A stretch of 64,000 bases of DNA from a virus. Both the position numbers and the translations under genes were made by a program. Numbering within the stretch: the stretch's first letter is position 1; each line of letters begins with the position of its first letter. Shown here one piece after another: positions 1 to 64,000 of this stretch. Below the pieces are notes generated by a model. The model searched no databases. It worked only from the letters and a program-made list of their open reading frames with translations, and was not told where the DNA came from. The stretch is taken from IMG/VR virus record IMGVR_UViG_3300005537_000002, positions 32,001 to 96,000 of that record; one strand, 5' to 3'.

Positions 1-1
1 G

Positions 2-3000
2 AGTGGCTTAGGCGGTTCAGATAAAACCGGAGTATCGACTAGTACTACCATGTCTCGTACTATGACTGCAGACACTTGGGGTCAGATTATCGCTGCCCTC
101 AATTCGTCGGGTCCTACTGTTAACACGTCCACCTTCACAGACGCTCTTACCGCATCTGACGTCGGAAACATGCAGTCATGGAATGTCGACTCTCTTACTG
201 CCAGTGATGTTCTTGGAGCAGCCACTTGGAATGTAGACAGTCTTACAGCGTCCGATGTACTAGGCGGAAGTTCTTGGAACGTTGACTCACTTACCGCTAC
301 AGACGTCTCCGCGGGTTCGAACTGGAACGTAGATAGCCTTAGTTCGTCCACAAGTACTCTATTTACTGATACTGATCTAGCATCCGACGCCCTCACAGTT
401 ACAGACGTCGGCAACCAGCAGGTATGGAGAGTAGACTCAAGCACCCCTACAGATGTCACACTCTCGACTGACTCTTTACTCGCAGCTGAACTTCTAAATA
501 CAGCAGACGTAACTCTCTCAACTACTACCTTCTCGTCTACTGACGCTCTAACTCTGTCAGACTCTACTCTAGTTACTGCTAGTGTACTACCACTCGACCT
601 GTTAAGCACAGTGGACAGCGTCCTGTTAACCGACAGTACTGTCATAGTTGACTCCCTTACCACCGCTGACAGTCTCTCAACTACGGGTACTCTCCTCCAA
701 ACTGACTCACTATCAACTGTAGATAGCACTCTCGCGACCGACAGTACACTCGTTACAGACATCCTACCTACATCAGACAGTTTCTCCTCACCTACCAGTC
801 CATCTCTAACGGACTCTCTATCAGTTACGGACACCCTACTTACTACGGGTTCGCTTACTGTCGCTGACTCACTATCTACTACTGACAACGTACTGGCAAC
901 TGACACCAACGTTGTAATAGAGTTACTCACAGCCTCAGACACTGGCACCTCACAAACCTGGAATATAGACGCTCTTACAGCTACTGACTCGCTACTCACT
1001 ACAAACTCCGCATCCACAGTTGATACAAGCTCAGTTGCTGACACCACACTTGTAACGGACTCGAGTATCCTAACTGATGTACTAACCCAGTCGGATGCTG
1101 TGCTTGTAACAGACTCTGATACCGTTACTGACAGTCTTACCACTACAGACAGCCTGCTGCAATCTAATACTTACTCCCCATCGGAAGTACTTACTGAATC
1201 AGACACCGGAGGCTCACAAGTCTGGAATGTTGACCTACTCTCGGTTGCTGACTCTCTCCTACAGACTAGTACCTCTATCGTTAGTGAGTCCCTAACCTCA
1301 TCCGATACGACCCTTACTACATGCAGTTGGTTGGTAACCGAAACCCTGGCTGCCAGTGACTCCCTTACATCTCCTTATACGATTCAGTATAGCGACTTAC
1401 TAGTAGTATCTGAAAGTATATCCGTAAGTGACTCAACCCTCCTAGCTGAGTCTTTGACGGTTTCTGACCAGATTACGGCTAGCCAGTCCACTGTGCTAAT
1501 CGAGTCTAGTGTAGTGGTTGACTCTACACTAACAACTACTAACTCTGTATACACGGAGTTCTTAACGATTCCCGATATAGTTACCAATAACTATATCAGC
1601 TCTCTTACAGACCTACTTACTGCCACTGACACGAATGCCCAACAAACGTGGGGAACTGACAGCCTCCTAATAGCAGACAGTACACTCTACGCTAGCTCTA
1701 GCCTCTCTATCGAGTCTATAGCTGTTACTGACACTGAGTCCGCTATTACCACACTACTCCTAACAGACGCCCTGCCTGTTACAGATGTAGCATCAGTAAC
1801 GCTAAGCGCTAGTACTACCGATAGCGTACCGTCGGTAGACTTCTTACAGGGGTCTACTACTTACCTCGCACTCGATGCACTTACCTCGGTGGATGTAGGG
1901 TCTCTACAGCTTTGGGGTACGGACTCTCTAGTAGTTACAGACGCACTTACACTCTCAGTTCCGACTCTCGTTACAGACTCCCTATTGGCGAATGATACTA
2001 CCCTTAATACGAGTTACTTCTCATGTACGGATAGCATTCCGATAAGCGACTCTAGTACGTGGATAGATATACCCGCGGGAACAGTCACTACGACGTATAC
2101 GTTCGTAGACGTGCTAGTAGTTGGAGACGCATATCAAGTCATACTACAACCTGTACTAGTAGAAGTTAACTCAACAACTACTTCTACACTGACTACCACT
2201 TCCAGTAGTAGTACAGAGTCACTAACTGCGAGTGACTCCAGTAATAGTTATACCTGGCTTACAGAGTCACTCACTGCATCCGACAGTTCGTCTACATCAT
2301 CTACATCGCTTGCTTCTGACTCTTTAGTTGTAACGGAGTCGCTTACAACTACCTATACGTACTCACTAATAGAGTCTCTTGTCGTTACTGATACCAACTC
2401 CTCAGTAACGGCAAGTTCATTTATGGATGCGCTAACTGCATCTGACGTACACAGTGAGTATACAGTCGTAGTAGACGCACTCACAGCTACAGACGCTCTT
2501 ACTTGTAGTTTGATCTCACAAGTACAGGATGTTATAGTTGTCTCTGACCAGTCGACCGCGTCGAGTATCTCTAGTTCAAGTGATTCGCTCTCAGTCACTG
2601 ATACCGCATCCTACGTCGTACTCGTCAGTGGTACTGAAGCTACTGTGCTAGTCGACTCACTATTAGCAGTTGGTAGTACCTTTAGCTCGGATGGCAGTCC
2701 AATTCTAGATCAGTCAACGGATACGACCATCTACTTATCGGTAGATACTCTATCTCCATCCGACTCTATCAGTACTGGTCCTACTACCAACCTCACGTTA
2801 TTCACGGATTCGCTACTAGTAGTTGAGAGTATACTCTCCCTAAGTGGTAGTAGTGCTGTCGATGCCTTACTGTTACTAGACGTGAGTTCCACTAGTAGTT
2901 GGGTGACAGACTCATTAGCTACTAGTGAGTACGCTTCATACACTCAATTACTCGCGGGTACAGAACTATATACTGTAGGTAGTAGCACGAACATAACGAG

Positions 3001-3235
3001 TCGGTACTATGACACAGACTCGTTAGCTGTGCTAGACAGTGCTGAGTTTGCACCTATTATACAATCTCCGCCTACAAATGCAGAGTTTGAAGTGAGACTA
3101 GGTACAGCGGTTGCGAGCGTCCGAAAGGGTACAACTGTTGTAAGGGTTAGACTCGACAGTATCAAGGTTATCGTCAGAACTGGGGTTGCTAAAGCGAGAG
3201 TTCGTACTGGAGTTACGAGTATAACCTCTAGATAA
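2..3235 (+). CDS. Thr/Ser/Asp/Leu-rich repetitive protein, probable tail fibre or virion structural protein; 5'-partial
   Basis: Recurrent DSL(T/S)xxD motif, 16-aa WNVDSLTASDVLG repeats near the N-terminus and a basic VRxG-repeat C-terminus. The frame is open from base 2 (SGLGGSDKTGVSTSTT then M at 50), so the true start probably lies upstream of the window. Confidence 0.6.
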   Translation, partial: SGLGGSDKTGVSTSTTMSRTMTADTWGQIIAALNSSGPTVNTSTFTDALTASDVGNMQSWNVDSLTASDVLGAATWNVDSLTASDVLGGSSWNVDSLTATDVSAGSNWNVDSLSSSTSTLFTDTDLASDALTVTDVGNQQVWRVDSSTPTDVTLSTDSLLAAELLNTADVTLSTTTFSSTDALTLSDSTLVTASVLPLDLLSTVDSVLLTDSTVIVDSLTTADSLSTTGTLLQTDSLSTVDSTLATDSTLVTDILPTSDSFSSPTSPSLTDSLSVTDTLLTTGSLTVADSLSTTDNVLATDTNVVIELLTASDTGTSQTWNIDALTATDSLLTTNSASTVDTSSVADTTLVTDSSILTDVLTQSDAVLVTDSDTVTDSLTTTDSLLQSNTYSPSEVLTESDTGGSQVWNVDLLSVADSLLQTSTSIVSESLTSSDTTLTTCSWLVTETLAASDSLTSPYTIQYSDLLVVSESISVSDSTLLAESLTVSDQITASQSTVLIESSVVVDSTLTTTNSVYTEFLTIPDIVTNNYISSLTDLLTATDTNAQQTWGTDSLLIADSTLYASSSLSIESIAVTDTESAITTLLLTDALPVTDVASVTLSASTTDSVPSVDFLQGSTTYLALDALTSVDVGSLQLWGTDSLVVTDALTLSVPTLVTDSLLANDTTLNTSYFSCTDSIPISDSSTWIDIPAGTVTTTYTFVDVLVVGDAYQVILQPVLVEVNSTTTSTLTTTSSSSTESLTASDSSNSYTWLTESLTASDSSSTSSTSLASDSLVVTESLTTTYTYSLIESLVVTDTNSSVTASSFMDALTASDVHSEYTVVVDALTATDALTCSLISQVQDVIVVSDQSTASSISSSSDSLSVTDTASYVVLVSGTEATVLVDSLLAVGSTFSSDGSPILDQSTDTTIYLSVDTLSPSDSISTGPTTNLTLFTDSLLVVESILSLSGSSAVDALLLLDVSSTSSWVTDSLATSEYASYTQLLAGTELYTVGSSTNITSRYYDTDSLAVLDSAEFAPIIQSPPTNAEFEVRLGTAVASVRKGTTVVRVRLDSIKVIVRTGVAKARVRTGVTSITSR

Positions 3236-3249
3236 GAAAGGAGACATAT

Positions 3250-3573
3250 GTGGCAGTTGTAGATGACTATAGTCCTATCTACGTAGGCGATACTGGGATA
3301 CCGTTCGCTCCTGTGTTTCAGCACATGGATGGCAGTACGTTTAACTTAAGCGGTGCTACCGTCACGATGAAAATGCAAGACCAGGACGGAAACTTAAAGA
3401 CATGTAATGGTACGTGGACTGTGGACGATGCCGTAAACGGCAAGGCTCACTATACGTGGCAATCCGCAGACGTCAGCACAGCCGGAGTGTGGAACTTGTA
3501 CATCACTATTACTATCGCGGGATCTCCCGTACACGCTGACATGAAACAACTACAGATTCTGAGTGCGCCATAG
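3250..3573 (+). CDS. BppU N-terminal-like baseplate/tail accessory protein
   Basis: YVGDTG...FNLSGATVTMKM...DAVNGKAHYTWQSADVSTAGVW pattern typical of BppU-N/DUF2479 domains; AGGAG RBS. Confidence 0.7.
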   Translation: MAVVDDYSPIYVGDTGIPFAPVFQHMDGSTFNLSGATVTMKMQDQDGNLKTCNGTWTVDDAVNGKAHYTWQSADVSTAGVWNLYITITIAGSPVHADMKQLQILSAP

Positions 3574-3590
3574 ACAGTATAGAAGAAAGA

Positions 3591-3911
3591 GTGCTAGATA
3601 TGCCAGGACAATCCGACGTGTCTAGACTTATCGAGGTGCTTCAGTCCTCTATCAAACGAGCGTTGGATGAACAAGCAGTTCTAAGACCTCAAATAGACAG
3701 TTTGAAAACTACCCAAACTGCCCAACAGGAGCAAATTCGTGTAATGTCTGAAGAGCTGAAGGAACTCAAACAGGACCTGAAAGAGGCAAAGCAAGCGATT
3801 CTTGAGTCACAAGAATCGAACTACAAACGCATCATTTATGTACAAGGAACGCTTCTCCTTGCAATCTTAGGTGCAGTCATCGGTCTTGCCGTAAAGGTCT
3901 TCTTCCACTAG
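3591..3911 (+). CDS. coiled-coil protein with C-terminal TM helix (XhlA/holin-like)
   Basis: Heptad-rich N-terminus followed by one hydrophobic helix (GTLLLAILGAVIGLAVKVFF). Confidence 0.5.
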   Translation: MLDMPGQSDVSRLIEVLQSSIKRALDEQAVLRPQIDSLKTTQTAQQEQIRVMSEELKELKQDLKEAKQAILESQESNYKRIIYVQGTLLLAILGAVIGLAVKVFFH

Positions 3912-3924
3912 CGATGGAGGTGCT

Positions 3925-4638
3925 ATGCCAAACTCCCCTATTACAAAGCAGTCCGTAAGACTGCTTGTCATTTCGTATATCAGTTCCGTTAGTATCGTCG
4001 CATTCCTACTGGTTAGCGCACAAGTCCTTATCCAACTCGTACTACTACAAGAGGTGCACACTCGTTCGATAGCCTCTACCATTAATGGTCAGGAACTTCG
4101 CACACAGCGTATGTTCTATAACATCATCCTGCTACAGTCTCCAGGTGGTGTTGCTAGTTACGCAGCCCTTACGAAAACTGTCGCAGCCGACGCCACGCTG
4201 TGGGAGCAGACTCAAAGTGCGATGTACTCCGACAGTTCGAACTACCCGGCAACTGCAATCGCAGCACTACAAAAAGGTAAGACGGACTACATTGCTATGC
4301 ACGACGCACTTACTCGCATCTTTGCCATCGAGAAAACCAATCCGCCGAACTCATTCGACCTTGTCCGACCGGATGTAGGCGTATTCTACATTCACGAGTC
4401 TCCTTACCTACAATCGCTCATCTCTACCTACACTGACCTCGCAAAGTCAGCTGACGACTACGTACAATCCGTACGAGTGCTCGAAATAGTACTCTTTGTG
4501 CTCATGATACTCACACTAGTACTAGAAGCTCGACTCGTGGCAGCTCCGGCCATTCGTCACCTTAACGATCACTTACGTACTCTAGCGCATACGTTGGAAC
4601 TAGTCGACAAAATTACCGGAGAGGAGCCCAAGACATGA
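3925..4638 (+). CDS. two-TM membrane protein with NarX/PilJ-like extracytoplasmic sensor domain and no output domain
   Basis: TM1, then INGQELRTQRM resembling the INxAGRQRMLSQR P-box, then a helical domain, TM2 and a short tail. Confidence 0.5.
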   Translation: MPNSPITKQSVRLLVISYISSVSIVAFLLVSAQVLIQLVLLQEVHTRSIASTINGQELRTQRMFYNIILLQSPGGVASYAALTKTVAADATLWEQTQSAMYSDSSNYPATAIAALQKGKTDYIAMHDALTRIFAIEKTNPPNSFDLVRPDVGVFYIHESPYLQSLISTYTDLAKSADDYVQSVRVLEIVLFVLMILTLVLEARLVAAPAIRHLNDHLRTLAHTLELVDKITGEEPKT

Positions 4639-4814
4639 TAGAGTGGTTACACAGGTGCATACAACCAACCGCTGTACTTATGCTGTTCATCGCCGCAGTC
4701 TGTATACTCGGTTACGGCTACCCCGCTTGGACAGCTAAAACCTCTTGGTGGTTGCTCTGGTTGTTCATCGGTGTACTCGCTGCCATAGCCTGGACACTAC
4801 TAGTGTTTACCTAG
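4635..4814 (+). CDS. small two-TM membrane protein (59 aa, absent from the ORF track)
   Basis: ATGA overlap with the upstream stop; MIEWLHRCIQPTAVLMLFIAAVCILGYGYPAWTAKTSWWLLWLFIGVLAAIAWTLLVFT. Confidence 0.6.
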   Translation: MIEWLHRCIQPTAVLMLFIAAVCILGYGYPAWTAKTSWWLLWLFIGVLAAIAWTLLVFT

Positions 4815-4829
4815 AAAGGGGTACCGCCA

Positions 4830-5351
4830 TTGAACCCTCAGACACCTCAGATCAAGGCTAAAAAGACGTTATTCTCTCACGTACTACTAGCTCACACACC
4901 CAAGAACGTCAATCTAGCTCACTCCATTGAACTTAGCACAGCCAACTTCAACGAGAGGTTCGCCGTGTGGATTACTAAAGGGTTCGGAACTGTTTGGGCG
5001 TTCTACGTGCTTGTACTTTGGATGTTGCTATGGATAGCCCTCGCCGGAGTAGGCTTTTGGCTCTTCCGATACGACCAGTACCCATTTCCCTTCCTGCTGT
5101 TCTGTAGCAACCTAGTACAGTTGTGGGCTTTACCTGTACTAGCGGTTGGTCAGTCTGTACTAGGCCGCAAACAGGAACTACTTGCGGATGAACAGTACAG
5201 GACGACTCAAAAGACCTACCATGACACCGAACAACTACTGGAGCACCTTAACGCACAGGATGAGGAACTGCTGAAACAGACAGGCATACTCTTGCAACTC
5301 TTACGTGCAGCACCAACTACCCAGCAGAAGCCACTTGACGACAGCAAGTAG
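4830..5351 (+). CDS. DUF1003-family membrane protein
   Basis: FNERFAVWIT..FGTVWAFY...YDQYPFPFLLFCSNLVQLWALPVLAVGQ followed by a coiled coil. Confidence 0.75.
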   Translation: MNPQTPQIKAKKTLFSHVLLAHTPKNVNLAHSIELSTANFNERFAVWITKGFGTVWAFYVLVLWMLLWIALAGVGFWLFRYDQYPFPFLLFCSNLVQLWALPVLAVGQSVLGRKQELLADEQYRTTQKTYHDTEQLLEHLNAQDEELLKQTGILLQLLRAAPTTQQKPLDDSK

Positions 5352-5360
5352 TAACGAGTG

Positions 5361-5443
5361 TATAGTTAGTTTTTACCCGTACTAAAAATGAAGATATATA
5401 AATCATACAAGTCCTCCTATAGTACGGGTAAAAACTAACTATA
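5361..5443. repeat. 24-bp perfect inverted repeat, copy 1 of a dispersed element
   Basis: TATAGTTAGTTTTTACCCGTACTA (5361-5384) and its reverse complement (5420-5443). Confidence 0.9.
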
Positions 5444-5481
5444 GCTTCAAATACACGTACATTTTAACTGGAGAAAAACTC

Positions 5482-6009
5482 ATGCAACAACCAACATCTA
5501 ACGAACTTTCGCATGTCCATGAAACTACCCTCGAAGTAGCTACTGTTGAGCTTACTCCCCCACACCCTGCTAGAGAAGATACGCCAATATACGAAGCAAC
5601 ACATAAACGCATGGTGTACGACCTAGACACTCCTTGTTATGTATGTGGAGTCACTCATACTACACTTTCGGACCCAACTAAGAACCCGTTCGGTGCGAAA
5701 GCTATGGAGACTCATCACTTCCCAGTGGAGCGTAGCCTCATCGACGCTTGCGACCCAATTAGGTTGGGCATCGACTTCCCAGCAGTTACGGACGCTACTA
5801 CAGCGCAAAACTGGGTGGACAGTGAAGATAACATGCTAGTTCTATGTGACAAGCATCACAGAGACCCTGAAATCGGCATCCACCACCTATCGGCACAGGA
5901 CTTTTTCGTACAACGCTACCTAGTAGCGGGTTACCAGGTTACTGCCACTGCTAAAGATGAAGCTGCGATAGAAGCCAAAGACCAAAGTGTAGAAGCTCAA
6001 AAGTCGTAG
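5482..6009 (+). CDS. HNH-like zinc-binding protein
   Basis: CYVCG...ETHHFP...NMLVLCDKHHR motif set. Confidence 0.55.
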   Translation: MQQPTSNELSHVHETTLEVATVELTPPHPAREDTPIYEATHKRMVYDLDTPCYVCGVTHTTLSDPTKNPFGAKAMETHHFPVERSLIDACDPIRLGIDFPAVTDATTAQNWVDSEDNMLVLCDKHHRDPEIGIHHLSAQDFFVQRYLVAGYQVTATAKDEAAIEAKDQSVEAQKS

Positions 6010-6695
6010 CGGTCACCATATAAGTCCTCGTACCGTTGCTTACTAACGTAGTCTGGCAAATCGGTAATCTCATCTACTCGGTGCCTGTGTATGTGTTTAC
6101 CTTCCTCAACTAGATCCTGTACATACGTAGTCGCGAACTCACCGTTACAATCTACATAAACCGGCCTGGTTTCTATACCCTTAATGTAGACTTCTACTTC
6201 CCTACCACCCGCTACTTCACAGTCTACGTGGAAGACCGCTCTCACATAAGGTTCTAGCAACACATTCCTATTGGTAGACATAGCCCTATCCAGGCAAGCA
6301 TGAGTCTCAAACCGTGCTGAACCCTCTATACGACCTGGATCTGTCACCAACTTAAACGTATGTTGGTGCCAACGTGTATGTACAGACGTGTTTTGTCCTT
6401 TATCCCAGTAGCTGACAGTACTCATACGCATATGATTGGAAGACCACAAAGACACGTAAGAGTCGGGTGCCTCTACTGCGGACATTAAGTCCTGTGCTAA
6501 CCCTAATTTCTCGATAGCACTCTTGTCATACATCTCACTCCCATTACACCACAGCATACTAGTAGTGTTATTGAAGACGTGAGTCACTACATACAGCTTC
6601 AAGTTGGGTTTAGCGGCAGTGGGTGCTGGCATTCTCATCATAGACGCTGCCATCGTTGTGAGAGGCAGTTCTACCTCGAACGTTCTCCATACCAT
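5997..6695 (-). CDS. hypothetical protein
   Basis: 232-aa ORF directly downstream of the sigma-like gene; AGAAGG RBS. Confidence 0.55.
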   Translation of the reverse strand: MVWRTFEVELPLTTMAASMMRMPAPTAAKPNLKLYVVTHVFNNTTSMLWCNGSEMYDKSAIEKLGLAQDLMSAVEAPDSYVSLWSSNHMRMSTVSYWDKGQNTSVHTRWHQHTFKLVTDPGRIEGSARFETHACLDRAMSTNRNVLLEPYVRAVFHVDCEVAGGREVEVYIKGIETRPVYVDCNGEFATTYVQDLVEEGKHIHRHRVDEITDLPDYVSKQRYEDLYGDRYDF

Positions 6696-6718
6696 AACTT
6701 TGTCAACCTTCTACCTTC

Positions 6719-7378
6719 TTATCCTAAGTACAATTCAGGGTATTGCATGACGTAGTCGCGAAGTAAGCTAATGACCCCGATAAACTTTCTACGACAAGTA
6801 CGTTCTGAATACCCTACTAATTCAGCAATCTCATCCCAACCGTACTTGTCGTACACGCGTAAACGGAAGACTTCCCGCATGAGAGTGTCTTTTACAGCAG
6901 CTTCCAGCACCTCTTCCGCATATAAGTACGGTAAGTTATTCTCAATTACGTCTTCGTAGGGGTGAGGGCTAGTATCACTATCCGACTCTCTCAGTAGACG
7001 ATCTATACTCATACGAACCTTGGAAGGTACTCTATCGGGTAATGACGTATCTGCGTCATCCTCCAGACCCTCTCTTACCATAAGACGGTGATACTGCGTA
7101 TAGCAGTCCTTCTTAATAACCTGCCATGGGTTCCGAACGATATAGTCGTTGTCTGAGTATACTTCCAACAGAAACTGCACCATTACCTCTGCGTTGGTAT
7201 CTTCAGCCCACTGTGGGTTCCTCATATGCAGTCGTCGGTTGTATTTTGCGCGTGCTACTTCCATACACTGAGGTAGCACAGTTGCTAGTAGTTCGTTCGC
7301 CTGTATAAAGAGGCCTCTACTACGCAATTCCCGTACTCGTATGATGGTACTTCCGACTACTTGGTTAAAGTCCGACAT
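6719..7378 (-). CDS. sigma70 region-4/ECF-like or RinA-like transcriptional regulator
   Basis: C-terminal HTH REVFRLRVYDKYGWDEIAELVGYSERTCRR. Confidence 0.65.
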   Translation of the reverse strand: MSDFNQVVGSTIIRVRELRSRGLFIQANELLATVLPQCMEVARAKYNRRLHMRNPQWAEDTNAEVMVQFLLEVYSDNDYIVRNPWQVIKKDCYTQYHRLMVREGLEDDADTSLPDRVPSKVRMSIDRLLRESDSDTSPHPYEDVIENNLPYLYAEEVLEAAVKDTLMREVFRLRVYDKYGWDEIAELVGYSERTCRRKFIGVISLLRDYVMQYPELYLG

Positions 7379-7417
7379 CTACAGAACCTTTCTATGGAAA
7401 ATGTATTTATATAATAT

Positions 7418-7447
7418 ATTATAATATAAACGTTTGTGTGTTTACAA
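7418..7447 (-). promoter_or_regulatory. sigma70-type promoter
   Basis: TTGTAA-N18-TATAAT on the minus strand, upstream of the regulator. Confidence 0.7.
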
Positions 7448-7536
7448 GAGTACTTAACCCTCCGTAAGTGACCCCTTGTAAACTGCCAGTGAGTATACTA
7501 TATTTATTATATTCACCTCATAGACGGAGTACACGT

Positions 7537-7971
7537 ATGAGCTACAACATTTCCCGCTTTCACCTGCAAACAGTCTGGCTCGAGTTACCCAGAGACTTCG
7601 ACTTCTTAGCTTGGGTTCGTACCCTACCAGATCGAGATGGCCAAGGGTCTGAGAACACAGGCAAACTCTGGCTAACAGAGAAGGACGATATACTACTACA
7701 CGTCGATATGCTATCCAATACATGGGAACTCGAACTGCTTAACCAGAGTATGCGAGGACACGTTCGGCCGGACGCACTAGTAGTAACTGACCTCGATTGG
7801 AATGACGAGTTCTCCGGCATCCTATACGATGACATCCTACTTCCACTGTTCGAACAGTTTAAGGGTACTCTCACCGCTGTAGTCGTCTGGGAGAGCGGAG
7901 ACAAAATTCAGCACCTCCTTATACAAGACGGCCTAACCACAGAAAAGGACTTACTCTATGAAGAAGCATGA
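7537..7971 (+). CDS. hypothetical protein
   Basis: ORF track 7468-7971; a better start is the ATG at 7537 after GGAG. Confidence 0.55.
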   Translation: MSYNISRFHLQTVWLELPRDFDFLAWVRTLPDRDGQGSENTGKLWLTEKDDILLHVDMLSNTWELELLNQSMRGHVRPDALVVTDLDWNDEFSGILYDDILLPLFEQFKGTLTAVVVWESGDKIQHLLIQDGLTTEKDLLYEEA

Positions 7972-8131
7972 CAAAGGCATAGCCCAACTCCAACTCAAAG
8001 AACGCAAAAAACGCAAACGCCTACACAGCGACGAAGTCGTACAACCAGAAGTCGGAGGACTCATGCACGGAGCCGTACTCAAAAAGGAACAACTCAACCA
8101 ACCCACCAAAAAGCAAAAGAAACAACCTTGA
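7958..8131 (+). CDS. small basic Lys/Gln-rich protein (57 aa, absent from the track)
   Basis: MKKHDKGIAQLQLKERKKRKRLHSDEVVQPEVGGLMHGAVLKKEQLNQPTKKQKKQP; AAGGA RBS. Confidence 0.5.
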   Translation: MKKHDKGIAQLQLKERKKRKRLHSDEVVQPEVGGLMHGAVLKKEQLNQPTKKQKKQP

Positions 8132-8197
8132 AAACCCACTGAACAACCTTTTATACTATATTATATAGAAGCAATAGTACTAAAAGGGAGTACAGTT

Positions 8198-8584
8198 ATG
8201 ACCGAGACAGATTGGTGGAAGACTACATATCCGTACGTCGTCCGTGTAAGTAATCATGTAAAGGGTGCGATGAGAGACTACCTACGTACTCATACATTAG
8301 AACAGGCCTACGAAGCTATACAGGGATACACACTCGTCAGCATATACCAACAGAAAAGTCAAGAAAACGACCTAGTCGCAACTCTATTACGTGAGTGCCA
8401 ACGTACGGTTCTAGGTAACTCCAACAAGAACTTTACGCGGGAGTACTTTACAAGAGTGTTCTCCTTTTACGACTTGGAGACTCTGCTAGAAGAAGCTTCT
8501 CTAGGGTGGATACTCACTCGAGAGAGCGACATCCGTCGGGCTATAAAGTACGGACAGCAAGCTCACTTACACGACCCGGACTAG
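8198..8584 (+). CDS. hypothetical protein
   Basis: 128-aa ORF with GGGAG RBS. Confidence 0.6.
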   Translation: MTETDWWKTTYPYVVRVSNHVKGAMRDYLRTHTLEQAYEAIQGYTLVSIYQQKSQENDLVATLLRECQRTVLGNSNKNFTREYFTRVFSFYDLETLLEEASLGWILTRESDIRRAIKYGQQAHLHDPD

Positions 8585-8591
8585 TACCTTT

Positions 8592-8621
8592 GTTAGTCTT
8601 ATCCGCTAAGATAAGACTAAC
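8592..8621. terminator. hairpin, probable terminator
   Basis: GTTAGTCTTATC-N6-GATAAGACTAAC followed by T residues. Confidence 0.55.
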
Positions 8622-8657
8622 TTTCTCGACATTTTTACATAGACAGGATGTTTTAAC

Positions 8658-9647
8658 ATGGATCAGGCAGTTGCAACACGTCAAACTGGAAATGTAGTAC
8701 TATTCGTAGGAACAGAATCCGCATACTGGGGGTTGAAAGACTATGAAGTCGCCTCCCAAACCGCGAGAGCTATGGGTGTAGACTCGCTAGCGGTCAAATG
8801 CGCCGACGGTGAAAACCGGTGGTACAGAGATATTAGTCAGATACGAGAGCAGCGTAGCACTGTGCTAAGCCAGGGCTGTGGGTACATACCGTATACGTAC
8901 ATGTACGGTCCTAAGTTCGGCAACAGCCAAATAGACGGAGAAGTTGCGATACTAAAGGAGCTCATGTCAGTAAGTGACGGTATAGTTTGTGGGGACCTCG
9001 AGGTTGAGTGGAACAACCAAGTAGGAGGGGCTCAACATTTAGCACAGGTTATGTCGCATAACTCCGGTGTTTTCATCGTCACTACGTGGGCTGACCCGCT
9101 AGTACAAGGTTGGTCCGGAGTTATGGAAGCGTTGTCCGCTGTCGTTGACGTTTGGGTACCCCAACAGTACACCAATTGGCTGGCACTGCAAGAGAGTACA
9201 CTGTCTAACTTAGGTGCTCACGTCATACAACCCGCTATAGAACTAGTGTCAGAGTTCGGTGGGAACAACCCTATCGACAATGCTGTGCTAGCTAAGAGTA
9301 GAGGGCACAAGACGTTATGGATCTGGGAGTACGGTCAAGCTCGTTCCAACCCGAACCTAGTACGCTCGTGTGCTGCCATTATCGGTAAAACACTTACTAG
9401 TGCTCAGTCTGTTAACATCCAACAAAAGCACCCTACGCCAACGGTTGCTACACCAGCTACAAAGTCCTATACCATTCAGTCTGGAGACACACTAGCATCT
9501 ATCGCAGTTAAATTAGGCATTGCTAATTGGTGGCAAGACCTGTACGTCGCGAATCTCAATACGCTGTCAGTCGTGGCACATCAGCACGGGCAAGAAGTGT
9601 CGGCTAGCCTTATCTATCCCGGAACGAAGTTAACGTATAAAGTGTAA
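8658..9647 (+). CDS. endolysin: GH25-like TIM-barrel glycoside hydrolase with C-terminal LysM domain
   Basis: VKCADG, GDLEVEW (DxE) motifs; LysM YTIQSGDTLASIAVKLG...NL...IYPGTKL; adjacent to a holin-like gene. Confidence 0.75.
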   Translation: MDQAVATRQTGNVVLFVGTESAYWGLKDYEVASQTARAMGVDSLAVKCADGENRWYRDISQIREQRSTVLSQGCGYIPYTYMYGPKFGNSQIDGEVAILKELMSVSDGIVCGDLEVEWNNQVGGAQHLAQVMSHNSGVFIVTTWADPLVQGWSGVMEALSAVVDVWVPQQYTNWLALQESTLSNLGAHVIQPAIELVSEFGGNNPIDNAVLAKSRGHKTLWIWEYGQARSNPNLVRSCAAIIGKTLTSAQSVNIQQKHPTPTVATPATKSYTIQSGDTLASIAVKLGIANWWQDLYVANLNTLSVVAHQHGQEVSASLIYPGTKLTYKV

Positions 9648-9662
9648 TAGAAAGAGCGAAAC

Positions 9663-9977
9663 ATGGATAACCTATTCGTTAAGGGTTGGATCAAACAGCA
9701 CCCGTTACAACCGTGGGAGCGTGCTACTCTTAAGTTCGTGGAGCAAGTCATCATAGCTGCATTCTCTACTACTATACTCGCAGTCGCTTACGACTTACCA
9801 AGTCACACAACTATCGATTGGCTGTTCTTAGCACAAGTTTCATTGCTAGTCGGTCTATTAACAGCACTTGTCCAGTACTTTCGTGCTAGAGGTGATACTC
9901 TAGTCACGAAAGCGTTGGAACAAGTTATCTCTGACGTTGAAGCTCGAGCTAGGTTACCTCTGAATCCTCCTCAATAA
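9663..9977 (+). CDS. holin-like membrane protein
   Basis: Two hydrophobic helices, immediately downstream of the endolysin. Confidence 0.65.
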   Translation: MDNLFVKGWIKQHPLQPWERATLKFVEQVIIAAFSTTILAVAYDLPSHTTIDWLFLAQVSLLVGLLTALVQYFRARGDTLVTKALEQVISDVEARARLPLNPPQ

Positions 9978-10260
9978 AGTAGTTATAGCACAGGTCTATT
10001 ACACTCTCCCATAACCTGCGTATACGGGCTGAGAGAGTATTCTCCTCTATAGAGGGTTGCCTCTCATACGTCCCAGAGAGCGTGTCTTCATTCGAACTAC
10101 ACCAACCATAGCGGTTCTCATACAACCAAGCTTGCACCTCGTTCGGAGAACCGCTACTGATAGGCCATACGCCTCCCTTTCGATAGATGTTGGCAAATTG
10201 ATGATCCACCAACCGTACACTCACCCATCTTGGACGACGCATACTAACCTCCGTCTTCAA
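9949..10260 (-). CDS. hypothetical protein
   Basis: 103-aa ORF following the primase on the same strand. Confidence 0.4.
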   Translation of the reverse strand: MKTEVSMRRPRWVSVRLVDHQFANIYRKGGVWPISSGSPNEVQAWLYENRYGWCSSNEDTLSGTYERQPSIEENTLSARIRRLWESVIDLCYNYFIEEDSEVT

Positions 10261-10286
10261 TAAGGTTGCCTGAACTCGATACTAGT

Positions 10287-12620
10287 CTACAATCCGCTGG
10301 TCCCAGTAGGGGGTTTGTAGTCTTCCAAATGTAGTAGCGTTCCTCTCGAACTAGGTTCGTGAGTAACTCTTAGTCTGCGACCAATGTACACGTTGGTCTG
10401 TACTCCGTTGATAGATTTAGAACTCTCGCTCATGTTAAATGCTGGCATGAGTGACCTCATACGACTCCAGAACGTTCTGTCTGCCATGTTACCGCGAGAG
10501 ACCGAACCTACCCAACCCCTAAACGCCTGTAACAGATCGGACTTGGGGATGTAGTTGTTACTGTCTCCAGGTAGAGTCCAAGCACAGAGGAATGCGTGTA
10601 CACTGTCAAGCGCACTCTGAAATGCTGTATGCTCCTCTTTCATACTCTGACTGACGGAGAACGCATTGTTGGAGAGCAGTCTACGCAAGCCATCGCAAGC
10701 TAGATTCAACATCGCGGACAGGTTAGCTGGACTGGCAATCTGTTCGATCTTACGTAGGTCCGCTCTCCCTTCAAACGAATTCCCTGCTCTCATCACCAAC
10801 CATCGATCAAAGTACGCGTCATCCGGATCCCTAACTGGCGTAGGTCCATTCGCGCTAAAGAACTGCTTACACGTCGGATAGAACGCAAAAGCATCCTTAA
10901 ACTTACGCTCTCCCTCGATTCGGTCTCCAGCTACGTACAGCTTGAACTTACCCGGTTGGTGCACTTCCGTTGCTTCTAAGTCCGCGAAGACGTTCGCGTA
11001 CCTACCTAGCATATCAGCGGCACCGAACCTGGAGTCGCACAAGTTTTGTAGCGACATCGAGATCGTATTGTTGAGGCCCAGGAACCTAATCACCAAGTCC
11101 AGTAGGGTACTCTTACCTGACCACTTCTCACCGAAAATGATCAAGGCCTTGCGGTATCGACAGTCTGGTAACAGCGAATACCCAACAAACTCCCACCAAG
11201 CATCGATACAGTCTGACGGGAGTATCTCTCGTACAAACTGGTCTACAATCGCAGTGTTTGCATTAGGATCGTAATGTACAGGCAGCTGTGCTAACGAGTG
11301 CTGTTCGGGTATATGCCGTTGTACCTGCCCCGATGCTACGTTCAGCATACCAGTTCGGGTATTGATGACTATTTCTTCTAGCTTCCTCCTAACAGGAGGT
11401 TGCAACGTATTCATCATCGGCGCGTTATGTACAAACCACTTTACAACTTCATCTCCGTAACCCGATCGCCACTGACGACCTAAACGTTGAGCGGCCTCCT
11501 GCTGTAGAAAACGCTCCCCTCCCGGTACGTATCTACCGTCCAAGTAGTGATAGAGTACTCCACCAACTGAGATCACATTCGTACTATGCAGGATGGACTC
11601 GATCAACAACAGCGGAACGAATGTCTTCTTATCAAAAAACCGATCCGGACTACCCTCGAGTCTGGTGAGAGCACGTTGGACTGTACTCTCAACGTATCGG
11701 TAATCCTTACTCTCCCTAAACTTACTACCGCTAAACCAGGTCGGATGCTTGAGTACGGACGTAACTTGTCCTGCGGGAATACCCATTGACAATAAGAAAA
11801 TGGCAATCCTAATATCATTACGCGACCTATCCACTCGACCGGAGTTGTTTAGGTCCGCCCCAGCTGTTCGTGCTGTTGTCTCACTGAACATCAGGTTATA
11901 CGCGTGTGCGTTCTCGCGCTGCACCCTCTCCAAAAAGTCGTCTGGGAGGGGTTCGTCATTGATCGGATCAACCGGTGAAGACTTCTCGGTCTCGCTTATC
12001 GAACTAAAGTCGCTATAGTTGTAGACTCGTTGGGGGTATATACTTACAACCCCAGCATCTTTTGGCTGGTCTACAAACTTATAGTTTCGCGTTCCCGGTG
12101 TCCTCATCAATCGGGCTAAATCCACCACACCATCATCCGCCCCTAGGTACATTAATTGCGAATTCAGCCACCGAATACGACCCTTTAGGCCTTGAACGTC
12201 TTCGATGAACTCGCTTAACAACCAAAAGATTTGCAACCCATGCCCACTATTTACAGCAACGGAGGGTGGAAAGGGAAAGCTTTCAAGCTCTGTAAGTACT
12301 TCCCCCATCTGTTTACCCAGTTTGTAAAAATCTAAATCACAATAGAGTGCGCTAGCACCCCACGTATCAGATTCTTTACCCCTAGTTCCAGGTGCCGCTT
12401 CCGTCTTCATAACTGAAGCCCGAAAGTAGATGTCAGGGGCACTACGTCGCTTTAGTCTCTCAACCTCCGCTATAAGATTAGGGATCTCGTTGGGCATACG
12501 ATGATGTCCAATGTGTGTCGCGTACGCACTCGTGGGTTCAAACACTACTATATTCGTAACACTGCCCGGAGGTGAGTGCTTAAAGACCTCCTGGAAGAAC
12601 TCTAAACTGTCTGCTGCCAT
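10287..12620 (-). CDS. primase-helicase (RepB-like primase domain, D5-N, SF3 helicase, C-terminal wHTH)
   Basis: LYCDLDF...SGHGLQIFW...DLARLMRTPGTRNYK primase motifs; Walker A GEKWSGKST; FSANG; AYFDRW. Confidence 0.9.
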   Translation of the reverse strand: MAADSLEFFQEVFKHSPPGSVTNIVVFEPTSAYATHIGHHRMPNEIPNLIAEVERLKRRSAPDIYFRASVMKTEAAPGTRGKESDTWGASALYCDLDFYKLGKQMGEVLTELESFPFPPSVAVNSGHGLQIFWLLSEFIEDVQGLKGRIRWLNSQLMYLGADDGVVDLARLMRTPGTRNYKFVDQPKDAGVVSIYPQRVYNYSDFSSISETEKSSPVDPINDEPLPDDFLERVQRENAHAYNLMFSETTARTAGADLNNSGRVDRSRNDIRIAIFLLSMGIPAGQVTSVLKHPTWFSGSKFRESKDYRYVESTVQRALTRLEGSPDRFFDKKTFVPLLLIESILHSTNVISVGGVLYHYLDGRYVPGGERFLQQEAAQRLGRQWRSGYGDEVVKWFVHNAPMMNTLQPPVRRKLEEIVINTRTGMLNVASGQVQRHIPEQHSLAQLPVHYDPNANTAIVDQFVREILPSDCIDAWWEFVGYSLLPDCRYRKALIIFGEKWSGKSTLLDLVIRFLGLNNTISMSLQNLCDSRFGAADMLGRYANVFADLEATEVHQPGKFKLYVAGDRIEGERKFKDAFAFYPTCKQFFSANGPTPVRDPDDAYFDRWLVMRAGNSFEGRADLRKIEQIASPANLSAMLNLACDGLRRLLSNNAFSVSQSMKEEHTAFQSALDSVHAFLCAWTLPGDSNNYIPKSDLLQAFRGWVGSVSRGNMADRTFWSRMRSLMPAFNMSESSKSINGVQTNVYIGRRLRVTHEPSSRGTLLHLEDYKPPTGTSGL

Positions 12621-12682
12621 CTAATGTAACCTTCTAACAACGATGCTACGATGACCTCATTTCGATAATACTAGAGGACCCC

Positions 12683-12723
12683 TTGTAATATTATCAAAGG
12701 TCACTTATAATATTATCAAAGGT
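12683..12723 (+). promoter_or_regulatory. sigma70-type promoter overlapped by a 16-bp direct repeat
   Basis: TTGTAA(12683)-N17-TATAAT(12706); TAATATTATCAAAGGT at 12686-12701 and 12708-12723. Confidence 0.6.
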
Positions 12724-12833
12724 GCGTAGCACCAGACTAGCACACCTCTGCTGGCACGGAGGGTGCAACTTCTTGCAACTACTACACGTTCGCGCAGGGG
12801 TAGAGACTGCTTCCTCCTACCCCTTTGTGAACC

Positions 12834-13220
12834 TCACGATGCCATATCGAGCTCACTATCAACCACCCCCAAGCGTTCCTTACGCCACTCTTCTACTGCT
12901 CGCTCGTAGCGAGGGAGGTAGTACTGATTCGCCCCCATCTTAGTAAGCGACAGCTGAACTCGGATCAGCCCTAACCCCACTAAGGACTCCAATACAGGCC
13001 CAAAAATTGCCCCTGTCAGTTGTAGTTGAGGCTGTAAAGTCGAGCGTGTAAAGAAGAGGCTCCGTTCCATAGTTATCAGGATCCGACGAGCGATTTCTAG
13101 TTCCGTTCGTGAAAGGGGAGCAATCCTTTCCTCTACCTCCCTACTCAATGTGTTGTGTGTCGTCTGTTGAGTCAATATGTTGTCTCCTTCTTGTTCGCGA
13201 TGTAGAAGTTCTACTCGCAT
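12834..13220 (-). CDS. hypothetical winged-helix-like protein
   Basis: 128-aa ORF; LSRTELEIA...LESLVGLGLIRV...NQYYL pattern. Confidence 0.5.
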   Translation of the reverse strand: MRVELLHREQEGDNILTQQTTHNTLSREVEERIAPLSRTELEIARRILITMERSLFFTRSTLQPQLQLTGAIFGPVLESLVGLGLIRVQLSLTKMGANQYYLPRYERAVEEWRKERLGVVDSELDMAS

Positions 13221-13233
13221 CTGATATGTTTAT

Positions 13234-13262
13234 ATTATAAAGAATTACGTTACAAAAATCAA
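13234..13262 (-). promoter_or_regulatory. sigma70-type promoter for the primase operon
   Basis: TTGATT-N17-TATAAT on the minus strand. Confidence 0.7.
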
Positions 13263-13442
13263 GGGTACTCAACCTACTTGATTTTCGGTCGCCTATACCA
13301 CTATACTTATACCATACAGTCGTCTAGCACAGCTACGTAGTCCCCTTCTCCTCGACCACTCAAAACCTATACTAACGAACCTTTAGTCAACCGAGCACCT
13401 ATAGCACTGATATAAAATCAATGCCCCCGCGTTCAACCGGAT

Positions 13443-13739
13443 AAGCTCAGCCATTTTATATGGGCGGGTTTCGGAATTAGGGTCGATTTCTGGATTCACT
13501 TTAAAAATCATGTGTGATTTCTGGATTCACACATGATTTTTAAAGTCGAGATCGATAGCTCTGTTATTTTTTTAGTACCCCCGCGATAAAATTATAAGAC
13601 TATATATATGGGGGGAGCTTAAAAAATTATCCGAGTTCTCGTAGCTCGTAAACAATCGCCAGGGTTTTACTTAAGAATCATAAACAATCGCGTGAGTTTA
13701 CTTATGATTCTTAAGCGCCCATATAGTATAGCTGAGCTT
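13443..13739. repeat. nested inverted and direct repeat region, candidate replication origin
   Basis: 20-bp IR 13498-13517/13527-13546; 14-bp IR 13670-13683/13702-13715; imperfect outer IR 13443-13466/13716-13739; direct repeats GATTTCTGGATTCAC x2 and TAAACAATCGC x2. Confidence 0.75.
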
Positions 13740-13772
13740 TGTCGATTTCGAGTTAGGTTCGGGCTATGCCTC

Positions 13773-13802
13773 TTGTAAAACGTGGGTAGAATTCATTATA
13801 AT
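13773..13802 (+). promoter_or_regulatory. sigma70-type promoter
   Basis: TTGTAA-N18-TATAAT upstream of the SNF2 gene. Confidence 0.7.
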
Positions 13803-13835
13803 ATAAACAAGTAAATAACATCGTGAGGAGGTTCG

Positions 13836-15566
13836 ATGAGTAGTTTGTCCGCGTTGTGCGACTCAAAGGGTAAAGTGAAGACGCTAGTCTTCACTCCAAG
13901 TTCGGTTGACCACAAGCATACCGTCTGTGCTCTTAACGGTGCGAGACCACAAAAGGACGACACCATTCACTTTAGTCCTGAACCACACTTCATCGGAGAG
14001 GTTCGACAGAGGTTCCCGGGTATTGAGCTAGATGCAACTGTGCTAGATTGGTACGACGAGTACCAAACAAGCCTGCAGCAACAGAGTCAGATTGTAGCTA
14101 GTTCTCACACTAACTCGACTGACTTCGGATCTCTACTATATAACAGTGAGCTGAGGCCGTATCAAAGAGCTGGCATTCAGTGGTTGAACTCACATGAAGA
14201 CGGCGCAATATTGGGAGACCCAACTGGTATGGGCAAGACCGTCCAGTTACTGTCGGTGTGCGAACTGATACAAGCTAAACGTGTGTTAGTGATCTCTCCT
14301 TCATACGTCAAGTATCAGTGGGGAGACCAAATTACACGTTGGTTGGGCATCACTCCGGTTATATGTGAAGGAGAGACTCCTAAGCGTCGTAAGCAAGTGC
14401 AAACGTTTCTTAGTAGTGATAGTAGGTACTTAGTCGTCAATATTGAAATGTTACGTACCTACCCAAATCGGTATTACGACAACAAGCATGCAAAGGCAGG
14501 ACAACAAGCCCCCTGTGCTATTCCGGAACTCTGGCAGGCACAGTGGGATGTGGTGATTGTAGACGAGGCCCACGGTATACACGACCGGAACTCGTTGCAA
14601 TCTAAGGGTGTAAAAGCTCTCAAACGGAAAAGGCTGTACCTAGCGACTGGTACTCCGGTTTGGGATATGGCTGACGACATTTGGAATTTGCTTCATATAT
14701 TAGAACCAAAGCGCTTTAGTTCATACTGGAACTTCGCCCGTATGTACTGTAAGATCGAGAAGTTGTGGAACGGCATCGAACAGGTAGTCGGACGTAGAGA
14801 AGACCGTCTAGATGCCTTTAGGGAGACTATTACTCCCTATGTACTAGCGAGAGACAAAAGAGAGTTCCTACCTGATCTACCACTACTCATACACAAACAG
14901 TGGTGGTACGACGCTAGTCCTAAGCAACGGGAACTCACGCGTACCCTAAAGAAGAAGATGAGGTTAGAACTGACCTCAGGAGACATTAAGGTCTTCGACA
15001 GCGTCGCAAGTGAGATCAGTACGTTGCGGATGCTACTTTCCGCCCCAGAAATGGTTGGAGTGGATATTGAGACTCCAAAGGACTCGCTAATGATGTCTCT
15101 GTTAGCTGACCTATTGTTGGAAACCGATCGAGTGTTGATCGCATGCTGGTTTAAGGATCACGCCAAACATATAGCACAGCTCTGTGCTAAAGAGGGCATT
15201 GCACATACCGTGGTTGATGGTGACTTGTCTCAATCTCAGCGGCGAACGGAGATACAACGCTTTAGGCAAGGCAAAGTAGCTGTGCTAATTGGGACTATCG
15301 CGTCATTCGGACAGGGTATTGATATGCAGGAATGCAACCACTGTATAGTAGCTGACGCTGACTGGACTCCTACAGTTATGACCCAGCTATACGGACGCTT
15401 AGACCGTTTTGGACAACAATTGCCGCCGGTGTTTCATAGGCTCATTTGCCGTAAATCGATTGAGCAAGCTATCTACGAAGTAGAGCGGGATAAAGGAGCG
15501 CAAGCCAACGAGATACTAGCGTTACAGGCCGTGTACGAGCACTACCTACAACTGGAGGATTTGTAG
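13836..15566 (+). CDS. SNF2-family (SF2) helicase
   Basis: LGDPTGMGKT, IVDEAH, LATGTP, GQGIDMQ, QLYGRLDRFGQ motifs. Confidence 0.9.
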   Translation: MSSLSALCDSKGKVKTLVFTPSSVDHKHTVCALNGARPQKDDTIHFSPEPHFIGEVRQRFPGIELDATVLDWYDEYQTSLQQQSQIVASSHTNSTDFGSLLYNSELRPYQRAGIQWLNSHEDGAILGDPTGMGKTVQLLSVCELIQAKRVLVISPSYVKYQWGDQITRWLGITPVICEGETPKRRKQVQTFLSSDSRYLVVNIEMLRTYPNRYYDNKHAKAGQQAPCAIPELWQAQWDVVIVDEAHGIHDRNSLQSKGVKALKRKRLYLATGTPVWDMADDIWNLLHILEPKRFSSYWNFARMYCKIEKLWNGIEQVVGRREDRLDAFRETITPYVLARDKREFLPDLPLLIHKQWWYDASPKQRELTRTLKKKMRLELTSGDIKVFDSVASEISTLRMLLSAPEMVGVDIETPKDSLMMSLLADLLLETDRVLIACWFKDHAKHIAQLCAKEGIAHTVVDGDLSQSQRRTEIQRFRQGKVAVLIGTIASFGQGIDMQECNHCIVADADWTPTVMTQLYGRLDRFGQQLPPVFHRLICRKSIEQAIYEVERDKGAQANEILALQAVYEHYLQLEDL

Positions 15567-15593
15567 TCTGTACCCCGTATGTATAGTAATAAC

Positions 15594-15679
15594 GCTATAG
15601 TTAGTTTTTACGGTGTTTGCATCTTGGATATATAAATCATACATATACACGTGCAGTCCGTGTAAAAACTAACTATAGC
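15594..15679. repeat. 18-bp inverted repeat, copy 2 of the dispersed element
   Basis: GCTATAGTTAGTTTTTAC (15594-15611) and its reverse complement (15662-15679); the loop carries GATATATAAATCATACA as in copy 1. Confidence 0.9.
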
Positions 15680-15736
15680 ACGATTTCATAATGTTGTACA
15701 AGTGTTGTAAAACATACTTAGTAAAAGGAAGGTCAG

Positions 15737-16156
15737 TTGATGACAGGAGTACCTACCAACCTCGAGGGTATTGAGGCACCCGATTGGGTGACTGCAGAGA
15801 TATTCAATGCTTACTTGCAGTATCGTAAGCATTGTACGGATGCGTTCCACTATATGCAGAACGCATCCGACTTAGGCGAAGCTGCTCGCCTACTACACGC
15901 GTGGACCAGTAATACATTCAACGAGCGTTTCGATCAAGCGTTGTCGAGCAGATACTACTGTGCTAAAGAAGGTTTGTCTGACGGTTTGTCTGTAGGGGGT
16001 AAGCAGACCTTCTCCAATGTATTCGGGTACGTCATGCTAACCGTATTGAGGCAAGTTGACTGGGCTTGGCTAGTCAACCACTTGCAGTACGCAGTGTGGC
16101 CGTTTACGAAACCTGGTGGATCTCCCCAAACTAGTCCGGAGTACGATGACGCATGA
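15737..16156 (+). CDS. hypothetical protein
   Basis: 139-aa ORF with AAGGAAGG RBS. Confidence 0.6.
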   Translation: MMTGVPTNLEGIEAPDWVTAEIFNAYLQYRKHCTDAFHYMQNASDLGEAARLLHAWTSNTFNERFDQALSSRYYCAKEGLSDGLSVGGKQTFSNVFGYVMLTVLRQVDWAWLVNHLQYAVWPFTKPGGSPQTSPEYDDA

Positions 16157-16437
16157 ACGAGGAGGCAATGACGCTAACCGAATTTTGTAAACAGTTGCAC
16201 TCGACTGTAGAGCAGCTACTAGCTATGGAAAGCCTCGCTCTACGTGACAACCCAGAATGCGTCGTAGTTGACATTTCACTTGACACATCGAGCGGTTGGG
16301 GTTTCGATGTGTGGATCGTCGAGGTAGTCGCTCGTAACTCGGTGCACAGTAATCAACGTTGGCTGTTTCCGCTCTGTCTGAACGAACATGGGACGCCAGT
16401 CTTAGCTACAAGTCGGTTGCTCCACGCGTTTGCCTAG
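16153..16437 (+). CDS. hypothetical protein
   Basis: ATGA-coupled 94-aa ORF. Confidence 0.55.
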   Translation: MNEEAMTLTEFCKQLHSTVEQLLAMESLALRDNPECVVVDISLDTSSGWGFDVWIVEVVARNSVHSNQRWLFPLCLNEHGTPVLATSRLLHAFA

Positions 16438-16468
16438 GGTACGAGGGTCAATTTCTATGTTGACCCTC

Positions 16469-16498
16469 TTGTTTTTTGTAGTATGTTTATATTATAAT
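16469..16498 (+). promoter_or_regulatory. sigma70-type promoter
   Basis: TTGTTT-N18-TATAAT. Confidence 0.7.
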
Positions 16499-16536
16499 CA
16501 TATTAATAAATAAAAAAAAACTAAGGGGGTACATTC

Positions 16537-16971
16537 ATGGCGGAGTTGCCAATTGGAGCGGAGACAATAGTACAGGTACTAGTAGCACTCGGTGGAGACT
16601 ATCACGGTGAAAACCAGGAGTACGGTAAAGTATGGTGCCATCACTGTTCGTGGTCTGACCCGTTTGAATGGCCTAACGTTGAAACTAGAACGATGGAGCC
16701 TCACCGGGCTTGGTGTCCAGTGCTACAAGCTAGAGAAGCACTTCGCGTGATGGGTCTACCGATGAAAGTGTGGCGTTTAGACTTTAAAGCTACACCAATA
16801 GATTCTCAAGGTCGGAGAGGGCGTCTGCAGAGACGTAGTCAAACTATTCTTCATTGCTACCGACCGTTAGCACCAGAGGTATGGAGAGAGCTACAAGATT
16901 TCCCCGAAGAGTATCGTCTAGAAGTAGTCGAGCATACTATAGAGATTAGAGAAGTAAGGGAGTTGTACTAG
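16537..16971 (+). CDS. CxxC/HxxxC zinc-binding hypothetical protein, paralog of 19203-19694
   Basis: CHHC...HRAWCP...MGLPMKVWRLDF. Confidence 0.6.
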   Translation: MAELPIGAETIVQVLVALGGDYHGENQEYGKVWCHHCSWSDPFEWPNVETRTMEPHRAWCPVLQAREALRVMGLPMKVWRLDFKATPIDSQGRRGRLQRRSQTILHCYRPLAPEVWRELQDFPEEYRLEVVEHTIEIREVRELY

Positions 16972-18971
16972 TGAGTAGTATAGTAGAGGATGCACTGGCG
17001 TTTGCGGAAGCGAACTTTCCTGAGAGACGAGAGCCTCAACTGAAGATGATGGAGTCGGTATGCGAGTTCTTAGAAGCACAGACACCCACGCTTATAGAAG
17101 CCGGAACTGGAACAGGAAAGAGTTTCGCCTATCTAGTTCCTGCTATGTTGTGGTTGCAAGAGCATCCACTCGACAAAATTGTCGTTAGCACAGGGACAAA
17201 GGCCCTACAACGTCAACTAGTTGAGAAGGATATAAAAGCACTACAAAAGCACTTTCCAGGTGTGAAAGTAGCGATTGCAAAAAGCGCGTCCAATTACGCC
17301 TGTGCTGAGTCGATTGCACCTACGATATCAGATCTGGAAAGTACGAATGGGTCAGTTACGGATCTAAGGATCTTAAAGAAGCTAGAAGGGTACGTAACCG
17401 CTCGTTCTGGGTGGGATGGAGACCTAGATAAGATTACCGGCAATCTAGACTGGCAGGTGCGAGAGAGGATTGCGTACTCCCACGATAGCCCCGCATGTGA
17501 TAGTCCGGGTGTTTGCTACCTAAAGCGACGGTTCCAGGAGTTAGAGGAAGCCCAACTGATCATTACAAACCATGCGATGCTAATGACTAGCATGCGACAT
17601 CAACAAGGCTTACCACAATTACTATCAATGGTAATTGTCGACGAGGGGCATAAGCTTCCAGACGTAACAAGAGATGCCTTCACTGAAACTCTCCGACAGT
17701 CAAGTGTAGAACGCTTTGTAAAAAGGGTCTTGCGTGAAGAAGACTCTAACCGCTTGGAACCGTACTACCGAGCTGTGCTAGACGCCAACAATAAGTTGTG
17801 GCAAGAGATCAAGTACGAGCTCAAAAAAGCTGCTGGTAAGAGTCAGTGGGCGCAGATCGTACAAACTACAGAGAATTCTTACGGTTTGAGGCTCTCAACC
17901 GAACTGTCGTTGCTGAAGGAAGCGCTCAAGAACAAACTGTGGAAAATATACATGCAGAGCCTATACGGAGAGAGTGACTATGGACTTACCCCAGAAGAGA
18001 TAAAGGAAGCCAAGCACCGAGGTAAGCTCATCAATACTTGCAACGCACTTTCAGCGCAAGCAGCGCTTATCTTTAAGGCTGAAGAGCCTAACGAAGTCTA
18101 CGCATATGTATGGACAATGGAAGCACAGGACGTTCGTGCAGAAGCTATCCCAATAGACGTAGGAGAACTACTGCAACGTTATCTATACGAAGAGATACCT
18201 ACGTTTCTAACATCAGCGACCCTAGCACATTCAAAGGGTGCTTTAGGATTTGATAGCAAGCAGCACGTCACTGTACTTGACAGTGTCTTTGACTACGAGC
18301 GTCAATCTATCATGTACGTGCCGAAAAGTGCTGTGCTAGCTGGAGACAACAGAGATTCAGACCACTACTTTTCGGCACTAGCAAATACGATGCTGGAACT
18401 AGTGCGGATAACTAAGGGGAGAGGGTTTCTACTGTTCACATCTCGTTACGATATGGAAAAGACGTATGAACTGTTAACTCACCCACTACTAGACGAGGGG
18501 TACTATCCTATCATACAAGGTCAGAACGGTGCGGGTCCTGCTATGCACTCGTATATGACTGCGAACAGACCGCCTGTGCTATTCGGCTTGAAAAGTTTCT
18601 GGGAGGGAGTTGATATCCAAGGAGAGCAACTGTCGCTGGTGGTACTCTCCAAACTTCCGTTCGAGCAGCAGACAGTGATCGACAAAATCCTGCAAAGCGA
18701 TGCGAAGCTTGGTTTTGGTAAGTGGTGGACTGACTTATACTTACCGAGACTGATCACGAATACACAGCAGTCGTTAGGCCGTTTGATTAGGACGACTAAC
18801 GACATTGGCGTCGTAGCGTGCTTGGACGCACGCATTTTTACCAAACAAAGCAACTACGGACAGAAACTAGTAAGTTCGTTGCCATTCACGAACTTTGCTG
18901 TCCAGACTAGCCAAGTTCGTGAATGGTGGAGTACAGCTACAAAAGGAGTATTAACACATGCAGCAAAGTAG
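16971..18971 (+). CDS. dinG: DinG/YoaA-family ATP-dependent DNA helicase
   Basis: EAGTGTGKS, STGTKALQRQL, ITNH, VDEGH, TSATL, FWEGVDIQG, QSLGRLIR motifs. Confidence 0.9.
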   Translation: MSSIVEDALAFAEANFPERREPQLKMMESVCEFLEAQTPTLIEAGTGTGKSFAYLVPAMLWLQEHPLDKIVVSTGTKALQRQLVEKDIKALQKHFPGVKVAIAKSASNYACAESIAPTISDLESTNGSVTDLRILKKLEGYVTARSGWDGDLDKITGNLDWQVRERIAYSHDSPACDSPGVCYLKRRFQELEEAQLIITNHAMLMTSMRHQQGLPQLLSMVIVDEGHKLPDVTRDAFTETLRQSSVERFVKRVLREEDSNRLEPYYRAVLDANNKLWQEIKYELKKAAGKSQWAQIVQTTENSYGLRLSTELSLLKEALKNKLWKIYMQSLYGESDYGLTPEEIKEAKHRGKLINTCNALSAQAALIFKAEEPNEVYAYVWTMEAQDVRAEAIPIDVGELLQRYLYEEIPTFLTSATLAHSKGALGFDSKQHVTVLDSVFDYERQSIMYVPKSAVLAGDNRDSDHYFSALANTMLELVRITKGRGFLLFTSRYDMEKTYELLTHPLLDEGYYPIIQGQNGAGPAMHSYMTANRPPVLFGLKSFWEGVDIQGEQLSLVVLSKLPFEQQTVIDKILQSDAKLGFGKWWTDLYLPRLITNTQQSLGRLIRTTNDIGVVACLDARIFTKQSNYGQKLVSSLPFTNFAVQTSQVREWWSTATKGVLTHAAK

Positions 18972-19188
18972 GTTGACATACACAGTAAACGTTACTCAAC
19001 CTTACTACTTATTAAGTAGTAAGTGCATAGGTACAACAGTTAAGGAAGGAGACAAGTACGAATTCGGCTCCTATGAGGGTTGTGGGACGTACGACGAATT
19101 GTCTGAGATTAGACTCATAAAGGAGAAGTATCATCCAGAACTGAGTTTTTGGATCTTTCGCACGCACGATCATGAGCCCATAAGTTAA
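18958..19188 (+). CDS. hypothetical protein
   Basis: 76-aa ORF with AAGGAG RBS. Confidence 0.5.
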   Translation: MQQSRLTYTVNVTQPYYLLSSKCIGTTVKEGDKYEFGSYEGCGTYDELSEIRLIKEKYHPELSFWIFRTHDHEPIS

Positions 19189-19202
19189 GGAGGAGTTCTT
19201 AC

Positions 19203-19694
19203 ATGACGCTAGATAGAAGCGTTCCAAAACTCACCGTTGAGGAAGAGGTTGCACTACTCGAACCCTTTGCAGGTGATGATGTAGTGTTACTCAAAGACAC
19301 CGATAGGAGTGGTAACATAGACAAGTGTTCTTGGTGTAATCTTGACCTGTCGGATGCCTATGACGAAGGGCACGAACGTGGATGCAAAATCACTGCACTT
19401 AGGAATCGACTTGCTGATTTAGGCTTTCCTATGAGGCGGTGGAAGGTGGATTTTACGCATATACACCGATACTATCCGGAGAGCGTTATGCATGCTAGTG
19501 CTTGGATACATAGTTGTAGGGAGTTGAGTACGGAACAGGCTTTGCATCTAGCTCAACATGAACTAGATACGTGGGGCGTTGGGCGTGCATGGAATGGTGA
19601 GCCTGACTACGTTGGCAACCATCGATATGTAGACCCAGACTCCATAAAGTTATATGTCTTACGTACGTTCTATAGAACAGAAGAAGGGGACTAA
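19203..19694 (+). CDS. CxxC/HxxxC zinc-binding hypothetical protein, paralog of 16537-16971
   Basis: CSWC...HERGC...LGFPMRRWKVDF. Confidence 0.6.
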   Translation: MTLDRSVPKLTVEEEVALLEPFAGDDVVLLKDTDRSGNIDKCSWCNLDLSDAYDEGHERGCKITALRNRLADLGFPMRRWKVDFTHIHRYYPESVMHASAWIHSCRELSTEQALHLAQHELDTWGVGRAWNGEPDYVGNHRYVDPDSIKLYVLRTFYRTEEGD

Positions 19695-19697
19695 CAT

Positions 19698-19928
19698 ATG
19701 AAAAAGGCGCTATCAGTATTGTTACTGTCGTTGCTTATTGGGGCTACTATCGCGTGCGGTCAGTCGTCTAACTATTACTACTCTCAGCCGGTACGTAGGC
19801 AACCAGTCATTGTTGTAGGTGGTTCGTCCGGGTGTTCGTACTACACCAAAAGTAGGGCGACGACCAAGATGAAGTCCAATGGGTCCGTGACGGTAAAGTC
19901 GAAAAGCAAGACGACTTCTAGTTGCTAG
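19698..19928 (+). CDS. putative lipoprotein
   Basis: MKK plus a hydrophobic signal ending IAC, then a Ser/Thr/Lys-rich tail. Confidence 0.55.
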   Translation: MKKALSVLLLSLLIGATIACGQSSNYYYSQPVRRQPVIVVGGSSGCSYYTKSRATTKMKSNGSVTVKSKSKTTSSC

Positions 19929-20093
19929 AGTGGTTGAAAACAGAGCGTTGTATAATACGTGTATATAACGCTCTAGTTAGTTTTTACCCGTTATTAGCAC
20001 GCAACTAACTAAAAACTGTTGGGGAGTAGAAAACACTACATAAACCGTGCGGATGTATAGTATAATATATACATCCGAGGAGAAGGAGTCAGC

Positions 20094-20636
20094 ATGCGTT
20101 CAGAGGATCTTAGGTTGACGTTGGAGGACATCTACGGACTGGATATGATACAGAGACCATCGGCTACGCTAGTGCATGGCGTAGTGAGTATGGAGGATGA
20201 AGAAGTACTGTGTGAGGGTGATGCACTTGAGATCGTTTCAGTCGCTGTCGAGAAGTGGGTTATGGATCCATATGACCCAACAATCGTACTCTATCTACGT
20301 CCGGAGAGATCGTATTCGCCTGACGTCGAGTCTAAACGTAGGGTTGGTTTTGAGGATGTGTGTACGAAGTCTATCCTTACAGAAGAGCAGTATAAAGGTA
20401 CGTACCTGTTGAGTCTGTCTATGTGTATAGAGATGCTCGGTGTCGGAGTGAACACGTTAGGATTTCCGTGTACACTTCCAGCTAGGGTACTGTACACGGA
20501 GTACAGGCCGACTGGCATAGTGCATTGCATTACCTACACGGACGAAGCCTTATTCTTCGACTGTGTTATGATCCACACAACTAGTTGTTCCTGTAAGTAT
20601 GGCATAGCCCGCAATCAACAGCCATACCTAAACTAG
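20094..20636 (+). CDS. hypothetical protein
   Basis: 180-aa ORF with AAGGAG RBS. Confidence 0.55.
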   Translation: MRSEDLRLTLEDIYGLDMIQRPSATLVHGVVSMEDEEVLCEGDALEIVSVAVEKWVMDPYDPTIVLYLRPERSYSPDVESKRRVGFEDVCTKSILTEEQYKGTYLLSLSMCIEMLGVGVNTLGFPCTLPARVLYTEYRPTGIVHCITYTDEALFFDCVMIHTTSCSCKYGIARNQQPYLN

Positions 20637-20659
20637 CGCGGAGGAAGTAGACTACGCGA

Positions 20660-20866
20660 ATGAAAACACTATACGACGAGAACCACAGGTACACACCAGA
20701 CGCAACTGGTCTTAGCGCGAACGTAGGTAGAGCCCTTCACAGTATATTCAAGGACTACATAGAGTTGGGCTACTCCCCGATAGAAATATCCCATATTATG
20801 CATAGCGTCGTGTTCGACCTCGAGATGGAGTCGATACTTGACGCAGACGAGGATTCTAATGCCTAA
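20660..20866 (+). CDS. hypothetical protein
   Basis: 68-aa ORF overlapping the polA start. Confidence 0.5.
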   Translation: MKTLYDENHRYTPDATGLSANVGRALHSIFKDYIELGYSPIEISHIMHSVVFDLEMESILDADEDSNA

Positions 20867-23648
20867 ACTCGCAATAGTAGATGGCCATAGCCTTCTCTAC
20901 CGGGGATATCACGCGATGTACGGGACGACGCTGATAACTAGTTCAGGTGAGTTGACGTCAGCGACGTTTGCGTTCACGAGCATGCTGTTAAAGGCCGTGA
21001 TAGATTTGCGACCCGATTATGTCGTTGTGGCATTCGATCCTGGTGGACGTCTACGACGACACGATCTCTACAACGACTATAAGAGCAACCGAACCGCGGA
21101 AGCAGTAGACGACTTGTGGATGCAGTATCCACGTATACAGGAGATCGTACAAGCGTTCGGATTCCCAATCGTGACTTGCTTGGGGTACGAAGGGGACGAT
21201 ATTCTGGGTACTCTAGCGGTGCAGGCGACAGCACAGGGTGTAGAGACCATATTACTAACGGGAGACCACGACACTCTACAGTTAGTCAACGACTCCGTCT
21301 CAGCGTACATCTTCAAAAGAGGTGTATCCGAGATGATCCGATATGACAGCCCAGCTGTGCTAGAGAAGATGAAGGTGCGTCCCGATCAAATCCCTTGCTA
21401 TAAGGGTCTGGTTGGGGATGTAACTGACGCTATTCCCGGTGTCAGGGGATTTGGTGAAGTAACTACATCTAAACTATTAGCACAGTACGGTAGTTTGGAA
21501 GGCATCTACGAGCATCTGCCCGAACTCAAGCCTCGTATAGCACAGTTGCTTGTGGATAATCGAGACATAGCGTTTCTAAGTAGGAAGTTGGGTACGATTG
21601 ATACGAATGCTCCTATCCAGCTGTGCTTAGAGGAGGCTAGAGTAGGTCAGTACGACGTCCCCAAGTTACAAGCCTTGTTCGAAATGTTGGAGTTCAGGGG
21701 TTTTATAAAGAAGCTAGCTATACTAACGGGTACTAGCGTAGCACCGATGTACGACCCGACGACTCCAATCGGTATGGTGCAGGTACTGCCTATACCTACT
21801 AACATCTATCGGAAAGCACCTGATCCTCGACGCCAGTCGGTAGATGTAGGTCCCGAAACGTTAGTACAGGTTGTAGAGACACTAGGGGACTTACAAGCCT
21901 GTATGACAGCCATTTGGAGCTCGAAGGAGCTGTCTTTCGACACAGAGACGACTGGCTTAGATATGCCTACACTCGAACTAGTAGGCATATCGCTGTCAAC
22001 TCAAGAGGGTACTGCTTGGTACATACCAGTTGGGCACAAGCTCGAACGGGAGCGTCAGTTACCTCTGACGGATGTACTTTGCGTACTACAACCTGTGCTA
22101 GAAGACCCACACGTCCGTAAGTATATGCACAACGCTAAGTATGACATGGCAGTGATGGCAAAGTACGGTATCGAGGTACAAGGCTTAGCTATGGATACGA
22201 TGGTCGGTGCGTACTTGTTAGACCCGGGTATTTCTGGGAAGGGTCTAAAGGAGCAAACCAAAACAAGGCTTGGGATAGTGATGACTGAGATTACTGACAT
22301 TGTCAACTTCCGTAAAGGTATGACAATGGCCGACGTAGGCATTGACATCGCTGCTCCATATGCAGGTGCTGACGCTGACATGACGTTGCGTTTAGTCCAA
22401 CCGATTGTGCAAGAGCTCTCAAGATGGAAGTTGATGGACCTGTACCAGCAGATCGAACAGCCTATTATACCGATCTTACGGGACATGGAACGGGAGGGTG
22501 TGTTAGTAGATGGTGAGTTCATTCGAGAGTATGGCGTGAAGGTGTCTGCAAAGATTTCAGAATTAGAGCTAGCCATTTACGAGAGTGCTGGTCGATCGTT
22601 CAACCTATCCTCTGACCAACAGTTAGCACAGATTTTATTCGGTGACCTCAAACTTACACCCACTCGTAGAACTAAACGTGGCTATGCAGTTGGCAAATAC
22701 GAGTTAGCGAGTTTACAGGAACTGCATCCGATCATACCACTCGTACAGGAATGGAGGCAACTCACCAAGTTAAGAAGCACGTACATCGACGGTCTGCTCA
22801 AACTGATACATCCGGTGACTGGTAGAGTACACACGAGCTTCAACCAAATTGTGACTGCTAGCGGGCGACTGTCGAGTTCGCACCCGAACTTACAAAATAT
22901 CCCTATCAAGAGTGAGGTGGGCAAGCTGATACGTAGAGCTTTCATTGCTAGACCTGGTTACAAGCTGGTGAAAGCGGACTTTAGTCAAGCCGAACTGCGT
23001 ATCCTTACTCACGTTACACAAGACCCAGTCTACCTACGTTTGTTTGCAGAAGGTGTGGACGTGCATACCATTACCGCTAGTCAATTGTACCAAGTACCCG
23101 AAAGTGAAGTAACTTGGTTGCAGCGTAAGATCGCCAAAAACGTGAGTTTTGCGATCTTGTACGGTCAGTCTCCACACGGACTAGCTGAGATGTTAGGCAT
23201 CCCTGAAATAGATGCAGCTACGTTTATCAAGCGGTACCATATGACGTATAAGACCGTTAAGGGGTATATTGCCTCCGTAACGGAGCAATTACACAAGCAG
23301 GGATTCGTAAACACGTTCTTTGGAAGGAAACGTTTCTTTACGGATCTAAGTGGGGATTTAGCAGCACACGAGCGTGAGGCTATCAACAGCCCAATCCAAG
23401 GTGGGTGCGCTGACTTGATGAAGCTGTCACTGATCGCTATCAACCGAGAGTTGAAAGCTCGTAGTAGTGACGCTCGTATTGTACTGACCGTACACGACGA
23501 AGTGCTGTTAGAAGTACCTAACGAGGAGGCATTAGATATTGCTCGACTCGTATGGCGTATTATGTCGAATGTGGTCAAGTTAGATGTGCCAATGGAGTCT
23601 AGTGTATCGGTTGGTTCGAATTGGCTGGAACAGGTAGAGCTAGATTAG
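20859..23648 (+). CDS. polA: DNA polymerase I (5'-3' exonuclease, 3'-5' exonuclease and family A polymerase)
   Basis: VDGHSLLYRGYHA, GYEGDD, GDVTDAIPGVRGFGE, FDTET, HNAKYD, motif A ADFSQAELR, motif B KNVSFAILYG, motif C TVHDE; start moved to MPKL at 20859. Confidence 0.95.
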   Translation: MPKLAIVDGHSLLYRGYHAMYGTTLITSSGELTSATFAFTSMLLKAVIDLRPDYVVVAFDPGGRLRRHDLYNDYKSNRTAEAVDDLWMQYPRIQEIVQAFGFPIVTCLGYEGDDILGTLAVQATAQGVETILLTGDHDTLQLVNDSVSAYIFKRGVSEMIRYDSPAVLEKMKVRPDQIPCYKGLVGDVTDAIPGVRGFGEVTTSKLLAQYGSLEGIYEHLPELKPRIAQLLVDNRDIAFLSRKLGTIDTNAPIQLCLEEARVGQYDVPKLQALFEMLEFRGFIKKLAILTGTSVAPMYDPTTPIGMVQVLPIPTNIYRKAPDPRRQSVDVGPETLVQVVETLGDLQACMTAIWSSKELSFDTETTGLDMPTLELVGISLSTQEGTAWYIPVGHKLERERQLPLTDVLCVLQPVLEDPHVRKYMHNAKYDMAVMAKYGIEVQGLAMDTMVGAYLLDPGISGKGLKEQTKTRLGIVMTEITDIVNFRKGMTMADVGIDIAAPYAGADADMTLRLVQPIVQELSRWKLMDLYQQIEQPIIPILRDMEREGVLVDGEFIREYGVKVSAKISELELAIYESAGRSFNLSSDQQLAQILFGDLKLTPTRRTKRGYAVGKYELASLQELHPIIPLVQEWRQLTKLRSTYIDGLLKLIHPVTGRVHTSFNQIVTASGRLSSSHPNLQNIPIKSEVGKLIRRAFIARPGYKLVKADFSQAELRILTHVTQDPVYLRLFAEGVDVHTITASQLYQVPESEVTWLQRKIAKNVSFAILYGQSPHGLAEMLGIPEIDAATFIKRYHMTYKTVKGYIASVTEQLHKQGFVNTFFGRKRFFTDLSGDLAAHEREAINSPIQGGCADLMKLSLIAINRELKARSSDARIVLTVHDEVLLEVPNEEALDIARLVWRIMSNVVKLDVPMESSVSVGSNWLEQVELD

Positions 23649-23863
23649 TGGCAGAACAGCTAGTAGCAGACCTATGCTTAACTTGGGGAGTATGGAGTCT
23701 GTTAGTTGGAATGTTGTGGACTTTATTGTCGACGACATCCCAAAGAGAAAGGTGGCAGTTAGCTGGTTGTATCGTTACAACCAGCTTGTTCGTAGTAGCG
23801 AGTGTAGTCACTGTGCTAAGAGTGACTGGTGTAGTAGGCCCACTACTACACGTACACTATTAA
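23648..23863 (+). CDS. small membrane protein
   Basis: GTG overlapping the polA stop; two hydrophobic segments. Confidence 0.45.
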   Translation: MAEQLVADLCLTWGVWSLLVGMLWTLLSTTSQRERWQLAGCIVTTSLFVVASVVTVLRVTGVVGPLLHVHY

Positions 23864-23876
23864 ACAAGGAGTATAC

Positions 23877-24953
23877 ATGTTAGACACACGTATTAAGGAA
23901 ATGGTGGTTGCTTATAGCAACTTAATCGAGTCGTACGGAGGCCCAACCGAATTTGCAAAGCAGGGTGCGTACAGTACGCCGTATTGGGGGACTCAGCAGA
24001 TTACGAGCTATCCACAAGTTGTAACCCAACTTGTGGAGATAGCTCCACAGTACGTAGACTTGACTGCTGGTGGTGGTAGGTATCCGGTGCATCGAGCACA
24101 GCAAGGTCAGCGAGTCGCTTGTAACGACCGCTGTGTATATGCTGCAGTGTCGTTGGACGCAGTGCTGTGTAGTAAAACGACGCATACACTCGGATTCGAA
24201 GAGTGGCTAGAGGCATTCGCTCAAGCTACACATCCGATCTACGTAGCTTCTCGAAAGGGTTGGCTGCATAGACGTGCAGCGAAAGGTGATGTACTAGAAG
24301 GTTTCGAGGCAACAGCCTCGTACATCGACGGGTTGGTGAGTCAATTCGAGCGAGACTCGTTAGTGCTGGCTGCTGTAGGTGCAACTTTAGTTGAGGACTG
24401 TTCGCACAACGGGCTGAGTTGGTTGCAAGATGTCAGTTCCGTAACGACGGACGTGTTTTGGCGTAGTTTTGTACGTGAAGCTGTACGTATACGCTGTACT
24501 ATTGACAGTATGCCTATGCACGGGTATGTGCATCAGGTTACGAATATGGACGCACTCGAGTCACTCGACAACCTACATATCGAAGGAGGAGCTGTCTGCT
24601 ATATCGATCCGGCTTGGCCTTGGATGAGTACAGACGGAGCTAACCCGTATACGTTCTTCAGCACTCAAATATCAGCTGTGCTAGCGCAAAGTGATCTGCA
24701 AGTACCGTTCTGGAGTAGACATGAACCCGAAGCTGTGTACGCGGAGATTGGGACCTGGATCAACCGAGCGTTCGAGAAGGGTGCGGCCTACTTTATCGTA
24801 AGCACACAGGGTACGAACTCGCCTCCGCCAAACGATCTGTACGATTGGTTGGGTACAGAGTTTGATCTTACACACGTAGAGAACGTGGTGGCGAAGAGTT
24901 CCCGCACCGGTAAAGAATTCGTAGAGTGGTATGGTATAGTGAAAGCGTCGTAG
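23877..24953 (+). CDS. divergent amino-methyltransferase-fold protein A
   Basis: Motif I-like YVDLTAGGG, ACND, motif IV-like YIDPAWPW; paralog of 35046-36089 and 44143-45207. Confidence 0.6.
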   Translation: MLDTRIKEMVVAYSNLIESYGGPTEFAKQGAYSTPYWGTQQITSYPQVVTQLVEIAPQYVDLTAGGGRYPVHRAQQGQRVACNDRCVYAAVSLDAVLCSKTTHTLGFEEWLEAFAQATHPIYVASRKGWLHRRAAKGDVLEGFEATASYIDGLVSQFERDSLVLAAVGATLVEDCSHNGLSWLQDVSSVTTDVFWRSFVREAVRIRCTIDSMPMHGYVHQVTNMDALESLDNLHIEGGAVCYIDPAWPWMSTDGANPYTFFSTQISAVLAQSDLQVPFWSRHEPEAVYAEIGTWINRAFEKGAAYFIVSTQGTNSPPPNDLYDWLGTEFDLTHVENVVAKSSRTGKEFVEWYGIVKAS

Positions 24954-25030
24954 CCTAATACCATATCTACGTTATACTGCAGAGCTGGAGCTCTGCAGTA
25001 TTGATTTGTATACATATATAACATATACTA

Positions 25031-25103
25031 AAGTATAGAGCGGTTCGGAGTGTTGGCTCCGATGAGTTCTCACCCAACTCATACAGCGGACCGCTCTATA
25101 CTT
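25031..25103. other. three-way-junction structure, candidate ncRNA or terminator
   Basis: 14-bp outer stem enclosing two 6-7 bp hairpins. Confidence 0.5.
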
Positions 25104-25181
25104 AGGGGACACTCTTAAAAGTCACTGGCAGTACATTATAATTATTCATACTTATACTGTATACAGTGCTAGGAACTGTCA

Positions 25182-26246
25182 GTGCCTGTTCGTACTATTT
25201 CTGCTTCACAACTGCAAGAGTTCTCTACTTGCAGACGACGCTGGGGCTATAGTGCCCTAGAACATTTGGATAGCCGGAGACAGTCGTATGCTTTATGGTT
25301 CGGCATCGGGGTACACCACGCACTAGATCGATTTTATTCCTTAGGCTTCGACCCTTCTGTAAGCTTTGATACGTGGTGGTCTACTGAGACTACCAAGCAA
25401 CAGGCAGGTCAACGTTCGCTGTTGGGTGAACGGGATATTGAACAGAAGTGGCTTGAGTTACGTCAGTTAGGTATAGGCATGCTATCACACTATCGGGAAT
25501 GGGCTCGTCTGCAGGACGACTTCGAGGTACTAGCAACAGAGGCGGACTTTCGGGTACCCATTCCCGAAACCGAAGGTCACTTAGTTGGCAGGTTCGACGG
25601 CATTATACGACTATGGCGCAGACCAAACGACGTGTATTTACTCGAACACAAGAGCTACAGTATCAAACCCCCACAATACTTCCTGCTACTCGACGAACAG
25701 ACTAACGTGTATCAGTGGGCAGCTACAAAACTACTTGCAAGTGGAGATTTAGCACAGTACGGTGTACCTGAAACCGCCACTGTTAAGGGTGTGTTGTATA
25801 ACGGGTTGAGGAAAGCCGTTCCAACTACTCCCCCGCTTGCTGACGACGGTAAGAGTTTACTAAGGGACGCGCGTATTGCTACAACGTATGAGTTGTATTT
25901 AGCTTCTATACGGGAGCACGACTTTTCGCCGAGTGACTATGCTGATGTGCTAGTGAAGTTGAAACTACGTGGTAACCGCTATTTCTATCGAGAGTGGATA
26001 CAAAGGTCAGCAGAGGAGCTGACTAGACTAGAGCGGAGACTGACCTCGCAATTTAGGGCCATGTCTAACCCGGAAGTTGCCCTACTTCCGTCGCCTACGT
26101 GGGATTGCTACTGGCGGTGTCCGTACTTCTCGTTGTGTGTCGCTGAAAACACTGGGAAGGATTATGACGAGATCAAAAGGACGCAGTACGCTCCTAGGGT
26201 ATGGTCTAGAGAGAAAACACCGTCAACGACTGACGATTTCCTGTAG
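25182..26246 (+). CDS. PD-(D/E)xK RecB/Cas4-like exonuclease 1
   Basis: ISASQLQEFSTCRRRW, GIGVHHALD, GRFDG, LLEHKS, QTNVYQW, CYWRCPYFSLC. Confidence 0.8.
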   Translation: MPVRTISASQLQEFSTCRRRWGYSALEHLDSRRQSYALWFGIGVHHALDRFYSLGFDPSVSFDTWWSTETTKQQAGQRSLLGERDIEQKWLELRQLGIGMLSHYREWARLQDDFEVLATEADFRVPIPETEGHLVGRFDGIIRLWRRPNDVYLLEHKSYSIKPPQYFLLLDEQTNVYQWAATKLLASGDLAQYGVPETATVKGVLYNGLRKAVPTTPPLADDGKSLLRDARIATTYELYLASIREHDFSPSDYADVLVKLKLRGNRYFYREWIQRSAEELTRLERRLTSQFRAMSNPEVALLPSPTWDCYWRCPYFSLCVAENTGKDYDEIKRTQYAPRVWSREKTPSTTDDFL

Positions 26247-26275
26247 GCGCTGCCTTGGTGTTAGACTCCGCCCTC

Positions 26276-26304
26276 TTGATTTTGTTTATGTAATCCTTTA
26301 TAAT
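26276..26304 (+). promoter_or_regulatory. sigma70-type promoter
   Basis: TTGATT-N17-TATAAT. Confidence 0.7.
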
Positions 26305-26325
26305 ATAAATAAGAAGATTTAATAA

Positions 26326-27492
26326 ATGAGGAGGCAACAAGTGACCCAAGACAACAAACGCAACCCGTTTAGAGTCGTTGCCCTACCCGTAAGACGCATA
26401 AGTGCCACTGGTATAAGCGAATTTAAGGAATGTAGGAGGAGATGGTACTACTCTAACGAGTCCCAGTTGAATTTGGAGCCTAAACGTGGGACAGTTGCGT
26501 ACGACTTTGGGAGAAAGATTCATCATGCGTTAGAGCGACACTATCGGGATGGTGTGCATGCATCCGATGCGTTTGTAGAAGTATTTGATAGTGATGTAAC
26601 TCGTATGGTAGAAGTGGGGATGATGGGAGATGACTATAGCAAGTACGAAGCTATGCGTGAATTGGGTGTGCAAATGCTGACGTATTACGAGAACTGGGCT
26701 AGCACTCACGACGACTTCAAGATGCTGCACACCGAGTTTGAATTTGAAATCCCGCTAGTCGACTATGACGGAACAGACTTAGGGGTCTATTTTGTGGGGC
26801 GTATTGACGGTATCGTCCGTACTAATGACGGCCTGTATTATTTAATCGAGTACAAGACGGCTGGTACACATTTGGCCAGTGACGTCATGCTACTAGATGA
26901 GCAGACAGCTAGATACCAGTTAGCGGCTCAGTGGTTGATACGCAATGGTAAAGTACCGGGTATACCTAGTGATGCTATACTAAGTGGGGTTATTTACACG
27001 GCACTGCTTAAAAAGATAGTTAAACCCCCACTACTACTCAAAAACGGAAAAGGGTTGAGTAAGGATATAGTCACCAACCCAACTACGTACGAGCTGTATC
27101 TGAAAGCGATACAGGACAATGGCTTTAACGAAAGCGACTATGCAGCTGTGCTAGATAAGCTGCAGAACACGTACCCAACTGGTACGATATTTGTGCGTAG
27201 AGAGTATGTGTTGAGGAGTAAGGACGAGATGCAGGGTCATGCACACAGGCTAATGTTGGAAGTGAGGGAGATGTCGAGAGAGAACCTACCTATTTATCCT
27301 AGTCCCAAATGGGACGGCTCTTGCGCGTGGAGTTGTCCGTATCATGCGCTGTGTGTGACGGAAAATATAACTGGAAATCTCGGGGGTGAGGTAGACTTCC
27401 GCATACGTAACGAGTTTGTGCAGCGTCCACCAAGGGGAGGAGTCTACCAACAGCCACGAGAAGGAGGATACGACGGCCAAGAGTTAGGCTAG
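26326..27492 (+). CDS. PD-(D/E)xK RecB/Cas4-like exonuclease 2
   Basis: ISATGISEFKECRRRW, GRKIHHALE, GRIDG, LIEYKT, QTARYQL, CAWSCPYHALC. Confidence 0.8.
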   Translation: MRRQQVTQDNKRNPFRVVALPVRRISATGISEFKECRRRWYYSNESQLNLEPKRGTVAYDFGRKIHHALERHYRDGVHASDAFVEVFDSDVTRMVEVGMMGDDYSKYEAMRELGVQMLTYYENWASTHDDFKMLHTEFEFEIPLVDYDGTDLGVYFVGRIDGIVRTNDGLYYLIEYKTAGTHLASDVMLLDEQTARYQLAAQWLIRNGKVPGIPSDAILSGVIYTALLKKIVKPPLLLKNGKGLSKDIVTNPTTYELYLKAIQDNGFNESDYAAVLDKLQNTYPTGTIFVRREYVLRSKDEMQGHAHRLMLEVREMSRENLPIYPSPKWDGSCAWSCPYHALCVTENITGNLGGEVDFRIRNEFVQRPPRGGVYQQPREGGYDGQELG

Positions 27493-27554
27493 CCACCTAA
27501 CATCTCGAACAAACTAAAACCTCAAAACACAAACATCTAACAAGGGAAACAGTA

Positions 27555-28391
27555 ATGGCAGTAACACAGGGGGTACAACCGACGCTCACGATACCCCCAC
27601 TACGAATTGAGAGTCCCCAACAAGCGGCGGAGTACATCAAAGTATTGGTGTACGGTATACAAGGTATGGGTAAGACCTACTTTGTAGGGACTGCCGAAGA
27701 CGTTCCGTCGATGAGGAACGTCTTCATCGCCGACTACGACAAGGGTATGATGACCCTAGCTGCTTTAGGGCGAGGTTCGCACCTAAAGACAGTTCAACTA
27801 GAGGCGTTCAGCGGTTACTGGAAGGGAACAGAGTATATTCCGGGTATAACGGACATATACAAGTTCCTAACAGAACAGCCTCACGAGTATAAGACTATCG
27901 TCATTGACGGGGTTCGAGCGATGCAGGAGCTATGTCACGAACAAGTCATGAAAGAGGCGGCAGCTCGAGAAAGGCGTGACCCTGAAGTACCCCAGCAACA
28001 AGACTACGGTCGAGTTGCTTCTCGTATGAAGTTGGTTCTGCAACGATTTGTTAGTCTGCCGATGAACGTTATCATGACGTGTCAGGAGCAGTCGATGCAG
28101 AACCAGTTGACGATGAAGATGTCAACTCGTCCTCACCTACAGGAGTCGCTTGCTCTATTGATTCCAGGTCTATTCGATGTAGTGCTACATCTAGACGTAG
28201 CTGTAAAGATGGTAGATGGTAAGTCGATAACGACTAGACTTGCTCAGTGCCAGCCAGATGGACAGTACGTAGCTAAGGATAGGTCCGGAAGGTTGGGGTC
28301 TGTTATTGAGGACCCTACAATGGGATACATTCACGATCGGGTTACAGCCGCGTTAGCGGTAAAACCCACTACTACCACCAAAGTTAAGTAA
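27555..28391 (+). CDS. AAA_24-family ATPase (Sak4-like recombination protein)
   Basis: VLVYGIQGMGKT, IVIDGV, QQQDYG, IPGLFDVV, AKDRSG. Confidence 0.75.
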   Translation: MAVTQGVQPTLTIPPLRIESPQQAAEYIKVLVYGIQGMGKTYFVGTAEDVPSMRNVFIADYDKGMMTLAALGRGSHLKTVQLEAFSGYWKGTEYIPGITDIYKFLTEQPHEYKTIVIDGVRAMQELCHEQVMKEAAARERRDPEVPQQQDYGRVASRMKLVLQRFVSLPMNVIMTCQEQSMQNQLTMKMSTRPHLQESLALLIPGLFDVVLHLDVAVKMVDGKSITTRLAQCQPDGQYVAKDRSGRLGSVIEDPTMGYIHDRVTAALAVKPTTTTKVK

Positions 28392-28409
28392 CAGAAAGGG
28401 ACAGCAACA

Positions 28410-28901
28410 ATGGCAACATTAGATTTCAGTCAAGTCGAGGAGAGAGAAGGTTTTAATACTCTTCCTACGGGAGCTTATACGGTAGCTCTTGCTAAGGTGG
28501 AACAGAAAATGTCTAACTCTAGCGGTAAGCCAATGTATTCAGTGGAGTTCGTCATTCAAGGACCGATTTATGCACAGCGCCGGTTGTGGGATAATTTCAG
28601 TCTCCAACTGAACTCGATGTGGAAACTGCAAGCATTTCTGCAAGCACTTCACCCGGAGGAAGAGATTGGGAAGACCTACGACTGGGTCGAGAATGGGGAT
28701 CAAGGCCGACAGGTCGTAGCTTTGGTTAAGCACGAGGTCTATAACGGTAAGTTGTCTGAACGTATCGAAGCGTATTGGCCCGCTAACGAGAAAGGTCAGG
28801 AAGTGTTAGCACGTAACGTTCCTGATCCGAAGAGCGTTCCGAGCATGCCAGAGAACGGAGCACAAGCTCCGGTAGGGGCTAGCTCACTGTTTAGTATGTA
28901 G
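28410..28901 (+). CDS. DUF669-like single-stranded DNA-binding protein
   Basis: FNTLPTGAY...SSGKPMYSVEF...RRLWDNF; follows the AAA ATPase. Confidence 0.7.
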   Translation: MATLDFSQVEEREGFNTLPTGAYTVALAKVEQKMSNSSGKPMYSVEFVIQGPIYAQRRLWDNFSLQLNSMWKLQAFLQALHPEEEIGKTYDWVENGDQGRQVVALVKHEVYNGKLSERIEAYWPANEKGQEVLARNVPDPKSVPSMPENGAQAPVGASSLFSM

Positions 28902-28909
28902 TCGTTCCC

Positions 28910-28953
28910 ACTAATGGATGCAGAGTTAGACTCCTAACTCTGCATCCATTAGT
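28910..28953. terminator. 20-bp perfect hairpin, probable terminator
   Basis: ACTAATGGATGCAGAGTTAG-ACTC-CTAACTCTGCATCCATTAGT. Confidence 0.7.
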
Positions 28954-28994
28954 ACTATTTAAGACGCGCTAATACTAAACAGGAAAGGAAGCTG

Positions 28995-29405
28995 ATGGAA
29001 CAGGCATTAATTCGAAAGGCCTTCAAGTTTGAGTCTGCACATCAATTACCACATCATAGAGGTCAGTGTGCTAGACTCCATGGACATTCTTACCGGTTAG
29101 AGGTTTTTGTGTACGGTCCGATACAAGAAGTAGTCGAAGACGCACCTGACAGTAGTGAGGGCATGGTAATGGACTTTGGTGATATAAGTGCGGTAGTAAA
29201 GGAACACATTATTACTAGACTCGACCACTACAATCTGAATGACGTGGTTCCCGTTCCAGTAACGACTGCAGAGTTAGTCGCTTGCTGGATTCGAGATACA
29301 TTGCTCCCCTACGTGCCAAATTTGTTTGCCATACGTCTTTGGGAGACCGAAGACGGCTACGCTGAAGTGTACGTAGGCGGAGCAAACTTCAAGTTGTTGC
29401 CGTAG
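28995..29405 (+). CDS. queD: 6-carboxytetrahydropterin synthase
   Basis: FESAHQL...CARLHGHSY, MDFG, LDHYNLN, TTAE, RLWET. Confidence 0.93.
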   Translation: MEQALIRKAFKFESAHQLPHHRGQCARLHGHSYRLEVFVYGPIQEVVEDAPDSSEGMVMDFGDISAVVKEHIITRLDHYNLNDVVPVPVTTAELVACWIRDTLLPYVPNLFAIRLWETEDGYAEVYVGGANFKLLP

Positions 29406-29454
29406 TGCGTAACGTATAGAGAAAGGCGCCTAACATGTTGAAGGAGGAAAACCT

Positions 29455-30234
29455 TTGAGTATTGACACTCAGACAGTCTCCGAAGTTGAACCAAACGTCG
29501 TTGAACGGAAGTTTACTGTCAGTGAGATTTATGGAGACGTAGTTCAGGGGGAAGGAACTATGACTTACGTACGCACCCATTTCTTACGGATGGGTGGCTG
29601 CGACTACCAACATTGCAGTTGGTGTGATAGTTTGTACGCAGTTCTCCCAGAAGAGGTACGTAAGTTGGAACGGTTATCCGCAAAGGAGATCGTTACAAGA
29701 ATACTTAGTCTACCTAGAGCTCCATACGTTACCATTAGTGGGGGTAATCCGGTAATGCACAAACTAGATGACGTAGTTGATGCATTGCACGCTGCAAATT
29801 ATTGTGTGGCAGTCGAGACTCAGGGAACGCTTTGGAAAGACTGGGTAGGACAGTGCGAGTGTATCACTTGCTCTCCTAAACCACCTAGCTCAGGTATGAC
29901 GACCAATTGGTCGTTACTGGACAATTTCATCGCCAAGTCAAGACTTGCCAACACACAACTGTGCTTAAAGGTAGTCGTCTTCACTGATGATGACTACGAG
30001 TACGCACGGACGGTGTACCATAGATACAGATGCGATGATGGGAGTACACCATTCTACCTACAAACTGGTACGATACTGCCAACTACAGAGAATCCGAATG
30101 GGGATACAGTTTATACTCTAACCCAACGATATAGAGAGTTGACCGAACGAGTACTAGCGGACGGTGACATGCAGTATGCTAGACCTAGTTGTCAACAGCA
30201 TGTACTGATGTACGGCCACAAGAGAGGAATCTGA
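29455..30234 (+). CDS. queE: 7-carboxy-7-deazaguanine synthase (radical SAM)
   Basis: VQGEG...FLRMGGCDYQHCSWCDS, ISGGNP, VETQG, SPKPPSSG, LKVVV. Confidence 0.92.
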   Translation: MSIDTQTVSEVEPNVVERKFTVSEIYGDVVQGEGTMTYVRTHFLRMGGCDYQHCSWCDSLYAVLPEEVRKLERLSAKEIVTRILSLPRAPYVTISGGNPVMHKLDDVVDALHAANYCVAVETQGTLWKDWVGQCECITCSPKPPSSGMTTNWSLLDNFIAKSRLANTQLCLKVVVFTDDDYEYARTVYHRYRCDDGSTPFYLQTGTILPTTENPNGDTVYTLTQRYRELTERVLADGDMQYARPSCQQHVLMYGHKRGI

Positions 30235-30251
30235 CATTGACAACGCAGCGT

Positions 30252-31028
30252 ATGCCGTTCAACTTAAGTGCGGAACTTGTTGCCGGTCTTCGTAAGCAAT
30301 CCGTACGAGCTTGTCTGCAGTGTGGCGTAACGGAAGCCCAGTCGTTGGAGTTAACGGGTAGAGGTTTGCAGACACATAGGGTTAAGAGTGGGGAAGTGAC
30401 AGAGGACATTGTAATGTGCCACGACTGTCACTTCCGCCAGCATAATGACCCGGAAGTGGACCGAGCACGATATCAAACTGTGCTAGCTTCTACTCGTAAT
30501 TGGCTGGAATCCTTAGGGGTAGACCTAACACACGGCGACTTCAGAGAAACTGCTAGGAGAGTGGCTACATACTACTTAGGACACTTTAAGTCTCCGGATT
30601 CTGTTGAGTACGAGTTAGAACAACTACGACAGGCGAAGTTCTCGACAGGATATAGTGGTATGGTAGCTGTATCCGGCATTCAAGCGGACGGTCTCTGTCC
30701 TCACCATCTGCTACCTGTACGATATACTATTAAAGTAGGGTATCTCCCCTACGAAGGTAGAGCAATCGGCCTGTCTAAGCTGCCGAGGGTAGTTGAGTTA
30801 TGTGCCAGCATACCTCGATTACAAGAAGATATCACGATGTGGATAGCGGAAGAGGTTTCGCTAGCTGCAGAAACTCCTCACGTAGCTGTGCAAATTGTGG
30901 GGAAGCACAGTTGTATGGAGATTAGGGGCGTCCGTCAACGTAAGTCGGATACTACAACTACAGTGCTTCTAGGTCACTTCCTAGAAGAAACTAATTCTCA
31001 CCGCGAATTCCTAGCGCTCACCGACTAG
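30252..31028 (+). CDS. folE: GTP cyclohydrolase I with N-terminal CxxC..CxxC extension
   Basis: ETARRVA, LCPHHLLP, IGLSKLPR, LQEDIT, HSCMEIRG; start uncertain (30237 TTG or 30252 ATG). Confidence 0.88.
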   Translation: MPFNLSAELVAGLRKQSVRACLQCGVTEAQSLELTGRGLQTHRVKSGEVTEDIVMCHDCHFRQHNDPEVDRARYQTVLASTRNWLESLGVDLTHGDFRETARRVATYYLGHFKSPDSVEYELEQLRQAKFSTGYSGMVAVSGIQADGLCPHHLLPVRYTIKVGYLPYEGRAIGLSKLPRVVELCASIPRLQEDITMWIAEEVSLAAETPHVAVQIVGKHSCMEIRGVRQRKSDTTTTVLLGHFLEETNSHREFLALTD

Positions 31029-31032
31029 GGAT

Positions 31033-31530
31033 GTGGTAGTGCAAGAAGAAAGGTACACTTTTGTGAATCAACCTAGACCAGCGGGTACGTTTACGTACAC
31101 AGACCACGAGTTTAATGAAGAGTTCCTGCATTTCATGCAGGAGTGTATGGAAACGTATCGAGAACGAGCTCAAGAGTACAATAACGCAGCGGCTAGTACG
31201 TCGATGTTAGAGTACTTTGAGCCGGATGTGGTGATCCCAAACCACTTTGCAGCGTGCTACATGTACGTTAAACATAAGTTCAGTCGGTTCGCAAACTGCC
31301 TGAAGAACTACATCGCAAAGGTAGAACTCGTTGCTGACACTCGAGTTAGTTACGAACGAGCGGAAGATAGCATACGAGACTTAGTCAACTACGCCGCATT
31401 TGAGGCAGTCATTCTACGACTGCACTACAAGTGGGTACAGTCCCAACTACGTACGCCTCAAGCTATCTATGATCAAGCTCCAGAGATTGACGTAGATCAA
31501 CAAGTTCCCGTTGTGAACGGACACCACTAA
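31033..31530 (+). CDS. nucleotide-modification-associated domain 1 (DUF1599-like, helical MazG-type fold)
   Basis: RAQEY...KFSRF...EDSIRDLVNYA pattern; lies inside the base-modification cluster. Confidence 0.6.
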   Translation: MVVQEERYTFVNQPRPAGTFTYTDHEFNEEFLHFMQECMETYRERAQEYNNAAASTSMLEYFEPDVVIPNHFAACYMYVKHKFSRFANCLKNYIAKVELVADTRVSYERAEDSIRDLVNYAAFEAVILRLHYKWVQSQLRTPQAIYDQAPEIDVDQQVPVVNGHH

Positions 31531-31547
31531 ACGAAAGGTGCAGGCTG

Positions 31548-32351
31548 ATGCAAGCGTCAATCATCAGTCCTGTATCTTTACTAGATGCAGTTTCATTACG
31601 ACAGAAACTGCATCTAGTCTTAGTACAGGAGCTGGAGAGAAGCAAGGCGTATGCAGACTTCTATACGAACGTTATACGGCCTAGAGGTGACTACCTTATT
31701 CTAGATAATGGCGCGTTCGAGCTAGGAGAAGCTGCTAGTGCTGAACTACTCCTCAAATGGGTACGATTGCTGCATCCGGATGAAATTGTGTTACCGGATG
31801 TACGCGAGGATTCCTTTGCTACGCTTAGTCGCACAACCGACTTCATACAGCACGTCTTACCGTTGATAGACTACCCGATTAAGTGTATGGCAGTGCCTCA
31901 AGGGAAAAACTTGCAAGAGTGGATGATGTGCTTGCATATTATGCTGTCTATACCCCAGATTACGTGTATCGGACCTTATGAGGAAAGTGCCGACTGGTTC
32001 CCTTACGGGGGTAGACTTTCGCTACTCGAACGTATCAAGTCCGATGTGCTGGGTAAGGTCGACGTACATCTCTTAGGCATGGATGAAGACCTAGTAGAGT
32101 TGAGGGTAGGTGGACCTACGGTCTGTAGTTGGGTGCGTAGTACGGACTCATCAAAACCAGTGTGCTATGGTCTAGGGGGTGTGAAGTTAGATGCACAGTA
32201 CGGTCCTAGGGGTGTGAAGTATCCTGGTAGATCGAAGGACTTCTTCGAGTGTACTGTATCACCCACACAACGTGAAGCGGTACTGCATAATGTGGATGTA
32301 CTGCACGGGTGGTTAACTGATGAGTCGAGGGTGAAGTGTGTGGTACTGTAG
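31548..32351 (+). CDS. dpdA: TGT-fold DNA 7-deazaguanine transglycosylase (DpdA-like)
   Basis: ILDNGAFE, DEIVLPDV, MAVPQG, VHLLG, RSTDSS motifs; adjacent to que genes. Confidence 0.72.
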   Translation: MQASIISPVSLLDAVSLRQKLHLVLVQELERSKAYADFYTNVIRPRGDYLILDNGAFELGEAASAELLLKWVRLLHPDEIVLPDVREDSFATLSRTTDFIQHVLPLIDYPIKCMAVPQGKNLQEWMMCLHIMLSIPQITCIGPYEESADWFPYGGRLSLLERIKSDVLGKVDVHLLGMDEDLVELRVGGPTVCSWVRSTDSSKPVCYGLGGVKLDAQYGPRGVKYPGRSKDFFECTVSPTQREAVLHNVDVLHGWLTDESRVKCVVL

Positions 32352-32473
32352 ACTCGAGTTCAAACTCGAGGACATGTGGATAGGGGTGTACTGGAGAGAC
32401 ACCCCTAGTCGTATAGACATATGGGTATGCATACTACCATGCATACCAATCCATATATGGAGGGAGCAGCACA

Positions 32474-34048
32474 GTGTGTAGTATATCCGGTGTGATTATG
32501 CCCGAGGGTACTTCGTACCTGAGTACGAGGCTACGGCATATCATAGATCAGGCATGTGAGAGAGGTCGTGACAGTTGGGGTACTGTCACGCTGCATACAG
32601 ATCATACATACAGCAGCGTACGCTATACTGGTAGTCCGATCGAGACAGGGGTCGCTGGTACGTATCTACCTAGTAGCGCTAGGATATGTATATCGACATG
32701 TAGGGCGGAGCCAACTACAGAGTGGGTACGGGAGAAAGGTATATACGATATACCACCATTCGTACATGGGAATTGGGCTTGTGCTCATAATGGATGCATA
32801 GCCAACGATAAAGAGTTGGTACAGCGGTATGGACTATCGTTGGGTACGTCTATAGATACAGCGGTTATACCGGCCGTGTTGGACAAGATATGTCCCGACG
32901 AACTCGATCTGGATCGTATACAGGAGTTCCTACGAGACGAGATCGAGGGTTCGTATGCTCTTGCGCTTGTGAATAGACGACATCCGGATACGCTTATCCT
33001 AGCCGTGAACTATCAACAACTATACATCGCGTATGATCAGCAGGCGGGTGCGTTGTTCTTCACCTCTATGGAAGAACACCTGTACGATGATACAGATATA
33101 CACCGCAGACTCGTACAGGGAGGGGTAGTAGAAGTACCTGCATACTCCATGCAGGTAGTACATCTTCCATCCCATAGGGGTAGTACATCTGTCATGGGTA
33201 GCAGTACTACCCTGCATGCAGGGTACAGTACAGATACAGGGCAGGGTAGTAGTACAGCCATGCAGGGTACAGTACAGATACAGGGCAGGTCCTTAAGGCA
33301 GTCCAGGGATGTACATAAGGCCCTGGTGGTCTGTAGTGGTGGACTAGACAGTACAGTAGCTGCTAGGGAGATGCAGGTACGTGGGTACGATGTTACACTG
33401 CTGCACTTCCTGTACAAGTGCAGGGCACAGGAGGGTGAGGTAGAGGCTGTACGTAAGATAGCAGCTGCCATGAACGTACCCTACCTATTCTGGGAGACAG
33501 ACTTCTTCACCAAGGTAGGTGGGTCTAGACTCACTAACACACACGGAGAGATCAACCGAGAAGGTGGTGGAATAGCAGGAGCAGAACTAGCTTGGGAGTG
33601 GTGTCCCGCAAGAAACACTGTCTTTCTAGCTATGGCTGCAGCTATAGCCGAAGTGCACGACTTTGAGTGTATTGTGTTAGGAGCAAATTTAGAAGAGGCC
33701 GGAAGTTATGCAGATAATACTCTCCCATTCATACGTAAGTTGGATGCAGTACTACCGTATGCACTCAATCTACACCACTACGTACGACTGGAGGCACCTC
33801 TCGTCAACCTGATGAAGCACGAAATCGTAGCATTGGGCCTGAAAAATGGTGCGCCGATGGAGCATTCGTACTCGTGCTATGAGTACGGAGAGCACCACTG
33901 TAACAACTGCGGTCCTTGCTTCTTACGTAAGACGGCGTTTAAGATGAACGGGACAGTGGATCCAGTGTTCGAGCATCTGTCTGAGGACGAGTTTTGGAGT
34001 GGGTGCGTTCCCTACTCCAAACGATCGGATCCAGCCATAGTTCGTTAG
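32474..34048 (+). CDS. queC: class II glutamine amidotransferase-QueC fusion (Gat-QueC)
   Basis: N-terminal MCSISG (Ntn Cys2), RGRDSWG, HNGCI, DT; QueC part SGGLDS, CPARNTVFL, SCY...HCNNCGPCFLR. Confidence 0.9.
   Translation: MCSISGVIMPEGTSYLSTRLRHIIDQACERGRDSWGTVTLHTDHTYSSVRYTGSPIETGVAGTYLPSSARICISTCRAEPTTEWVREKGIYDIPPFVHGNWACAHNGCIANDKELVQRYGLSLGTSIDTAVIPAVLDKICPDELDLDRIQEFLRDEIEGSYALALVNRRHPDTLILAVNYQQLYIAYDQQAGALFFTSMEEHLYDDTDIHRRLVQGGVVEVPAYSMQVVHLPSHRGSTSVMGSSTTLHAGYSTDTGQGSSTAMQGTVQIQGRSLRQSRDVHKALVVCSGGLDSTVAAREMQVRGYDVTLLHFLYKCRAQEGEVEAVRKIAAAMNVPYLFWETDFFTKVGGSRLTNTHGEINREGGGIAGAELAWEWCPARNTVFLAMAAAIAEVHDFECIVLGANLEEAGSYADNTLPFIRKLDAVLPYALNLHHYVRLEAPLVNLMKHEIVALGLKNGAPMEHSYSCYEYGEHHCNNCGPCFLRKTAFKMNGTVDPVFEHLSEDEFWSGCVPYSKRSDPAIVR
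33215..33289 (+). repeat. 31-bp direct repeat inside the Gat-QueC linker
   Basis: CATGCAGGGTACAGTACAGATACAGGGCAGG at 33215-33245 and 33259-33289. Confidence 0.9.
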
Positions 34049-34064
34049 TGGATCCGATCGTTTG
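34018..34064. terminator. 16-bp hairpin overlapping the gat-queC stop
   Basis: CAAACGATCGGATCCA / TGGATCCGATCGTTTG. Confidence 0.6.
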
Positions 34065-34120
34065 ACTAGGTCTGTTGTTGTTTAGTTGCGAGAGTCTTCC
34101 GAAAGGGGAGAAAGGTACGT

Positions 34121-34272
34121 CTTTCGATATGATCCACTATTCCAAACAATAGTGGATCATATCGAATCGGTGGGCTCTCGCATATTTTCAAGTGTGGAAC
34201 GTGCTAAAGAGAGGTCGAGTAGATCATACCGGGTGGATCCACTATCGATGTGTTGGTGGATCATATCGAAAG
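34121..34272. repeat. cluster of GTGGATCATATCGAA motifs (inverted and direct)
   Basis: Reverse copy 34121-34140; forward copies 34149-34166 and 34256-34272; degenerate copies between them. Confidence 0.8.
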
Positions 34273-34322
34273 GTACCCGCATTGCGCTGATACGAGCACC
34301 TTTCATAGAAAGGAATACGCTC

Positions 34323-34928
34323 ATGCGTAAGTTGGATAGTTCAGGCATGCCTAACAATTGGCGAACGAAACTGAGACCTCAAACTGTTCGCCCTTGGGTT
34401 ACGGTAGGGGGTTTAGTACTCGCAGCTATTGGGGTTGGCGAGGCCTTCGGCAAGCAGTACACGTTCGCCACGACGTTACTAGCTGGGTTAGTCGTACTGC
34501 TATTGGTAGCTGATCTTTGGCTCTACAACGCATCTTCATACTTATTAGAAGGTCGTATAGAAGGGCTACTCCAAGACGTTAACGAAGAACAACAACGTTA
34601 CGAGGCTCTGCTGAAACGTAACGATAAGTTGGAGAGGGAGCAGCAGGAGTTTGCTAGTTTGCTAAAGGAGGCGTATACGCAAGATCGGCAGGGAACTAAC
34701 CTACAAGCACGCGTAGTATCACCGGGTAGGTATCAAGTACAGAGCACCTTCGGTAAGTGGTATAACATTCACTGGAACTCTTCGGGACTCGCCTGTGAGT
34801 GTAGATTGTACGCCACCTGCAATGAATGTCCCCACAGTGCGAAGGCTCGCAGAATGCATGAAGTAGTTATCAAGACTGGACAGCAACCTTCCTCGACGAC
34901 AGACAACTTGGGTCCTTGGCTCAGGTAA
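34323..34928 (+). CDS. membrane protein with coiled coil and C-terminal SWIM-like zinc finger
   Basis: Two TMs, a heptad region and YQVQS...Y.I...CECRLYATCNECPH; start reassigned to the ATG with an AAAGGA RBS. Confidence 0.6.
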   Translation: MRKLDSSGMPNNWRTKLRPQTVRPWVTVGGLVLAAIGVGEAFGKQYTFATTLLAGLVVLLLVADLWLYNASSYLLEGRIEGLLQDVNEEQQRYEALLKRNDKLEREQQEFASLLKEAYTQDRQGTNLQARVVSPGRYQVQSTFGKWYNIHWNSSGLACECRLYATCNECPHSAKARRMHEVVIKTGQQPSSTTDNLGPWLR

Positions 34929-34932
34929 CCTC

Positions 34933-34961
34933 TTGTATACTTGAGTATAGTACACTATAAT
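34933..34961 (+). promoter_or_regulatory. sigma70-type promoter
   Basis: TTGTAT-N17-TATAAT. Confidence 0.6.
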
Positions 34962-35045
34962 ATATTGTATAAGTATTCAAGCGTATACGAGGTTTTTAGC
35001 ACAGTGAGGTACACATTTAGTCCGTTCGTGACTAGGAGACCCAAG

Positions 35046-36089
35046 TTGCAGGAAGCAGTTGAGTACGCCACACCCATGTGGCGTACTCAGAGGCCTACAG
35101 TATTTCCTAAGTCGACTATGGACGTAATTACGTCATCTCCCCAGTTCGTTGACGTAGCTGTCAATAGTGGGTCGATGGTCTTCTCTCGTGCACTTGCTTC
35201 TCAACCTACTGCAAGCAATGACCAGAACATCTTCGCTATCGAGTCCTTAAAGTCGGTTTTGCAGTGTACTACCGACTTGAACGTGCCTAGAGACGACTGG
35301 TTCGAACGCTTCTGTGCTAACGTCCATCCAGACAACCTCAATTACGAACCCGGCTACATTACGGACCGGTTCGTGTACTCTCCTGCGAAGTCTAGGCCTC
35401 ACATGCTACGAAAGACAGCTGTGTACTTAGACACTCTACTGCAACGATACCCTACTTCACTTATGAGAGCTTGTGTGGGGTACGCTATACTGCGTACGTA
35501 TACTTGGCGAGAAGTGAGTTGGAGTAGACTGTCTAAACAGGGCAAGCTTATACAAGGGAGGAGGCCACACAAACTATGGGAGCCGATTTGTAGACGAGCT
35601 TGGTCTCTACGACTGGCAGCGGAAGAGTTTGCAAAGACTCCCACGAGAAGGCTACATCAAATATCGGAGACTAGCGTTCTACAGGCTATACGAACCTTCG
35701 ACATCTATACGGGTGCAGTCGTGTATGCAAACCCTCTGTGGCCGTGGATGTCCACAGACGACTGGTCCGCGTATAGTCAGTTTACCGCTGACCTGAACTC
35801 CATACTTATGCAATGTCCGGTCAAGACTTCCAACTGGAGTGACAATAGGAGCCTTGATACTATCTACAAGGAGGTGACTAGTTGGATTGAAGAATCCTTT
35901 GCAAGAGGCGCCGGATTCTTCATACTCAACACGCAAAGCTCTAACTTTCCACAACCTGACGACCTATATAGTTGGTTGAGAACTAGATACGGTCGTCATC
36001 TGCTACTTGTCGAAGAAGTAGCTACCCAAATTAGCGCCCAACAGCCGTTTTCTGAGTGGTTTGGAACTATCCGGAATCCGACACTATAA
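35046..36089 (+). CDS. divergent amino-methyltransferase-fold protein B
   Basis: FVDVAVNSG, ASND, YANPLWPWMSTD; clear paralog of A. The track start at 34941 overlaps a promoter; TTG 35046 has a GGAG RBS. Confidence 0.55.
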   Translation: MQEAVEYATPMWRTQRPTVFPKSTMDVITSSPQFVDVAVNSGSMVFSRALASQPTASNDQNIFAIESLKSVLQCTTDLNVPRDDWFERFCANVHPDNLNYEPGYITDRFVYSPAKSRPHMLRKTAVYLDTLLQRYPTSLMRACVGYAILRTYTWREVSWSRLSKQGKLIQGRRPHKLWEPICRRAWSLRLAAEEFAKTPTRRLHQISETSVLQAIRTFDIYTGAVVYANPLWPWMSTDDWSAYSQFTADLNSILMQCPVKTSNWSDNRSLDTIYKEVTSWIEESFARGAGFFILNTQSSNFPQPDDLYSWLRTRYGRHLLLVEEVATQISAQQPFSEWFGTIRNPTL

Positions 36090-36105
36090 CCGAGAAAGGG
36101 TGTTA

Positions 36106-36396
36106 ATGTTGTCGACAATCCCCCCAGTGACAGCAGAGTCACTTAAAGCACTAGCCGCTGTGCTAGTACGTCTGCGATACCCATTAGCCAACTTAAATGG
36201 AGAAGCTGTCGCTATTCAAATAACCCTCACTGATATACCTCCACATCAAATGCAGGAGGTCCGCAACGTATACGGAGAAAAAGCTGTAGACTTCGAGTGG
36301 TGGACCGTTACGTGGTTCCGCTTTATAGTAACTATCGCTCGACTTGCGGATGCAAAAGCTACTATGTGGGTGACCTTCGTATACCCTGTTCAGTGA
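36106..36396 (+). CDS. hypothetical protein
   Basis: ORF with GAAAGGG RBS. Confidence 0.5.
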   Translation: MLSTIPPVTAESLKALAAVLVRLRYPLANLNGEAVAIQITLTDIPPHQMQEVRNVYGEKAVDFEWWTVTWFRFIVTIARLADAKATMWVTFVYPVQ

Positions 36397-36410
36397 CAGG
36401 AGAGGCCCTC

Positions 36411-36439
36411 TTGTAATATCGTAGAGCGTCACATATAAT
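36411..36439 (+). promoter_or_regulatory. sigma70-type promoter for the glycan cassette
   Basis: TTGTAA-N17-TATAAT. Confidence 0.65.
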
Positions 36440-36481
36440 ATAACTATAAGTGGTCTTGTAGGAAATCAGCAGTTCAGTCCC

Positions 36482-36730
36482 GTGCGGTCGTACGACGTAG
36501 TGCAAATCACGGTGACAAGCACACGTGAGAGGGTGCTTGTGACGTTTTACGATACTAAGACAGCGATTGTACTCTCGTGCGAAGAAGCAGTACGAGAGTA
36601 CGACGAACAAGTACCGGTCGTCTGCAGCTACAAGGTGTGGATTATGGTACTTGTTTTCGTGTCCGGGCTATTACTTATTAACATAGTACTTATCACTGTC
36701 ATACTCTTCCTCCTACTTCACCACAAATAA
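36482..36730 (+). CDS. small membrane protein
   Basis: C-terminal hydrophobic helix. Confidence 0.4.
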   Translation: MRSYDVVQITVTSTRERVLVTFYDTKTAIVLSCEEAVREYDEQVPVVCSYKVWIMVLVFVSGLLLINIVLITVILFLLLHHK

Positions 36731-36748
36731 CTCAAAAGGTAACTTTAT

Positions 36749-36964
36749 ATGGATGTAAAATCAACCCTTCGCATAGCTTTCCTACTTATTGGTAGGCAAA
36801 TCGCGGCTGAGTTTCTGTCACAGGCAGTTTGTAAGAGACTCGAGCGAGAAGATATACCAGATGACTCGTGGATGTCTGAGAGCCACGAGTATCCATTTCA
36901 CACTATCGTAGCTCAAGCTATGTGCGACGCTTTATTCGATATACAGAGTACCTCGCACGACTAG
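36749..36964 (+). CDS. hypothetical protein
   Basis: 71-aa ORF with AAAGG RBS. Confidence 0.45.
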   Translation: MDVKSTLRIAFLLIGRQIAAEFLSQAVCKRLEREDIPDDSWMSESHEYPFHTIVAQAMCDALFDIQSTSHD

Positions 36965-38184
36965 AACGGAGCTTGTGTTTGAGCGAAAAAAGGAGGGTAC
37001 GACTTTTAGGTATTAGTCTCATAGTAGTGATGGTGCTGTTCATAGTGGTGATGTCGCTACTATTATGGAACTTACTACTCAAACCTACGGAGGTAAAACA
37101 TCATATGACTCTTAATACTATGGGTGGCTATGTATTTCCGGACGACGCAGTTTGCGACGCACCTAGTCAGTACTCCGACGGAAGGGTTATCAATACTCTT
37201 AACGTCGAGTATCTACATGTTGATTCTGGTGGAGCACTTGTAACCCTGACTAGTGGGTGTAACGCGTATAACGACTCGAATGTAGCTTCTGTCAAAGCAC
37301 ACAGCAACAGGCAGTTCGTAACTGTCAGTGGGGATAGTGGTGGGTTTCAAGTACTCATAAGCGATACTCAGCTTACAAACACCTTTATCAGTACGGTACA
37401 AGCATTTCTCTCGAAGATAGGGTTTACCGGAGTTGAGTTGGACTTTGAGGACTTCGGTTCTTGGACTTCCTCTCAGTATGCCAGTTATGTAGCGTTCGTC
37501 AAACGTCTTAGTACTGAGTTGCATAGCACAGGGCACTTACTAGCTATCGACTGCCCAGCGATATCCGACCAAACCTATCAGAGCTACTATCCTCACTGGT
37601 CATATAAAGACTTCGACGGGGTTCAAGTAGAGTTACGCGTGATGGCGTACGACTACGAATACGACCAGGGTGCAGGTAATCCGATAGCGCCTATAGACTG
37701 GATCACCAACATTTGTAAGTGGACTAGGTCTCAAATCACTGATCCTAGTAGGATCACTATCATACTCAACTCTTACGGGTACCACGGAGTGAGAAATAAG
37801 TACGCCGCTAATCGAGATACATACAGCCAGTCAAAAGCCTACTACGGTTTTAATACAGCTTCAAGGGATGCTTCTTCTGGTGAGATGACTTGGTCTGTAG
37901 GGGGCGAGGTCTACTACTATACGGACAGCGAAACGTTGAACCAGAAAGTGACCGCTGTGCTAAACTCTGGTACGGGTATCAACAACATTGCCATCTTCCA
38001 CTTAGGTGGAGGAAACAAGTGGCCAACGGTTACTCCTCCACCTACACCGGTGTCCACACCAACAGTTACGAGTGACGTGTCTCCAGCACTCTCTTCTCTA
38101 CTGAAGTGGATGGAAGCCGAACTACCGAGTTGGTACGCAGCTAACTTCGACTCGACTGGAAAGTATATTGGAGGTAGTCACTAG
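36922..38184 (+). CDS. glycoside hydrolase family 18 (chitinase/YaaH-like)
   Basis: GFTGVELDFE catalytic motif, VMAYDY, PIAPIDW, GIAIFHLG-like end; an alternative start at 37105 (GGAGGT RBS) would remove the N-terminal TM. Confidence 0.8.
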   Translation: MRRFIRYTEYLARLERSLCLSEKRRVRLLGISLIVVMVLFIVVMSLLLWNLLLKPTEVKHHMTLNTMGGYVFPDDAVCDAPSQYSDGRVINTLNVEYLHVDSGGALVTLTSGCNAYNDSNVASVKAHSNRQFVTVSGDSGGFQVLISDTQLTNTFISTVQAFLSKIGFTGVELDFEDFGSWTSSQYASYVAFVKRLSTELHSTGHLLAIDCPAISDQTYQSYYPHWSYKDFDGVQVELRVMAYDYEYDQGAGNPIAPIDWITNICKWTRSQITDPSRITIILNSYGYHGVRNKYAANRDTYSQSKAYYGFNTASRDASSGEMTWSVGGEVYYYTDSETLNQKVTAVLNSGTGINNIAIFHLGGGNKWPTVTPPPTPVSTPTVTSDVSPALSSLLKWMEAELPSWYAANFDSTGKYIGGSH

Positions 38185-38651
38185 TGCCATCAACGTATTA
38201 CGAGGACTATGTAATACCTCCACCATTTACATTACCAGCTAAACAGGTTGGACAGATGACTCTACCGGAAGCGTTATCGATGGCACAGTGTGTAAGCGAC
38301 CCGTACGCTAAGAGGCGTAGGAAGGGGTATAGCATGATCACTGTGCTATATCTGCTGACGTATAGCGTGGTTGCGTTCGACATAGATAGTATAGTTTACT
38401 GGAACATCGAAACGTGGACCTTTCGAGTCGTGCTGTGGATAGCAGTTATGATAGTATGGGCTAACTTCGTTAGCGGAACCCTACGTATACGGCCGACTAG
38501 ACGGCAGGTTGTAGAGATGGCTACGACACTAAGTATGAAAGCAGTCTCGATCTCTAAGCTGGCACGCGGTCGGAAAATCTCTTTCCCAAAGGTTATACCA
38601 AACGAGGATACCACTACCTACTTAAGAGCCATTAAGCGGAAGCTAACGTGA
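38184..38651 (+). CDS. two-TM membrane protein
   Basis: Two hydrophobic helices; translationally coupled to the GT2 gene. Confidence 0.55.
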   Translation: MPSTYYEDYVIPPPFTLPAKQVGQMTLPEALSMAQCVSDPYAKRRRKGYSMITVLYLLTYSVVAFDIDSIVYWNIETWTFRVVLWIAVMIVWANFVSGTLRIRPTRRQVVEMATTLSMKAVSISKLARGRKISFPKVIPNEDTTTYLRAIKRKLT

Positions 38652-39994
38652 GATCTGTTTATAAAAGTATTACGTATAGTGCATTGTGGATGGTTACGGC
38701 TGCTATAGCAGCTTCAACTAGGTTTATACAACCGCATCCATTCGATACGCCGTTTCTCGATACGATGAGACACGTTATAGTCTTCTTTGCGTCTATACTA
38801 CTAGCGAAATACTTCTTCTATATGGTAGTAGCTCCATTCTACGACGTAATAGAGAGTCGCAGAGTCGTTACTACGCTTATGGCGGACTACTACCCGTTAG
38901 TGTCAGTGATGATACCTGCCTGGAACGAAGAGGTAGGTCTACTAGGTACGGTCAAGACGCTACTAGACTCCACCTACAGACATGTGGAGCTCGTCATTGT
39001 GAACGATGGTAGCACAGATGGCTCGCACGCAATGATGCTCAACTTCGTCAGTAAGTATAACGAGCAGATGACTGACGTACCCGAGTACAAGCGCATACGT
39101 ATACTCTACCACTACCAACCAAACGGAGGCAAGGGAAGCGCACTAAACACAGCGATCCAACTGTCTCACGGAGCTATACTACTGTCCATTGACGCTGACT
39201 GTCACGTTCACGCCCGCTGTATTGAGGAGTTCGTGAACGCATTCCGTAACCCTAAAGTTATGGCTGCCGTCGGTAACGTGAGGGTAGGCAATACAAAGTC
39301 ACTCGTGGGTACAATCCAGTACCTAGAATATATCTTCGGATTCTACTTTAAGAAAGCGGACAGCTTGCTCAACACCATCTATATTATCGGTGGAGCGGCT
39401 GGTGCATTCCGGCGGGAAGTGTTTCAAGTGATTGGTGGGTATAATACCAAGAACATTACGGAAGACATTGAGCTATCCGTCCGAATACAGGAACAAGGTT
39501 GGAAAATCGTTTACTGTCCTGGAGCACTCGTACTAACTGAGGGAGCGTCTACACTCACAGGCTTGAAGAAGCAACGCTACCGTTGGAAGTACGGTCGGTT
39601 CCAAACGTTTATGCAGCATCGCAACTTGTTCTTCTCGACTGAGCGTAGGCATAACAAGTTGCTGTGCTGGGTGATACTACCGCTAGCGATATTTGGGGAG
39701 GTGCAACTCGGACTTGAGTTACTATTTATCACTATGCTATACGTATTCGCACTCCTATCGGGTGACTTCTCGGCATTTCTGAGTGGTGTATTTGTAGTCT
39801 CTCTCATGTTCGGCGTACAAGCACACGACAGTGGAGAGTTCAACATCAGCACTCTACTGCTAGCACCTATAGGGTGGCTACTATTCTACGTCACCACCTA
39901 CGTCGAGGTGTACGCACTTATCCGGAGTATATGGAATCTAATCCGCAAACGCGACGTACAGTGGCAGAAGTGGAAACGAACCGGTGTACAATGA
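38648..39994 (+). CDS. processive GT2 glycosyltransferase (PgaC/IcaA/chitin-synthase-like)
   Basis: SVMIPAWNE, VNDGSTD, NGGKGSALN, IDAD, TED, KQRYRW (QxxRW) and multiple TMs. Confidence 0.9.
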   Translation: MRSVYKSITYSALWMVTAAIAASTRFIQPHPFDTPFLDTMRHVIVFFASILLAKYFFYMVVAPFYDVIESRRVVTTLMADYYPLVSVMIPAWNEEVGLLGTVKTLLDSTYRHVELVIVNDGSTDGSHAMMLNFVSKYNEQMTDVPEYKRIRILYHYQPNGGKGSALNTAIQLSHGAILLSIDADCHVHARCIEEFVNAFRNPKVMAAVGNVRVGNTKSLVGTIQYLEYIFGFYFKKADSLLNTIYIIGGAAGAFRREVFQVIGGYNTKNITEDIELSVRIQEQGWKIVYCPGALVLTEGASTLTGLKKQRYRWKYGRFQTFMQHRNLFFSTERRHNKLLCWVILPLAIFGEVQLGLELLFITMLYVFALLSGDFSAFLSGVFVVSLMFGVQAHDSGEFNISTLLLAPIGWLLFYVTTYVEVYALIRSIWNLIRKRDVQWQKWKRTGVQ

Positions 39995-40893
39995 CAAACA
40001 AAGAAAAAGGGTTCACTATGGCGGTGTGTATAAATTGTGGAAAAGGACTTTCTCTATGGAACAGACTTGTGAGACAGACCATATGCAGTGAATGTGGTGA
40101 ATACTTTCAGAACGAACGTTATAGGTGGCTGTCTGCGATCGAGAGGGACTTTTCTAGAGGAGGTGTATCCTTAGAGTTGGAGACCCAAATGTATCAACAC
40201 TTCCAAAGTATACATATGCCTGAGTATGAAGGCATCCCTGTCATAGAAAAGATGAGATACTTTAGAGAACTTTCGGAAGTGCAGTGGGGTAATGTACCAA
40301 CCATTCGTATAGATAGGCATCTAGACTCAGATGAGTACGCCTACTTCTCGTTCGAGACTACGTACTATAATAAACAGCTAAGACCCGTCGAGGGTATATT
40401 GGTAGGTACTAACAAGAAGTGCTACTTCCACCCCATATCTGGCGTAGGTGGAGTACATATCAATTGGGGTAATATAAGCCAAGTGAAGGAGGAGTCCGTA
40501 CGAGTATACACCCATCCCAGACCTCTACGAGGTGTTACAGAACAGTTGGTAGTCAAGAGGGTTTTAAGAATCTCCGTATCTGCCAGTTCCGGTGGAGGGG
40601 ATTACTACGTAAGAGACCCGTTTAAGGCTTGTATCTACATCGACACTCTTGTACGTATTTGGAAGAGACAACTAATCATTCGTAGAGAGTTAGGCACATA
40701 CGGAGACGTACCTAATCACGTAAAGTCTGATGTGTATAAACGAGATAAGGGATGCTGTCAACAATGCGGCTACAGTGGGGACTACATCGAGTATGACCAC
40801 ATCATACCTCGGAGTAAGGGAGGGTCGAATACGGTAGATAATATACAACTTCTTTGTAGGAGATGTAATTTGCAAAAGGGAGATAGGCTGTAA
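39991..40893 (+). CDS. HNH endonuclease with N-terminal zinc ribbon
   Basis: CINCG..CSEC; C-terminal RDKGCCQQCG..IEYDHIIPRSKGGSNTVDNIQLLCRRCN. Confidence 0.85.
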   Translation: MTNKEKGFTMAVCINCGKGLSLWNRLVRQTICSECGEYFQNERYRWLSAIERDFSRGGVSLELETQMYQHFQSIHMPEYEGIPVIEKMRYFRELSEVQWGNVPTIRIDRHLDSDEYAYFSFETTYYNKQLRPVEGILVGTNKKCYFHPISGVGGVHINWGNISQVKEESVRVYTHPRPLRGVTEQLVVKRVLRISVSASSGGGDYYVRDPFKACIYIDTLVRIWKRQLIIRRELGTYGDVPNHVKSDVYKRDKGCCQQCGYSGDYIEYDHIIPRSKGGSNTVDNIQLLCRRCNLQKGDRL

Positions 40894-40919
40894 CAACCAA
40901 AAAAAAGGAGGCATACGGA

Positions 40920-42167
40920 TTGAGTCCGTATACAGCAACCGTCAAGAAGAGACGGTCACGCAAACTATATACTAAGTACGATGCTATAGTACGGTGGGTA
41001 GTCGTGGCATGTGCTAGCATGTTGTTGAATGCAGCATTATTAGATGTCGCATTATGGATATACCCCTTACAGAGTCTGAGTCAGCTAGTAGTGTGGAATA
41101 CGCTGGTGTCAGCTATCGCTTCGATATGCGGCATGGTAGGGTATCGATTGTGGGTATTGGGGAGATACCGTATGCTAACAGCAGAGGAGTTCGGTAAATG
41201 TCTATCTATACTCACTTTCGAGTCTTTGGTGGACACGATGTTAGCTGTACTAAGCCAGTTCGCTAGTATTATGCTAGTGGGAGACTTATTACCCACTACT
41301 ACTATGAAACTAATTGCGGTTATAGGGACGTTCATCCTGTCCACTGTGCTACTTAAACAATGGATGGGTAAGAAGCCTGTATATGAGTGCATCATGAAAC
41401 CTTCTCGAGCGTCTATACGTAGACAACACTACACGTTGTCAGTCGTAATGGTAGCACAGGACAATGCGGATTATATTCAGCATACTGTACATCAAATGTA
41501 CGAGTCCCTAACGTACATGGTCGATGACTTCGAAGTCATCGTAGTCAACGACGGTAGTGCCGATCATACAGGTGTGCTGTTAGAGGCTATATCTATCATG
41601 ACCCCGCGAGTTAGGGTAGTGAATTACGCCAAACCTCGAGGATACTCTACAGCTTTAGCGACCGGACTCAAACTAGCGTGTAAGGAACTGACATTCATTA
41701 CCTCTTCAGACGACCAGTTCGACATACAGGATCTAGCGTTCTTCCTTCCGTATATGTGTGAGTACGACGCGGTTTTCGGTTACCCCTTCGGCGAGACTGG
41801 CAGTCGTTTCGAGAGATTCTGTACGTGGAGTTGGAGTACGTTAGTCAGTCGGACGTTCGGACTTAACGTAAGAGACGTCGACTGCGAATTCAAACTATTT
41901 AGAACTGACTTCTTTACGGACTATGAACTGACTGTCACTGACTCTCGCTTAGTGTATGTAGACATGTTGTATCAGTTAGCACAGTCGGATAGGTCGTATA
42001 CCGAAATGGGCGTACTACAAACACCAACTGTACTAGAACGTAAGAGAGACACAAGCCTGCTGAGCTTGGTTAAGAACGCGTCTGCACTACGAAAGTATGT
42101 TAAGGAACGGAAAATCAGTAGTTACGGGCACCACCTACACTCGAACGCTGCGATACGTACCTCTTGA
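40920..42167 (+). CDS. membrane-anchored GT2 glycosyltransferase (DPM-synthase-like)
   Basis: Four N-terminal TMs; LSVVM, VVNDGSADHT, GYSTAL, SSDDQFD, DVDCEFKLFR. Confidence 0.8.
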   Translation: MSPYTATVKKRRSRKLYTKYDAIVRWVVVACASMLLNAALLDVALWIYPLQSLSQLVVWNTLVSAIASICGMVGYRLWVLGRYRMLTAEEFGKCLSILTFESLVDTMLAVLSQFASIMLVGDLLPTTTMKLIAVIGTFILSTVLLKQWMGKKPVYECIMKPSRASIRRQHYTLSVVMVAQDNADYIQHTVHQMYESLTYMVDDFEVIVVNDGSADHTGVLLEAISIMTPRVRVVNYAKPRGYSTALATGLKLACKELTFITSSDDQFDIQDLAFFLPYMCEYDAVFGYPFGETGSRFERFCTWSWSTLVSRTFGLNVRDVDCEFKLFRTDFFTDYELTVTDSRLVYVDMLYQLAQSDRSYTEMGVLQTPTVLERKRDTSLLSLVKNASALRKYVKERKISSYGHHLHSNAAIRTS

Positions 42168-42193
42168 TTTCAACCGACTGGAACAATTATAAT
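42164..42193 (+). promoter_or_regulatory. sigma70-type promoter
   Basis: TTGATT-N18-TATAAT. Confidence 0.7.
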
Positions 42194-42267
42194 ATAAATA
42201 ATGTATATCACAAAAACAAATCGAGGGATAATCCCTCGAGCGTCCAGTAGTAAAGGAGCAGTCAGCA

Positions 42268-42651
42268 GTGTCAGATTTAGACTTGGACTATGCATACGAC
42301 AGAGAAAGTGACCCACAAACTGATACTTGTAACAAGTACAGAGTATCCGGTGTGGATCCGAACCATAGAGTAAAGGTACACGCAGGTCAGGGAGACAACC
42401 GCACCCCAGTTAGTACGGAACGTGTAGCTGGTGCGGAGCCTCAGTGGTCGAGTGATAGGGTACGAGAGGATGCAATCTACTTCGATATCACTCACTCCCA
42501 AAAAGATACTCCGTTCGACATCGAGATTGAGAGTAAGTCGGATGGAAAGAGAGTTGGCAGACTCGATGCCGTGGTCCATGACGGTGTTACGTGGATCGCA
42601 GACGAAACTGGTGAGTGTAGGGGTATGGGGAATGGATTCAGACGACCGTAA
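42268..42651 (+). CDS. hypothetical protein
   Basis: 127-aa ORF with AAGGAG RBS. Confidence 0.55.
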   Translation: MSDLDLDYAYDRESDPQTDTCNKYRVSGVDPNHRVKVHAGQGDNRTPVSTERVAGAEPQWSSDRVREDAIYFDITHSQKDTPFDIEIESKSDGKRVGRLDAVVHDGVTWIADETGECRGMGNGFRRP

Positions 42652-42678
42652 TAATCTAGCCCGAAAGGAGCGCCCTTA

Positions 42679-43185
42679 GTGGAAAGCACAGTTACGTACA
42701 CAGTCGAAATCAGGCCGCCAGCAAAGGGAATGGTAAATCCAGTAAAAGTGTTGCTGGCAGCAGTCAATGGTGGTAACCCTACGAAAGTGGAGCTACCGCC
42801 GAACTCTAGAATCGGTATCGACTGGGGCAGAACCTCAGACGGTATGATATCCGACGGTACGACCCTGCTAGGTATGATGATACTAGCGCACTTGTTTGAG
42901 GAGACCGAACAGGTCGTCTCGAACGTTAAGACCGGACAGAAGTTTACCTGTTACGATAAAGCCTATGGGACAGGTAAGTATCTAGGTAACCGCTCGAAAT
43001 CGAAGCGATACCTAGAATACTTCGTTAGGGAGTATCTATCCAGACGAACAAGAACGAGCGGGTTCAGCGTCACCAAAACTGAAATTCTGCGAATGGCTAA
43101 CTCACAAGAAGCCGCTATTCGCAAGTCGATTGCAGATGCCGGTGTCAAAGTACCTGCAGGCGCGAGAAAGGTTGCTACTGCATGA
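42679..43185 (+). CDS. hypothetical protein
   Basis: 168-aa ORF with AAGGAG RBS. Confidence 0.55.
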   Translation: MESTVTYTVEIRPPAKGMVNPVKVLLAAVNGGNPTKVELPPNSRIGIDWGRTSDGMISDGTTLLGMMILAHLFEETEQVVSNVKTGQKFTCYDKAYGTGKYLGNRSKSKRYLEYFVREYLSRRTRTSGFSVTKTEILRMANSQEAAIRKSIADAGVKVPAGARKVATA

Positions 43186-43505
43186 TCTACGTCGACTTCC
43201 TCATCAACCGTAGTACAGCAGGCGGAGGAAAACCACCAACTAAAAGCTGTAACATGTGGTCGAGCGAGCTAAACACTCCAGAAGGCTTGTTGGAGTTGCA
43301 TGAAGTAGCAGGACTACTAAGGGTACGTCAGTACTTTAGAGACCGACCCTACTTCCCACATTACGACCTCAACGAGAGCCAGCGTAAGCGGGCTCTCGCA
43401 CTGAGAAGGCCAGATGGTACTCCTTACGTCGAGGAAACGAGTTTGATCAACTTCTTCCGACCAAAAGCTCAATCAGTCGAGGAGGCTGTAAGCGTTCAAA
43501 GTTGA
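43182..43505 (+). CDS. DUF4031-family protein
   Basis: IYVD...CNMWS...ELHEVA...YF...PHYDL..SQRKRAL. Confidence 0.7.
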   Translation: MIYVDFLINRSTAGGGKPPTKSCNMWSSELNTPEGLLELHEVAGLLRVRQYFRDRPYFPHYDLNESQRKRALALRRPDGTPYVEETSLINFFRPKAQSVEEAVSVQS

Positions 43506-43521
43506 ACGCTTACATATTTGT

Positions 43522-44127
43522 ATGATAGACAGTCACGCTAAGCTCGTAGTGAAGCATAAACACTCGAAGACTCATTTGGGTCCGGAAAAAGGATGGCACG
43601 AACACGTGCTACCGATAGCAACCATATACAGTGGACTGCAGGATAGTGACATAGTGAGTTGGTCTGTTCAAGTGTTCAAATCCCTCGTCGGAGAACCTCC
43701 TCCCGCTCCAAACGCTCAGTATGATAAGAAGTACTTACGGCTGCTTATGCCCCTAGTAAGCTGGGAGAAGCTAAACAGGGTCGTGTACGACCCTGTACTC
43801 CAACCCTGTGTGGAAATACAGGTAGGAAATCTGTCACTTATCTGCAGCGACGATCAAGAGTTCATCACTCCGGACATAGGTTGGATACCCCTAGACCAGC
43901 TGAAGCCCCGACAGTACATTATGATGAACACTGTACGCGGTAGAGCACAGTACGCTCGTATCTCTCAGATCAAGAGAGTCTCGTCTCGTACGGGCTATAA
44001 CTTAGACTGTAGAAACTTTGTAAGCAACGACTTTATTAGCAGGTCGCCACAATTCGTAGCCGGTTATCCCATACCGAAGCGAATAGCTATGGCTGAGATA
44101 CTCGACTCGCCCACAGACATTCTATAG
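43522..44127 (+). CDS. degenerate free-standing Hint (intein-like) domain protein
   Basis: LICSDDQEFITPDIGWIPLDQLKPRQYI (block B-like) and ISQIKRV..TGYNL..RNFVSNDFIS (block F/G-like); no catalytic His or Asn. Confidence 0.55.
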   Translation: MIDSHAKLVVKHKHSKTHLGPEKGWHEHVLPIATIYSGLQDSDIVSWSVQVFKSLVGEPPPAPNAQYDKKYLRLLMPLVSWEKLNRVVYDPVLQPCVEIQVGNLSLICSDDQEFITPDIGWIPLDQLKPRQYIMMNTVRGRAQYARISQIKRVSSRTGYNLDCRNFVSNDFISRSPQFVAGYPIPKRIAMAEILDSPTDIL

Positions 44128-44142
44128 AGGAGATGCACTGTC

Positions 44143-45207
44143 GTGTTAAAGCCATTCAGTCAAATCGTTAGAGTACCCTCTACGGTAGGGTCTCTACCCT
44201 ACATCACATCATACTACCAATCCCCCTCTTGTAAGACCCTACATACTAAGTTCTGGCCCCTAGTCGAACAGCACACACAGTTTATAACGCTCTCTGCTGG
44301 AAACGGTGGAGTTGCATACGAGGCTGCGAGTAAAGGACTTAAGGTTGCGGCATACGACCGTTCGGTGTACACGATACTCTCGCTAGACGACGTACTCAAC
44401 CGAGATACGCTACCTCAACTATCCTATGACCTGCCTACCAACGAGTGGTTCGAACGTTGGTGTTCTCCTATTACACCTAGTACCACCAACGTAGCACAAG
44501 AAGGCGTACTAGTTGCCAGACATACGACACAGTTAGCTCCACACCTTTCGCTCGAGACTGCTAAGTACCTAGACACCTTACTCATCTGCAAGAACTACTG
44601 GCCTCTATTGATGAGTTCGATTGGCAGAACGCTACTACAACTGTGCTCCAATCGGGGTGTACGCTGGTCGAACTTAATGCCAGACGGTAGATCGACTAGG
44701 GAACTTACACCGGAAGAAGCCTTTCACTCGATAGCTAGGAGCACCTGGCGTACGAAGATGTTCTCAGACAGTTTGGATCACCACCTCGAGCATAACCTGT
44801 TCCAGCACAGCCTATTTGATGACCTACTGTCAGACTTCAGAGACTCTATATACCCAAACACACTCGTACACATTGATCCGGTGTATCCTTGGGAGACCTC
44901 ACTATATGAACGCTCTCATCACTACTTCTGTATGTCAGCTATCGACAGTATCCTAGTGCAGTCGGAATCAGCGTCAGTTCGGTCACCTTCGTACTGGCCC
45001 TCTACTATCTCAACCGACCTGACACTTTGGTTAGCTTGGTTTGGTGAGAGGCTACGTCGACTAAAGGATCGTACGGAAGCTACAATCGTAGTGACGTTTG
45101 GGTATCCCACTCCGACTGTACTTGAGACTGCTAGGTATCTTACGTCGTTGCTCCCTACTGCTAGTTGGGAGCAGTCGATTGCTGGTTGCATGCTTGTTAT
45201 CCATTAG
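44143..45207 (+). CDS. divergent amino-methyltransferase-fold protein C
   Basis: FITLSAGNGG, AAYDRSVY, HIDPVYPW; shares WFER and YLDTLL with paralog B. Confidence 0.55.
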   Translation: MLKPFSQIVRVPSTVGSLPYITSYYQSPSCKTLHTKFWPLVEQHTQFITLSAGNGGVAYEAASKGLKVAAYDRSVYTILSLDDVLNRDTLPQLSYDLPTNEWFERWCSPITPSTTNVAQEGVLVARHTTQLAPHLSLETAKYLDTLLICKNYWPLLMSSIGRTLLQLCSNRGVRWSNLMPDGRSTRELTPEEAFHSIARSTWRTKMFSDSLDHHLEHNLFQHSLFDDLLSDFRDSIYPNTLVHIDPVYPWETSLYERSHHYFCMSAIDSILVQSESASVRSPSYWPSTISTDLTLWLAWFGERLRRLKDRTEATIVVTFGYPTPTVLETARYLTSLLPTASWEQSIAGCMLVIH

Positions 45208-45216
45208 GAGCTGCCT

Positions 45217-45750
45217 ATGACGACTAAGTATTGTTGCGGATGTCAAAAATGGCTGTCGCTACATGAGTTTGGTAAAGACAAGTCGACTAAGGATGGTCTC
45301 AACGCTAAGTGTAAGGCTTGCATCAATGCTAGAGCCGCAATCAGCCGTGCGAAGCAGACTAGCGAGCAGTATGAGAGAGCGTCAGAGTACCAGAAGCAGT
45401 ACTATCGAGACCACCGAGAGCTGTTAGTAGCACAGGCTGCTATGCGTCGGGAGACACAGCGAGAGCATATACGGGCGATTGACAAGAGGTCTCGCTTAAA
45501 GCATAGGGCGAGCACGCAAGCTAGTACGTCTGCGTACCAGGCACGTCTGAGAGGTCAGTACGTAGCTCCGGTCTCATTGGACGTACTGTACGCTAGAGAC
45601 AAAGGAGTCTGTGCTTTATGTGGGGAGCCAGTCAACCGGTCAGAAGCCTCTATCGACCACATCGTACCCCTGTCGGAAGGTGGCTTACACGGTCCAGATA
45701 ACGTACAACTCGCCCATCGCAGTTGTAATTCTCGAAAGCAAAACGGTTAA
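45217..45750 (+). CDS. HNH endonuclease
   Basis: N-terminal CCGC..FGKD..DGL...CKAC; C-terminal CALCG..SIDHIVPLSEGG..NVQLAHRSCN. Confidence 0.85.
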   Translation: MTTKYCCGCQKWLSLHEFGKDKSTKDGLNAKCKACINARAAISRAKQTSEQYERASEYQKQYYRDHRELLVAQAAMRRETQREHIRAIDKRSRLKHRASTQASTSAYQARLRGQYVAPVSLDVLYARDKGVCALCGEPVNRSEASIDHIVPLSEGGLHGPDNVQLAHRSCNSRKQNG

Positions 45751-45782
45751 ATATGTATTAGTGGGCACCCATTTTTGTGCTC

Positions 45783-45812
45783 TTGTAAAACACCATGTCG
45801 AACATTTATAAT
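45783..45812 (+). promoter_or_regulatory. sigma70-type promoter
   Basis: TTGTAA-N18-TATAAT. Confidence 0.7.
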
Positions 45813-45864
45813 ATATAATAAGAAGTAAATACTACTTCTTATGCGAACAGACCTTGGAGGTTAT

Positions 45865-46068
45865 ATGCATAGATGTGTAAAGTGCGGTGCAGGGGATGCA
45901 AAGTGGAATACGAAGAGAGGCTGGTGGTGTGAAGATTGCGTACTAGCCTACCAAGGCCCACTCGCAGACTTAGTTGAGGGCATCCACGTAGCTATCGAGC
46001 TACTAGAACCAGCTATCGAACGGGCTAAACGGAAGCTTACTTCTACGAGACGTCCGTACTTGAACTAA
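45865..46068 (+). CDS. small zinc-finger protein
   Basis: CVKC...CEDC; GGAGG RBS. Confidence 0.55.
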   Translation: MHRCVKCGAGDAKWNTKRGWWCEDCVLAYQGPLADLVEGIHVAIELLEPAIERAKRKLTSTRRPYLN

Positions 46069-46127
46069 GACCCTCACATACAACTGCATATTGCACCCCA
46101 GAAGTGCAGACAGAAAGGTGAACACCG

Positions 46128-46289
46128 ATGACTGTTACTGCAGACACTTCACAAAGGCACTCGCTGCTTATGCTGGCGAAGTGCTCCACTTGCGGACTCT
46201 GCGACCAAAACGACTTCAAACCCGTACATGGGTACGGCAACCCCAACGCAAGGGTCATTTCTAGATATAGAGGTGATCATGTTCTCTAA
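46128..46289 (+). pseudogene. orphaned 5' fragment of the UDG-polymerase gene (53 aa)
   Basis: Encodes SLLMLAKCSTCGLCDQNDFKPVHGYGNPNARVI, 27/33 identical to residues 14-46 of the ORF at 46982; own GAAAGGTG RBS. Confidence 0.75.
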
Positions 46290-46988
46290 ACCTTGTACGA
46301 AGTGTAGCGCTCCCGAAAGGCAGAAGGGCCAGTCTCTATGCGTAACCTGTCAACGTGAGTACGAGAGGCTGTGGCGAGAGAAAAATAGAGAGAAGATTAA
46401 CCACCAATACAAACAGTGGCGTGCGAATATGACAGAAGGTCAGCGCGAACGTGAAAGAGAATCCGGTAGAAGAGGAGAAGCAAAAGTTCGACAGAAGTTA
46501 CTCGAATACAGACTAGAACACCCGTGCATCGATTGTGGAGAGACTAATCCTATATGTCTACACTTCGATCATGTAACCGGTGAAAAACGTATGGATATCA
46601 CCCACTTACGAACGTACGGGTGGCCAAGCGTAGAAAAGGAACTTCAAAAATGTGTAGTGCGATGTGGGAACTGTCACGTCAAAAGACACTTCCTAACTAA
46701 AGGTACTACAAAGTACGGACCTAGTAAACATCTCTCGAAAGCAGCGAACGCTAGGAGAGATGTGTTTAGGCGCTATCTCCAACTGTGGGGGTGTATAGAC
46801 TGCGGTTTACAAGATGTAGACTGTTTGGAGTTCGATCACGTCTTCGGAGAGAAGTTAGCAGACGTAAGTATACTAATCGACAACGATACCAAAACTGGGA
46901 GGCTACAGTCGACGAAATCGCTAAGTGCGAAGTAGTCTGCGTAAACTGCCACGCTAAACGTACTGAGAGTAGGGGGTATCAATGGTAG
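46279..46988 (+). mobile_element. tandem double-HNH homing endonuclease gene with a frameshift in the second HNH domain
   Basis: CIDCG..LHFDH..KCVVRCGNCH, then CIDCG..LEFDH; the second domain continues in another frame (WEATVDEIAKCEVVCVNCH) after AAAA at 46891-46894. Confidence 0.75.
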
Positions 46989-49900
46989 TAGAAACTTCAT
47001 GGGTGGGTTCAGCAGACAGAAGTCTGCTAGCACTATGCAAGTGCTCAACTTGTGGTCTATGCAATCAGAATGACTTCAAACCAGTAATGGGTTACGGAAA
47101 TAGTGGAGCTAGAGTTATATTCGTAGGGGAAGCAGCCGGCCGTAATGAACATATCCAGGGTATCCCGTTTGTAGGAGAGTCCGGTAGGCTCTTGACAGCT
47201 GTGCTCCAAAGGGTACAGCTGTCAGATGGAAGTTACCTGCAAAGAGATGACGTCTACCTTACGAACGCTTGTCTGTGTCGACCAGAAGACAATCGTACAC
47301 CGTCAGCTGCAGAAATCGTGGCTTGCAACGAGCGTTTGAAGGCGGAGATCAAATCTCTTCCTAACCGACACTTGATTGTAGTGTTGGGTAGTAGTGCGAT
47401 CAAGGCTGTAACTGGCAAGCACCAGAGTATGAACGCCATGCACGGTAAGATTGAGTGGAGTGCTGAGTTTCAGTGCTTCATTACGTATACGTGGCACCCA
47501 GCGTACATATTGAGGACTCCGAATGACTTTCCTGACCTTGACTACGTCATGAGTCAGATACCGAGCATTCTGGATACGCCTAAAGGGCCTATCCAATTTC
47601 AGCCGCCGAAGTATATCGTAGAAGACTCCATCGATATGGCGATTAAGCGATTGCTACACTTGCTTGATCACGTCGAAGGTGATGTCGCTTGTGACATCGA
47701 AACGACCAACTTGGAGTTAGCACAGCCAACTAACTTCATTCTCGAGATCGGCTTCTCTTGGGAGGATGGAAAGGCGTACATCTTACCTCACCACATCTTC
47801 AACGACAGTCAAGTGAAGGTAGTACTGATACGCTTCCTGGAAAAGAAGAGTGTGCGGTTTGTATACCACAACGGGATGTTCGACATTGCGTGGTTGCGCT
47901 ACAAGTTGGGAGCTAAACAGGCTTGGATTGGTGCGGACACGATGTTGATGTCTTCACTCTATGATCCAAGAGGTAGAGGCGGTGGAGAAGGAGATGAAGT
48001 GCAGGGGGTTGGAACGACACACGGCCTAAAGCCATTAAGCCGCAAACACTGTCAAGCACCAGCTTGGGAAGATGACATTCATGCGTACCTTCCGAATAAA
48101 GAAGCGAGCTTCGAACTCATACCGGCAGATGTCCGACAGAGGTATATGAGCTTCGACTTGGTGTACACGTTACGGCTCTTTAGGAGACTAACAGAGCTGT
48201 TAGAAAAGGAAGATCCCTCCGCTGAAGGTTACCCAACTCCACTTGAGTGCCACTACAATCTGCTCATACCCGCGGCTAACATGCTAGCGGACATTGAGTC
48301 TCACGGTATCCTCATCGACCGTAAGTACGTGGAGGAACTGAGAGACAAGATGGAAGAGCAGATGCGGGTCTCTAACGAGAAGATCCGAGAGGCCACTAAA
48401 GAATTCTTCAGACGAGACGGTCAAGAGATTACGTTACGTAAGTCGAGAGACGAAGAAGTAACCGAGCGTAAACGTAAGCTCGTAGGTACAGAAGTCCGGT
48501 GGAAAGCACGTAAGCGATATGACAAGTCAGCTAAGGCTTGGGTGCCGGACACTCCTGTACCGGACGGAGTGAGACAGCTGTACGAATACGAGTACATAAC
48601 TAGGGTAGTTAAGAGGTACTATGACGTTGTGCTTAGGGGTGAAGAAGCCGTTGAACACCTAGCGAACGAGTTCAACGTACGCTCTGCTTTACACTTACGA
48701 CACATTCTCTACGACCACTTAGGCTTACCGCCAGTTGAAGGTAAAGAAGTCACTGACAAAGATCAACTAGAACGATACAAGCATGCTCACCTCATTATTC
48801 CACTCATAATGGAATACAAGAACGTGAACCGGCTATATGGCATCTTCATCAAAGGGATGCTAGCTAGATTAGATCCGTATGACCGGTGTCACCCACGATT
48901 TAACATTCATGCAACTCGTACAGGACGATTGTCGAGTTCTAATCCTAATAGTCAGAACATCCCAAGGGATGGACTCATCAAACGTATGTTTACCGTTCCA
49001 AAGGGATACGTTTTTGTCGAAAGTGACTATAGCGGACTTGAGTTCACTGTCATTGCGTGGTACTGTAACGCTCACGTCAATCCAGCATTCCACGATCCGA
49101 CTTTAGCACAGGACGTAGCTGGCGATATCCACCAAGCCTTTGCTGAAGAAGCGTTCGCAGAGCTACTAGCGAAGATCCGAGCGAACAAACGTAGTCTATC
49201 GGCGCTCGAACAGATCATGCGTGAAGAAGTTATCATGACGGAGAAGCGCATCGAGCAGGAGCGAGATAAGCGAACCGATCCGGAGGAAGTAGCTTCACTA
49301 ATGCTGAAGCACGCACGCTTTATGGCAAAATTCTGTACCTTCGGCATTTTGTACGGACGTTCGGCTCACTCGCTAGCGTTTGATGATGATGGTATGCACG
49401 TCTCTCTCGAACAGGCTGAGGAGTACTTACGTAAGTTCTTCGCTAAGTATAATGGCTTGTACAGATTCTTGCAACAACAAACAAAGTACGCACTCGAACG
49501 TGGTTGGCAAGAGATGCCTAGCGGTAGACGAGCGAAGTATCCGTTCATCACTAGAGACAATCGGTCCCAAATTGAACGTCAGAGTTGGAACTCGCCTATT
49601 CAGGGAGGTGCAAGTGACATTTGCTTAGGGGCCTGTATAGACCTACAGAAAGAGCTAGTTGCTAGAGGTTGGGGTTACGTGCTCTTCATTGTACACGACG
49701 CTATCATGATGCAACTAAAAGAGGAGCATATGCATGAAGGTATTGCTCTTATGAAGTCGATCATGGAAGGAGTCACACAGAAACTAAAGTCGCCAGTTGA
49801 CTTTAGGGTTGAGACTAAAGTCGGTAAGAATTGGGGTGACGCAGTCGACATAGAAGTGGAGCACGAACTAGTACACCACCATACTAAAACTGCACACCAC

Positions 49901-50032
49901 GAGATTTCCAGTGACTGTTTCCAGTACGTGTTGTACACGTACACTGACAGCGAAACAGGCTTACCCAAAACGAAACGAGTCCCGCTATGTTCAGTACCGG
50001 TTGAAGACAGACAGGCAACTGTGCTAGCGTAA
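46982..50032 (+). CDS. family-4 uracil-DNA glycosylase fused to a family A DNA polymerase with 3'-5' exonuclease
   Basis: CSTCGL, GEAAG..E, PFVGESG, TNACLCRP, HPAY (UDG4); DIETT, HNGMFD; motif A SDYSGLE, motif B KFCTFGILYG, motif C VHDA. Confidence 0.9.
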   Translation: MVVETSWVGSADRSLLALCKCSTCGLCNQNDFKPVMGYGNSGARVIFVGEAAGRNEHIQGIPFVGESGRLLTAVLQRVQLSDGSYLQRDDVYLTNACLCRPEDNRTPSAAEIVACNERLKAEIKSLPNRHLIVVLGSSAIKAVTGKHQSMNAMHGKIEWSAEFQCFITYTWHPAYILRTPNDFPDLDYVMSQIPSILDTPKGPIQFQPPKYIVEDSIDMAIKRLLHLLDHVEGDVACDIETTNLELAQPTNFILEIGFSWEDGKAYILPHHIFNDSQVKVVLIRFLEKKSVRFVYHNGMFDIAWLRYKLGAKQAWIGADTMLMSSLYDPRGRGGGEGDEVQGVGTTHGLKPLSRKHCQAPAWEDDIHAYLPNKEASFELIPADVRQRYMSFDLVYTLRLFRRLTELLEKEDPSAEGYPTPLECHYNLLIPAANMLADIESHGILIDRKYVEELRDKMEEQMRVSNEKIREATKEFFRRDGQEITLRKSRDEEVTERKRKLVGTEVRWKARKRYDKSAKAWVPDTPVPDGVRQLYEYEYITRVVKRYYDVVLRGEEAVEHLANEFNVRSALHLRHILYDHLGLPPVEGKEVTDKDQLERYKHAHLIIPLIMEYKNVNRLYGIFIKGMLARLDPYDRCHPRFNIHATRTGRLSSSNPNSQNIPRDGLIKRMFTVPKGYVFVESDYSGLEFTVIAWYCNAHVNPAFHDPTLAQDVAGDIHQAFAEEAFAELLAKIRANKRSLSALEQIMREEVIMTEKRIEQERDKRTDPEEVASLMLKHARFMAKFCTFGILYGRSAHSLAFDDDGMHVSLEQAEEYLRKFFAKYNGLYRFLQQQTKYALERGWQEMPSGRRAKYPFITRDNRSQIERQSWNSPIQGGASDICLGACIDLQKELVARGWGYVLFIVHDAIMMQLKEEHMHEGIALMKSIMEGVTQKLKSPVDFRVETKVGKNWGDAVDIEVEHELVHHHTKTAHHEISSDCFQYVLYTYTDSETGLPKTKRVPLCSVPVEDRQATVLA

Positions 50033-50034
50033 TT

Positions 50035-50072
50035 CAAGTGGGCACCTAGTTTATAAACTAGGTGCCCACTTG
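50035..50072. terminator. 38-bp perfect palindrome followed by a T-tract
   Basis: CAAGTGGGCACCTAGTTTA|TAAACTAGGTGCCCACTTG then TTTTTT. Confidence 0.7.
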
Positions 50073-50099
50073 TTTTTTGGTTATTAATTCATATATAAT
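50070..50099 (+). promoter_or_regulatory. sigma70-type promoter
   Basis: TTGTTT-N18-TATAAT. Confidence 0.6.
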
Positions 50100-50148
50100 A
50101 TTATTAGAGGTAGAAAGTCATTTATATCGAGAAAGGTCAACAAAGACA

Positions 50149-50583
50149 GTGAATGCACGAGAATTTAGGGAGTCAGTTGAGGACCGCTTAGCGCGTTTGG
50201 AGAGAGCCGTGTATCAAGACGACATCGGAGCTCCGTTAGAGACAGATACACCAGCTTCAGAGTTAGAGCAGCGTGTAAAGGAGTTTATGGAGAGTTGTAC
50301 TGTTCGGTATCGACGTAATCCGGAGGAGCATAGTAAACGTCGGAGTGACACCATCATCCGACAGGATGGTTGGAGAGCGTTTATACAGTGGGCAACAGAG
50401 AACAATCATGACATCGTTACGACACTAGGCAAGAACACGTTCTATAAAGCCGTCGTGGCGTTGTATCACCTGCCGTTGATGACAACGTATAACAAAGACG
50501 CTTGGGCCGGTCGGCGCTTTAACCTCGAGGGTAAGAGTCTACTCGACCGGTCGCTCGCATCAACAGAAGGTGTGAGTGAGTAA
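50149..50583 (+). CDS. coiled coil plus primase C-terminal-like winged-helix protein
   Basis: VKEFMESC..WRAFIQWA..KNTFYKA..GRRF resembles the C-terminus of the primase at 10287; GTG start with a GAAAGG RBS. Confidence 0.55.
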   Translation: MNAREFRESVEDRLARLERAVYQDDIGAPLETDTPASELEQRVKEFMESCTVRYRRNPEEHSKRRSDTIIRQDGWRAFIQWATENNHDIVTTLGKNTFYKAVVALYHLPLMTTYNKDAWAGRRFNLEGKSLLDRSLASTEGVSE

Positions 50584-50585
50584 AC

Positions 50586-51074
50586 ATGGCAGAGTGGAAA
50601 ATTGCGTTCTCCGGTGGGGCTTCGCTACTACCATATCAAGAAGCGAGTGTAAGGGAGATCACTACGGAGATCTTAACTAAATTCCAATCTAAACTCCCGC
50701 CTGGCGTAGAAGTTCGGGTCATTACTGGAGCCTGTGTTGGCGTAGACGCTATCGTCGCTGAAATAGCGCACGGGGCCGGCTTCTACGTACACACTTTCCT
50801 ACCTGCTAACCGATCGAAAGTAGACCCTTACTGGAACCTACACTGTACGGAGCACACAGAAGTGGGTGACGGTCCTGAGCCGTACAGGCTACGTAACCAA
50901 GCTATGGTTGACGCTGCTGACTCGCTCATCGCCTTTCCATGCACCCCCGAACGTTGGCCTGGCGGTACACTAAGTCGAGAGGGGACTTGGATGACCGTTC
51001 GAATGGCAGACAAAGCAAACAAGATCGACCGCAAAGCATGCATATTCCCACTATGGAATATGCCTCAACAATAG
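50586..51074 (+). CDS. SLOG/YspA-family nucleotide-binding protein
   Basis: IAFSGG, VITGACVGVD, RNQAMVDAAD.LIAF, GTWMTVRMA. Confidence 0.8.
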   Translation: MAEWKIAFSGGASLLPYQEASVREITTEILTKFQSKLPPGVEVRVITGACVGVDAIVAEIAHGAGFYVHTFLPANRSKVDPYWNLHCTEHTEVGDGPEPYRLRNQAMVDAADSLIAFPCTPERWPGGTLSREGTWMTVRMADKANKIDRKACIFPLWNMPQQ

Positions 51075-51090
51075 TAGAAAGGACTCAACA

Positions 51091-51585
51091 ATGCCCCTAA
51101 ACTTTAGGGATAAGGATACGGATATGTTGTACGTTCAAGTACCATCGCTAATCTTTTCCAACGACGGAAAGGGATATGAACATGCGAACATCCAATGGAG
51201 GGCCTTCGCAGTAGTAGTAAACTGCGAGAGTCGTCGCAGACTAGACTGGGTCAAAAAGAACATTTGTCAGTGGATTGCAGACAGTCTCACAAGAAACGAT
51301 GTCGTAATGACTTTCTGGCACGGAGAAGAGATACTCTTTGAAACGATCCTCCAAGCTTTCAGTACTCAGAGCCAACTCGAAGAGGGTAACGAAGCATCAT
51401 TCGACCCTGACACGGGTATATACAACGATCAGTGGGAAGATAGCTGGCACGTCTTTCAGTATCATATTCACGGTACAGAAACTCTTACCATAACTTTCGC
51501 TCCTCATTGGAGAGCGCCGAACTACCCATACGAAAGGCCCAAACGTGGAGATAGGACTATATACGACTGGTATACTCGATCTTAA
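51091..51585 (+). CDS. hypothetical protein
   Basis: 164-aa ORF with AAAGGA RBS. Confidence 0.55.
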   Translation: MPLNFRDKDTDMLYVQVPSLIFSNDGKGYEHANIQWRAFAVVVNCESRRRLDWVKKNICQWIADSLTRNDVVMTFWHGEEILFETILQAFSTQSQLEEGNEASFDPDTGIYNDQWEDSWHVFQYHIHGTETLTITFAPHWRAPNYPYERPKRGDRTIYDWYTRS

Positions 51586-51595
51586 GGAGGTTCAC

Positions 51596-51874
51596 TTGAC
51601 TAGTGTCAAAAAGGTACGTAGACAGATTCGGGAGGACATGCTCTACGGTCTAGAACGTCTTTACGATAACAAACAGGTCTCGTATGAGGGTGACGACTTT
51701 GTGGTAGAACAGGGTACAGTTGACGGGGTAACAGGTAAGCCTAACATAGTATATTACAGTGGACCGTACGGAGCTTGGACGTGTAGACTAAACGATGGGA
51801 GGTTAGGCAAACTTATGCCATGTGACTCTATAGCGACGGCACTCGCTATGAAACCTCAGAAAGACGAAGTATGA
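51596..51874 (+). CDS. hypothetical protein
   Basis: TTG start after AAGGAGG. Confidence 0.5.
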   Translation: MTSVKKVRRQIREDMLYGLERLYDNKQVSYEGDDFVVEQGTVDGVTGKPNIVYYSGPYGAWTCRLNDGRLGKLMPCDSIATALAMKPQKDEV

Positions 51875-51875
51875 C

Positions 51876-52451
51876 ATGCTAGAATCGATAGAGACAACAC
51901 ACAACGGTTTCAGATTTCGTTCCCGAAAGGAGGCCCGTTGGGCTGTGTTTTTCGACACAGCCCAAATACCTTTCCTCTATGAACCGGAGGGCTTCAAGCT
52001 ATCATTCGATGCTTCGCAGAAAGACTACAGTTTCACTGACTCTGACGACATAGAGGAAACTCTATGGTACTTACCCGACTTTTGGCTGCCGCAACAAGAC
52101 TGCTATTGGGAAGTAAAGGGGGTAGAACCCGCAAGAATGGAAAACATTCGTGCGAAGAGACTAGCTTACGGGTCAGGTAAAGATGTATTCATCAGCTTCG
52201 GTGACATATGGCTCCCAGAAGAAGGTACAAATACAGACTATTGTAGCGCTCACGTCTTCTTCGGTAGTGGAGGTTGGGACCTAGCATACTGGTGGTGCCA
52301 ATGCGACTATTGTGGCAAACTCCAACTACAGTTTGAGGGTCGAGTAGAGCGCTGCTCTTGTAAACAGACTGAACGTAGGCTTAAAGGAGGAGGTACAAAC
52401 TCCGATCGATTAGTAAGGGCCTATAAAGCAGCTCGTAGTGCTAGATTTTGA
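51876..52451 (+). CDS. PD-(D/E)xK-like nuclease, conserved phage protein
   Basis: FRSRKEARWAVFFD...YEPEGF...YLPDFWLP...EVKG. Confidence 0.75.
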   Translation: MLESIETTHNGFRFRSRKEARWAVFFDTAQIPFLYEPEGFKLSFDASQKDYSFTDSDDIEETLWYLPDFWLPQQDCYWEVKGVEPARMENIRAKRLAYGSGKDVFISFGDIWLPEEGTNTDYCSAHVFFGSGGWDLAYWWCQCDYCGKLQLQFEGRVERCSCKQTERRLKGGGTNSDRLVRAYKAARSARF

Positions 52452-52462
52452 GGAGTTGGTTC

Positions 52463-53476
52463 GTGATTGCTACAAACACGTTAGTGTGGACGGATGCTAG
52501 CGTGAAAACGTTAGCGCAGTTGAGCGTTGGAGACAAGGTCGTTTCCAACGCTCAACTTAAGCAGGTTCGAACGGTCGAACGGACTGAAGTAGATAGGACG
52601 CTTACTATACGTGCAGCAGGTGTGCAGGATGTGTGTATGTCACTCGACCAGCAAGTGTATAGTCGTAAGCCTAAAGATGTCGAATGTACGTGGCGTATAG
52701 CGGCTGAGCTAGATACGGAAGATTTTATTTGGGTTCCTCGTCTGACAGCCACGTCTTGGAACACTGACTATCGAAGTGTTGCACTAACTCGAGAGCTTGC
52801 CAACGTTATTGGCTGGTACTTAGCTGTAGGAAATGCTATACCTAGCACAGGTATGGTGTACTGGAACTTTACTCGAGCAGAGGAGGAATACGCCGCACAA
52901 CTCATGTCAGACCTGCTAGTCGTGCGTGCATTCTTCGTTACGGAATCATCGCACAATAGAATCGGTATGCCTCGTATGCAGCACACGGGCATCAATGGCA
53001 TACTGGTTAAGTTCGGGAGTAAGCGTATGTCTGACTGGCTGAAACTGAACTTCGGCAACGCTTCGGCTAACAAACACATTCCTCCGTGGGTGTATAGAAC
53101 GTCTCCTAAGTTTATTGACCAACTGCTAGCCTCGTATTCGCATGCCGACGGTATTGCGGGTCGTGAGTGGCTAGTTAGCACAGTGTCAATTGACCTAGCT
53201 TACGGCTTGCAACGCTTGCTCAATAAACTTGGGAAGTGCATACGGGTCATCACTAAAGATAACACGTACGGGTACCCCACACTCCATCAATGGGAGTACG
53301 TACTGTACTACGGGTGGCATAGAAGGCAGTCTCAGAAATTCGTCGGCGCTTATAAAGACCACTTCGAGTGTGCTATAGAACGGATTACGCCCTCGAATAA
53401 ACGTATGGAGGTAGGGACTATCCACACTGTAGGCTCGCTACCCTACGCAGTTCCGTACTTAGTGATGCCTACTTGA
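52463..53476 (+). CDS. free-standing degenerate intein (Hint plus LAGLIDADG) with no exteins
   Basis: Block A-like IATNTLVWT..VKTLAQLSVGDKV; LAGLIDADG-like VIGWYLAVGN and LLASYSHADG; STVSIDLAYGLQRLL; no Cys1, TxxH or His-Asn. Confidence 0.75.
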   Translation: MIATNTLVWTDASVKTLAQLSVGDKVVSNAQLKQVRTVERTEVDRTLTIRAAGVQDVCMSLDQQVYSRKPKDVECTWRIAAELDTEDFIWVPRLTATSWNTDYRSVALTRELANVIGWYLAVGNAIPSTGMVYWNFTRAEEEYAAQLMSDLLVVRAFFVTESSHNRIGMPRMQHTGINGILVKFGSKRMSDWLKLNFGNASANKHIPPWVYRTSPKFIDQLLASYSHADGIAGREWLVSTVSIDLAYGLQRLLNKLGKCIRVITKDNTYGYPTLHQWEYVLYYGWHRRQSQKFVGAYKDHFECAIERITPSNKRMEVGTIHTVGSLPYAVPYLVMPT

Positions 53477-53501
53477 TTTTCCAAGCGCCATATATTATAA
53501 T
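53473..53501 (+). promoter_or_regulatory. sigma70-type promoter of the operon ending in the RAMP-like gene and array
   Basis: TTGATT-N17-TATAAT. Confidence 0.65.
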
Positions 53502-53548
53502 TAGTTTATATATAGTAGAAGGTTAGCACGCCTTCTGAAAGGAGCCAC

Positions 53549-54127
53549 GTGAGAACTGAGGACATACTACTGGACCTCCGACTTTCCATTTCGCCAACAA
53601 CGTTCGGGTTGAGTGCTGACGAAAAGCGACTACTAAAGTACGCTTTCACCATCAGTAGGAACTTCTTCCACGAGAGCGACCTACTACCTCTAAAAGAGTG
53701 GCAGAAATACTTCGCGGAAGAACTTTCAGAGTCCCAAGCAGCCGAAGAAGAGGGTAGACGTATTGTAGCAGATCCGAACGCAACTGAGGACCAAAAGATA
53801 CGGGCTTGGCTGAACGTCTATCTAGAGGGTTCAGACTTACTGTACGATGCCGTATGCTGTTACTATAGAGGTAGTAAAGATGAACTACGTTTCGCAAAGG
53901 ACTGTTTTGCGAACTCAGGTTGCACCTATGACGGTTTCTTGGCAGCGGCACTCATTAAGTACGAACTACGGCAGCGAGATAAAAACCCAGACGTAGAACT
54001 CGCGCGTATCGGAGCGCACTTCAGCTACGCTCTTATTAATGGGAAGTGGTCCGCTGACCCCAATGACTTACCGAAGTCAGAGGCGATGTCAGTCATCGGT
54101 AGAAGCGTAGAGTACCGCTTCGACTAG
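53549..54127 (+). CDS. hypothetical protein
   Basis: 192-aa ORF with AAGGAG RBS. Confidence 0.6.
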   Translation: MRTEDILLDLRLSISPTTFGLSADEKRLLKYAFTISRNFFHESDLLPLKEWQKYFAEELSESQAAEEEGRRIVADPNATEDQKIRAWLNVYLEGSDLLYDAVCCYYRGSKDELRFAKDCFANSGCTYDGFLAAALIKYELRQRDKNPDVELARIGAHFSYALINGKWSADPNDLPKSEAMSVIGRSVEYRFD

Positions 54128-54241
54128 GAGGTAGCAATGTCAGTAGCCCTGTGTCAAGACATACTACTATACCTCGCTATCGCTGGTAGCTCGCTTGGAG
54201 GCATCTACTTCGTTGTGCTATCTCTAGCGAGAGGATGAGTA

Positions 54242-54526
54242 ATGGCGGCAGTTACGTCTGCGGCGATACTTTCTGTGGCGCTATTAGTAATACTATCCGG
54301 TAGGTACAGAAAACGTAGAAGCAGGTGGAAAAGCAACCATCTCATCTTCAGTATCGGATGTGGATCGTTCTTTCTAGTGCTATTGTTAGCACTAGTTGCT
54401 AGTGCATTCACTGTACTGTACAGTGCAGAGCATGCGTTCTTTGTAGACGCAGTTGCAACTTGGATCGTTGCATTCTGCTGTGCTTGTATATGCCTCGGAA
54501 GTCTTTTTGCGTACTTCCGAGGCTAG
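54242..54526 (+). CDS. small multi-TM membrane protein
   Basis: Three hydrophobic segments. Confidence 0.5.
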   Translation: MAAVTSAAILSVALLVILSGRYRKRRSRWKSNHLIFSIGCGSFFLVLLLALVASAFTVLYSAEHAFFVDAVATWIVAFCCACICLGSLFAYFRG

Positions 54527-54544
54527 CTACTTATATGGAGTCTT

Positions 54545-55108
54545 ATGTCAGCAGATACACCTATTGTAGATCAGCCTACGTCAGAGTTACCAGTAGTGCG
54601 ACCAACTCATACTTGGAGGGTAGTAGCAGATCCGAAGGGGGATCGGAAGCTACTGTCAGTTGGAACGAGCGTACTTGAAGCTATTCAAAGCTTCGCTCGT
54701 GGAGTACAGGATAACCAGCCGATTGGCATCTATTTAGATGATGTACCCGTCGCCGGAGTACACATCCAAGCAAACCAACCGCCGCTATGCTTACATATCC
54801 TAACGGATATGTCAGCGGCAGATATTGATTGGCACAGCGGACCTACTTCTGTTTGCACGATCGACGAGACGACGGTTATCGACTTGTTGAAAGTCGCATG
54901 TAACGGAGGTAGGATAACGTCCAAACTTCGATTGCCCCTCCCAGTTGTCAGTCGCACCTCAGATGTAAGTTCACTCACACTCGTGAAACTACTACTCTCC
55001 GCACTGTCCAACGAGACACAACCCCATGTGCTAACTGAGCAATGCCAAGCAATCGTCGTACAAGTTGACAAGACGTCGTGTAAATATCTACACGTCAAAC
55101 GTAGTTAA
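54545..55108 (+). CDS. hypothetical protein
   Basis: 187-aa ORF with GGAG RBS. Confidence 0.55.
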   Translation: MSADTPIVDQPTSELPVVRPTHTWRVVADPKGDRKLLSVGTSVLEAIQSFARGVQDNQPIGIYLDDVPVAGVHIQANQPPLCLHILTDMSAADIDWHSGPTSVCTIDETTVIDLLKVACNGGRITSKLRLPLPVVSRTSDVSSLTLVKLLLSALSNETQPHVLTEQCQAIVVQVDKTSCKYLHVKRS

Positions 55109-55129
55109 GTAGAAGGGAATACCACGAAT

Positions 55130-55693
55130 ATGGCTGCAGTTATCATCGTCTCCATTACGGGGATGACCCCACTTATTATGAACCGCTTCCACGAGGAAGC
55201 ACAGGCAGAAGCTACCTCCCGCGTACACTCACGTAAGGAAACGCTCTCTCCGGAAGACGACGCCAAAGGTAGACTCTACCAAAACGAAGAACTCGGAGTC
55301 TACATGCCGGCCGAGTGGGTCCGTCAGTCTGTTATTGAAGCAGCTAAGAGACACAAAATTGGTAGACGGGCCGCTACTACAGACATTGCTGCCGCTGTGT
55401 ACATCGAACCGTTCGCTATGAAGCTCGAAGGTGAGTGGCACGTAGACACTCGTCCAGTCGTTATACCTGCCACTCAAGGACGTATTCTCAGACACAGGCC
55501 GATGTTCGAAACCTGGTCCGTGAAGGGTTTTCGATTGCAAGTCGAAACTGACCTCGTCGACGAAAAGCTAGTACGAGCTGTGCTAGACGACAGCGGTAGA
55601 TTCGTAGGGGTAGGAGACTTCAGACCCACTAAGAAAGGCCCCTACGGCAGATTCCGTGTAGACAGTTGGGAACGTTTAAGCAACCACTCATAA
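55130..55693 (+). CDS. stand-alone RAMP/Cas7-like RRM-fold protein (Vipr-like candidate effector)
   Basis: First strand VSITGMTPL, central YMPAEWVRQSV (cf. RAMP IPGSSLKG) and C-terminal glycine-rich loop GVGDFRPTKKGPYGRF; no cas genes nearby. Confidence 0.75.
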   Translation: MAAVIIVSITGMTPLIMNRFHEEAQAEATSRVHSRKETLSPEDDAKGRLYQNEELGVYMPAEWVRQSVIEAAKRHKIGRRAATTDIAAAVYIEPFAMKLEGEWHVDTRPVVIPATQGRILRHRPMFETWSVKGFRLQVETDLVDEKLVRAVLDDSGRFVGVGDFRPTKKGPYGRFRVDSWERLSNHS

Positions 55694-55694
55694 A

Positions 55695-56886
55695 GGTTTG
55701 GTTTGTCAAGTTAGGCTATGGTGGGTCACGGCAAGGTAAGGACGCTTCGGCTCGGATTGGTGAGCTATAGTAAGTCACGGTAGGGTGTTGTAGGGTAAGG
55801 ATGGCGTGGTTTGGACTAGTGCGACTTGGAGCCGTGGGGTAAGTCACGTTCCGGTATCGCGCGGTGTGGATGCCCAGGTACGGATCGGTTTGCTAGTGCG
55901 AGGTTGACACTGGTAGAGTTTGGTTTGTCTAGCTGGCGTCAGGTGAGGAAGCTATGGTGAGGTCGAGCATGGCAGAGTTTGCTCGGGTACTGCTAGGCGG
56001 GTTAAGGTACGGTCCGGAAGCTTTGGTCAGGTTAGGTATGCTCGAGTTTGTTACGGTGTGTTAAGGTTCTGTTTGGCTTGCTACGTTATGTATAGGTTGG
56101 CTATGCTGAGATATGGTAAGGACGCTTTGGTTTGGACTGGTCGGGACAGTTAAGGGGTGGTCCGGTATAGCTTGCTACGGATTGGTTTCGTTCGGCTCGG
56201 TTAGGAAGCTTCGGTACGGTGAGTTGAGGCTAGGATTGCAATGGTCGGGTATGTTTTTATAGGGTTCGGTTAGATCAGTAGTGGTAAGGCGCCGTAGGGA
56301 CAGGTCTGAGAGGCGAGGTTGCATGCGGCTAGGAGTGGTGTCGTATGGTACGGATGCTAAGGAGAGGTTAGGACTGCAATGGTCTGTCGCGGTAATGACA
56401 GGCGTGTCGATGTGTGGTATGTTCAGGTGAGGATGCTTCGGTATGGATCGGCGCTGTTTGGAAAGGTTTGCTAGGGTAAGTCGAGGCTCACAGAGGTATG
56501 GTAGGTCGTGGTACAGAACGGTTCGGAAGCCTAGGTATGGTACGTAATGGCATGCTTTGGTAGTCTTTTGTCTGGCACGCTAAGTCGAGGTGGAGTTCGG
56601 TAAGCTGCGGAGAGGAAGCTAAGGTCTGGAACGTCGAGGTATGGTATGGGAAGCCATTGTACGGTGAGTCGGTGTGAGCGAAGGTTTGTTAGGCTGGGGT
56701 ATGGAAGTCCAGGAAAGGTGAGGTGCAGTTTGGCAGTGCGTGGTGAGGTAGGGCTGTGTCCCGGTAACGTGAGGTAAGGTACTGCAACGCGCGGTGAGGT
56801 TCGGATGCTAAGAACAGGCGTGGTACGGTATAGTGGGGAAATGCTAGGTAAGGCATGTCAAGTTGCGCTTGCGTAAGGTACGGTTT
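55695..56886 (+). ncRNA. GGY-NN pentamer guide-like array (about 227 pentamers, 15 units)
   Basis: Strict 5-nt phasing with semi-conserved positions 1-3 and variable positions 4-5; 4-nt breaks at 55740, 55799, 55868, 55947, 56016, 56120, 56204, 56308, 56352, 56431, 56525, 56614, 56703, 56803; no credible ORF. Confidence 0.8.
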
Positions 56887-56891
56887 TACAG

Positions 56892-56936
56892 CGCGTGATA
56901 GTATGCGGAACCGTTGTCGAAGCATACTATCACGCG
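56892..56936 (+). terminator. 15-bp perfect hairpin closing the array
   Basis: CGCGTGATAGTATGC-N15-GCATACTATCACGCG. Confidence 0.65.
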
Positions 56937-57203
56937 TTCGTAGTGGTTTCGGTACGCTCTATCATAGTTTGGGGTTCCGATGAGATGTAGAGCCATCTCA
57001 ATTGTAGAGTCTGACGTGTATAGCACAGTGCCATCATTAGAGGCCTTTGCTAGGTAATAGCGTACTAGGCTACCCCTTCGGACTAGCACAGTTGCATTGT
57101 AGGTCGGTTCGTTTGTCCGAGCTCTCAACAGAGAAAACGGACGTTCATTGGCTTTCCCCTCTGACATGGATACCTGTTCTCCTTCGTAGTAAACACAGCC
57201 CTC

Positions 57204-57233
57204 TTGAATTTAGTTTATGTAATTTATTATAAT
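57204..57233 (+). promoter_or_regulatory. sigma70-type promoter
   Basis: TTGAAT-N18-TATAAT. Confidence 0.7.
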
Positions 57234-57294
57234 ATAAATAGAAGAGTAAAAACAAGGATCGCTGTATCTTTGGTACGAGCAACGGAGGACGCAA

Positions 57295-57777
57295 TTGAGC
57301 TATGACAACAATGTAGCGGAATACCCTCGCCCTAAGAGCAGGAGGGCGCAACGGGTTATGGAGGAGCGTATCGCAGCATTAGACTGCGATATCGTAAGTC
57401 GGACAGAGGATACGATAAGCGTCTCCTATCCCGACGACCTCACTAAATTTCAACTGGATCAAGTACTAATGCACGCGTATGAGTACCAACTGTTCACGTT
57501 GTGGGATGCCTTAGATGTAGGCATCGGAGCATCAACGTGTGGAGCGACGTCGAAAGGTTTGACCCTCATAGGTGTCACTCGAGTAAGGGGGAGAGCGTAC
57601 TGTTTACGTATCTCCTACAGCGTCTTAAGGTCAACTGAACAGGGAGTAGTCTGCATTTGGAAAGCAAATGAGAGCAACCAACTGGAACTAGCTATGAGAG
57701 CGATGTTCGGCCTAGAACTTTCTGATGCAGTCTGGTTTCCCTACTGGGAAGAGAGTTCCAACGGAGGAGGACAATGA
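57295..57777 (+). CDS. hypothetical protein
   Basis: TTG start after GGAGG. Confidence 0.55.
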   Translation: MSYDNNVAEYPRPKSRRAQRVMEERIAALDCDIVSRTEDTISVSYPDDLTKFQLDQVLMHAYEYQLFTLWDALDVGIGASTCGATSKGLTLIGVTRVRGRAYCLRISYSVLRSTEQGVVCIWKANESNQLELAMRAMFGLELSDAVWFPYWEESSNGGGQ

Positions 57778-58040
57778 GAAAAGGTCAGGCTAAAATGCGC
57801 GAGCTGCAGGAGCACGTACATGCAAGTACAGACAACTTATGTCACTTTTGTAATACAAGGCCTGCTATAGGTGACTATACATACAAGCCGGGTAAAACGT
57901 CTATTATCGGTCGTCTGTGTACAGACTGCGTGCTAGAGTTGAATGGCAAACCGACAACTGCGACTGCTAAAGAGGGGCCTTGTATGATATTGTTTGTTAA
58001 CAAACTATTCCAGGAGGGTAGCAGTAATGTCACAGACTGA
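57774..58040 (+). CDS. small zinc-finger protein
   Basis: CHFC...CTDC; ATGA coupling. Confidence 0.55.
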   Translation: MRKGQAKMRELQEHVHASTDNLCHFCNTRPAIGDYTYKPGKTSIIGRLCTDCVLELNGKPTTATAKEGPCMILFVNKLFQEGSSNVTD

Positions 58041-58443
58041 TGACAAGTTTAGCGCGTCGCTTACAGTAGACTTTAGTCAGTCTCCTAACGCAACGCTGGA
58101 GGTGTTTACACAGGGACCTTTGTGGACTCGACTGAACAACTACGATCCGGAGGTGTACTTCGAATGGTACGGTCGCGAGGTCCGAATGGAGCCCACGAGA
58201 GAGTACCCGGACTGTGTCAGGTTCGACTTCGAACTCATATCACTAGGAGGCTCGAGAGCTGAAGTGATGTGTCTTCGTATTATCGAACCCAAACGAAGTA
58301 TGGGAAATGAGTCGACGAAGTTCCATCAACAGTTCGCAAAGGTTATGATAGCTCTCGATGGCGAAGTTGTCTATGTACAACTAACCGGATCGGAGTACGA
58401 CATAGATGTGGAGGTTATCGGTGCAACGCGGGGAGAGTATTGA
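58027..58443 (+). CDS. hypothetical protein
   Basis: ATG after GGAGGG. Confidence 0.55.
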   Translation: MSQTDDKFSASLTVDFSQSPNATLEVFTQGPLWTRLNNYDPEVYFEWYGREVRMEPTREYPDCVRFDFELISLGGSRAEVMCLRIIEPKRSMGNESTKFHQQFAKVMIALDGEVVYVQLTGSEYDIDVEVIGATRGEY

Positions 58444-58633
58444 ACTCACAACAGATGAGTTCGCGGAGATTTTACAGTTGCTGTTCACGAGTACAGACCC
58501 GAATATACAACGACTGCTCTCCGTACACCAAGTCGGTATATCCAGCGAGAGCTGTTCAGGTAACTCGACTCTATGGGTACATACCGGTCTAGGTTCGTTT
58601 ACACTAACTATTACGAAGGACGGGCGACAATAG
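58406..58633 (+). CDS. hypothetical protein
   Basis: 75-aa ORF within the operon. Confidence 0.4.
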   Translation: MWRLSVQRGESIELTTDEFAEILQLLFTSTDPNIQRLLSVHQVGISSESCSGNSTLWVHTGLGSFTLTITKDGRQ

Positions 58634-58860
58634 TGTCTATCCGTATTGCGCTAGAGTACTTAGCGGTCATACTGACGACTTCAGGATTATATAGCACAGT
58701 TGTATGCCTCATCTGCCTATACTTCGGGAGCGGATGCCTTTCGAGTTGGATACCTTCCCCCAAGACTCGGGAGGATGCGTTTTGGACAATGTTGTTAGGA
58801 GCAGCATCCGTCGCTGTTGGAGTCTCGTTGCTACGCTTAGTCGCTATAGGCAACTTGTAA
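58573..58860 (+). CDS. small membrane protein
   Basis: Two hydrophobic helices; start uncertain. Confidence 0.4.
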   Translation: MGTYRSRFVYTNYYEGRATIVSIRIALEYLAVILTTSGLYSTVVCLICLYFGSGCLSSWIPSPKTREDAFWTMLLGAASVAVGVSLLRLVAIGNL

Positions 58861-58935
58861 ACAATCGGTCGTTTATATTATAATTAAATTATAAAAACAA
58901 CGTCGTAACGACCGAAGTGAACAGGAGAAGCTTTT

Positions 58936-59301
58936 TTGACACAACTAACTGACAAAGACAAACAACTAGAAAGGGTGGCGATATGCATCTCATATACGTT
59001 ATCCGAGCTACTCAAACCAATGGACGTACATATTGCCGACGGAAGCGTGTATACGGATGTAGGACAGTCACTGTCACTCAATAATGACGAGTGGTCAGTG
59101 ACTGTAGAAGGTTGGCGGATGCAGGGGGATCCGAAGTCAGATCTATACCCGTGTGAGACTCAGACAGTGTACCGAGGGAATAGTCCCCTCGATGCGGTAC
59201 GTAGTATGATAGCTTGGATACTCAACGCCAGTGATTTCAACGAGCTATCGGATACGCAGCAGCAAGTCATCGTTCGAGCATTAGCACACTGGTTTGCGTA
59301 G
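58936..59301 (+). CDS. hypothetical protein
   Basis: 121-aa ORF, TTG after GGAG. Confidence 0.5.
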   Translation: MTQLTDKDKQLERVAICISYTLSELLKPMDVHIADGSVYTDVGQSLSLNNDEWSVTVEGWRMQGDPKSDLYPCETQTVYRGNSPLDAVRSMIAWILNASDFNELSDTQQQVIVRALAHWFA

Positions 59302-59419
59302 CAGGGACACCAACCCAAAGTTGTCGAGGGTGGTCGAAAGGCCACCCTTTATTTTTTGTCTTATAATACGTTATAATATTAATAAAGGCGTCGTATACTA
59401 CACAGAAGGAGGGCAACTA

Positions 59420-60022
59420 TTGAAAAAACACCCGGCAGTTGTATTCGTACTAGAGTGGTTCCTGACTTGTGCGGGCTTGAGCTTGAGTCTACTACTCTAC
59501 AACTGGTTAGACTGGGTCATTAACCACATTGTAGACCGCGACATCAGAGGTAAGTACCCGCTAGAGCACTGGTTGCTAGTCGGTATGATTATCGCTGGAG
59601 GCTTCATCATCACGTACCTGATCTTCAAAGTAAAGTCATTCCGGATGCAAAAGAGACCAACACCCGGTGTGCCGAAGTTTGGTTACGGTGGACCTAACCT
59701 ACCAACCGTTAAGGACAGTAGAGTACCCAACCAGCAGACGATCCCACGCCCGAGAGATGACCGCCCTAGTCAGCAGCAACCATCTAAAAAGGATCGTCAG
59801 CAGGGAGCAGCATATGCTAGCAACCCAATGAACTCTCCCGTCATTAACGGACCTCGGGGGGACCAGAAAATGTTACCCCCGGGTAACAAGCAGCAAGCAC
59901 GTCGGCTAGACGAACTGTTCGACGACGAATACGAAGACCCACGTACGTTACAAGCACAGCGGGCTCGTGGATACCAACAACAGCAACAGCAACCCCGTTG
60001 GGTAGACGGAGATGACCAATGA
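59420..60022 (+). CDS. two-TM membrane protein with a Pro/Gln-rich disordered tail
   Basis: TTG after AAGGAGGG; two TMs then PTPGVP..QQQP..QQQQQQP. Confidence 0.6.
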   Translation: MKKHPAVVFVLEWFLTCAGLSLSLLLYNWLDWVINHIVDRDIRGKYPLEHWLLVGMIIAGGFIITYLIFKVKSFRMQKRPTPGVPKFGYGGPNLPTVKDSRVPNQQTIPRPRDDRPSQQQPSKKDRQQGAAYASNPMNSPVINGPRGDQKMLPPGNKQQARRLDELFDDEYEDPRTLQAQRARGYQQQQQQPRWVDGDDQ

Positions 60023-60303
60023 GTCCACTCGAACAAGCAGCTCAATCAGTGCAAAGGTTGCACAGCGTACTTACTCTCTTACCTACTGAGGACTTGCTTA
60101 GACCTGCACTGGAGTCTCGTTTAGCACAGCTGGACTTGCTGTTCACCATAGCTCGAGACGGGAAGGACCCAATAGCGTTTCGTGCTGTGCAGTTACTAGC
60201 AGACCTCACTATGCTAGCACTCTCTAAGAAGCAACCTCTAGATCTACTGTCACAAAGCTACCACGCTATGGACGAACTGCTGTCATCGATAACACAGTGG
60301 TAG
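60019..60303 (+). CDS. hypothetical helical protein
   Basis: ATGA-coupled 94-aa ORF. Confidence 0.55.
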   Translation: MSPLEQAAQSVQRLHSVLTLLPTEDLLRPALESRLAQLDLLFTIARDGKDPIAFRAVQLLADLTMLALSKKQPLDLLSQSYHAMDELLSSITQW

Positions 60304-60316
60304 TGTAACCTCTCTC

Positions 60317-60354
60317 AAAAACGCTTGTGTGAATGCATTCACACAAGCGTTTTT
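60317..60354. terminator. 38-bp perfect palindrome with A/T flanks
   Basis: AAAAACGCTTGTGTGAATG|CATTCACACAAGCGTTTTT. Confidence 0.65.
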
Positions 60355-60674
60355 TATACGCTAAAAATATACCCCTTAAATTATATATTATTTAACGCTA
60401 TAGTTAGTTTTTACCCGGACTAAAATAAATAATATAGAAATATATTGCCCACAAAAAATTTCAATATAAAACGCGATGAAACACATGTATTAGTACTATA
60501 CAAGTATACGGTAGGCCCGTATACATCCTGCAGCCCTGCTGCTGCTGGCCGAAAAATATACGGTATACGGGTACAGGGTATGTTTTGCACGCACTTTAGA
60601 AATCATGAGTGTTTTCTGGATTTGCTTTCGAAATCCCTAGCACTTATACATGTTTGGTACGTATTTCTAAGGTA

Positions 60675-60765
60675 GAGATCGATAGCACCTATAATTTTTT
60701 AGTACCGCCGCGGTTATAATATATATAGGGGGGAGCTTAAAAAAAAATCCGAGTTCTCTCAGCTC
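60675..60765 (+). repeat. second copy of a ~90-100 bp non-coding element also found at 13548-13648
   Basis: Shared blocks GAGATCGATAGC, TTTTTTAGTACC, CCGCG, GGGGGGAGCTTAAAAAA, ATCCGAGTTCTC. Confidence 0.85.
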
Positions 60766-60838
60766 TCGAGGATAATTAGTCGTTAGAGTACTCTTACTCG
60801 CTAATAGGGTATACAAGTATACGGCGTAACGTTACCTC

Positions 60839-60868
60839 TTGTTTTCAACCGGTGGAATTTATTATAAT
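60839..60868 (+). promoter_or_regulatory. sigma70-type promoter
   Basis: TTGTTT-N18-TATAAT. Confidence 0.7.
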
Positions 60869-60911
60869 ATAAATAGAGTTCACAATTAATAAACAAGGGA
60901 GGGTACAAGGC

Positions 60912-61289
60912 ATGATACGACCGTGGAGAAGCGAGCTACTGTGTTTCAAGCGGTTGCACACCGACGAGTTAGAGTATGCCGTCAAGATCGCAGGAGTGAA
61001 CTGTATAGAAGACCTAACTACCGGTAGTTGGGAGCTCGTTGCCCAACGTCAGTTTCGGGACGCCGTAGGTAGGTCGTACTGGTTAGAAGGCCCTAAGATT
61101 ACTGGTCTCATTATCGATTGGGAGACTTTAAGACTTATACGTACACTTTGGACTCGTATGGAACGGGAAGCACTAGCAGCTGTGCTCCAAGACACCAACG
61201 CACTAGATGTCGGTAACCTCGAACCCGAAGACAACTTACTAGATCTTAACGCAGCTTTGTTTAGCGAAGAACGTCTGTTCCACTTTTAG
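60912..61289 (+). CDS. hypothetical protein, tandem paralog 1
   Basis: ELLCF...YAVK...WTR..REALA.VLQDTNAL shared with the next gene. Confidence 0.65.
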   Translation: MIRPWRSELLCFKRLHTDELEYAVKIAGVNCIEDLTTGSWELVAQRQFRDAVGRSYWLEGPKITGLIIDWETLRLIRTLWTRMEREALAAVLQDTNALDVGNLEPEDNLLDLNAALFSEERLFHF

Positions 61290-61297
61290 GAGGTAAC

Positions 61298-61678
61298 ATG
61301 CTAACGCCACAACATACAGAACTGTTATGTTTTGCATCACTCACACGAATGCAAGTCTACGCAGTTAAACTGACTGGCGTAGACTTCGTCACACTACTAG
61401 TCAGTACTGATAACTGGCGACTAATTAGAGAGCCCGAGTTCGCAGCGAATGTAAGGATGCACTTTCTGCGACAACGTCGTATTACGGACTTAGTCATAAG
61501 TGAAGAGGTGCTCTACTACCTTAAGCACGCTTGGACTCGAGAACTGAGAGAAGCTCTTGCGGTTGTATTGCAAGACACTAACGCTTTAGGTTTGGGGGAC
61601 TTAACTGAGCCTCAAAACTTGCAGGCACTTAACGAACTGCTGTTCGATGCGACAGAAGGACCGATGTTTCAGTTCTAA
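61298..61678 (+). CDS. hypothetical protein, tandem paralog 2
   Basis: Same motif set as 60912-61289; GGAGG RBS. Confidence 0.65.
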   Translation: MLTPQHTELLCFASLTRMQVYAVKLTGVDFVTLLVSTDNWRLIREPEFAANVRMHFLRQRRITDLVISEEVLYYLKHAWTRELREALAVVLQDTNALGLGDLTEPQNLQALNELLFDATEGPMFQF

Positions 61679-61688
61679 AGGAGGAACT

Positions 61689-62093
61689 ATGCACACACAC
61701 CTGTGCTTTAGGGAGTTGGATGCTAGTTGCGACTACAATGGACAGTTGGAGTGGCTGGATGACTTTTGCATCCTTGGGTTCTCCTTACAAGAACATGACA
61801 ATCCCGAACTGTTGTTGATGCTGTCCAGTCGGATATGGGTGTTAGTTAAGGATGAAGTGTTGTGGAGGGCTCTAGATGAAGATGACCGACATCCAGATAG
61901 GGGGAAACTAACTGTACACGCTAGCACTAACGCACTACGTATCATTGGCGGTAGCGGTACTTGGTACCACGAATACCGGCTACTGCTAGCCCACAAGTTG
62001 TGGACTCAGGAAGTAGATAAGAGTCCGAGTAACGTAGCTGCGTTTTGGGAGTCGATGCGCAAGACTTTGTTTGTAGATGACCCGAGAGGATAG
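61689..62093 (+). CDS. hypothetical protein
   Basis: ATG after GGAGG. Confidence 0.55.
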   Translation: MHTHLCFRELDASCDYNGQLEWLDDFCILGFSLQEHDNPELLLMLSSRIWVLVKDEVLWRALDEDDRHPDRGKLTVHASTNALRIIGGSGTWYHEYRLLLAHKLWTQEVDKSPSNVAAFWESMRKTLFVDDPRG

Positions 62094-62322
62094 TGCTATG
62101 TCGATGGAAGATTACGCGGCGTATAAAGGACGTTTGCAGTTTTTATATAACGTGCTACTAGCTCAGACCGTAGACCCCAGGAATCTGTTCTACGGTTGCC
62201 TTATCGGTGTACTCGTAGAACAAAATCGAACTGTTGGTTGGATACTATACAACCCAACTAACGACAAAGAGGTGATGAGAGCTCAGTTACCTCACCCAGG
62301 AAGGGGACAGCATGAACGATAG
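62077..62322 (+). CDS. hypothetical protein
   Basis: 81-aa ORF. Confidence 0.45.
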   Translation: MTREDSAMSMEDYAAYKGRLQFLYNVLLAQTVDPRNLFYGCLIGVLVEQNRTVGWILYNPTNDKEVMRAQLPHPGRGQHER

Positions 62323-62372
62323 GGTCACCGCAAGTATAATAGCGGAGCTAAACGCTCCAAAGCAGCTCTCTC

Positions 62373-62401
62373 TTGATTTAGTTATGTAAACACATTATAA
62401 T
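62373..62401 (+). promoter_or_regulatory. sigma70-type promoter
   Basis: TTGATT-N17-TATAAT. Confidence 0.7.
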
Positions 62402-62463
62402 ATAAATATAGGAGGTGAACAGTTCACACCTACAGCAGTTCCATTACGGAAAGGATTTGAGAT

Positions 62464-62739
62464 ATGACTCGAGAGGAAGCTGCAAGAGCGGCTAAACACT
62501 ACGCAATCGATGTGTTCGAAAAGGTGTTGGAGGAGACAACACTTCCTGAGTGGGAAGTACTGGCTGCCAAATACGGAGTACCTGCCGGTGAGGGTGCTCG
62601 ATTTGCCTCTGGCGTGCGTCAGTTGCAGACGCAGATTGCCAATCAACTCGAACAGGCAAAAAAGATGACCGGAATCAAACGCGGTCAGAAAGCTCCGGCT
62701 GCTCAGGCTGAGCCCGAGGCAGTGACTGCTGACAGTTAA
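62464..62739 (+). CDS. small helical protein with an Ala/Glu-rich tail, own promoter and terminator
   Basis: 91-aa ORF flanked by a promoter and a palindrome. Confidence 0.6.
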   Translation: MTREEAARAAKHYAIDVFEKVLEETTLPEWEVLAAKYGVPAGEGARFASGVRQLQTQIANQLEQAKKMTGIKRGQKAPAAQAEPEAVTADS

Positions 62740-62756
62740 GCTTTCCTGCCTACATG

Positions 62757-62790
62757 TATATGGCGTTGAGTTCGAACTCAACGCCATATA
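62757..62790. terminator. 34-bp perfect palindrome
   Basis: TATATGGCGTTGAGTTC|GAACTCAACGCCATATA. Confidence 0.65.
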
Positions 62791-62820
62791 GTTTTGGTGG
62801 TTGTCGCAATAATTACCCTC

Positions 62821-62850
62821 TTGATTTACATATGAGGGTTCACTTATAAT
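62821..62850 (+). promoter_or_regulatory. sigma70-type promoter
   Basis: TTGATT-N18-TATAAT. Confidence 0.7.
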
Positions 62851-62857
62851 ATAAACA

Positions 62858-63151
62858 GTGTATAAAATACTAAGGAGGTTCCCCAAGATGGACCTTGACA
62901 TAGTGGTACAGATAACCCGTCCAAGTGGGTTTACACCCGCAGACGTACTTATAGAGTTGTTGTTGGAAGCCCTCAACAAGCAACACGTCTTTTCAGACGT
63001 AGGCCCTATGATCCACTCAGAGTCGAGTGCGCAGATTATAGTATCCCTAGGTGGGGAGGACTTTCGGGTCGAGGTCTCTCGAGTGGAACGAGACACACCT
63101 GTGCTAAACTCTGACAGGGAACCTCTAGAGCTGTTGGTAGATGAGGTGTAA
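62858..63151 (+). CDS. hypothetical protein
   Basis: 97-aa ORF; the true start is probably the ATG after AAGGAGG at about 62888. Confidence 0.5.
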   Translation: MYKILRRFPKMDLDIVVQITRPSGFTPADVLIELLLEALNKQHVFSDVGPMIHSESSAQIIVSLGGEDFRVEVSRVERDTPVLNSDREPLELLVDEV

Positions 63152-63368
63152 CTGTATGCACCCTCACATACCAACATACATAGCAGTTGTAGCTTTTAAT
63201 GTCGCTCTGCAACTGTTCGTACTACGTCTAGCACTATGGAGTCACACTGACTCGGACCCGGTAAAGGGTTCGCAGTTGGCTGAACTCGTATTAACTGTTC
63301 AAGCGACGATGTTACCGGTGTGGGCGATCTATCTACTCTCACTGTACACGCACCATATCCCACTTTGA
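63141..63368 (+). CDS. small membrane protein
   Basis: Two hydrophobic segments. Confidence 0.4.
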   Translation: MRCNCMHPHIPTYIAVVAFNVALQLFVLRLALWSHTDSDPVKGSQLAELVLTVQATMLPVWAIYLLSLYTHHIPL

Positions 63369-63474
63369 TTGAGAGATGGTGCATGTTAAGTAATATGTAG
63401 TGCGAAAGGAGTATATCGATTTGGACGGCTAGCGAGTGCTAGCCGTATTTCTCGAGTAACTGCTAACATTTGCG

Positions 63475-63765
63475 ATGAGCCGCAGGGAAGGAACCGAAAC
63501 AGTGTCGTCATTCAACTACAGCCGAGATCCGAAAGCACGCCGGATCAGGGATTGGATGTGGGAGGAGCTGTTTCAGAATTGGAGAGACTATATGGACGGA
63601 GTCGAGCTAGACCTAACAAAGCTAGCTGAAGAGGCTTTTAAGGCGTTACAGCATGAGTTACAGGTCCCTCACGACGATCCTGAGGGGTTGCCAGACTTGT
63701 ACTTAGAGGTATCTATGGATACCGTCGAGAAATTTTTTCGGGATCCGGACTGTCCAATGCAGTAG
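63475..63765 (+). CDS. hypothetical acidic protein
   Basis: 96-aa ORF. Confidence 0.5.
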   Translation: MSRREGTETVSSFNYSRDPKARRIRDWMWEELFQNWRDYMDGVELDLTKLAEEAFKALQHELQVPHDDPEGLPDLYLEVSMDTVEKFFRDPDCPMQ

Positions 63766-63789
63766 TAGTTAAAAGGAGTTGACCCCCTT

Positions 63790-64000
63790 ATGCACGTAGA
63801 CACTGAGATGCAACAGTTATTAACTCCACTCCAATGGCTGGAGTGGAAGTATAGGACTGCTGTCACTATCCAAAGCGAGTACTTTCCTTGGGACTACCGT
63901 ATCACTAAGGCGGTAGGTTCAGTGACAGTCTTCCAAAGGAGGACTCATGCCTCACTAACTCGTCTGTTCCCCCACGAGATTGATGAGTCAGGTGCAGCAG
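63790..64000 (+). CDS. hypothetical protein, 3'-partial
   Basis: ATG after AAGGAG; frame open to the window edge. Confidence 0.4.
   Translation, partial: MHVDTEMQQLLTPLQWLEWKYRTAVTIQSEYFPWDYRITKAVGSVTVFQRRTHASLTRLFPHEIDESGAA

Follow-up and report, generated by a model that had tools for sequence, protein, structure and literature searches.

The three genes A, B and C analyzed here are true paralogs and belong to a divergent offshoot of the D12 (alpha-class) DNA methyltransferases, which is marked by the signature Y-x-D-P-A-W-P-W and travels with DpdA and other 7-deazaguanine DNA-modification genes. We give a probability of roughly 55% to the reading that A is an active DNA amino-methyltransferase that works alongside the modification of DNA with deoxyarchaeosine (dG+), B and C being specialized or inactive derivatives. 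The window, i.e. the whole analyzed stretch of 64,000 nucleotides, contains the three genes on the plus strand, where the preliminary description had placed them:

23877..24953, plus strand, paralog A, 358 aa, canonical family member
35046..36089, plus strand, paralog B, 347 aa, frame open from 34941, diverged
44143..45207, plus strand, paralog C, 354 aa, most diverged copy

Upstream of the TTG codon at 35046 lie the ribosome-binding site AGGAG and an AT-rich sequence that resembles a promoter, which makes this start of B reasonable despite the longer open frame. The preliminary description had staked its proposal on mutual homology of the three proteins and on a class I SAM-binding Rossmann fold. 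Their pairwise similarities are far above chance, with BLASTP E values of 3e-53 for A and B (29% identity over 339 aa), 1e-22 for B and C and 9e-20 for A and C. Exactly three copies of the family exist in the entire 177.6-kb phage genome. The motifs listed initially were all recovered in the translations, namely the motif I-like YVDLTAGGG, FVDVAVNSG and FITLSAGNG in A, B and C, respectively, the acidic second strand (ACND, ASND and AAYD), the motif IV-like IDPAWPW, ANPLWPW and IDPVYPW, as well as PWMSTD and NxPxPxDLYxWL common to A and B, and WFER and YLDTLL common to B and C. All three genes are located in a replication and DNA-modification region with two flanking DNA polymerase genes.

Among the paralogs, structure prediction covered A. 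Its AlphaFold (AF2) model (pLDDT 82, pTM 0.87) has the strand order of class I methyltransferases and a helical insert, residues 107-211, between strands 2 and 3, and the Rossmann fold is also predicted by Foldseek and VIA-align, the matches of which are methyltransferases throughout. The best Foldseek matches in the PDB were DpnM (2dpm, 5.8e-6), T4 Dam, M.CbeI (7m6b) and EcoDam, and VIA-align superimposed the same four enzymes on A with Z values of 11.3-11.9 over 216-228 residues, insert included. The ESM Atlas neighbours of A belong to PF02086 clusters (TM 0.72-0.74 over 306-320 residues), and the best named matches in a viral structure library are DNA adenine or N4-cytosine methyltransferases. 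The modelled order of parts in A, with SAM-binding motifs followed by a helical target-recognition insert and motif IV, is that of the alpha class. Regarding sequence profiles, A, B and C gave no match to Pfam (including PF02086), PHROGs or NCBIfam and stay below every curated family threshold, whereas relatives pass. In a Pfam scan, 31 of 108 family members matched PF02086, the D12 class, at E <= 0.01 (best 8e-24), and P0062, P0086 and P0099, all with DPAWP, exceeded the cut-off of 22 bits, the DPAWPW protein P0062 reaching 35.5 bits. Therefore, the homology of A, B and C to the D12 class is transitive and not direct. Besides fold and part order, the family shares with the Dam/D12 enzymes the ND that closes strand 2 and the equivalent place of motif IV. 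It differs from them in that motif I reads D-x-T-A-G-x-G instead of F-x-G-x-G and motif IV D-P-A-W-P-W instead of D-P-P-Y, by a conserved C-terminal Q-x-T-N-x-P block, and in that part of it, with A, B and C, scores below the Pfam threshold.

The family comprises 128 representatives among 1.84 billion proteins, which were seen in phage or metagenome contigs only; about 90 of them carry a DPAWP-type motif IV. Conservation across 73 sequences is high at D61 (99%), G65 (99%), N83 (90%) and D84 (96%), and likewise at D244 (90%), P245 (95%), A246 (93%), W247 (96%), P248 (97%) and P316 (100%). Variability peaks in the helical insert (20% identity versus a mean of 32%), which otherwise contains the conserved D151 (99%) and R178 (86%). 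In one member, the family protein is fused to DUF6884, which PMC11701544 describes as YaaA-like, DNA-binding and base-flipping, and tandem pairs in other loci combine one canonical with one divergent copy. In a search for cultured-phage relatives among 50,697 phage records, neither tblastn with A and with P0025 nor megablast with 20 kb of the window gave a match. A single scan of a genome collection of 185,579 prokaryote species with a narrow motif pattern also gave no relative, which is weak evidence of absence, and equally weak is the lack of longer fused forms in a search that was skewed to 952-2715 aa.

The three copies differ in how well they keep the family signature. With a family HMM from which the sequences of the window had been left out, A scored 332 bits, B 240 and C 140, and A retains 25 of 26 signature positions with R178 as the sole loss. 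Its motif I DLTAGGG and its motif II ND correspond to the family consensus, which is 96-99% conserved, and they are accompanied by DPAWPW as motif IV and the C-terminal block TQGTNSP. The initial view that all three proteins have non-canonical catalytic motifs was overstated for A: DPAW fits (D/N/S)-P-x-(Y/F/W), is the near-invariant family consensus and passes the Pfam D12 model in relatives. Compared with (D/N/S)-P-P-(Y/F/W), positions 1, 2 and 4 fit in all three copies; in place of the second proline of DPPY, A has Ala, B has Leu and C has Val. B shows DVAVNSG as motif I, with Asn instead of G65, lacks the N-terminal Y-x-G and carries NPLWPW as motif IV. In C, TLSAGNG and YD (D61 to T, N83 to Y) occur together with DPVYPW as motif IV, and Y258, Q311, N314 and the C-terminal Q-x-T-N block are lost as well. 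The counterpart of C in the closest relative (L020) has wholly lost motifs I, II and IV and retained the helical insert. Furthermore, A has an acidic pI of 5.0 (5.4 for its insert), an unusual value for a DNA-binding enzyme; the insert of B is basic. Judged by these residues, A appears active, and B and C appear degenerate. The earlier suggestion of inactive decoys suits C and perhaps also B, given their loss of conserved residues at the SAM site, but does not suit A.

The preliminary description had also linked the proteins to 7-deazaguanine chemistry, because B is situated next to the que cluster. This arrangement was found as claimed, with the following genes upstream of B:

28995..29405, plus strand, QueD (6-pyruvoyl-tetrahydropterin synthase family), PF01242 at 7.8e-30
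29455..30234, plus strand, QueE-like radical SAM enzyme, phrog_2076 at 9e-34
30189..31028, plus strand, FolE (GTP cyclohydrolase I), PF01227 at 2.8e-43
31548..32351, plus strand, short DpdA-type DNA-guanine transglycosylase, TIM barrel, 267 aa, profile and structure matches
32474..34048, plus strand, Gat-QueC fusion (glutamine amidotransferase and QueC), which predicts dG+
34086-34928, 280-aa gene of no assigned function, between Gat-QueC and B

The function of Gat-QueC has been reported for phage 9g (PMC6884629). The profile of the short DpdA family matches the solved DpdA structure 7ui4 at 3e-5, all best Foldseek matches of its AF2 model (pLDDT 94) are TGT or DpdA enzymes, and it is orthologous to the gene adjoining the family gene in L004. 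With 267 aa versus 413 residues in the 7ui4 chain, it is devoid of the C-terminal portion that longer TGT/DpdA enzymes have. A role of A, B or C as the missing transglycosylase was ruled out by their methyltransferase fold and by this separate DpdA. A UDG-PolA fusion encoded in the window, broadly similar to those treated in PMC13697223, prompted us to consider thymidine hypermodification as well; it is not supported, as the genome contains no thymidylate-synthase homolog.

The link to 7-deazaguanine genes was borne out family-wide and is much stronger than the position of B alone. Genomic contexts were sampled for 13 of the 128 representatives, and que or dpdA genes are present on the same record in 10 of these 13 lineages, often with the family gene embedded in the cluster. 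These contexts are not independent, since the phages are related and have a PDDEXK/AAA_24/UDG-PolA module in common. The family gene lies between FolE and DpdA in L004 and L007, between QueE and FolE in L008, L012 and L013, directly 3' of Gat-QueC in L017, L018, the P0049 contig and for B here, and beside QueD in P0042. These differing placements indicate that adjacency to the cluster survived rearrangements. DpdA was found in every record big enough to judge, including G005, in which the family gene is 23 kb away. The full signature occurs in Gat-QueC clusters, for which dG+ is predicted, and also in clusters with a QueC-like protein without GATase domain (L012, L013). No que gene was found near the family gene in the fragments L011, L016 and L019, QueF had no match in the clusters of the family, and searches for related loci starting from Gat-QueC and from a single DpdA gave no matches.

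Taking A as an amino-methyltransferase, the enzyme would bind SAM and methylate the exocyclic amine of a base flipped out of the DNA duplex, by default of the class adenine N6 or cytosine N4, with the variable helical insert probably determining the target sequence. The methylation would then represent a second protective mark on DNA carrying dG+, which would be installed separately by DpdA and Gat-QueC. B and C may be specialized or catalytically dead because conserved SAM-site residues were lost, and they have perhaps retained a DNA-binding role alone. The D12 methyltransferase reading is also suggested by the DUF6884 fusion, which points to a DNA substrate, and by the phage genome itself, in which no other DNA methyltransferase was found by PF02086, PF01555 or PF00145. 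Against it count the replaced second proline of DPPY, the scores of A, B and C below curated thresholds and the acidic character of A.

The tight and rearrangement-resistant embedding among que genes exceeds what an orphan Dam enzyme would need and hints at a biochemical tie to the deazaguanine pathway. An alternative reading is that the family methylates the 7-deazaguanine inserted by DpdA, at N2 or at the 7-substituent (e.g. the amidine of dG+), giving an undescribed base, with the paralogs covering different sequence contexts. The regular presence of DpdA agrees with this idea, and D151 and R178 in the variable insert could mark the recognition of a constant feature. Moreover, the best match in a profile search of PDB sequences is the guanine-N2 methyltransferase RsmJ (YhiQ), in which DATAGLG aligns with DLTAGGG and DPMFP with DPAWP, one family member weakly matches the RsmJ-type PF04445 (E 0.067), and the tRNA m2G enzymes Trm14, TrmN and Trm11 tie for the highest VIA-align Z with A. 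However, the RsmJ match is weak and not significant (E 0.04), and the guanine-N2 enzymes (RsmJ, RsmD, Trm11, Trm14/TrmN), which share the core fold with Z of about 12, are RNA enzymes without a Dam-like helical insert and align over about 170 residues as compared with the longer Dam alignments. To our knowledge, adenine N6 and cytosine N4 are the only targets of the characterized D12-class enzymes. The occurrence of the same signature in both QueC cluster types makes a substituent-specific reaction unlikely and is still compatible with N2, and the three lineages without a nearby que gene speak against the idea as well, albeit as fragments. Hence, we regard methylation of the inserted base as unlikely, and the same applies to its more elaborate version, a dedicated methyltransferase that makes N2-methyl or amidine-N-methyl deoxyarchaeosine with a canonical catalytic copy and degenerate targeting copies. 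A target other than DNA, either RNA (e.g. guanine N2 of tRNA or rRNA) or a free deazapurine intermediate, is very improbable. The tRNA m2G enzymes and many small-molecule methyltransferases reach tied Z values of about 11-12 with the core fold of A, and weak matches to RsmJ and Cons_hypoth95 exist, but insert and core together are matched by DNA enzymes only (DpnM, Dam, M.CbeI). In addition, the PF02086 matches, the fusion to a DNA-binding domain and the position between two DNA polymerase genes argue for DNA.

The degenerate copies raise the question whether the proteins are non-catalytic accessories that bind DNA and flip bases, thereby targeting or assisting the short DpdA, or act as decoys, the fold being kept as a scaffold. 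The residue losses in B and C, the retained insert in the C-like gene of L020 and the pairing of canonical with divergent copies in tandem would be explained in this way, and the short DpdA might need a DNA-handling partner given its missing C-terminal part. On the other hand, conservation of 90-99% at the SAM site and in motif IV and the retention of nearly the whole signature in A favour catalysis in canonical members. A word-index search furthermore gave 94 matches for the short DpdA family versus 3 for the DPAWPW family, so that most such DpdA proteins probably work without it. A general accessory role therefore seems improbable to us.

A methyltransferase gene among phage 7-deazaguanine genes has a parallel in DpdM, the dPreQ1 methyltransferase, which belongs to DUF3109, carries a CxxxCxxCC metal-binding motif and does not adopt a Rossmann fold (PMC10516641). 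An identity with DpdM is ruled out by fold and motif: A, B and C do not contain CxxxCxxCC, A has a predicted Rossmann fold, and the clusters predict dG+ and not dPreQ1. In the literature searched, we found no report on a linkage of Dam enzymes to que/dpdA clusters. A precedent for both activities in one phage is Pantoea phage MED16, which encodes a Dam-superfamily methyltransferase and DpdA as separate ORFs 32 and 38 that were treated as independent modifications (PMC8306585). Its enzyme is recognizable as a Dam-superfamily member, whereas A, B and C are missed by curated models and their family is embedded in the cluster.

New DNA chemistry continues to emerge from the 7-deazaguanine pathways of phages, for which the gene sets published (FolE, QueD, QueE, QueC/Gat-QueC, DpdA, DpdL, DpdM, DpdN) include no Rossmann-fold methyltransferase. 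The present family adds a previously undescribed Dam-type branch, which is usually found in or beside the deazaguanine clusters of related phages. Because A, B and C are missed by Pfam, PHROGs and NCBIfam, yet the family recurs inside que/dpdA clusters, it represents a concrete candidate either for the synthesis of another deazaguanine derivative or for anti-restriction methylation that was co-selected as a second layer. If it turns out to consist of ordinary adenine methyltransferases, the D12 class would be extended modestly. Finally, a natural series within one phage lineage begins with a canonical enzyme and ends with a pseudo-enzyme that is fully degenerate.

The IMG/VR record from which the window was taken (bases 32001-96000 of 177.6 kb, direct terminal repeats, estimated complete) contains exactly three copies of the family according to a family profile search, namely the methyltransferase-like paralogs A, B and C. 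They lie in the stretch between two family-A DNA polymerase genes, which is organized as follows.

Gene order between the two family-A DNA polymerase genes
20838-23648, PolA with 5'-3' exonuclease, full PolI-like, upstream of A
23877-24953, + strand, ORF A
25182-27492, two tandem PD-(D/E)XK nuclease paralogs directly downstream of A
then AAA_24 and DUF669 genes
then QueD, QueE and FolE, in that order
then a 165-aa gene
31548-32351, predicted DpdA-type transglycosylase, 267 aa
then Gat-QueC
then a 280-aa gene
35046-36089, + strand, ORF B (open frame from 34941)
36922-42167, GH18, GT2, HNH, GT2 block
39874-40893, HNH endonuclease of that block, between the two GT2 genes
44143-45207, + strand, ORF C
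45217-45750, HNH endonuclease, starting 10 bases past C
46982-50032, UDG-PolA fusion, 1016 aa, family-A DNA polymerase, after the HNH gene that follows C

All motifs quoted for the three ORFs in the preliminary description were found in their translations, and the proposed homology among them was confirmed by BLASTP (A-B 3e-53, with 29% identity over 339 aa; A-C 9e-20; B-C 1e-22). The AT-rich stretch 34929-35045, with TTGTAT and TATAAT-like boxes upstream of the AGGAG ribosome-binding site of B, suggests a separate promoter for B. Regarding the neighboring genes, the PD-(D/E)XK pair is also conserved in the related lineage L020, the GH18 gene is chitinase-like, one GT2 protein (448 aa) has chitin- and cellulose-synthase-like matches, and the two HNH genes could encode homing endonucleases. 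Sugar-nucleotide and GT1 genes adjoin family members in L014 and L019. In L004, L017, L020 and the contig of representative P0021, UDG-PolA occurs in synteny with the que cluster; an SP15-like group of such fusions has been tied to thymidine-hypermodified phages (PMC13697223), but the genome of the window's phage has no thymidylate-synthase homolog.

An exhaustive profile search retrieved only 128 relatives among 1.84 billion representatives, and a word-index search of 5.8 billion clusters three. The signature derived from 73 near-full-length sequences comprises Y36-x-G38, D61-x-T-x-G65, N83-D84, Y88, G128, D151, R178, Y242-x-D-P-A-W-P248, P257-Y258, W279, W294 and Q311-x-T-N-x-P316; Y-x-D-P-A-W-P-[WFY] is carried by about 90 representatives. 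Since D-P-A-W departs from the general motif of amino-methyltransferases at the second proline only, it appears to be a variant of this motif and not alien. A matches the signature at 25 of its 26 positions. Losses in B are Y36, G38, T63, G65 (to N), A246 and P257, with N in place of D244, and C has lost G38, D61 (to T), N83 (to Y), Y242, A246, P257, Y258, Q311 and N314 and carries Y for W247. With the window's sequences left out of the family HMM, A, B and C scored 332, 240 and 140 bits against it, and in-model members 200-372. In the tree, all three lie within the que-linked clade, but as old divergences and not as recent copies. Tandem pairs elsewhere, one canonical copy plus one divergent DPIWPI copy, arose by lineage-specific duplication. 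In L020, the closest relative of the window's phage (40-50% identity across the module), a C-like gene precedes UDG-PolA; its motifs I, II and IV are gone and conservation is confined to the helical insert.

A, B and C had no significant match in Pfam, PHROGs or NCBIfam. The methyltransferase fold assumed in the preliminary description is borne out for A by an AlphaFold2 model (six input sequences, pLDDT 82, pTM 0.87), in which the strand order is that of class I and strand 2 is followed by a helical insert (approximately residues 107-211). Foldseek against the PDB ranked DpnM first (5.8e-6), followed by T4 Dam, M.CbeI and EcoDam, and VIA-align gave Z 11.3-11.9 over 216-228 residues for these enzymes; tRNA m2G enzymes reached equal Z, but with just about 170 residues aligned. 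The ESM Atlas neighbors of A are PF02086 clusters (TM 0.72-0.74), the clusters closest to C by language-model features are D12 too, and a viral structure library agrees with this placing. PF02086 matched 31 of the 108 family members scanned against Pfam (best 8e-24), and its curated cut-off was passed by members with the DPAWP motif, which makes the family a diverged branch of the D12 class.

The 267-aa gene is a putative transglycosylase. Its family profile matches the solved DpdA structure 7ui4 at 3e-5, its model is a TIM barrel (pLDDT 94) and its top Foldseek matches are all TGT or DpdA; the Pfam TGT model did not match. This short (about 260 aa) DpdA family, phrog_20335 of 'unknown function' in PHROGs, has 94 relatives, some from archaeal and Acholeplasmataceae bins. 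By analogy with phage 9g, where Gat-QueC and DpdA lead to deoxyarchaeosine (PMC6884629), the DNA of the window's phage is predicted to carry this base.

Among 13 sampled lineages of related phages, que or dpdA genes share a record with a family member (X) in 10, with X at several different cluster positions. The order is FolE-X-DpdA with overlapping stop and start codons in L004/5/6/10 and L007, followed by Gat-QueC where the contig extends; DpdA-Gat-QueC-X in L017 and L018; and QueD-QueE-X1-X2-FolE in L008/12/13, where the full records hold DpdA and two QueC-like genes without amidotransferase domain. In L012 and L013 (records G003, G004) these are tandem genes of about 250-276 aa on the strand opposite to QueD-QueE-X1-X2-FolE, and one of the two is possibly a QueC variant that forms an amide. 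X adjoins QueC at P0049 and QueD at P0042, occurs with FolE and UDG-PolA on the P0021 contig, and lies amid sugar-nucleotide genes in G005 (L014), 23 kb from a short DpdA. No que genes were seen near X in L011 (record estimated 16% complete), L016 (5.6 kb) and L019 (15 kb viewed). The cases are not independent, because the phages share a replication module; nevertheless, the adjacency survives rearrangement, which argues for co-selection of X and the que/dpdA genes.

Several observations favor DNA as the putative substrate. Matches that cover the insert in addition to the core come from DNA enzymes alone, and of all regions the insert varies most (mean identity 20% vs 32%). L011 encodes a 543-aa DUF6884-X fusion (9386-11017) beside DUF932 and RecA genes, DUF6884 being reported as a YaaA-like domain with DNA-binding and base-flipping functions (PMC11701544), and record G000 has no further DNA methyltransferase by PF02086, PF01555 or PF00145. 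The acidic pI of A (5.0) is a caveat. Given the matches and the fusion, a target other than DNA is very improbable. Methylation of the deazaguanine itself is unlikely. The full signature is the same whether the cluster has Gat-QueC or plain QueC-like genes, which counts against a reaction specific for the 7-substituent. That all three proteins are non-catalytic, acting as DpdA accessory or decoy, seems slightly more doubtful still.

The published methyltransferase of such phage clusters, DpdM, is a DUF3109 protein unrelated to X (PMC10516641). Surveys from 2019 and 2023 (PMC6884629, PMC10516641) mention no Rossmann-fold methyltransferase for these clusters, and our literature search for the motif and newer work found no description of the family. 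In MED16, a Dam-type enzyme and DpdA coexist as separate modifications (PMC8306585). Our main reading, with a probability of roughly 0.55, is that A is an active DNA amino-methyltransferase, which would use SAM to methylate a DNA amino group and thereby set a second mark alongside deoxyarchaeosine, while B and C would be specialised or inactive derivatives.

Follow-up and report, generated by a model that had tools for sequence, protein, structure and literature searches.

The window, a stretch of 64,000 nucleotides of virus DNA (IMG/VR record IMGVR_UViG_3300005537_000002, positions 32,001 to 96,000), carries a UDG-polymerase gene that is preceded on the same strand by an HNH endonuclease gene and, upstream of that, by a short orphan ORF that repeats the polymerase N-terminus. 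The features of this locus, in window positions, are as follows.

45783–45812, plus strand: candidate sigma-70-like promoter, TTGTAA-18-TATAAT (10/12 match), lying within an AT-rich spacer
46114–46120, plus strand: ribosome-binding site AAAGGTG of the orphan ORF, 7 nt 5' of the ATG at 46128, read from the sequence
46128–46289, plus strand: orphan ORF of 53 codons, made up of polymerase N-terminus codons 1–44, nine unrelated codons (SRYRGDHVL) and TAA
46149–46259, plus strand: copy 1 of the duplicated segment, from the CxxC of the family-4 UDG cluster through ...GYGNPNARVI; GC3 0.64–0.73
46253–46278, plus strand: predicted 11-bp hairpin across the left junction (−14.1 kcal/mol, z = −3.85; equalled by 0 of 200 shuffles)
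46270–46277, plus strand: HNH ribosome site GAGGTGAT, which is the 3' arm of the junction hairpin, the 5' arm being the last bases of copy 1
46279–46935, plus strand: HNH endonuclease gene, intact frame of 218 aa (phrog_2255, E = 3.3e-27)
46735–46988, plus strand: second HNH domain, ~45% identical to domain 1 and frame-broken by a one-base change at 46872/46878
46971–46976, plus strand: polymerase ribosome site AGGGGG, inside the shifted HNH frame
46982–50032, plus strand: complete polymerase of 1016 aa, with a family-4 UDG domain, a 3'–5' exonuclease and a family A polymerase
47009–47119, plus strand: copy 2 of the duplicated segment, which runs on into the remainder of the polymerase; GC3 0.30

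Across the 99-nt core of the duplication (46161–46259 against 47021–47119), 27 of 33 amino acids and 63 of 99 nucleotides are identical. The nucleotide differences number 7, 6 and 23 at the first, second and third codon positions, which places 23 of the 36 at third positions, and different codons are used at 17 of the 27 identical residues. An earlier sequence-only reading of this DNA had reported both the shared peptides and the predominance of changed synonymous positions, and both hold. When all open frames of the 177,637-bp genome were compared with one another by BLASTP, the two copies paired at E = 1.6e-13 (37 aa, 76% identity), and they are the sole short, high-identity local duplicate in the whole genome. 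Chance is far from explaining this N-terminal duplication, which is real and has no counterpart elsewhere in the genome. Homology runs from around codon 8–10 to codon 44 (copy 1) or codon 46 (copy 2) and ends sharply at 46259 and 47119, respectively; the start-to-start spacing of the copies is 860 nt, and their best shared DNA tract is 77% identical over 62 nt. The remaining local repeats of the genome are tandem whole-gene paralogues with 30–50% identity, and neither the all-frame BLASTP nor the local repeats revealed another arrangement in the same genome that pairs an endonuclease with a spare gene end.

Synonymous sites are saturated between the two copies (pS 0.83, compared with a pN of 0.27), and because of this, most of the divergence would have arisen under protein-level selection in separate genomes. 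To judge from this substitution pattern, which differs from the dN/dS of ~0.5 expected for an in-place duplication with one decaying copy, the divergence shows that both copies have a past as working genes apart from one another. Saturated synonymous sites in a conserved protein fit the import of one copy by recombination. As for which copy was imported, the polarity signal in the base composition is suggestive and weakly marks copy 2 as the odd one. Its GC3 of 0.30 compares with 0.52 for the rest of the polymerase gene, and its N-terminus-minus-rest GC3 difference lies at the 1.2% quantile among 172 ORFs (5.2% for copy 1); a GC3 change point in the polymerase after codon 46–57 is marginal (permutation p = 0.05). 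Copy 1 is atypical too, with a GC3 in the top 1–2% of the genome, and by composition does not look cleanly native.

The polymerase that copy 2 opens has the marks of a fusion of a family-4 UDG with a family A polymerase: an N-terminal CxxC, a GE(A/G)(P/A)G motif, a later C-x16-C pair and HPAY, followed by the 3'–5' exonuclease and PolA. In family 4 UDGs, these cysteines ligate an Fe–S cluster. The protein matches PF03167 (5e-29), PF01612 (6e-11) and PF00476 (6e-66), aligns from residue 19 with the PDB entries 1L9G/1VK2 (E = 5e-26) and 1UI0 (E = 2.5e-21), and shares its three domains with 47 polymerase homologues. It is uncertain whether the gene deserves the label 'essential', because the genome has a second complete Pol I-type gene (20838–23648).

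Between the copies lies an endonuclease gene of the free-standing phage type, an assignment that rests on the PHROG profile and on homologues, with the paired CxxC zinc ligands, the DH general base and the C-terminal NCH seen in domain 1. The gene also matches phrog_3106 (4e-19), and no Pfam HNH model matches it at E ≤ 0.01. Its intact frame comprises an N-terminal CxxC-x11-CxxC finger, a complete HNH domain 1 (CIDCG...FDH...CGNCH) and the first half of domain 2, the halves of which are in different frames (profile positions 92–141 and 142–191). The shifted frame ends with TAG at 46986–46988, overlapping the polymerase ATG (ATGGTAG). A double-HNH gene whose intended stop overlaps the polymerase start had been described from the sequence alone, and we recover both elements, with the second domain broken. 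The gene is, by its frame, not simply dead, in that it retains a complete first domain, and the broken second domain suggests an ageing or twice-invaded element. Homologues of the enzyme (P0050, P0051 and those in 176 phage records) are single-domain proteins of ~130–160 aa. In the contexts examined (P0050, P0051 and Variovorax phage V45v66), none adjoins a polymerase gene, and V45v66 has no homologue of the window polymerase. A further HNH gene and a small Zn-ribbon ORF lie upstream of the orphan, in 45217–46068.

The orphan ORF is cut just 5' of the UDG motif FVGEAAG. It had been read as a first copy with its own ribosome-binding site that stops soon after the similarity ends, and this is what we find: the stop (46287–46289) comes nine codons beyond the end of similarity. 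Because that stop falls within the conserved ...RIVFVGE... block common to solved family-4 UDGs, the orphan alone would not be expected to fold into a UDG domain. The promoter candidate lies in a spacer with a GC content of 0.29, 5' of a 75-codon Zn-ribbon ORF, the orphan, the HNH gene and the polymerase; sigma-70-like sites are no more numerous in the region than in shuffles, so it is a candidate only.

At the left junction, the HNH ATG follows the end of copy 1 homology by 19 nt. The predicted hairpin buries the HNH ribosome site, and the orphan frame reads through it, ending 8 nt beyond the HNH ATG. Coupling of HNH translation to that of the orphan is plausible in such an arrangement. Because the orphan keeps its ribosome site, and its frame crosses the hairpin and stops so soon after the HNH start, HNH synthesis is probably both gated by the hairpin and coupled to orphan translation. 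Control by hairpins that sequester the ribosome site is established for several homing endonuclease genes of phages, namely I-TevI, I-TevII, I-TevIII, segB and mobE (PMC2988022). More tentatively, the orphan could be a working leader of the element, with retained promoter, ribosome site and 53-codon frame, the translation of which would melt the hairpin, switch on the endonuclease and tie the nuclease to the original expression signals of the polymerase. The opposite GC3 values of the two copies (0.73 and 0.30, both in the tails of the genome) would then be kept by selection against repeat-mediated loss of the cassette. We hold this extension to be possible, with a good deal of doubt.

We reasoned that a homing-endonuclease cassette, which brought with it a spare replacement for the 5' end of the polymerase gene, probably gave rise to this locus. 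The two sharp homology ends and the 860-nt spacing delimit the putative unit:

46260–47119, plus strand: putative inserted cassette of 860 nt, comprising the HNH ribosome site, the HNH gene, the polymerase ribosome site and replacement codons 1–46

This unit lies within the UDG-polymerase gene at codon 44/45, immediately 5' of the conserved FVGEAAG. The old start (46128–46259) is left upstream as the orphan, and the new start at 46982 opens a complete polymerase frame; because the unit supplies a ribosome site, an ATG and 46 codons of N-terminus, the polymerase can be read whole without splicing. The result is an endonuclease ORF flanked by diverged copies, of which one continues into the intact gene and the other breaks off where the insert begins, as in mORF-type hybrids (below). 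We infer the polarity and the homing step, which would run as follows. The nuclease would cut near codon 44/45 in a relative without the insert; during repair, the orphan would provide the left homology arm and the polymerase body the right arm, and the cassette would be copied in. With 36% of their nucleotides different, the copies would no longer offer the target and would also be kept from losing the insert by direct-repeat recombination. Consistent with one co-evolved unit, the junctions are tight, with 19 nt to the HNH ATG and with the polymerase ribosome site and ATG in or overlapping the HNH frame. The odd GC3 of copy 2 and the location of the polymerase ribosome site in the HNH 3' end likewise fit the arrival of the HNH gene and copy 2 together. 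Against the cassette model stand the HNH homologues that elsewhere do not lie beside polymerases, giving no link of the enzyme lineage to the target, together with the broken domain 2, the marginal change point and the atypical composition of copy 1. The sequence-only reading had proposed that a free-standing HNH endonuclease invaded the polymerase 5' end and brought a replacement, cleavage-resistant N-terminus. The layout, the lack of intron evidence, a divergence that fits the import of one copy and the odd GC3 of copy 2 speak for that proposal; they do not extend to the HNH enzyme as the cause, to a resistance of copy 2 against cleavage, nor to which copy is native.

The cassette idea is not new in kind and mirrors the mORF gene hybrids of fungal mitochondria. 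In these hybrids (Allomyces macrogynus atp6; Glomus sp. atp6, atp9, cox2 and nad3), an endonuclease ORF separates an inserted terminus of foreign origin from the displaced native one, and the foreign origin of the inserted end was shown by phylogeny (PMC3630166). The duplicated atp6 ends are 63.5% identical in nucleotides and 91% in amino acids (PMC3630166), compared with 64% and 82% here. In both settings, an endonuclease ORF lies between diverged copies of a terminus, the copy joined to the body is, or in the phage would be, the working one while the other is displaced, and no splicing is needed. The hybrids, however, have their 3' end replaced, with the native C-terminus left downstream, whereas in the phage the 5' end is replaced, and for that reason the cassette must carry a ribosome site and a start codon. 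The fungal endonucleases are LAGLIDADG or GIY-YIG enzymes, often in phase, in an organelle; the phage enzyme is of the HNH type, in another frame and with its own hairpin-masked ribosome site.

Among phages, the free-standing seg and mob genes of T4-like phages (intronless homing) also place an endonuclease gene beside or inside a conserved replication gene, with a hairpin over the ribosome site, and are expected to spread by double-strand-break repair with co-conversion of the flanks, but they occupy intergenic positions or divide a gene into two complementary parts, and no differently spelled duplicated end is described for them (PMC2988022). Endonuclease insertion has produced genes in pieces with mobE in nrdA of Aeromonas phage Aeh1, mobA in T4 gene 60 and seg43 in gene 43 of phage 25 (PMC2988022). 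There, as here, the endonuclease gene occupies a functionally critical, conserved part of a gene of an essential pathway, and function is kept without an intron. The halves of such genes are complementary and reassemble, whereas in the window the downstream ORF is complete and the upstream piece redundant. We therefore rejected a gene in pieces, given that the downstream ORF has the whole N-terminus (UDG alignment from residue 19) and the upstream ORF duplicates residues ~10–46. SPO1-like Bacillus phages (SPO1 gene 31, CampHawk) have the same polymerase architecture (~25% identity) in a gene that an HNH homing endonuclease has invaded, but the insertions are group I introns deep in the polymerase domain, without exon duplication. 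The intron endonuclease of the SPO1-like UDG-PolA gene goes by the name I-HmuI.

To place the locus among relatives, several collections were searched, and the main limit on the interpretation is that neither the polymerase nor either copy has a relative closer than ~40% identity in them. The nearest polymerases, in a search of 5.8 billion proteins, are 38–40% identical. Megablast of 45800–50100 against 50,697 phage records gave no match; tblastn of the polymerase peaked at 26.6% identity in the 30 best records listed, with every one of the 2,192 records below 60%. A peptide-pattern scan of IMG/VR returned nothing, and a degenerate DNA pattern for QNDFKPVxGYGN had 0 matches in viral and metagenome contigs. 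With HMMER against 1.84 billion representative proteins, the orphan matched only the polymerase of the window, and polymerase residues 1–66, used alone as query, matched only themselves. Neither an insert-free allele nor a donor lineage was found in the collections searched. The polymerase contexts of three distant relatives have no upstream HNH gene and no duplication, and they do not share the gene order of the window. A GmrSD_N gene directly adjoins the polymerase in two of these relatives; in the third, only a 30-residue ORF lies before the contig end.

Recombination could also have left this layout as a scar, with the endonuclease a mere passenger. While modules were exchanged with a related phage (~80% protein identity), an illegitimate crossover would have swapped everything from the HNH gene to a point inside the polymerase and left the resident 5' end behind. 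The nuclease gene would just have happened to lie 5' of the donor polymerase and would have played no part. The saturated synonymous divergence and the compositional step after codon 46–57 fit this course of events equally well; the HNH gene is decaying, its homologues have no association with polymerases, and the upstream region with its further HNH gene and Zn-ribbon ORF suggests a plastic spot. Yet the break falls exactly 5' of a highly conserved catalytic motif, as is typical of homing targets, the junctions are tight and include a built-in hairpin and signals that overlap, and an irrelevant nuclease would sit poorly with the recurrence of this layout, again beside endonuclease genes, in fungal mitochondria. 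We regard this course of events as unlikely, although it deserves serious consideration.

The polarity could instead be reversed. Copy 2 would then be native, and a foreign polymerase 5' fragment with its HNH gene would have landed in the upstream spacer, from a donor in which the nuclease gene interrupted the polymerase. The high GC3 of copy 1 for this genome points that way, as does the hairpin, which ties the end of copy 1 to the HNH ribosome site as if the two belonged together. Copy 2, however, deviates more from its own gene than copy 1 does; an illegitimate join would have had to place the ATG and ribosome site of the polymerase within the HNH 3' end by coincidence; and no polymerase with a copy-1-like N-terminus occurs among the 1.84 billion representatives. 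On balance we find this origin improbable.

An assembler might have joined two strain variants in tandem, given that the record is a metagenome-derived virus genome. This is very improbable: no exact match between the copies is long enough for a mis-join (the 62-nt tract above being the best), the junction is a sharp switch to unrelated sequence with which it forms a hairpin, and the 177,637-bp genome has direct terminal repeats and is 100% complete by CheckV.

Least probable of all is that the orphan is a true exon 1 and that the 860 nt, as a group I/II intron or another bypass, are removed from the RNA to join ...ARVI to FVGEAAG: joining 46259 to 47120 would restore the frame of a full-length protein, and HNH genes do occur in group I introns of related UDG-PolA genes in the SPO1-like phages, but those introns lie deep in the polymerase domain without duplication, the 19 nt upstream of the HNH ATG are too short for a 5' ribozyme half, and an intron would hold neither a further start codon and ribosome site nor a conserved repeat of exon 1. 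Rfam gave no intron family at E ≤ 10 in 45000–48000 and none at gathering score in the whole window, although very divergent introns could escape the models, and with no ribozyme core detected, a group I/II intron was rejected; the claim that the gene is read without splicing thus met no contrary evidence. The only Rfam match at E ≤ 10 in 45000–48000 is a chance match to an lncRNA. Translational bypass was rejected, as the 860-nt gap has its own complete start, and so was an intein, as the polymerase has no Hint domain.

A full-text literature search found no published phage case of an endonuclease with a spare gene end. Because it has no relatives for comparison, the window locus is poorly suited to prove the mechanism. 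If the cassette model is true, a selfish nuclease can settle inside a conserved phage replication gene without intron or intein, by means of a spare, differently spelled gene end. Short 'hypothetical' ORFs 5' of endonuclease genes may then be displaced gene starts, which is a warning for annotation. To the fungal precedent the window adds a testable detail, the junction hairpin with its overlapping orphan ORF, which could regulate the nuclease.

The 5′ end of the polymerase gene is present twice, once in an orphan ORF (copy 1, 46149-46259) and once at the start of the polymerase ORF (copy 2, 47009-47119), with an HNH endonuclease gene in between. These genes and those immediately upstream are as follows:

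45217-45750, + strand: another HNH endonuclease gene (PF01844, 5e-12; phrog_1035, 2e-27), upstream of the orphan
45841-46068, + strand: 75-codon ORF encoding a CxxC-x16-CxxC ribbon, without a family match; directly precedes the orphan
46128-46289, + strand: orphan ORF of 53 codons, which starts MTVTADTSQRHSLLMLAKCSTCGLCDQNDFKPVHGYGNPNARVI and continues with nine unrelated codons and TAA
46982-50032, + strand: polymerase ORF of 1016 codons, which starts MVVETSWVGSADRSLLALCKCSTCGLCNQNDFKPVMGYGNSGARVI and runs on as FVGEAAGRNE...

We recovered the recoded duplication described in the sequence-only reading: over its 33 codons, 27 of 33 residues and 63 of 99 bases are identical, with 7, 6 and 23 differences at the three codon positions. 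Nei–Gojobori estimates over 37 codons gave a pN of 0.27 and a saturated pS of 0.83, which exceeds the 0.75 expected at saturation, but within sampling error. The best shared DNA tract is 77% identical over 62 nt, and there is no long exact stretch. When every open frame of the genome was compared with every other, the pair scored E = 1.6e-13. When local same-strand repeats were searched for under looser settings, it was the sole short, high-identity duplicate in the genome, the remainder being tandem whole-gene paralogues of 30-50% identity. The orphan does have a good ribosome site and an ATG, and its TAA lies nine codons beyond the end of similarity to the polymerase.

The polymerase carries Pfam domains for a family-4 uracil-DNA glycosylase (UDG), a 3′-5′ exonuclease and a family A polymerase. 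Residues 1-200 align, from residue 19, with solved family-4 enzymes (Thermotoga 1L9G and 1VK2, E = 5e-26; Thermus 1UI0); by this alignment, the duplicated stretch comprises the CxxC segment and the residues that follow it until halfway through the ...RVIFVGE... block. The orphan breaks off exactly before the conserved GE(A/G)(P/A)G motif. The three-domain layout and the pattern C-x2-C-x-L ... G-x-G ... VGEAPG are common to 47 database homologues, the closest of which is only 38-40% identical (5.8-billion-protein search). In the three relatives whose contexts were examined, the polymerase had neither an HNH gene nor a duplication beside it. Polymerase residues 1-66 matched this genome alone in a database search, the orphan matched only the window's own polymerase among 1.84 billion representative proteins (HMMER), and a degenerate DNA pattern common to both copies had 0 matches in IMG/VR and JGI metagenome contigs.

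The middle gene was identified as an HNH endonuclease by a match to phrog_2255 (E = 3.3e-27); Pfam HNH models do not detect it. Related proteins, from many Streptomyces, Mycobacterium and other phages, have a single domain and ~130-160 residues and carry the annotation HNH endonuclease. The gene is indeed double, as had been proposed: the first domain is complete, and the frame continues with no stop into a second that is ~45% identical to it. Domain 2 is frame-broken at 46872/46878, where there is no homopolymer run, and a genome profile search placed profile positions 92-141 and 142-191 in different frames. The intact frame stops at 46933-46935, and the shifted frame contains the polymerase ribosome site AGGGGG and ends at a TAG (46986-46988) that overlaps the polymerase ATG (ATGGTAG), in agreement with the overlap read from the sequence. 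Around the two database homologues whose contexts were examined (P0050 and P0051), no polymerase adjoins the HNH gene.

An 11-bp hairpin spans the left junction (46253-46278); the end of copy 1 forms one arm and the HNH ribosome site GAGGTGAT the other. Its predicted energy is -14.1 kcal/mol (z = -3.85; equally good folds in 0/200 shuffles). The orphan frame crosses the hairpin and ends 8 nt past the HNH ATG, and we infer that HNH translation is coupled to the orphan ORF. Control by hairpins that sequester the ribosome site is well established for phage homing endonuclease genes (PMC2988022).

Saturated synonymous divergence in a conserved protein indicates that the two copies diverged as working genes in different genomes, and that one was later imported by recombination; for an in-place duplication with one copy decaying, a much higher dN/dS is expected. 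The incoming unit appears to have been the HNH gene together with copy 2, because both junctions are tight, the 3′ end of the HNH frame contains the polymerase's translation signals, and GC3 is low over polymerase codons 1-46 (0.30 vs 0.52 in the remainder of the gene; 1.2% quantile, 172 ORFs), with a change point after codon 46-57 (p = 0.05). The GC3 of copy 1 (0.64-0.73) is atypical as well, which leaves this polarity insecure. Third positions of the copies lean opposite ways (0.73 in copy 1, 0.30 in copy 2), in the top 1% and bottom 4%, respectively, of the genome's 33-codon windows, a pattern that may be due to chance, to different donors or to selection against identical repeats. By analogy with the fungal mitochondrial hybrids described below, the nuclease would cut near codon 44/45 of an uninterrupted polymerase allele; homology arms for repair would come from the orphan and the polymerase body, and the respelled copy would shield the carrier and block loss through repeat recombination.

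An assembly chimera is improbable, given that no long exact stretch is common to the copies and that the junction folds into a specific structure. The claim that no splicing is involved was supported by an Rfam search of 45000-48000 (E <= 10), which returned no intron model, and the whole window gave no Rfam hit at gathering score. An intron would also have only 19 nt between the end of homology and the HNH ATG, and it would have to include a start codon with another ribosome site, as well as exon 1 repeated in conserved form. SPO1-like phages differ: their related polymerase gene has its HNH-bearing intron far inside the polymerase domain, and nothing is duplicated. Because the downstream ORF is complete, a split gene like that of Aeh1 nrdA is ruled out.

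A similar arrangement is known from fungal mitochondria, in the mobile-ORF gene hybrids, in which an endonuclease ORF imports a foreign C-terminus and the native one is displaced (PMC3630166; see also PMC7487136 and PMC6279837); duplicated atp6 ends in one such hybrid share 63.5% DNA identity and 91% protein identity (PMC3630166). Those hybrids are mitochondrial and involve the C-terminus, whereas the present case is in a phage and at the 5′ end. A full-text literature search found these organelle precedents and no phage case.

The virus record (177,637 bp; GC 48%), of which the window covers bases 32001-96000, has direct terminal repeats and is complete according to CheckV, with almost all long ORFs on the + strand. 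Megablast of 45800-50100 against 50,697 phage records gave no match and so no close sequenced phage; in tblastn, the best polymerase matches (~25% identical) came from SPO1-like Bacillus phages, among the 30 best of 2,192 records. Other genes of interest in the window are:

20838-23648, + strand: second family A polymerase, complete Pol I type (5′-3′ exonuclease N and SAM-fold domains, 3′-5′ exonuclease, PolA E = 2.8e-127)
25182-26246 and 26326-27492, + strand: tandem PD-(D/E)XK nuclease paralogues (PF12705; 39% identity over 340 aa)
32474-34048, + strand: glutamine amidotransferase domain-QueC fusion, 524 aa (PF06508, 2e-50)
39874-40893, + strand: third HNH gene (PF01844, 3.5e-15)

Two PolA genes in one phage are unusual. 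Because the genome also encodes the complete Pol I-type gene, which shares 26% identity with the UDG-polymerase over 480 aa, the UDG-polymerase may not be essential. The third HNH gene is flanked by two GT2 glycosyltransferase genes that differ from each other (38648-39994 and 40920-42167), in a GH18/GT2 cluster, and no duplicated gene end was detected around it. ORF 52448-53476 (+) matched no Pfam family at E <= 0.001. The amidotransferase-QueC fusion suggests a 7-deazaguanine DNA-modification pathway. Mobile genes seem to have piled up throughout 45208-46981. Between the HNH gene at 45217-45750 and the 75-codon ORF there is an AT-rich spacer (GC 0.29) that contains a promoter-like site.

Follow-up and report, generated by a model that had tools for sequence, protein, structure and literature searches.

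The 64,000-nucleotide stretch of viral DNA analysed here (the window) very probably carries a VIPR (Viral Interference Programmable Repeat) system, made up of a stand-alone vipr gene and, directly downstream, a staggered array of around 15 guide RNAs (vrRNAs). RNA-guided DNA-binding systems of this class became known only very recently, through preprints of 2026 (bioRxiv 10.64898/2026.04.26.720920 and 10.64898/2026.04.26.720927), and the locus is a further example of this already published system, not a new kind of system. An earlier note on this DNA, made from the letters alone, had proposed a VIPR-like candidate; systems of that name do exist, and the proposal is supported by homology of the protein to Vipr, by its Cas7/Csm3-like fold, by a tract of the GGY/NN type and by the presence of such tracts beside almost all homologs.

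As described, a VIPR system consists of a minimal RAMP protein, Vipr, and vrRNAs of 9–16 GGY/NN repeats; most lie in viruses or proviruses, frequently accompanied by a single accessory (vap) gene, and some are stand-alone genes, and seven types with several array architectures have been reported, of which only the ribozyme-interspersed and single-vrRNA architectures have been confirmed by small-RNA sequencing (10.64898/2026.04.26.720920). The SUSP1 system's cryo-EM structure has one protomer per repeat, with the GGY sequestered and the NN dinucleotide paired to DNA, so that every third target base is skipped (10.64898/2026.04.26.720927). The SUSP1 system shields its phage from a satellite and requires Vap1 to do so (10.64898/2026.10.15.759431). 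Elsewhere, 99 VIPR-like 5-nt clusters have been recovered, including some with non-canonical trinucleotides (10.64898/2026.10.21.760802).

The features of the locus are as follows.

54545–55108, + strand: upstream open reading frame (ORF) of 187 aa, 21 nt before vipr, its last base 22 nt short of the vipr ATG; an ORFan
55130–55693, + strand: vipr gene, encoding a 187-aa single-RRM RAMP protein (PDB 36pp_D, phrog_4652, AlphaFold2, Foldseek)
55695–56886, + strand: staggered array of 15 putative vrRNA units, U1–U15 (phase track, Viterbi parse, unit table)
55740–55753, + strand: example of a junction between units
56752–56760, + strand: single +1 register slip in U14 (GGTAG GGC TGT GTCCC), near 56757
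56892–56936, + strand: hairpin closing the array, with a perfect 15-bp stem and a 15-nt loop (exact inverted repeat)
57225–57238, + strand: copy of the AT-rich promoter-like motif TATTATAATATAAA, marking the next transcription unit past the array and hairpin

The Vipr protein

The ORF at 55130–55693 contains the RAMP hallmark motifs that the earlier note had quoted from it. Among all PDB chains, its only phmmer match is 36pp_D, the 'SUSP1 Vipr protein' (E 4.5e-9, residues 38–178), to which it is 26–29% identical, and tblastn finds homologs in Felixounavirus, Pseudomonas and mycobacteriophage sequences at 26–37% identity. It also matches phrog_4652, a family of unknown function, with an E of 9e-25; Pfam and PADLOC return no significant match. 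The AlphaFold2 model, built on 42 homologs (pLDDT 88.2, pTM 0.81), consists of a single RRM, without a second one, and has a Cas7/Csm3-like fold. Its best Foldseek matches are type VII Cas7 and type III Csm3 (E ~1e-6, probability 1.00), in a copy of the PDB older than the release of the Vipr structures.

[quoted passage not shown] Residues were mapped through an alignment to a Felixounavirus Vipr whose numbering fits the published D177, W178 and R179. The correspondence with SUSP1 is as follows.

SUSP1 D177: D163 in the window protein; alanine substitution abolished silencing in SUSP1 (10.64898/2026.04.26.720927)
SUSP1 W178: F164, aromatic retained
SUSP1 R179: R165
SUSP1 R138: R123; SUSP1 silencing likewise abolished by alanine substitution (10.64898/2026.04.26.720927)
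SUSP1 E71: E62, in helix-1

D163, R165 and R123 are invariant in the 42 aligned homologs, and F164 and E62 are nearly so. SUSP1 H17 faces a gap in the alignment, and K33 is paired with H33 where confidence is low. Judged by this alignment, the positions that recognise GGY in SUSP1 appear to be mostly kept.

The protein resembles those of the type II VIPR systems of SUSP1 and P. fulva (PDB 36pp, 36PK) in homology, in the G-loop GVGD(W/F)RP and in the thumb arginine, and the loci have in common free NN positions in the repeat. It differs from them by a four-residue insertion, KKGP, after the G-loop, which is conserved as a trait of the window protein's clade. Type II systems combine Vipr with Vap1 and with vrRNAs that carry a 3' pseudoknot tail. 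The window, in contrast, has no vap1 homolog and no invariant tail of ~40 nt or pseudoknot between its guides, and it has 15 contiguous guides where type II systems have ~4 separate ones. Because tail and pseudoknot are lacking, the locus is not a type II VIPR (compare the Felixounavirus locus, L006).

A staggered array of pentamer units

One base past the vipr stop codon (TAA, 55691–55693), the first pentamer, GGTTT, begins at 55695, as the earlier note had seen, and from there to 56886 a tract of 1.19 kb follows that is 39% G on the + strand. Its base autocorrelation is 0.40–0.42 at lags of 5, 10, 15 and 20 nt, compared with 0.18–0.25 at off-lags (2–3, 7–8). The 5-nt periodicity, for which the earlier note had suggested this check, has a z of 17.6 when compared with 500 resamples of a first-order Markov model. 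The longest ORF within the tract is 49 aa, and with a period of 5 the tract cannot be coding. By a sliding scan the tract is unique in the 177,637-bp genome for its 5-nt periodicity, and a strict scan for GGY runs likewise finds no second one. Tandem Repeats Finder returns nothing on the tract, the units being too variable for it, and for this reason autocorrelation and a parse with a hidden Markov model (HMM) were used.

The tract had been described as parsing cleanly into 5-mers. The periodicity holds; a single register does not, since the GG phase shifts by −1 about every 45–105 nt, at 14 junctions found by the phase track, the Viterbi parse and a manual unit table, with one further slip of +1. 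When the tract is read in one register, these repeated shifts leave the composition of each phase flat. The 14 junctions delimit 15 units on the + strand, which start at the following positions.

U1–U8: 55695, 55744, 55803, 55872, 55951, 56020, 56124, 56208
U9–U15: 56312, 56356, 56435, 56529, 56618, 56707, 56807

Units contain 9–21 pentamers and have lengths of 5k nt when the shared G is counted, the last base (G) of each unit being also the first base of the following one. GGAWG closes a unit and GCYNN opens the following one, with one G common to both pentamers, and the consensus over the 14 junctions is GGT-NN-GGA-W-[G]-CY-NN-GGT. A regular expression recovers 11 junctions, and two are divergent, at 56308–56316 (GAGAG/GGCGA) and 56799–56807. 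The +1 slip may split U14 into two guides of 10 pentamers without a canonical junction between them. Past the 9-nt junction there is no conserved sequence between units, unlike in the Felixounavirus locus. The region 55000–57300 has no match to a hammerhead ribozyme or any other Rfam family at E up to 1, so the locus is not a ribozyme-interspersed VIPR either.

The hairpin that closes the array is exact, as the earlier note had it: 56892–56906 pairs with 56922–56936 (fold −38.9 kcal/mol, z −4.2). It is not followed by a T-run, and no canonical intrinsic terminator is called.

VIPR arrays are recognised by at least 4 adjacent units of tandem YNNGG/GGYNN with hypervariable NN. With the register corrected, the ~226 pentamers of the tract have the following composition.

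Position 1: G 85%, 1.16 bit
Position 2: G 69%, A only 3%, 0.68 bit
Position 3: Y 81%, G only 2%, 0.58 bit
Position 4: nearly free, 0.12 bit
Position 5: nearly free, 0.04 bit

The earlier description of two variable positions after three near-constant ones is right for positions 4 and 5 and needs correction for the first three: canonical GGY makes up only 42–46% of pentamers. Much of the remainder consists of pentamers starting with GCT (11%), GTC, GTT and NGT. The GGY fraction (0.42–0.46) compares with 62–83% in relatives and ~70% in a SUSP1-like Felixounavirus array, and is the lowest among all arrays compared.

The closest published counterpart is the "staggered vrRNA array" drawn in fig. 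S18 of the first preprint, where, according to the legend, each vrRNA begins at the end of the one before it and overlaps it by one nucleotide (10.64898/2026.04.26.720920). The locus in the window is like the system in that legend in having a Vipr homolog beside a long GGY/NN array with one-nucleotide overlaps, no tail, no ribozyme and a viral genome around it. What sets it apart is its length (15 units, 1.19 kb) and an unusually low share of canonical GGY. In the preprint, staggered arrays are drawn without being characterised (10.64898/2026.04.26.720920).

Candidate targets were sought with the published rule, in which NN is followed by one skipped base and the next NN. Sixteen guide strings give no self-targets in the phage genome above shuffled controls; self-targeting is absent in other VIPRs too (10.64898/2026.04.26.720920). 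When skip rules of 0–3 were tried on the phage genome, only a trivial self match at skip 3 appeared. Exact windows of 9 or 10 dinucleotides from U3, U10, U5, U12 and U8 give no target in viral contigs, and those from U7 give none in metagenomes. The six exact guide scans return 0–6 matches each, roughly what chance predicts, and the dinucleotides flanking the matches agree at 1/10, 4–5/14, 2–5/18 and 4/14 bases, again as by chance. Several matches lie in frame on conserved protein motifs, for example the tape-measure GPELAFAGNTPM motif; these are treated as chance because they do not extend. Full-length U7, with up to 3 mismatches, has no match in 79 genomes of the phylum of a genome (G001) that holds a 63%-identical Vipr fragment, a small phylum that is probably not the host's. 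The negative outcome is weak, since the scans cover only exact sub-windows and targets at 80–90% NN identity would mostly be missed.

The low share of GGY means that some units may be poor binders of Vipr, and it suggests the main rival reading, in which the array is decaying or largely inactive, with an intact vipr gene and few of the 15 units still working. The two divergent junctions, the +1 slip in U14 and the lack of a target for any unit scanned, in searches of low sensitivity, point the same way. This reading is nevertheless unlikely. Register is held over 1.19 kb through 14 precise −1 junctions, and the departures from GGY are not random (A is only 3% at position 2 and G only 2% at position 3, with GCT, GTC and GTT as the main variants), which looks like a constrained, relaxed motif. 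In addition, internal degeneracy is frequent in working vrRNAs (10.64898/2026.04.26.720920), and the SUSP1-like array itself is only ~70% GGY.

Homologous loci and neighbouring genes

Metagenome collections contain 152 proteins at 54–71% identity to the window Vipr. Of 100 non-redundant homolog loci in viral and prokaryotic collections together, 92 have a tract of 5-nt periodicity no more than 100 nt from the gene, almost always with a G skew on the strand that encodes vipr; similar tracts beside homologous genes are what the earlier note had expected if its reading was right. At locus L005 a tract of 1.75 kb lies 296 nt downstream of the vipr homolog.

Staggering recurs among the close relatives. 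The automatic Viterbi parse counts 17 −1 breaks in the array of L005, 6 each in L025 and L026, and 8 in L003, where the junction listing shows 6 clean junctions. In the parsed loci, −1 breaks that recur belong largely to the clade of proteins with 60% or more identity to that of the window, and arrays beside homologs at 48% identity or less mostly have other types of slip, a few of them with one or two −1 slips. The junction pentamer, GGNWG, differs by phage: GGCTG in L005, GGT[AT]G in L003 and GGA[ACT]G in the window. The window array and ~110 other loci have no guides in common above shuffled controls.

A role of the tract at the level of DNA is very improbable, whether as a region prone to G-quadruplexes, as a site of replication or packaging or as an array bound by protein, any of which would lie beside a RAMP gene by coincidence. 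What favours such a reading is the potential of a strand with GG recurring every 5 nt to form two-tetrad quadruplexes. Against it stand the 5-nt tracts next to 92 of 100 homologs from very different contigs, with the G skew of nearly all of them on the vipr strand, and the two free positions per pentamer, which would not be expected of a structural DNA repeat. Furthermore, in the SUSP1 and P. fulva systems RNA is made from such tracts and co-purifies with Vipr (10.64898/2026.04.26.720920).

The ORF immediately upstream of vipr (54545–55108) has no homolog but itself among 5.8 billion proteins, has no Pfam, PHROG or PADLOC match and is absent from every homolog locus; being an ORFan, it cannot be called vap. 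None of the twelve ORFs neighbouring vipr in the window has a homolog in any of the ~100 homolog loci, and PADLOC and Pfam find no matches among these neighbours. Three sister loci have in common a gene for a DUF559/MTES_1575 nuclease-like protein upstream of the array, and in L005 a DinG-like helicase gene adjoins vipr. The phage in the window has no homolog of the nuclease, and the only helicase homolog it has is 38 kb distant. The system appears to stand alone, without a recognisable vap, which counts against the VIPR reading in so far as SUSP1 requires Vap1 (10.64898/2026.10.15.759431). With no linked nuclease or helicase partner, repression would be expected of it, not cleavage.

The backbone proteins of class 1 CRISPR complexes (Cas7, Csm3, type VII Cas7) resemble the window protein in their RRM core, glycine-rich loop, thumb hairpin and the use of one protomer per fixed step of RNA. 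The differences lie in the step, which is 5 nt and not 6, in a guide read discontinuously, and in the lack here of a repeat-spacer array, a Cas6 or Cas5 cap and adaptation genes. A profile search for Cas1, the only cas gene searched, has no match in the whole phage genome, and neither a CRISPR-like repeat array nor a CRISPR repeat family is found in it, in agreement with the earlier note on both cas1 and the array. It is hardly credible that the locus is a remnant class 1 CRISPR-Cas system with an orphan Cas7 and a degenerate array: the best structural matches in the PDB copy searched are indeed type VII Cas7 and type III Csm3, but the only PDB match at the level of sequence is SUSP1 Vipr, Cas1, repeat-spacer array and CRISPR repeat family are all missing from the genome, the period is 5 nt and not ~60–70 nt, and the protein is a 187-aa minimal RAMP with a single RRM.

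Proposed mechanism and genomic setting

The window covers bases 32001–96000 (G+C 48%) of a viral record of 177,637 bp that has direct terminal repeats and is rated complete; no DNA similarity of this phage to known phages was found. A recurrent AT-rich promoter-like motif, TATTATAATATAAA, has 16 matches in the window where 0.44 would be expected. Its copy at 57225 overlaps a sigma-70-like match at 57204–57233, and the preceding copy on the + strand is at 42185. From the positions of these two copies, vipr and the array appear to close a long rightward transcription unit.

With this layout, vipr and its array would be co-transcribed from the + strand, and the 15-bp hairpin would end or protect the transcript. 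The transcript would then give rise to 15 guides of 45–105 nt, bounded by the one-base register breaks at which GGAWG overlaps GCYNN. By homology to the SUSP1 cryo-EM structure, Vipr protomers would polymerise along each guide, one per pentamer, and hold G-G-Y through the G-loop (D163, F164, R165), the thumb (R123) and helix-1 (E62). The NN dinucleotides would, by analogy, read double-stranded DNA, skipping one base for each dinucleotide, with resulting footprints of 27–63 bp, and a competing phage, prophage or satellite may have its transcription silenced in this way. The earlier note had arrived at the core of this scheme (one protomer per pentamer, the trinucleotide held and NN presented), which corresponds to the published finding for SUSP1 (10.64898/2026.04.26.720927).

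More tentatively, the register break itself could be the punctuation mark of the array. At a junction pentamer particular to each phage, GG spacing changes from 5 nt to 4, and this would then partition one long transcript into 15 guides, each loaded by itself, with neither Cas6-like nuclease nor ribozyme nor structured tail; the G[CT]Y pentamers inside units would represent a tolerated, relaxed code, not decay. This is possible, though the odds are against it; if it were true, a Vipr filament would be unable to continue in phase past a junction.

The locus is a compact object for experiments, with one gene, 1.2 kb of array, 15 guides and no accessory gene, tail or ribozyme. It is suited to asking how staggered arrays are cut or phased, whether Vipr can work without a Vap protein and how much degeneration of GGY can be tolerated.

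The locus also places VIPR in a large (177-kb) soil phage. A Vipr homolog 67% identical to the window protein, that of locus L003, lies on a contig of a Ktedonobacteraceae metagenome-assembled genome (MAG) that carries phage genes, with integrase and terminase genes also present.

Pentamer usage in the staggered arrays

The array of the window (55695-56886, + strand) departs from the canonical GGY pentamer mostly by loss of the second G (GCT, GTC, GTT), whereas in other arrays it is usually the first G that is missing (TGC, AGC, AGT). Within its units the GCTA(N) motif is notably common. Staggering is also seen in L005, a homolog locus on a 139 kb contig, whose array is larger and cleaner than that of the window and would serve better as the reference for this architecture.

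L005:6865-8530, staggered array of ~1.7 kb

An automatic parse of the L005 array gives 17 −1 register breaks, of the kind produced by one-base overlaps between neighbouring units. Its GGY fraction is 83%, and GGCTG is the junction pentamer.

Genes accompanying vipr

A DUF559/MTES_1575 (Vsr-like endonuclease) gene is common to three sister VIPR loci, where it lies upstream of each locus's upstream vrRNA array, and is a candidate nuclease-type accessory gene (vap) of this sub-clade; the window phage lacks it.

L003:4808-5461, DUF559/MTES_1575 gene
L025:3244-3666, DUF559/MTES_1575 gene
L026:2875-3537, DUF559/MTES_1575 gene

In L005, a DinG-like helicase gene is located 35 nt upstream of vipr. Its homolog in the window phage (31% identical) is 38 kb from that phage's own vipr, so the adjacency in L005 may be coincidental.

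L005:3978-5966, DinG-like helicase (DEAD + Helicase_C_2)
window 17106-18947, helicase homolog

Around the VIPR locus of the window (51876-60022), none of the ~12 flanking ORFs had a significant E-value match in Pfam, PHROG or PADLOC; among them are:

window 51876-52451, ORF of 191 aa
window 52448-53476, ORF of 342 aa

A guide match and a repeated AT-rich motif

The nine central dinucleotides of U3, the third guide of the window array, match the conserved C-terminal motif GPELAFAGNTPM of tape-measure proteins in codon register in three viral contigs (L106:4934-4974; also L105 and L107). The match is taken as chance, since the other five dinucleotides find no match at this site (1/10 bases).

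With up to 2 mismatches allowed, the window holds 16 copies of the AT-rich 14-mer TATTATAATATAAA, where 0.44 would be expected; they include those at 7417, 13794, 26296, 42185, 57225, 60860 and 62393. Because the copies mostly precede gene clusters, the 14-mer is probably the promoter consensus of the phage itself; one copy lies shortly 3′ of the array hairpin.

What the first reader, a model, noticed from the sequence alone, without database searches (positions are those of the whole stretch)
55695..56886. The array is split into 15 guide-sized units by 4-nt register breaks (consensus GGAN followed by GCY)
Seen (hand parse): phase shifts occur at 55740 GGAC, 55799 GGAT, 55868 GGAT, 55947 GGAA, 56016 GGAA, 56120 GGAC, 56204 GGAA, 56308 GAGA, 56352 GGAT, 56431 GGAT, 56525 GGAA, 56614 GGAA, 56703 GGAA and 56803 GGAT. 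Most are followed by GCT or GCC. Unit lengths are 59, 69, 79, 69, 104, 84, 104, 44, 79, 94, 89, 89 and 100 nt: all 5n+4 except the last, which has one extra C near 56762. Units carry 8-20 pentamers, and no two units share an NN string, as expected for spacers. Example NN strings: unit at 55799 gt tt ct gc tt gc gg aa ac cc at gc gt; unit at 56352 aa ga ta ct at ct gc aa ca gt ga gt at ca ga; unit at 56614 aa ct ac ga at at aa at ac ga gg ga aa tt ag gg at. Inference: the breaks mark processing sites or filament boundaries that yield about 15 separate guides.
Basis: partly seen in the sequence, partly recalled or inferred. Interest (0 to 1): 0.88.

Follow-up and report, generated by a model that had tools for sequence, protein, structure and literature searches.

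The report
Phage VIPR staggered guide-RNA array
The 1.2-kb five-base rhythm behind a small Cas7-like gene in this soil phage is the guide-RNA array of a VIPR system (a CRISPR-related DNA silencer first described in 2026), and the one-base register slips do cut it into about 15 guides, so it is a clean new example of a known kind, not a new system.

Summary
Observation confirmed exactly. An unsupervised five-state phase parse finds GGT-NN pentamers from 55695 to 56886. It finds fourteen 4-nt tokens at the stated coordinates: 13 are GGA[A/T/C] and one is GAGA. One +1 slip lies near 56755-56762. Breaks are followed by GCY in 11 of 14 cases and are flanked by fully canonical pentamers. Units hold 8-20 pentamers, far more regular than random placement gives (P<1e-5).

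The upstream gene (55130-55693) is a Vipr protein. It matches the solved SUSP1 Vipr at E=4.5e-9, keeps the RNA-contact residues, and models as a Cas7 fold. The locus is therefore a VIPR system, and the -1 breaks correspond to the "staggered vrRNA array" of the 2026 discovery preprint (fig. S18), which was not confirmed there by RNA sequencing.

Seven related Vipr loci (54-71% identity) show the same -1 breaks with lineage-specific delimiters; more distant relatives do not. In one relative, a single inter-break unit matches a rival vipr gene at 27 of 30 positions under the published 1-nt-skip rule, and the match stops at the break. In the window, unit 5 spells a Vipr N-terminus from the start codon (9 of 13, permutation p about 3e-4).

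No exact natural target was found. No RNA data exist, so cleavage at the breaks is untested. The scan has met VIPR arrays, some filed as staggered, on other DNA before.

The parts
55130..55693 (+). vipr gene (187 aa), a minimal Cas7-like RAMP
   Evidence: phmmer hit to PDB 36pp_D 'SUSP1 Vipr protein', E=4.5e-9. The G-loop reads GVGDFRP against SUSP1 GVGDWRP, and the thumb Arg is kept; D163, R165 and R123 are invariant among 30 homologues and F164 nearly invariant. The AF2 model has pLDDT 87, and its top Foldseek hits are type VII Cas7 and Csm3. It also matches phrog_4652.
55695..56886 (+). vrRNA array: 227 pentamers (consensus GGT-NN) in 15 units, starting 1 nt after the vipr stop codon
   Evidence: It is the only such array in the 177.6-kb genome. 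There are no ORFs and no Rfam hit. The RNA is predicted to be less structured than its shuffles, z=+2.0.
55695..55739 (+). unit 1 (9 pentamers), then delimiter GGAC at 55740-55743
55744..55798 (+). unit 2 (11 pentamers), then delimiter GGAT at 55799-55802
55803..55867 (+). unit 3 (13 pentamers), then delimiter GGAT at 55868-55871
   Evidence: It shares the NN string GG-AA-AC-CC with unit 5.
55872..55946 (+). unit 4 (15 pentamers), then delimiter GGAA at 55947-55950
55951..56015 (+). unit 5 (13 pentamers), candidate anti-vipr guide, then delimiter GGAA at 56016-56019
   Evidence: Read as codon positions 1-2, the NN string gives M[DE]R[IM][RS][FL]RT[Y]G[KN]TP. The best match among 120 Vipr homologues is residues 1-13 of P0083 (9 of 13). 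The top 12 hits all begin at residue 1. Permutation gave 1 of 3000.
56020..56119 (+). unit 6 (20 pentamers), then delimiter GGAC at 56120-56123
56124..56203 (+). unit 7 (16 pentamers), then delimiter GGAA at 56204-56207
56208..56307 (+). unit 8 (20 pentamers), then atypical delimiter GAGA at 56308-56311
   Evidence: This is the only break that lacks both GGA and a following GCY.
56312..56351 (+). unit 9 (8 pentamers, the shortest), then delimiter GGAT at 56352-56355
56356..56430 (+). unit 10 (15 pentamers), then delimiter GGAT at 56431-56434
56435..56524 (+). unit 11 (18 pentamers), then delimiter GGAA at 56525-56528
56529..56613 (+). unit 12 (17 pentamers), then delimiter GGAA at 56614-56617
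56618..56702 (+). unit 13 (17 pentamers), then delimiter GGAA at 56703-56706
56707..56802 (+). unit 14 (19 pentamers plus one extra base within 56755-56762), then delimiter GGAT at 56803-56806
   Evidence: The +1 slip splits the unit's register into 10 + 9 pentamers.
56807..56886 (+). unit 15 (16 pentamers), ending in the array-end motif GGTTT-TAC
   Evidence: The same GGTTT(T)A(Y) ending closes the arrays of L003, L004, L029 and L030.
56886..56943 (.). strong hairpin directly after the array, a possible transcript end shared with the convergent ORF 56886-57167
   Evidence: Fold gives -32 kcal/mol, z=-4.06. The consensus terminator scan found no T-run terminator.

Best explanation
Identity. 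This is a VIPR (Viral Interference Programmable Repeat) locus of a 177.6-kb uncultivated soil phage. It consists of a vipr gene followed on the same strand by a 'staggered' vrRNA array, most likely in one transcript.

How it works. Vipr protomers coat the RNA, one per pentamer. They hold G-G-Y and present each NN dinucleotide. The NN string pairs with double-stranded DNA that reads NN-x-NN-x (the 1-nt-skip rule), usually codon positions 1-2 of a rival element's gene, and silences it.

Role of the breaks. Each 4-nt token (GGA-W here) brings the next G doublet one base too early. In this lineage it also puts a purine where the next protomer's pyrimidine pocket needs C or U. The filament therefore cannot continue in register. 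The run between two breaks (8-20 NN) acts as one guide, giving about 15 guides.

Shown: the anatomy; Vipr homology; conservation of the -1 breaks in the subclade; and unit-equals-guide in a relative.

Inferred: filament interruption by the break; physical cleavage at the breaks; and the targets of the window's own guides. At least one guide, unit 5, appears aimed at the 5' end of rival vipr genes.
For: Vipr identity.

Pentamer code and break positions.

Single array, abutting the vipr stop codon, with no promoter-like site at its start: (one 9-of-12 consensus match lies inside it, at the level shuffles give).

RNA less structured than its shuffles, as expected for a protein-coated strand.

The same -1 breaks in related loci: L003, L004, L006, L009, L029, L030 and L046. 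Window 14 four-nt tokens against 1 six-nt token; L006 17 against 1; L009 8 against 0.

Absent in distant Vipr loci (27-41% identity), which have separate tailed vrRNAs.

Unit-equals-guide control: L009 unit 1 against the L046 vipr gene matches 27 of 30 positions, in codon frame. Continuation into unit 2 scores 2-5 of 12. L009's own vipr copy scores only 21 of 30.

Window unit 5 against Vipr N-termini.

No self-targets in the phage genome.

Published framework: 10.64898/2026.04.26.720920 and 10.64898/2026.04.26.720927. These give one protomer per repeat, a Y pocket that excludes purines, the 1-nt-skip rule, vrRNAs that target other VIPR systems, and the staggered arrays of fig. S18.
Against: No natural DNA target was found for any window unit. 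The best evidence, for unit 5, is a 69% codon-level match to homologues, not a real target.

Only 46% of the window's pentamers are canonical GGY, against roughly 85-90% by eye in the arrays of L006 and L009. Part of the array could therefore be decaying.

No vap accessory gene was recognised next to vipr.

In L029, L030 and L006, some stretches between breaks are 36-51 pentamers long, and homology blocks do not always end at breaks. The 4-nt token may not be the only boundary signal.

The relatives' delimiters keep a pyrimidine at position 3 (GGCT, GGTT). The 'purine blocks the pocket' idea therefore cannot be the general mechanism. Only the shortened spacing is universal.
Confidence: 0.78

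Rival explanations
1. Same VIPR array, but the transcript is never cut. The breaks are only kinks between consecutive Vipr filaments on one long RNA (beads on a string), which acts as a multi-headed silencer.
For: No ribozyme, hairpin or tail lies between units. No nuclease or vap gene was found in the locus. The published staggered arrays were not confirmed by small-RNA sequencing.
Against: The fig. S18 legend speaks of 'individual processed vrRNAs'. All characterised vrRNAs are about 100-nt species. A 1.2-kb RNA bearing about 227 protomers would be unwieldy.
Confidence: 0.2
2. The breaks are accidental single-base deletions in one long degenerate repeat tract that is decaying. They have no boundary function.
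For: The scaffold is only 46% canonical. One +1 slip and one atypical break exist. Relatives show in-phase deletions that fuse units.
Against: Fourteen of 15 slips are -1, and 13 share GGA[A/T/C]. The flanking pentamers are 93% canonical against 44% in the interior, and spacing is regular with P<1e-5. The same -1 punctuation occurs in seven other loci. The Vipr ORF is intact with conserved contact residues.
Confidence: 0.02
3. The tract acts at the DNA level, for example as a G-quadruplex-prone GG-N3 run, a replication or packaging signal, or a protein-binding array. It is not a guide RNA.
For: The strand is strongly G-rich (GC skew about +0.45). Runs of GG-N3-GG could in principle form two-tetrad quadruplexes (own knowledge).
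Against: Arrays are always found next to a vipr gene and on its strand, in unrelated phage backbones. The NN positions are hypervariable while GGY is fixed. A relative's unit reads a rival gene in codon register.
Confidence: 0.01

Closest known systems
VIPR systems with staggered vrRNA arrays (bioRxiv 10.64898/2026.04.26.720920, fig. S18)
   Same: A Vipr RAMP gene sits next to GGY/NN pentamer tracts. Consecutive guides abut with a one-base register overlap, with no tail or ribozyme between them. The element is phage-borne.
   Different: The delimiter letters are lineage-specific: GGA-W followed by GCY, with a purine at the Y position. The scaffold is unusually degenerate. There are 15 guides in 1.2 kb, and no vap gene was recognised. 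The published class itself lacks RNA-level confirmation.
Type II VIPR of Escherichia phage SUSP1 and the P. fulva prophage (same preprints; PDB 36pp)
   Same: The Vipr protein is homologous (E=4.5e-9) and keeps its G-loop and thumb contacts. It uses the GGY/NN code. Guide lengths are similar (9-16 repeats there, 8-20 here). Both are aimed at rival mobile elements, including other VIPR systems.
   Different: Each SUSP1 vrRNA is a separate RNA of about 100 nt with a conserved 3' tail of about 40 nt that forms a pseudoknot and caps the filament. No such tail exists between the units here.
Class 1 CRISPR-Cas backbone filaments (Cas7/Csm3 on crRNA)
   Same: The RAMP fold is shared (Foldseek probability 1.0, TM 0.55-0.63 to type VII Cas7 and Csm3). 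One protomer binds per fixed RNA step, and thumb insertions interrupt the pairing.
   Different: The step is 5 nt, not 6, and only 2 of every 5 guide bases pair. There are no repeat-spacer array, Cas6 or Cas5 handle, adaptation genes or large subunit.
TIGR-Tas tandem interspaced guide RNA arrays (named with an 18-nt period in 10.64898/2026.10.21.760802)
   Same: Both are compact guide arrays with very short punctuation.
   Different: TIGR-Tas uses a different effector fold (Nop-domain Tas proteins, from own knowledge), an 18-nt period and contiguous split spacers. It is not related by sequence or code.

Membership tests
VIPR system | Vipr protein: a minimal single-RRM RAMP homologous to characterised Vipr | tested here: met
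   phmmer hit to PDB 36pp_D 'SUSP1 Vipr protein', E=4.5e-9. The AF2 model (pLDDT 87) matches Cas7/Csm3 folds.
VIPR system | RNA-contact residues of the G-loop and thumb (SUSP1 D177, W178, R179, R138) | tested here: met
   They align to D163, F164 (aromatic kept), R165 and R123. D163, R165 and R123 are invariant and F164 nearly invariant in 30 homologues.
VIPR system | An adjacent tract of tandem GGY/NN pentamers on the vipr strand, with a fixed trinucleotide and hypervariable NN | tested here: met
   The scaffold is degenerate: 46% exact GGY, and 94% within one change of GGY.
VIPR system | Guides read DNA targets by the 1-nt-skip rule (NNxNNx), typically codon positions 1-2 | tested here: inconclusive
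   Window: no DNA-level target was found. Unit 5 gives a 9 of 13 codon-level match to a Vipr N-terminus, p about 3e-4. Relative L009 unit 1: 27 of 30 in frame on a rival vipr gene.
VIPR system | No self-targeting of the carrier genome | tested here: met
   Best matches in the 177.6-kb genome equal those of NN-shuffled controls for skips 0-3.
VIPR system | A vipr-accessory (vap) gene in the locus | tested here: not met
   The neighbouring ORFs have no Pfam, PHROG, PDB or Atlas assignment and no homology to relatives' neighbours. Relatives carry a DinG/XPD-like helicase or a DUF559/MTES_1575 nuclease. The preprint says 'typically', so this feature is not strictly required.
VIPR system | vrRNAs are expressed and co-purify with Vipr | not testable with these tools
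   Only one DNA run (soil metagenome) holds the sequence, and no RNA holder is listed.
Staggered vrRNA array (fig. S18 of the discovery preprint) | Successive guides abut with a 1-nt overlap (a -1 register shift), with no tail, ribozyme or spacer between them | tested here: met
   Fourteen 4-nt tokens, each immediately followed by the next pentamer run.
Staggered vrRNA array (fig. S18 of the discovery preprint) | The pattern recurs in several independent members of the Vipr clade | tested here: met
   L003, L004, L006, L009, L029, L030 and L046.
Staggered vrRNA array (fig. S18 of the discovery preprint) | Processed RNA ends coincide with the boundaries | not testable with these tools
   No RNA data. 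This was also unconfirmed in the preprint.
Type II (SUSP1-like) vrRNA | Each repeat tract is followed by a conserved structured 3' tail of about 40 nt (pseudoknot) | tested here: not met
   No non-pentamer sequence lies between units. The array is less structured than its shuffles. The only hairpin is after the last unit.
CRISPR array | Direct repeats of about 23-50 nt alternating with spacers, with cas genes nearby | tested here: not met
   Tandem Repeats Finder finds nothing. There is no Rfam hit. No Pfam domain, cas or other, was found in the ten ORFs around the array.

The most novel reading that the evidence does not exclude
In this subclade, a bare one-base register slip is the whole guide delimiter. 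The conserved core is 4 nt, or about 9 nt with its flanks. No structured repeat, tail, ribozyme or dedicated processing nuclease is involved. The filament ends because the next protomer cannot dock, and host RNases, or nothing at all, separate the guides. That would make this the most compact guide-array grammar known: 15 guides in 1.2 kb with almost no non-guide sequence. The alternation of strong and weak GGY scaffolds in this array could reflect a tolerance rule of the filament that has not been described.
Probability: 0.3. Interest if true: 0.7.

Novelty: new member of a known kind. Interest (0 to 1): 0.45.

Why it matters
VIPR was described only in 2026, and its staggered arrays appear in just one supplementary figure without RNA-level confirmation. 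This locus and the related loci gathered here add three things.

- An explicit delimiter grammar, letter-specific to each lineage but always a -1 shift.
- A natural target showing that one inter-break unit is one guide.
- A hint that phages aim guides at each other's vipr genes.

The locus is a compact and easily cloned test case (vipr plus 1.2 kb). It could be used to ask how a RAMP filament knows where a guide ends, which also bears on how CRISPR repeat-spacer punctuation arose. It is not a new kind of system, and the scan has already met VIPR arrays, several of them staggered, in 40 or more other genomes.

Tried and rejected
**Target scans with exact gapped patterns.** Window units 3, 10, 8 and 14 gave 0 hits in viral contigs. 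A unit 12 seed gave 0 hits in metagenome contigs. A relaxed unit 5 pattern gave 11 hits in metagenome contigs. None of the 11 was a vipr N-terminus, and the unspecified guide positions matched at only 0-2 of 8, so they are taken as chance. The same pattern gave 0 hits in viral contigs. A guide seed conserved in L006, L029 and L030 gave 0 hits.

**Local searches.** Mismatch-tolerant searches of all window units against the own genome and against 286 kb of fetched loci found nothing above the shuffled controls.

**Sibling phages.** None were found by DNA or by DNA polymerase. A single-protein search for vipr in viral contigs also found nothing. Whole records behind the metagenome loci could not be searched.

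**RNA evidence.** No RNA holder is listed for this sequence.

**Orientation-coherence test.** I asked whether the NNs within a unit share a coding-strand bias. The result was not significant: p=0.16 for the window, 0.86 for L006 and 0.057 for L009.

**Homology-block ends between the L029, L030 and L006 arrays.** The ends looked somewhat more often near breaks than a rough expectation, but this is confounded by the conserved delimiter-adjacent pentamers, so it is not used as evidence.

**Overlap-model test.** I asked whether the two variable bases of the break token act as an extra guide dinucleotide. There is no support in the L009 control: TA does not match the preceding codon.

**Second sample.** The second contig carrying the same Vipr is identical to the window over the compared 8.6 kb, so it gives no polymorphism information.

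**Neighbouring genes.** The upstream ORF 54545-55108 is not a Vipr paralogue and has no assignable fold.

**Other repeat and RNA-family tools.** Tandem Repeats Finder and Rfam found nothing.

Full report
**1. The observation**

The stretch 55695-56886 (+) has no ORF of 60 aa or more on the + strand. It is G/T-rich (G 39%, C 14%) and has a strong 5-nt rhythm: the G autocorrelation is 0.31-0.37 at lags 5, 10, 15 and 20.

I parsed it with a five-state cyclic Viterbi model whose emissions were learned from the data and which allows penalised -1 and +1 slips.
- The pentamer consensus is G (81%), G (68%), T/C (85%, G 1%), N, N.
- One +1 slip falls within 56755-56762.
- The spacings and the three quoted NN strings are reproduced.

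The breaks are not random slips.
- Thirteen of the 14 read GGA[A/T/C], and the fourth base is never G.
- Eleven are followed by GCY.
- The pentamers on both sides are canonical far more often than interior ones (93% against 44%).
- Unit sizes of 8-20 pentamers never arose in 100,000 random placements of 14 breaks.

'5n+4' follows by construction from single -1 slips. And units 3 and 5 do share one four-dinucleotide string.

**2. What it is**

The gene that ends 1 nt before the array (55130-55693) is a Vipr protein.
- It matches the solved 'SUSP1 Vipr protein' (PDB 36pp) at E=4.5e-9.
- The G-loop GVGDFRP aligns to SUSP1 GVGDWRP, and the thumb arginine is conserved.
- D163, R165 and R123 are invariant, and F164 nearly so, among 30 homologues.
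- An AlphaFold model (pLDDT 87) has type VII Cas7 and Csm3 as its top structural neighbours.

Vipr proteins and GGY/NN 'vrRNAs' were described in 2026 (10.64898/2026.04.26.720920 and 10.64898/2026.04.26.720927).
- One protomer binds each pentamer.
- The two guanines and the pyrimidine are buried in the protein.
- The NN dinucleotides pair with double-stranded DNA that reads NN-x-NN-x.
- Targets are mostly genes of competing phages and satellites, including other VIPR systems.

The same preprint names 'staggered arrays with overlapping vrRNAs'. The fig. S18 legend says that vrRNAs come from 1-nt overlapping positions, so that the end of one marks the start of the next. The preprint also notes that only the other two unusual architectures were confirmed by small-RNA sequencing. 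A -1 register break is exactly such a 1-nt overlap.

The window's genome is a complete 177,637-bp IMG/VR record with terminal repeats, from a soil metagenome. It has no close cultured relatives and carries only this one array.

**3. Comparative evidence**

More than 150 Vipr homologues at roughly 52-71% identity exist in metagenomes. I fetched loci for eleven of them.

| Locus | 4-nt delimiter token |
|---|---|
| L006, L029, L030 | GGCT or GGCA |
| L003, L004, L009, L046 | GGTT or GGTA |
| Window | GGA-W, followed by GCY |

- All seven of these loci have long pentamer tracts on the vipr strand, punctuated by 4-nt tokens. Other token lengths are rare: window 14 against 1, L006 17 against 1, L009 8 against 0.
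- L002, the closest homologue (71%), has a 37-pentamer tract with no break.
- More distant Vipr loci (27-41% identity, from diverse MAGs) mostly carry separate vrRNAs with tails or terminators; none shows a -1-punctuated array, and L018 has about 55 pentamers in one unbroken run. The staggered grammar is therefore a trait of this subclade.
- Arrays of close relatives (L029 and L030, whose Vipr proteins are 98.9% identical, plus L006) share homologous units. Some are reordered, and some are fused by in-phase deletions that removed a delimiter. Boundaries can therefore be lost, and stretches of 36-51 pentamers exist. This is a caveat for a strict rule of one break per guide.

**4. Is one unit one guide?**

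An all-against-all gapped search among the fetched loci gave a natural positive control. It is the first unit of the L009 array: 15 NN between the tokens at 4629 and 4708.
- It matches vipr genes of other phages under the 1-nt-skip rule, in codon register.
- On L046 it matches 27 of 30 positions, at codons 58-72 (TFPAENIRQSIIGAS).
- The match begins at the first NN after the break. It does not continue into unit 2 (2-5 of 12 at any offset).
- L009's own vipr scores only 21 of 30, differing at several read positions; one difference is a synonymous serine codon, AGC for TCN.

This shows, inside the same Vipr subclade, that the published code applies and that the segment between two 4-nt tokens behaves as one guide.

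For the window itself, I translated each NN string as codon positions 1-2 and compared it with 120 Vipr homologues. This singled out unit 5.
- It reads M-[D/E]-R-[I/M]-[R/S]-[F/L]-R-T-Y-G-[K/N]-T-P.
- Its best matches all start at residue 1 of Vipr proteins (P0083 MDRISLLISGRTP, 9 of 13). Both the first and the last NN of the unit match.
- Only 1 of 3,000 NN shuffles reached this score, which is about 0.01 after correcting for 30 tests.

Unit 5 is therefore a plausible anti-vipr guide whose exact target is not in the databases I could reach.

**5. Mechanism (inference marked)**

Shown:
- The array abuts the vipr stop codon.
- No promoter-like site lies at its start; the single 9-of-12 match inside it is at the level of shuffles.
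- The RNA is predicted to be less structured than its shuffles (z=+2.0).
- A strong hairpin follows the last unit.

Inferred from the cryo-EM description: a 4-nt GG-to-GG spacing cannot seat two neighbouring protomers in register. In this lineage the adenine at position 3 should also be excluded from the pyrimidine pocket. Each token would therefore end one filament and start the next.

Whether the RNA is then cut, either by a host RNase at the exposed linker or by Vipr itself, cannot be decided here. An uncut 'beads-on-a-string' RNA is the main rival (about 0.2).

Because relatives keep a pyrimidine in the token (GGCT, GGTT), only the shortened spacing is a universal feature.

**6. What speaks against, or remains open**

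- No DNA-level target was found for any window unit, despite seven pattern scans with window units and local searches.
- No RNA data exist.
- No vap gene was recognised. Relatives carry a DinG/XPD-like helicase or a DUF559/MTES_1575 nuclease.
- The scaffold is only 46% exact GGY. It nevertheless looks constrained: 94% of pentamers are within one change of GGY, double deviations are under-represented, and canonical and non-canonical pentamers alternate more than chance. That argues against simple decay.
- The break at 56308 (GAGA) and the +1 slip in unit 14 are irregular.

**7. Verdict**

The interpretation, that the breaks delimit about 15 guides, is supported by comparative evidence and by a natural target in a relative. 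RNA cleavage at the breaks is untested.

The thing is a new member of a known and very recently described kind: a VIPR staggered vrRNA array with its own delimiter dialect. Earlier follow-ups in this scan reached the same classification for VIPR arrays on other genomes.

Noticed in passing
window 55695-56886: Canonical (GGY) and non-canonical pentamers alternate more than chance: 137 alternations against 110 +/- 7 in within-unit shuffles, p about 1e-4. Double deviations from GGY are under-represented (12 seen, 21.7 expected). Relatives with the same Vipr G-loop have a far more canonical scaffold (roughly 85-90% by eye). Unexplained.
   Followed up: partly
window 55833-55852 (unit 3) and 55996-56015 (unit 5): The two units share the NN string GG-AA-AC-CC, which reads G-[K/N]-T-P. 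This is the conserved GxTP motif of Vipr N-termini. They may be two tiled guides against the same rival vipr region, but unit 3 alone is not significant.
   Followed up: partly
L009:4633-4707 against L046:3172-3216: This is a natural anti-VIPR guide. Unit 1 of the L009 array matches the vipr gene of another phage at 27 of 30 read positions, in codon frame. L009's own vipr scores 21 of 30; the differences include a synonymous serine codon (AGC for TCN).
   Followed up: yes
G000 + strand about 169,822-169,860 (outside the window): A guide conserved in L006, L029 and L030 matches this promoter/RBS-like stretch of the window's phage at 18 of 18 positions over its last 9 NN, but with a 2-nt skip (period 4). 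The chance expectation is about 0.01-0.03, and the match contradicts the 1-nt-skip rule, so it is probably chance.
   Followed up: partly
window 56877-56889; L003:5970-5980, L004:5970-5980, L029:6141-6150, L030:6278-6284: Arrays of this subclade end in a shared motif, GGTTT(T)A(Y), instead of a 4-nt token. It may be an array-end signal.
   Followed up: no
L029:4565-6145, L030:4555-6280, L006:6870-8393: Arrays of closely related phages share homologous guides. Some guides sit in a different order, and some are fused by in-phase deletions that removed a delimiter, giving 36-51-pentamer stretches.
   Followed up: partly
L006:3978-5966, L029:1464-3395; L003:5162-5761, L004:4808-5464, L009:5366-6043: The candidate accessory genes differ within the subclade. 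Some loci carry a DinG/XPD-like helicase (Helicase_C_2) and others a DUF559/REase_MTES_1575 nuclease. The window has neither next to vipr.
   Followed up: partly
window 56886-56943: A strong hairpin with a long, almost perfectly paired stem (-32 kcal/mol, z=-4.1) lies between the array end and the 3' end of the convergent ORF 56886-57167. It has no T-run, so it is not a textbook intrinsic terminator.
   Followed up: partly
window 52448-53476: This ORF hits a PHROG for the anaerobic ribonucleotide reductase large subunit over only part of the profile, positions 369-621 of 761. I did not examine it.
   Followed up: no
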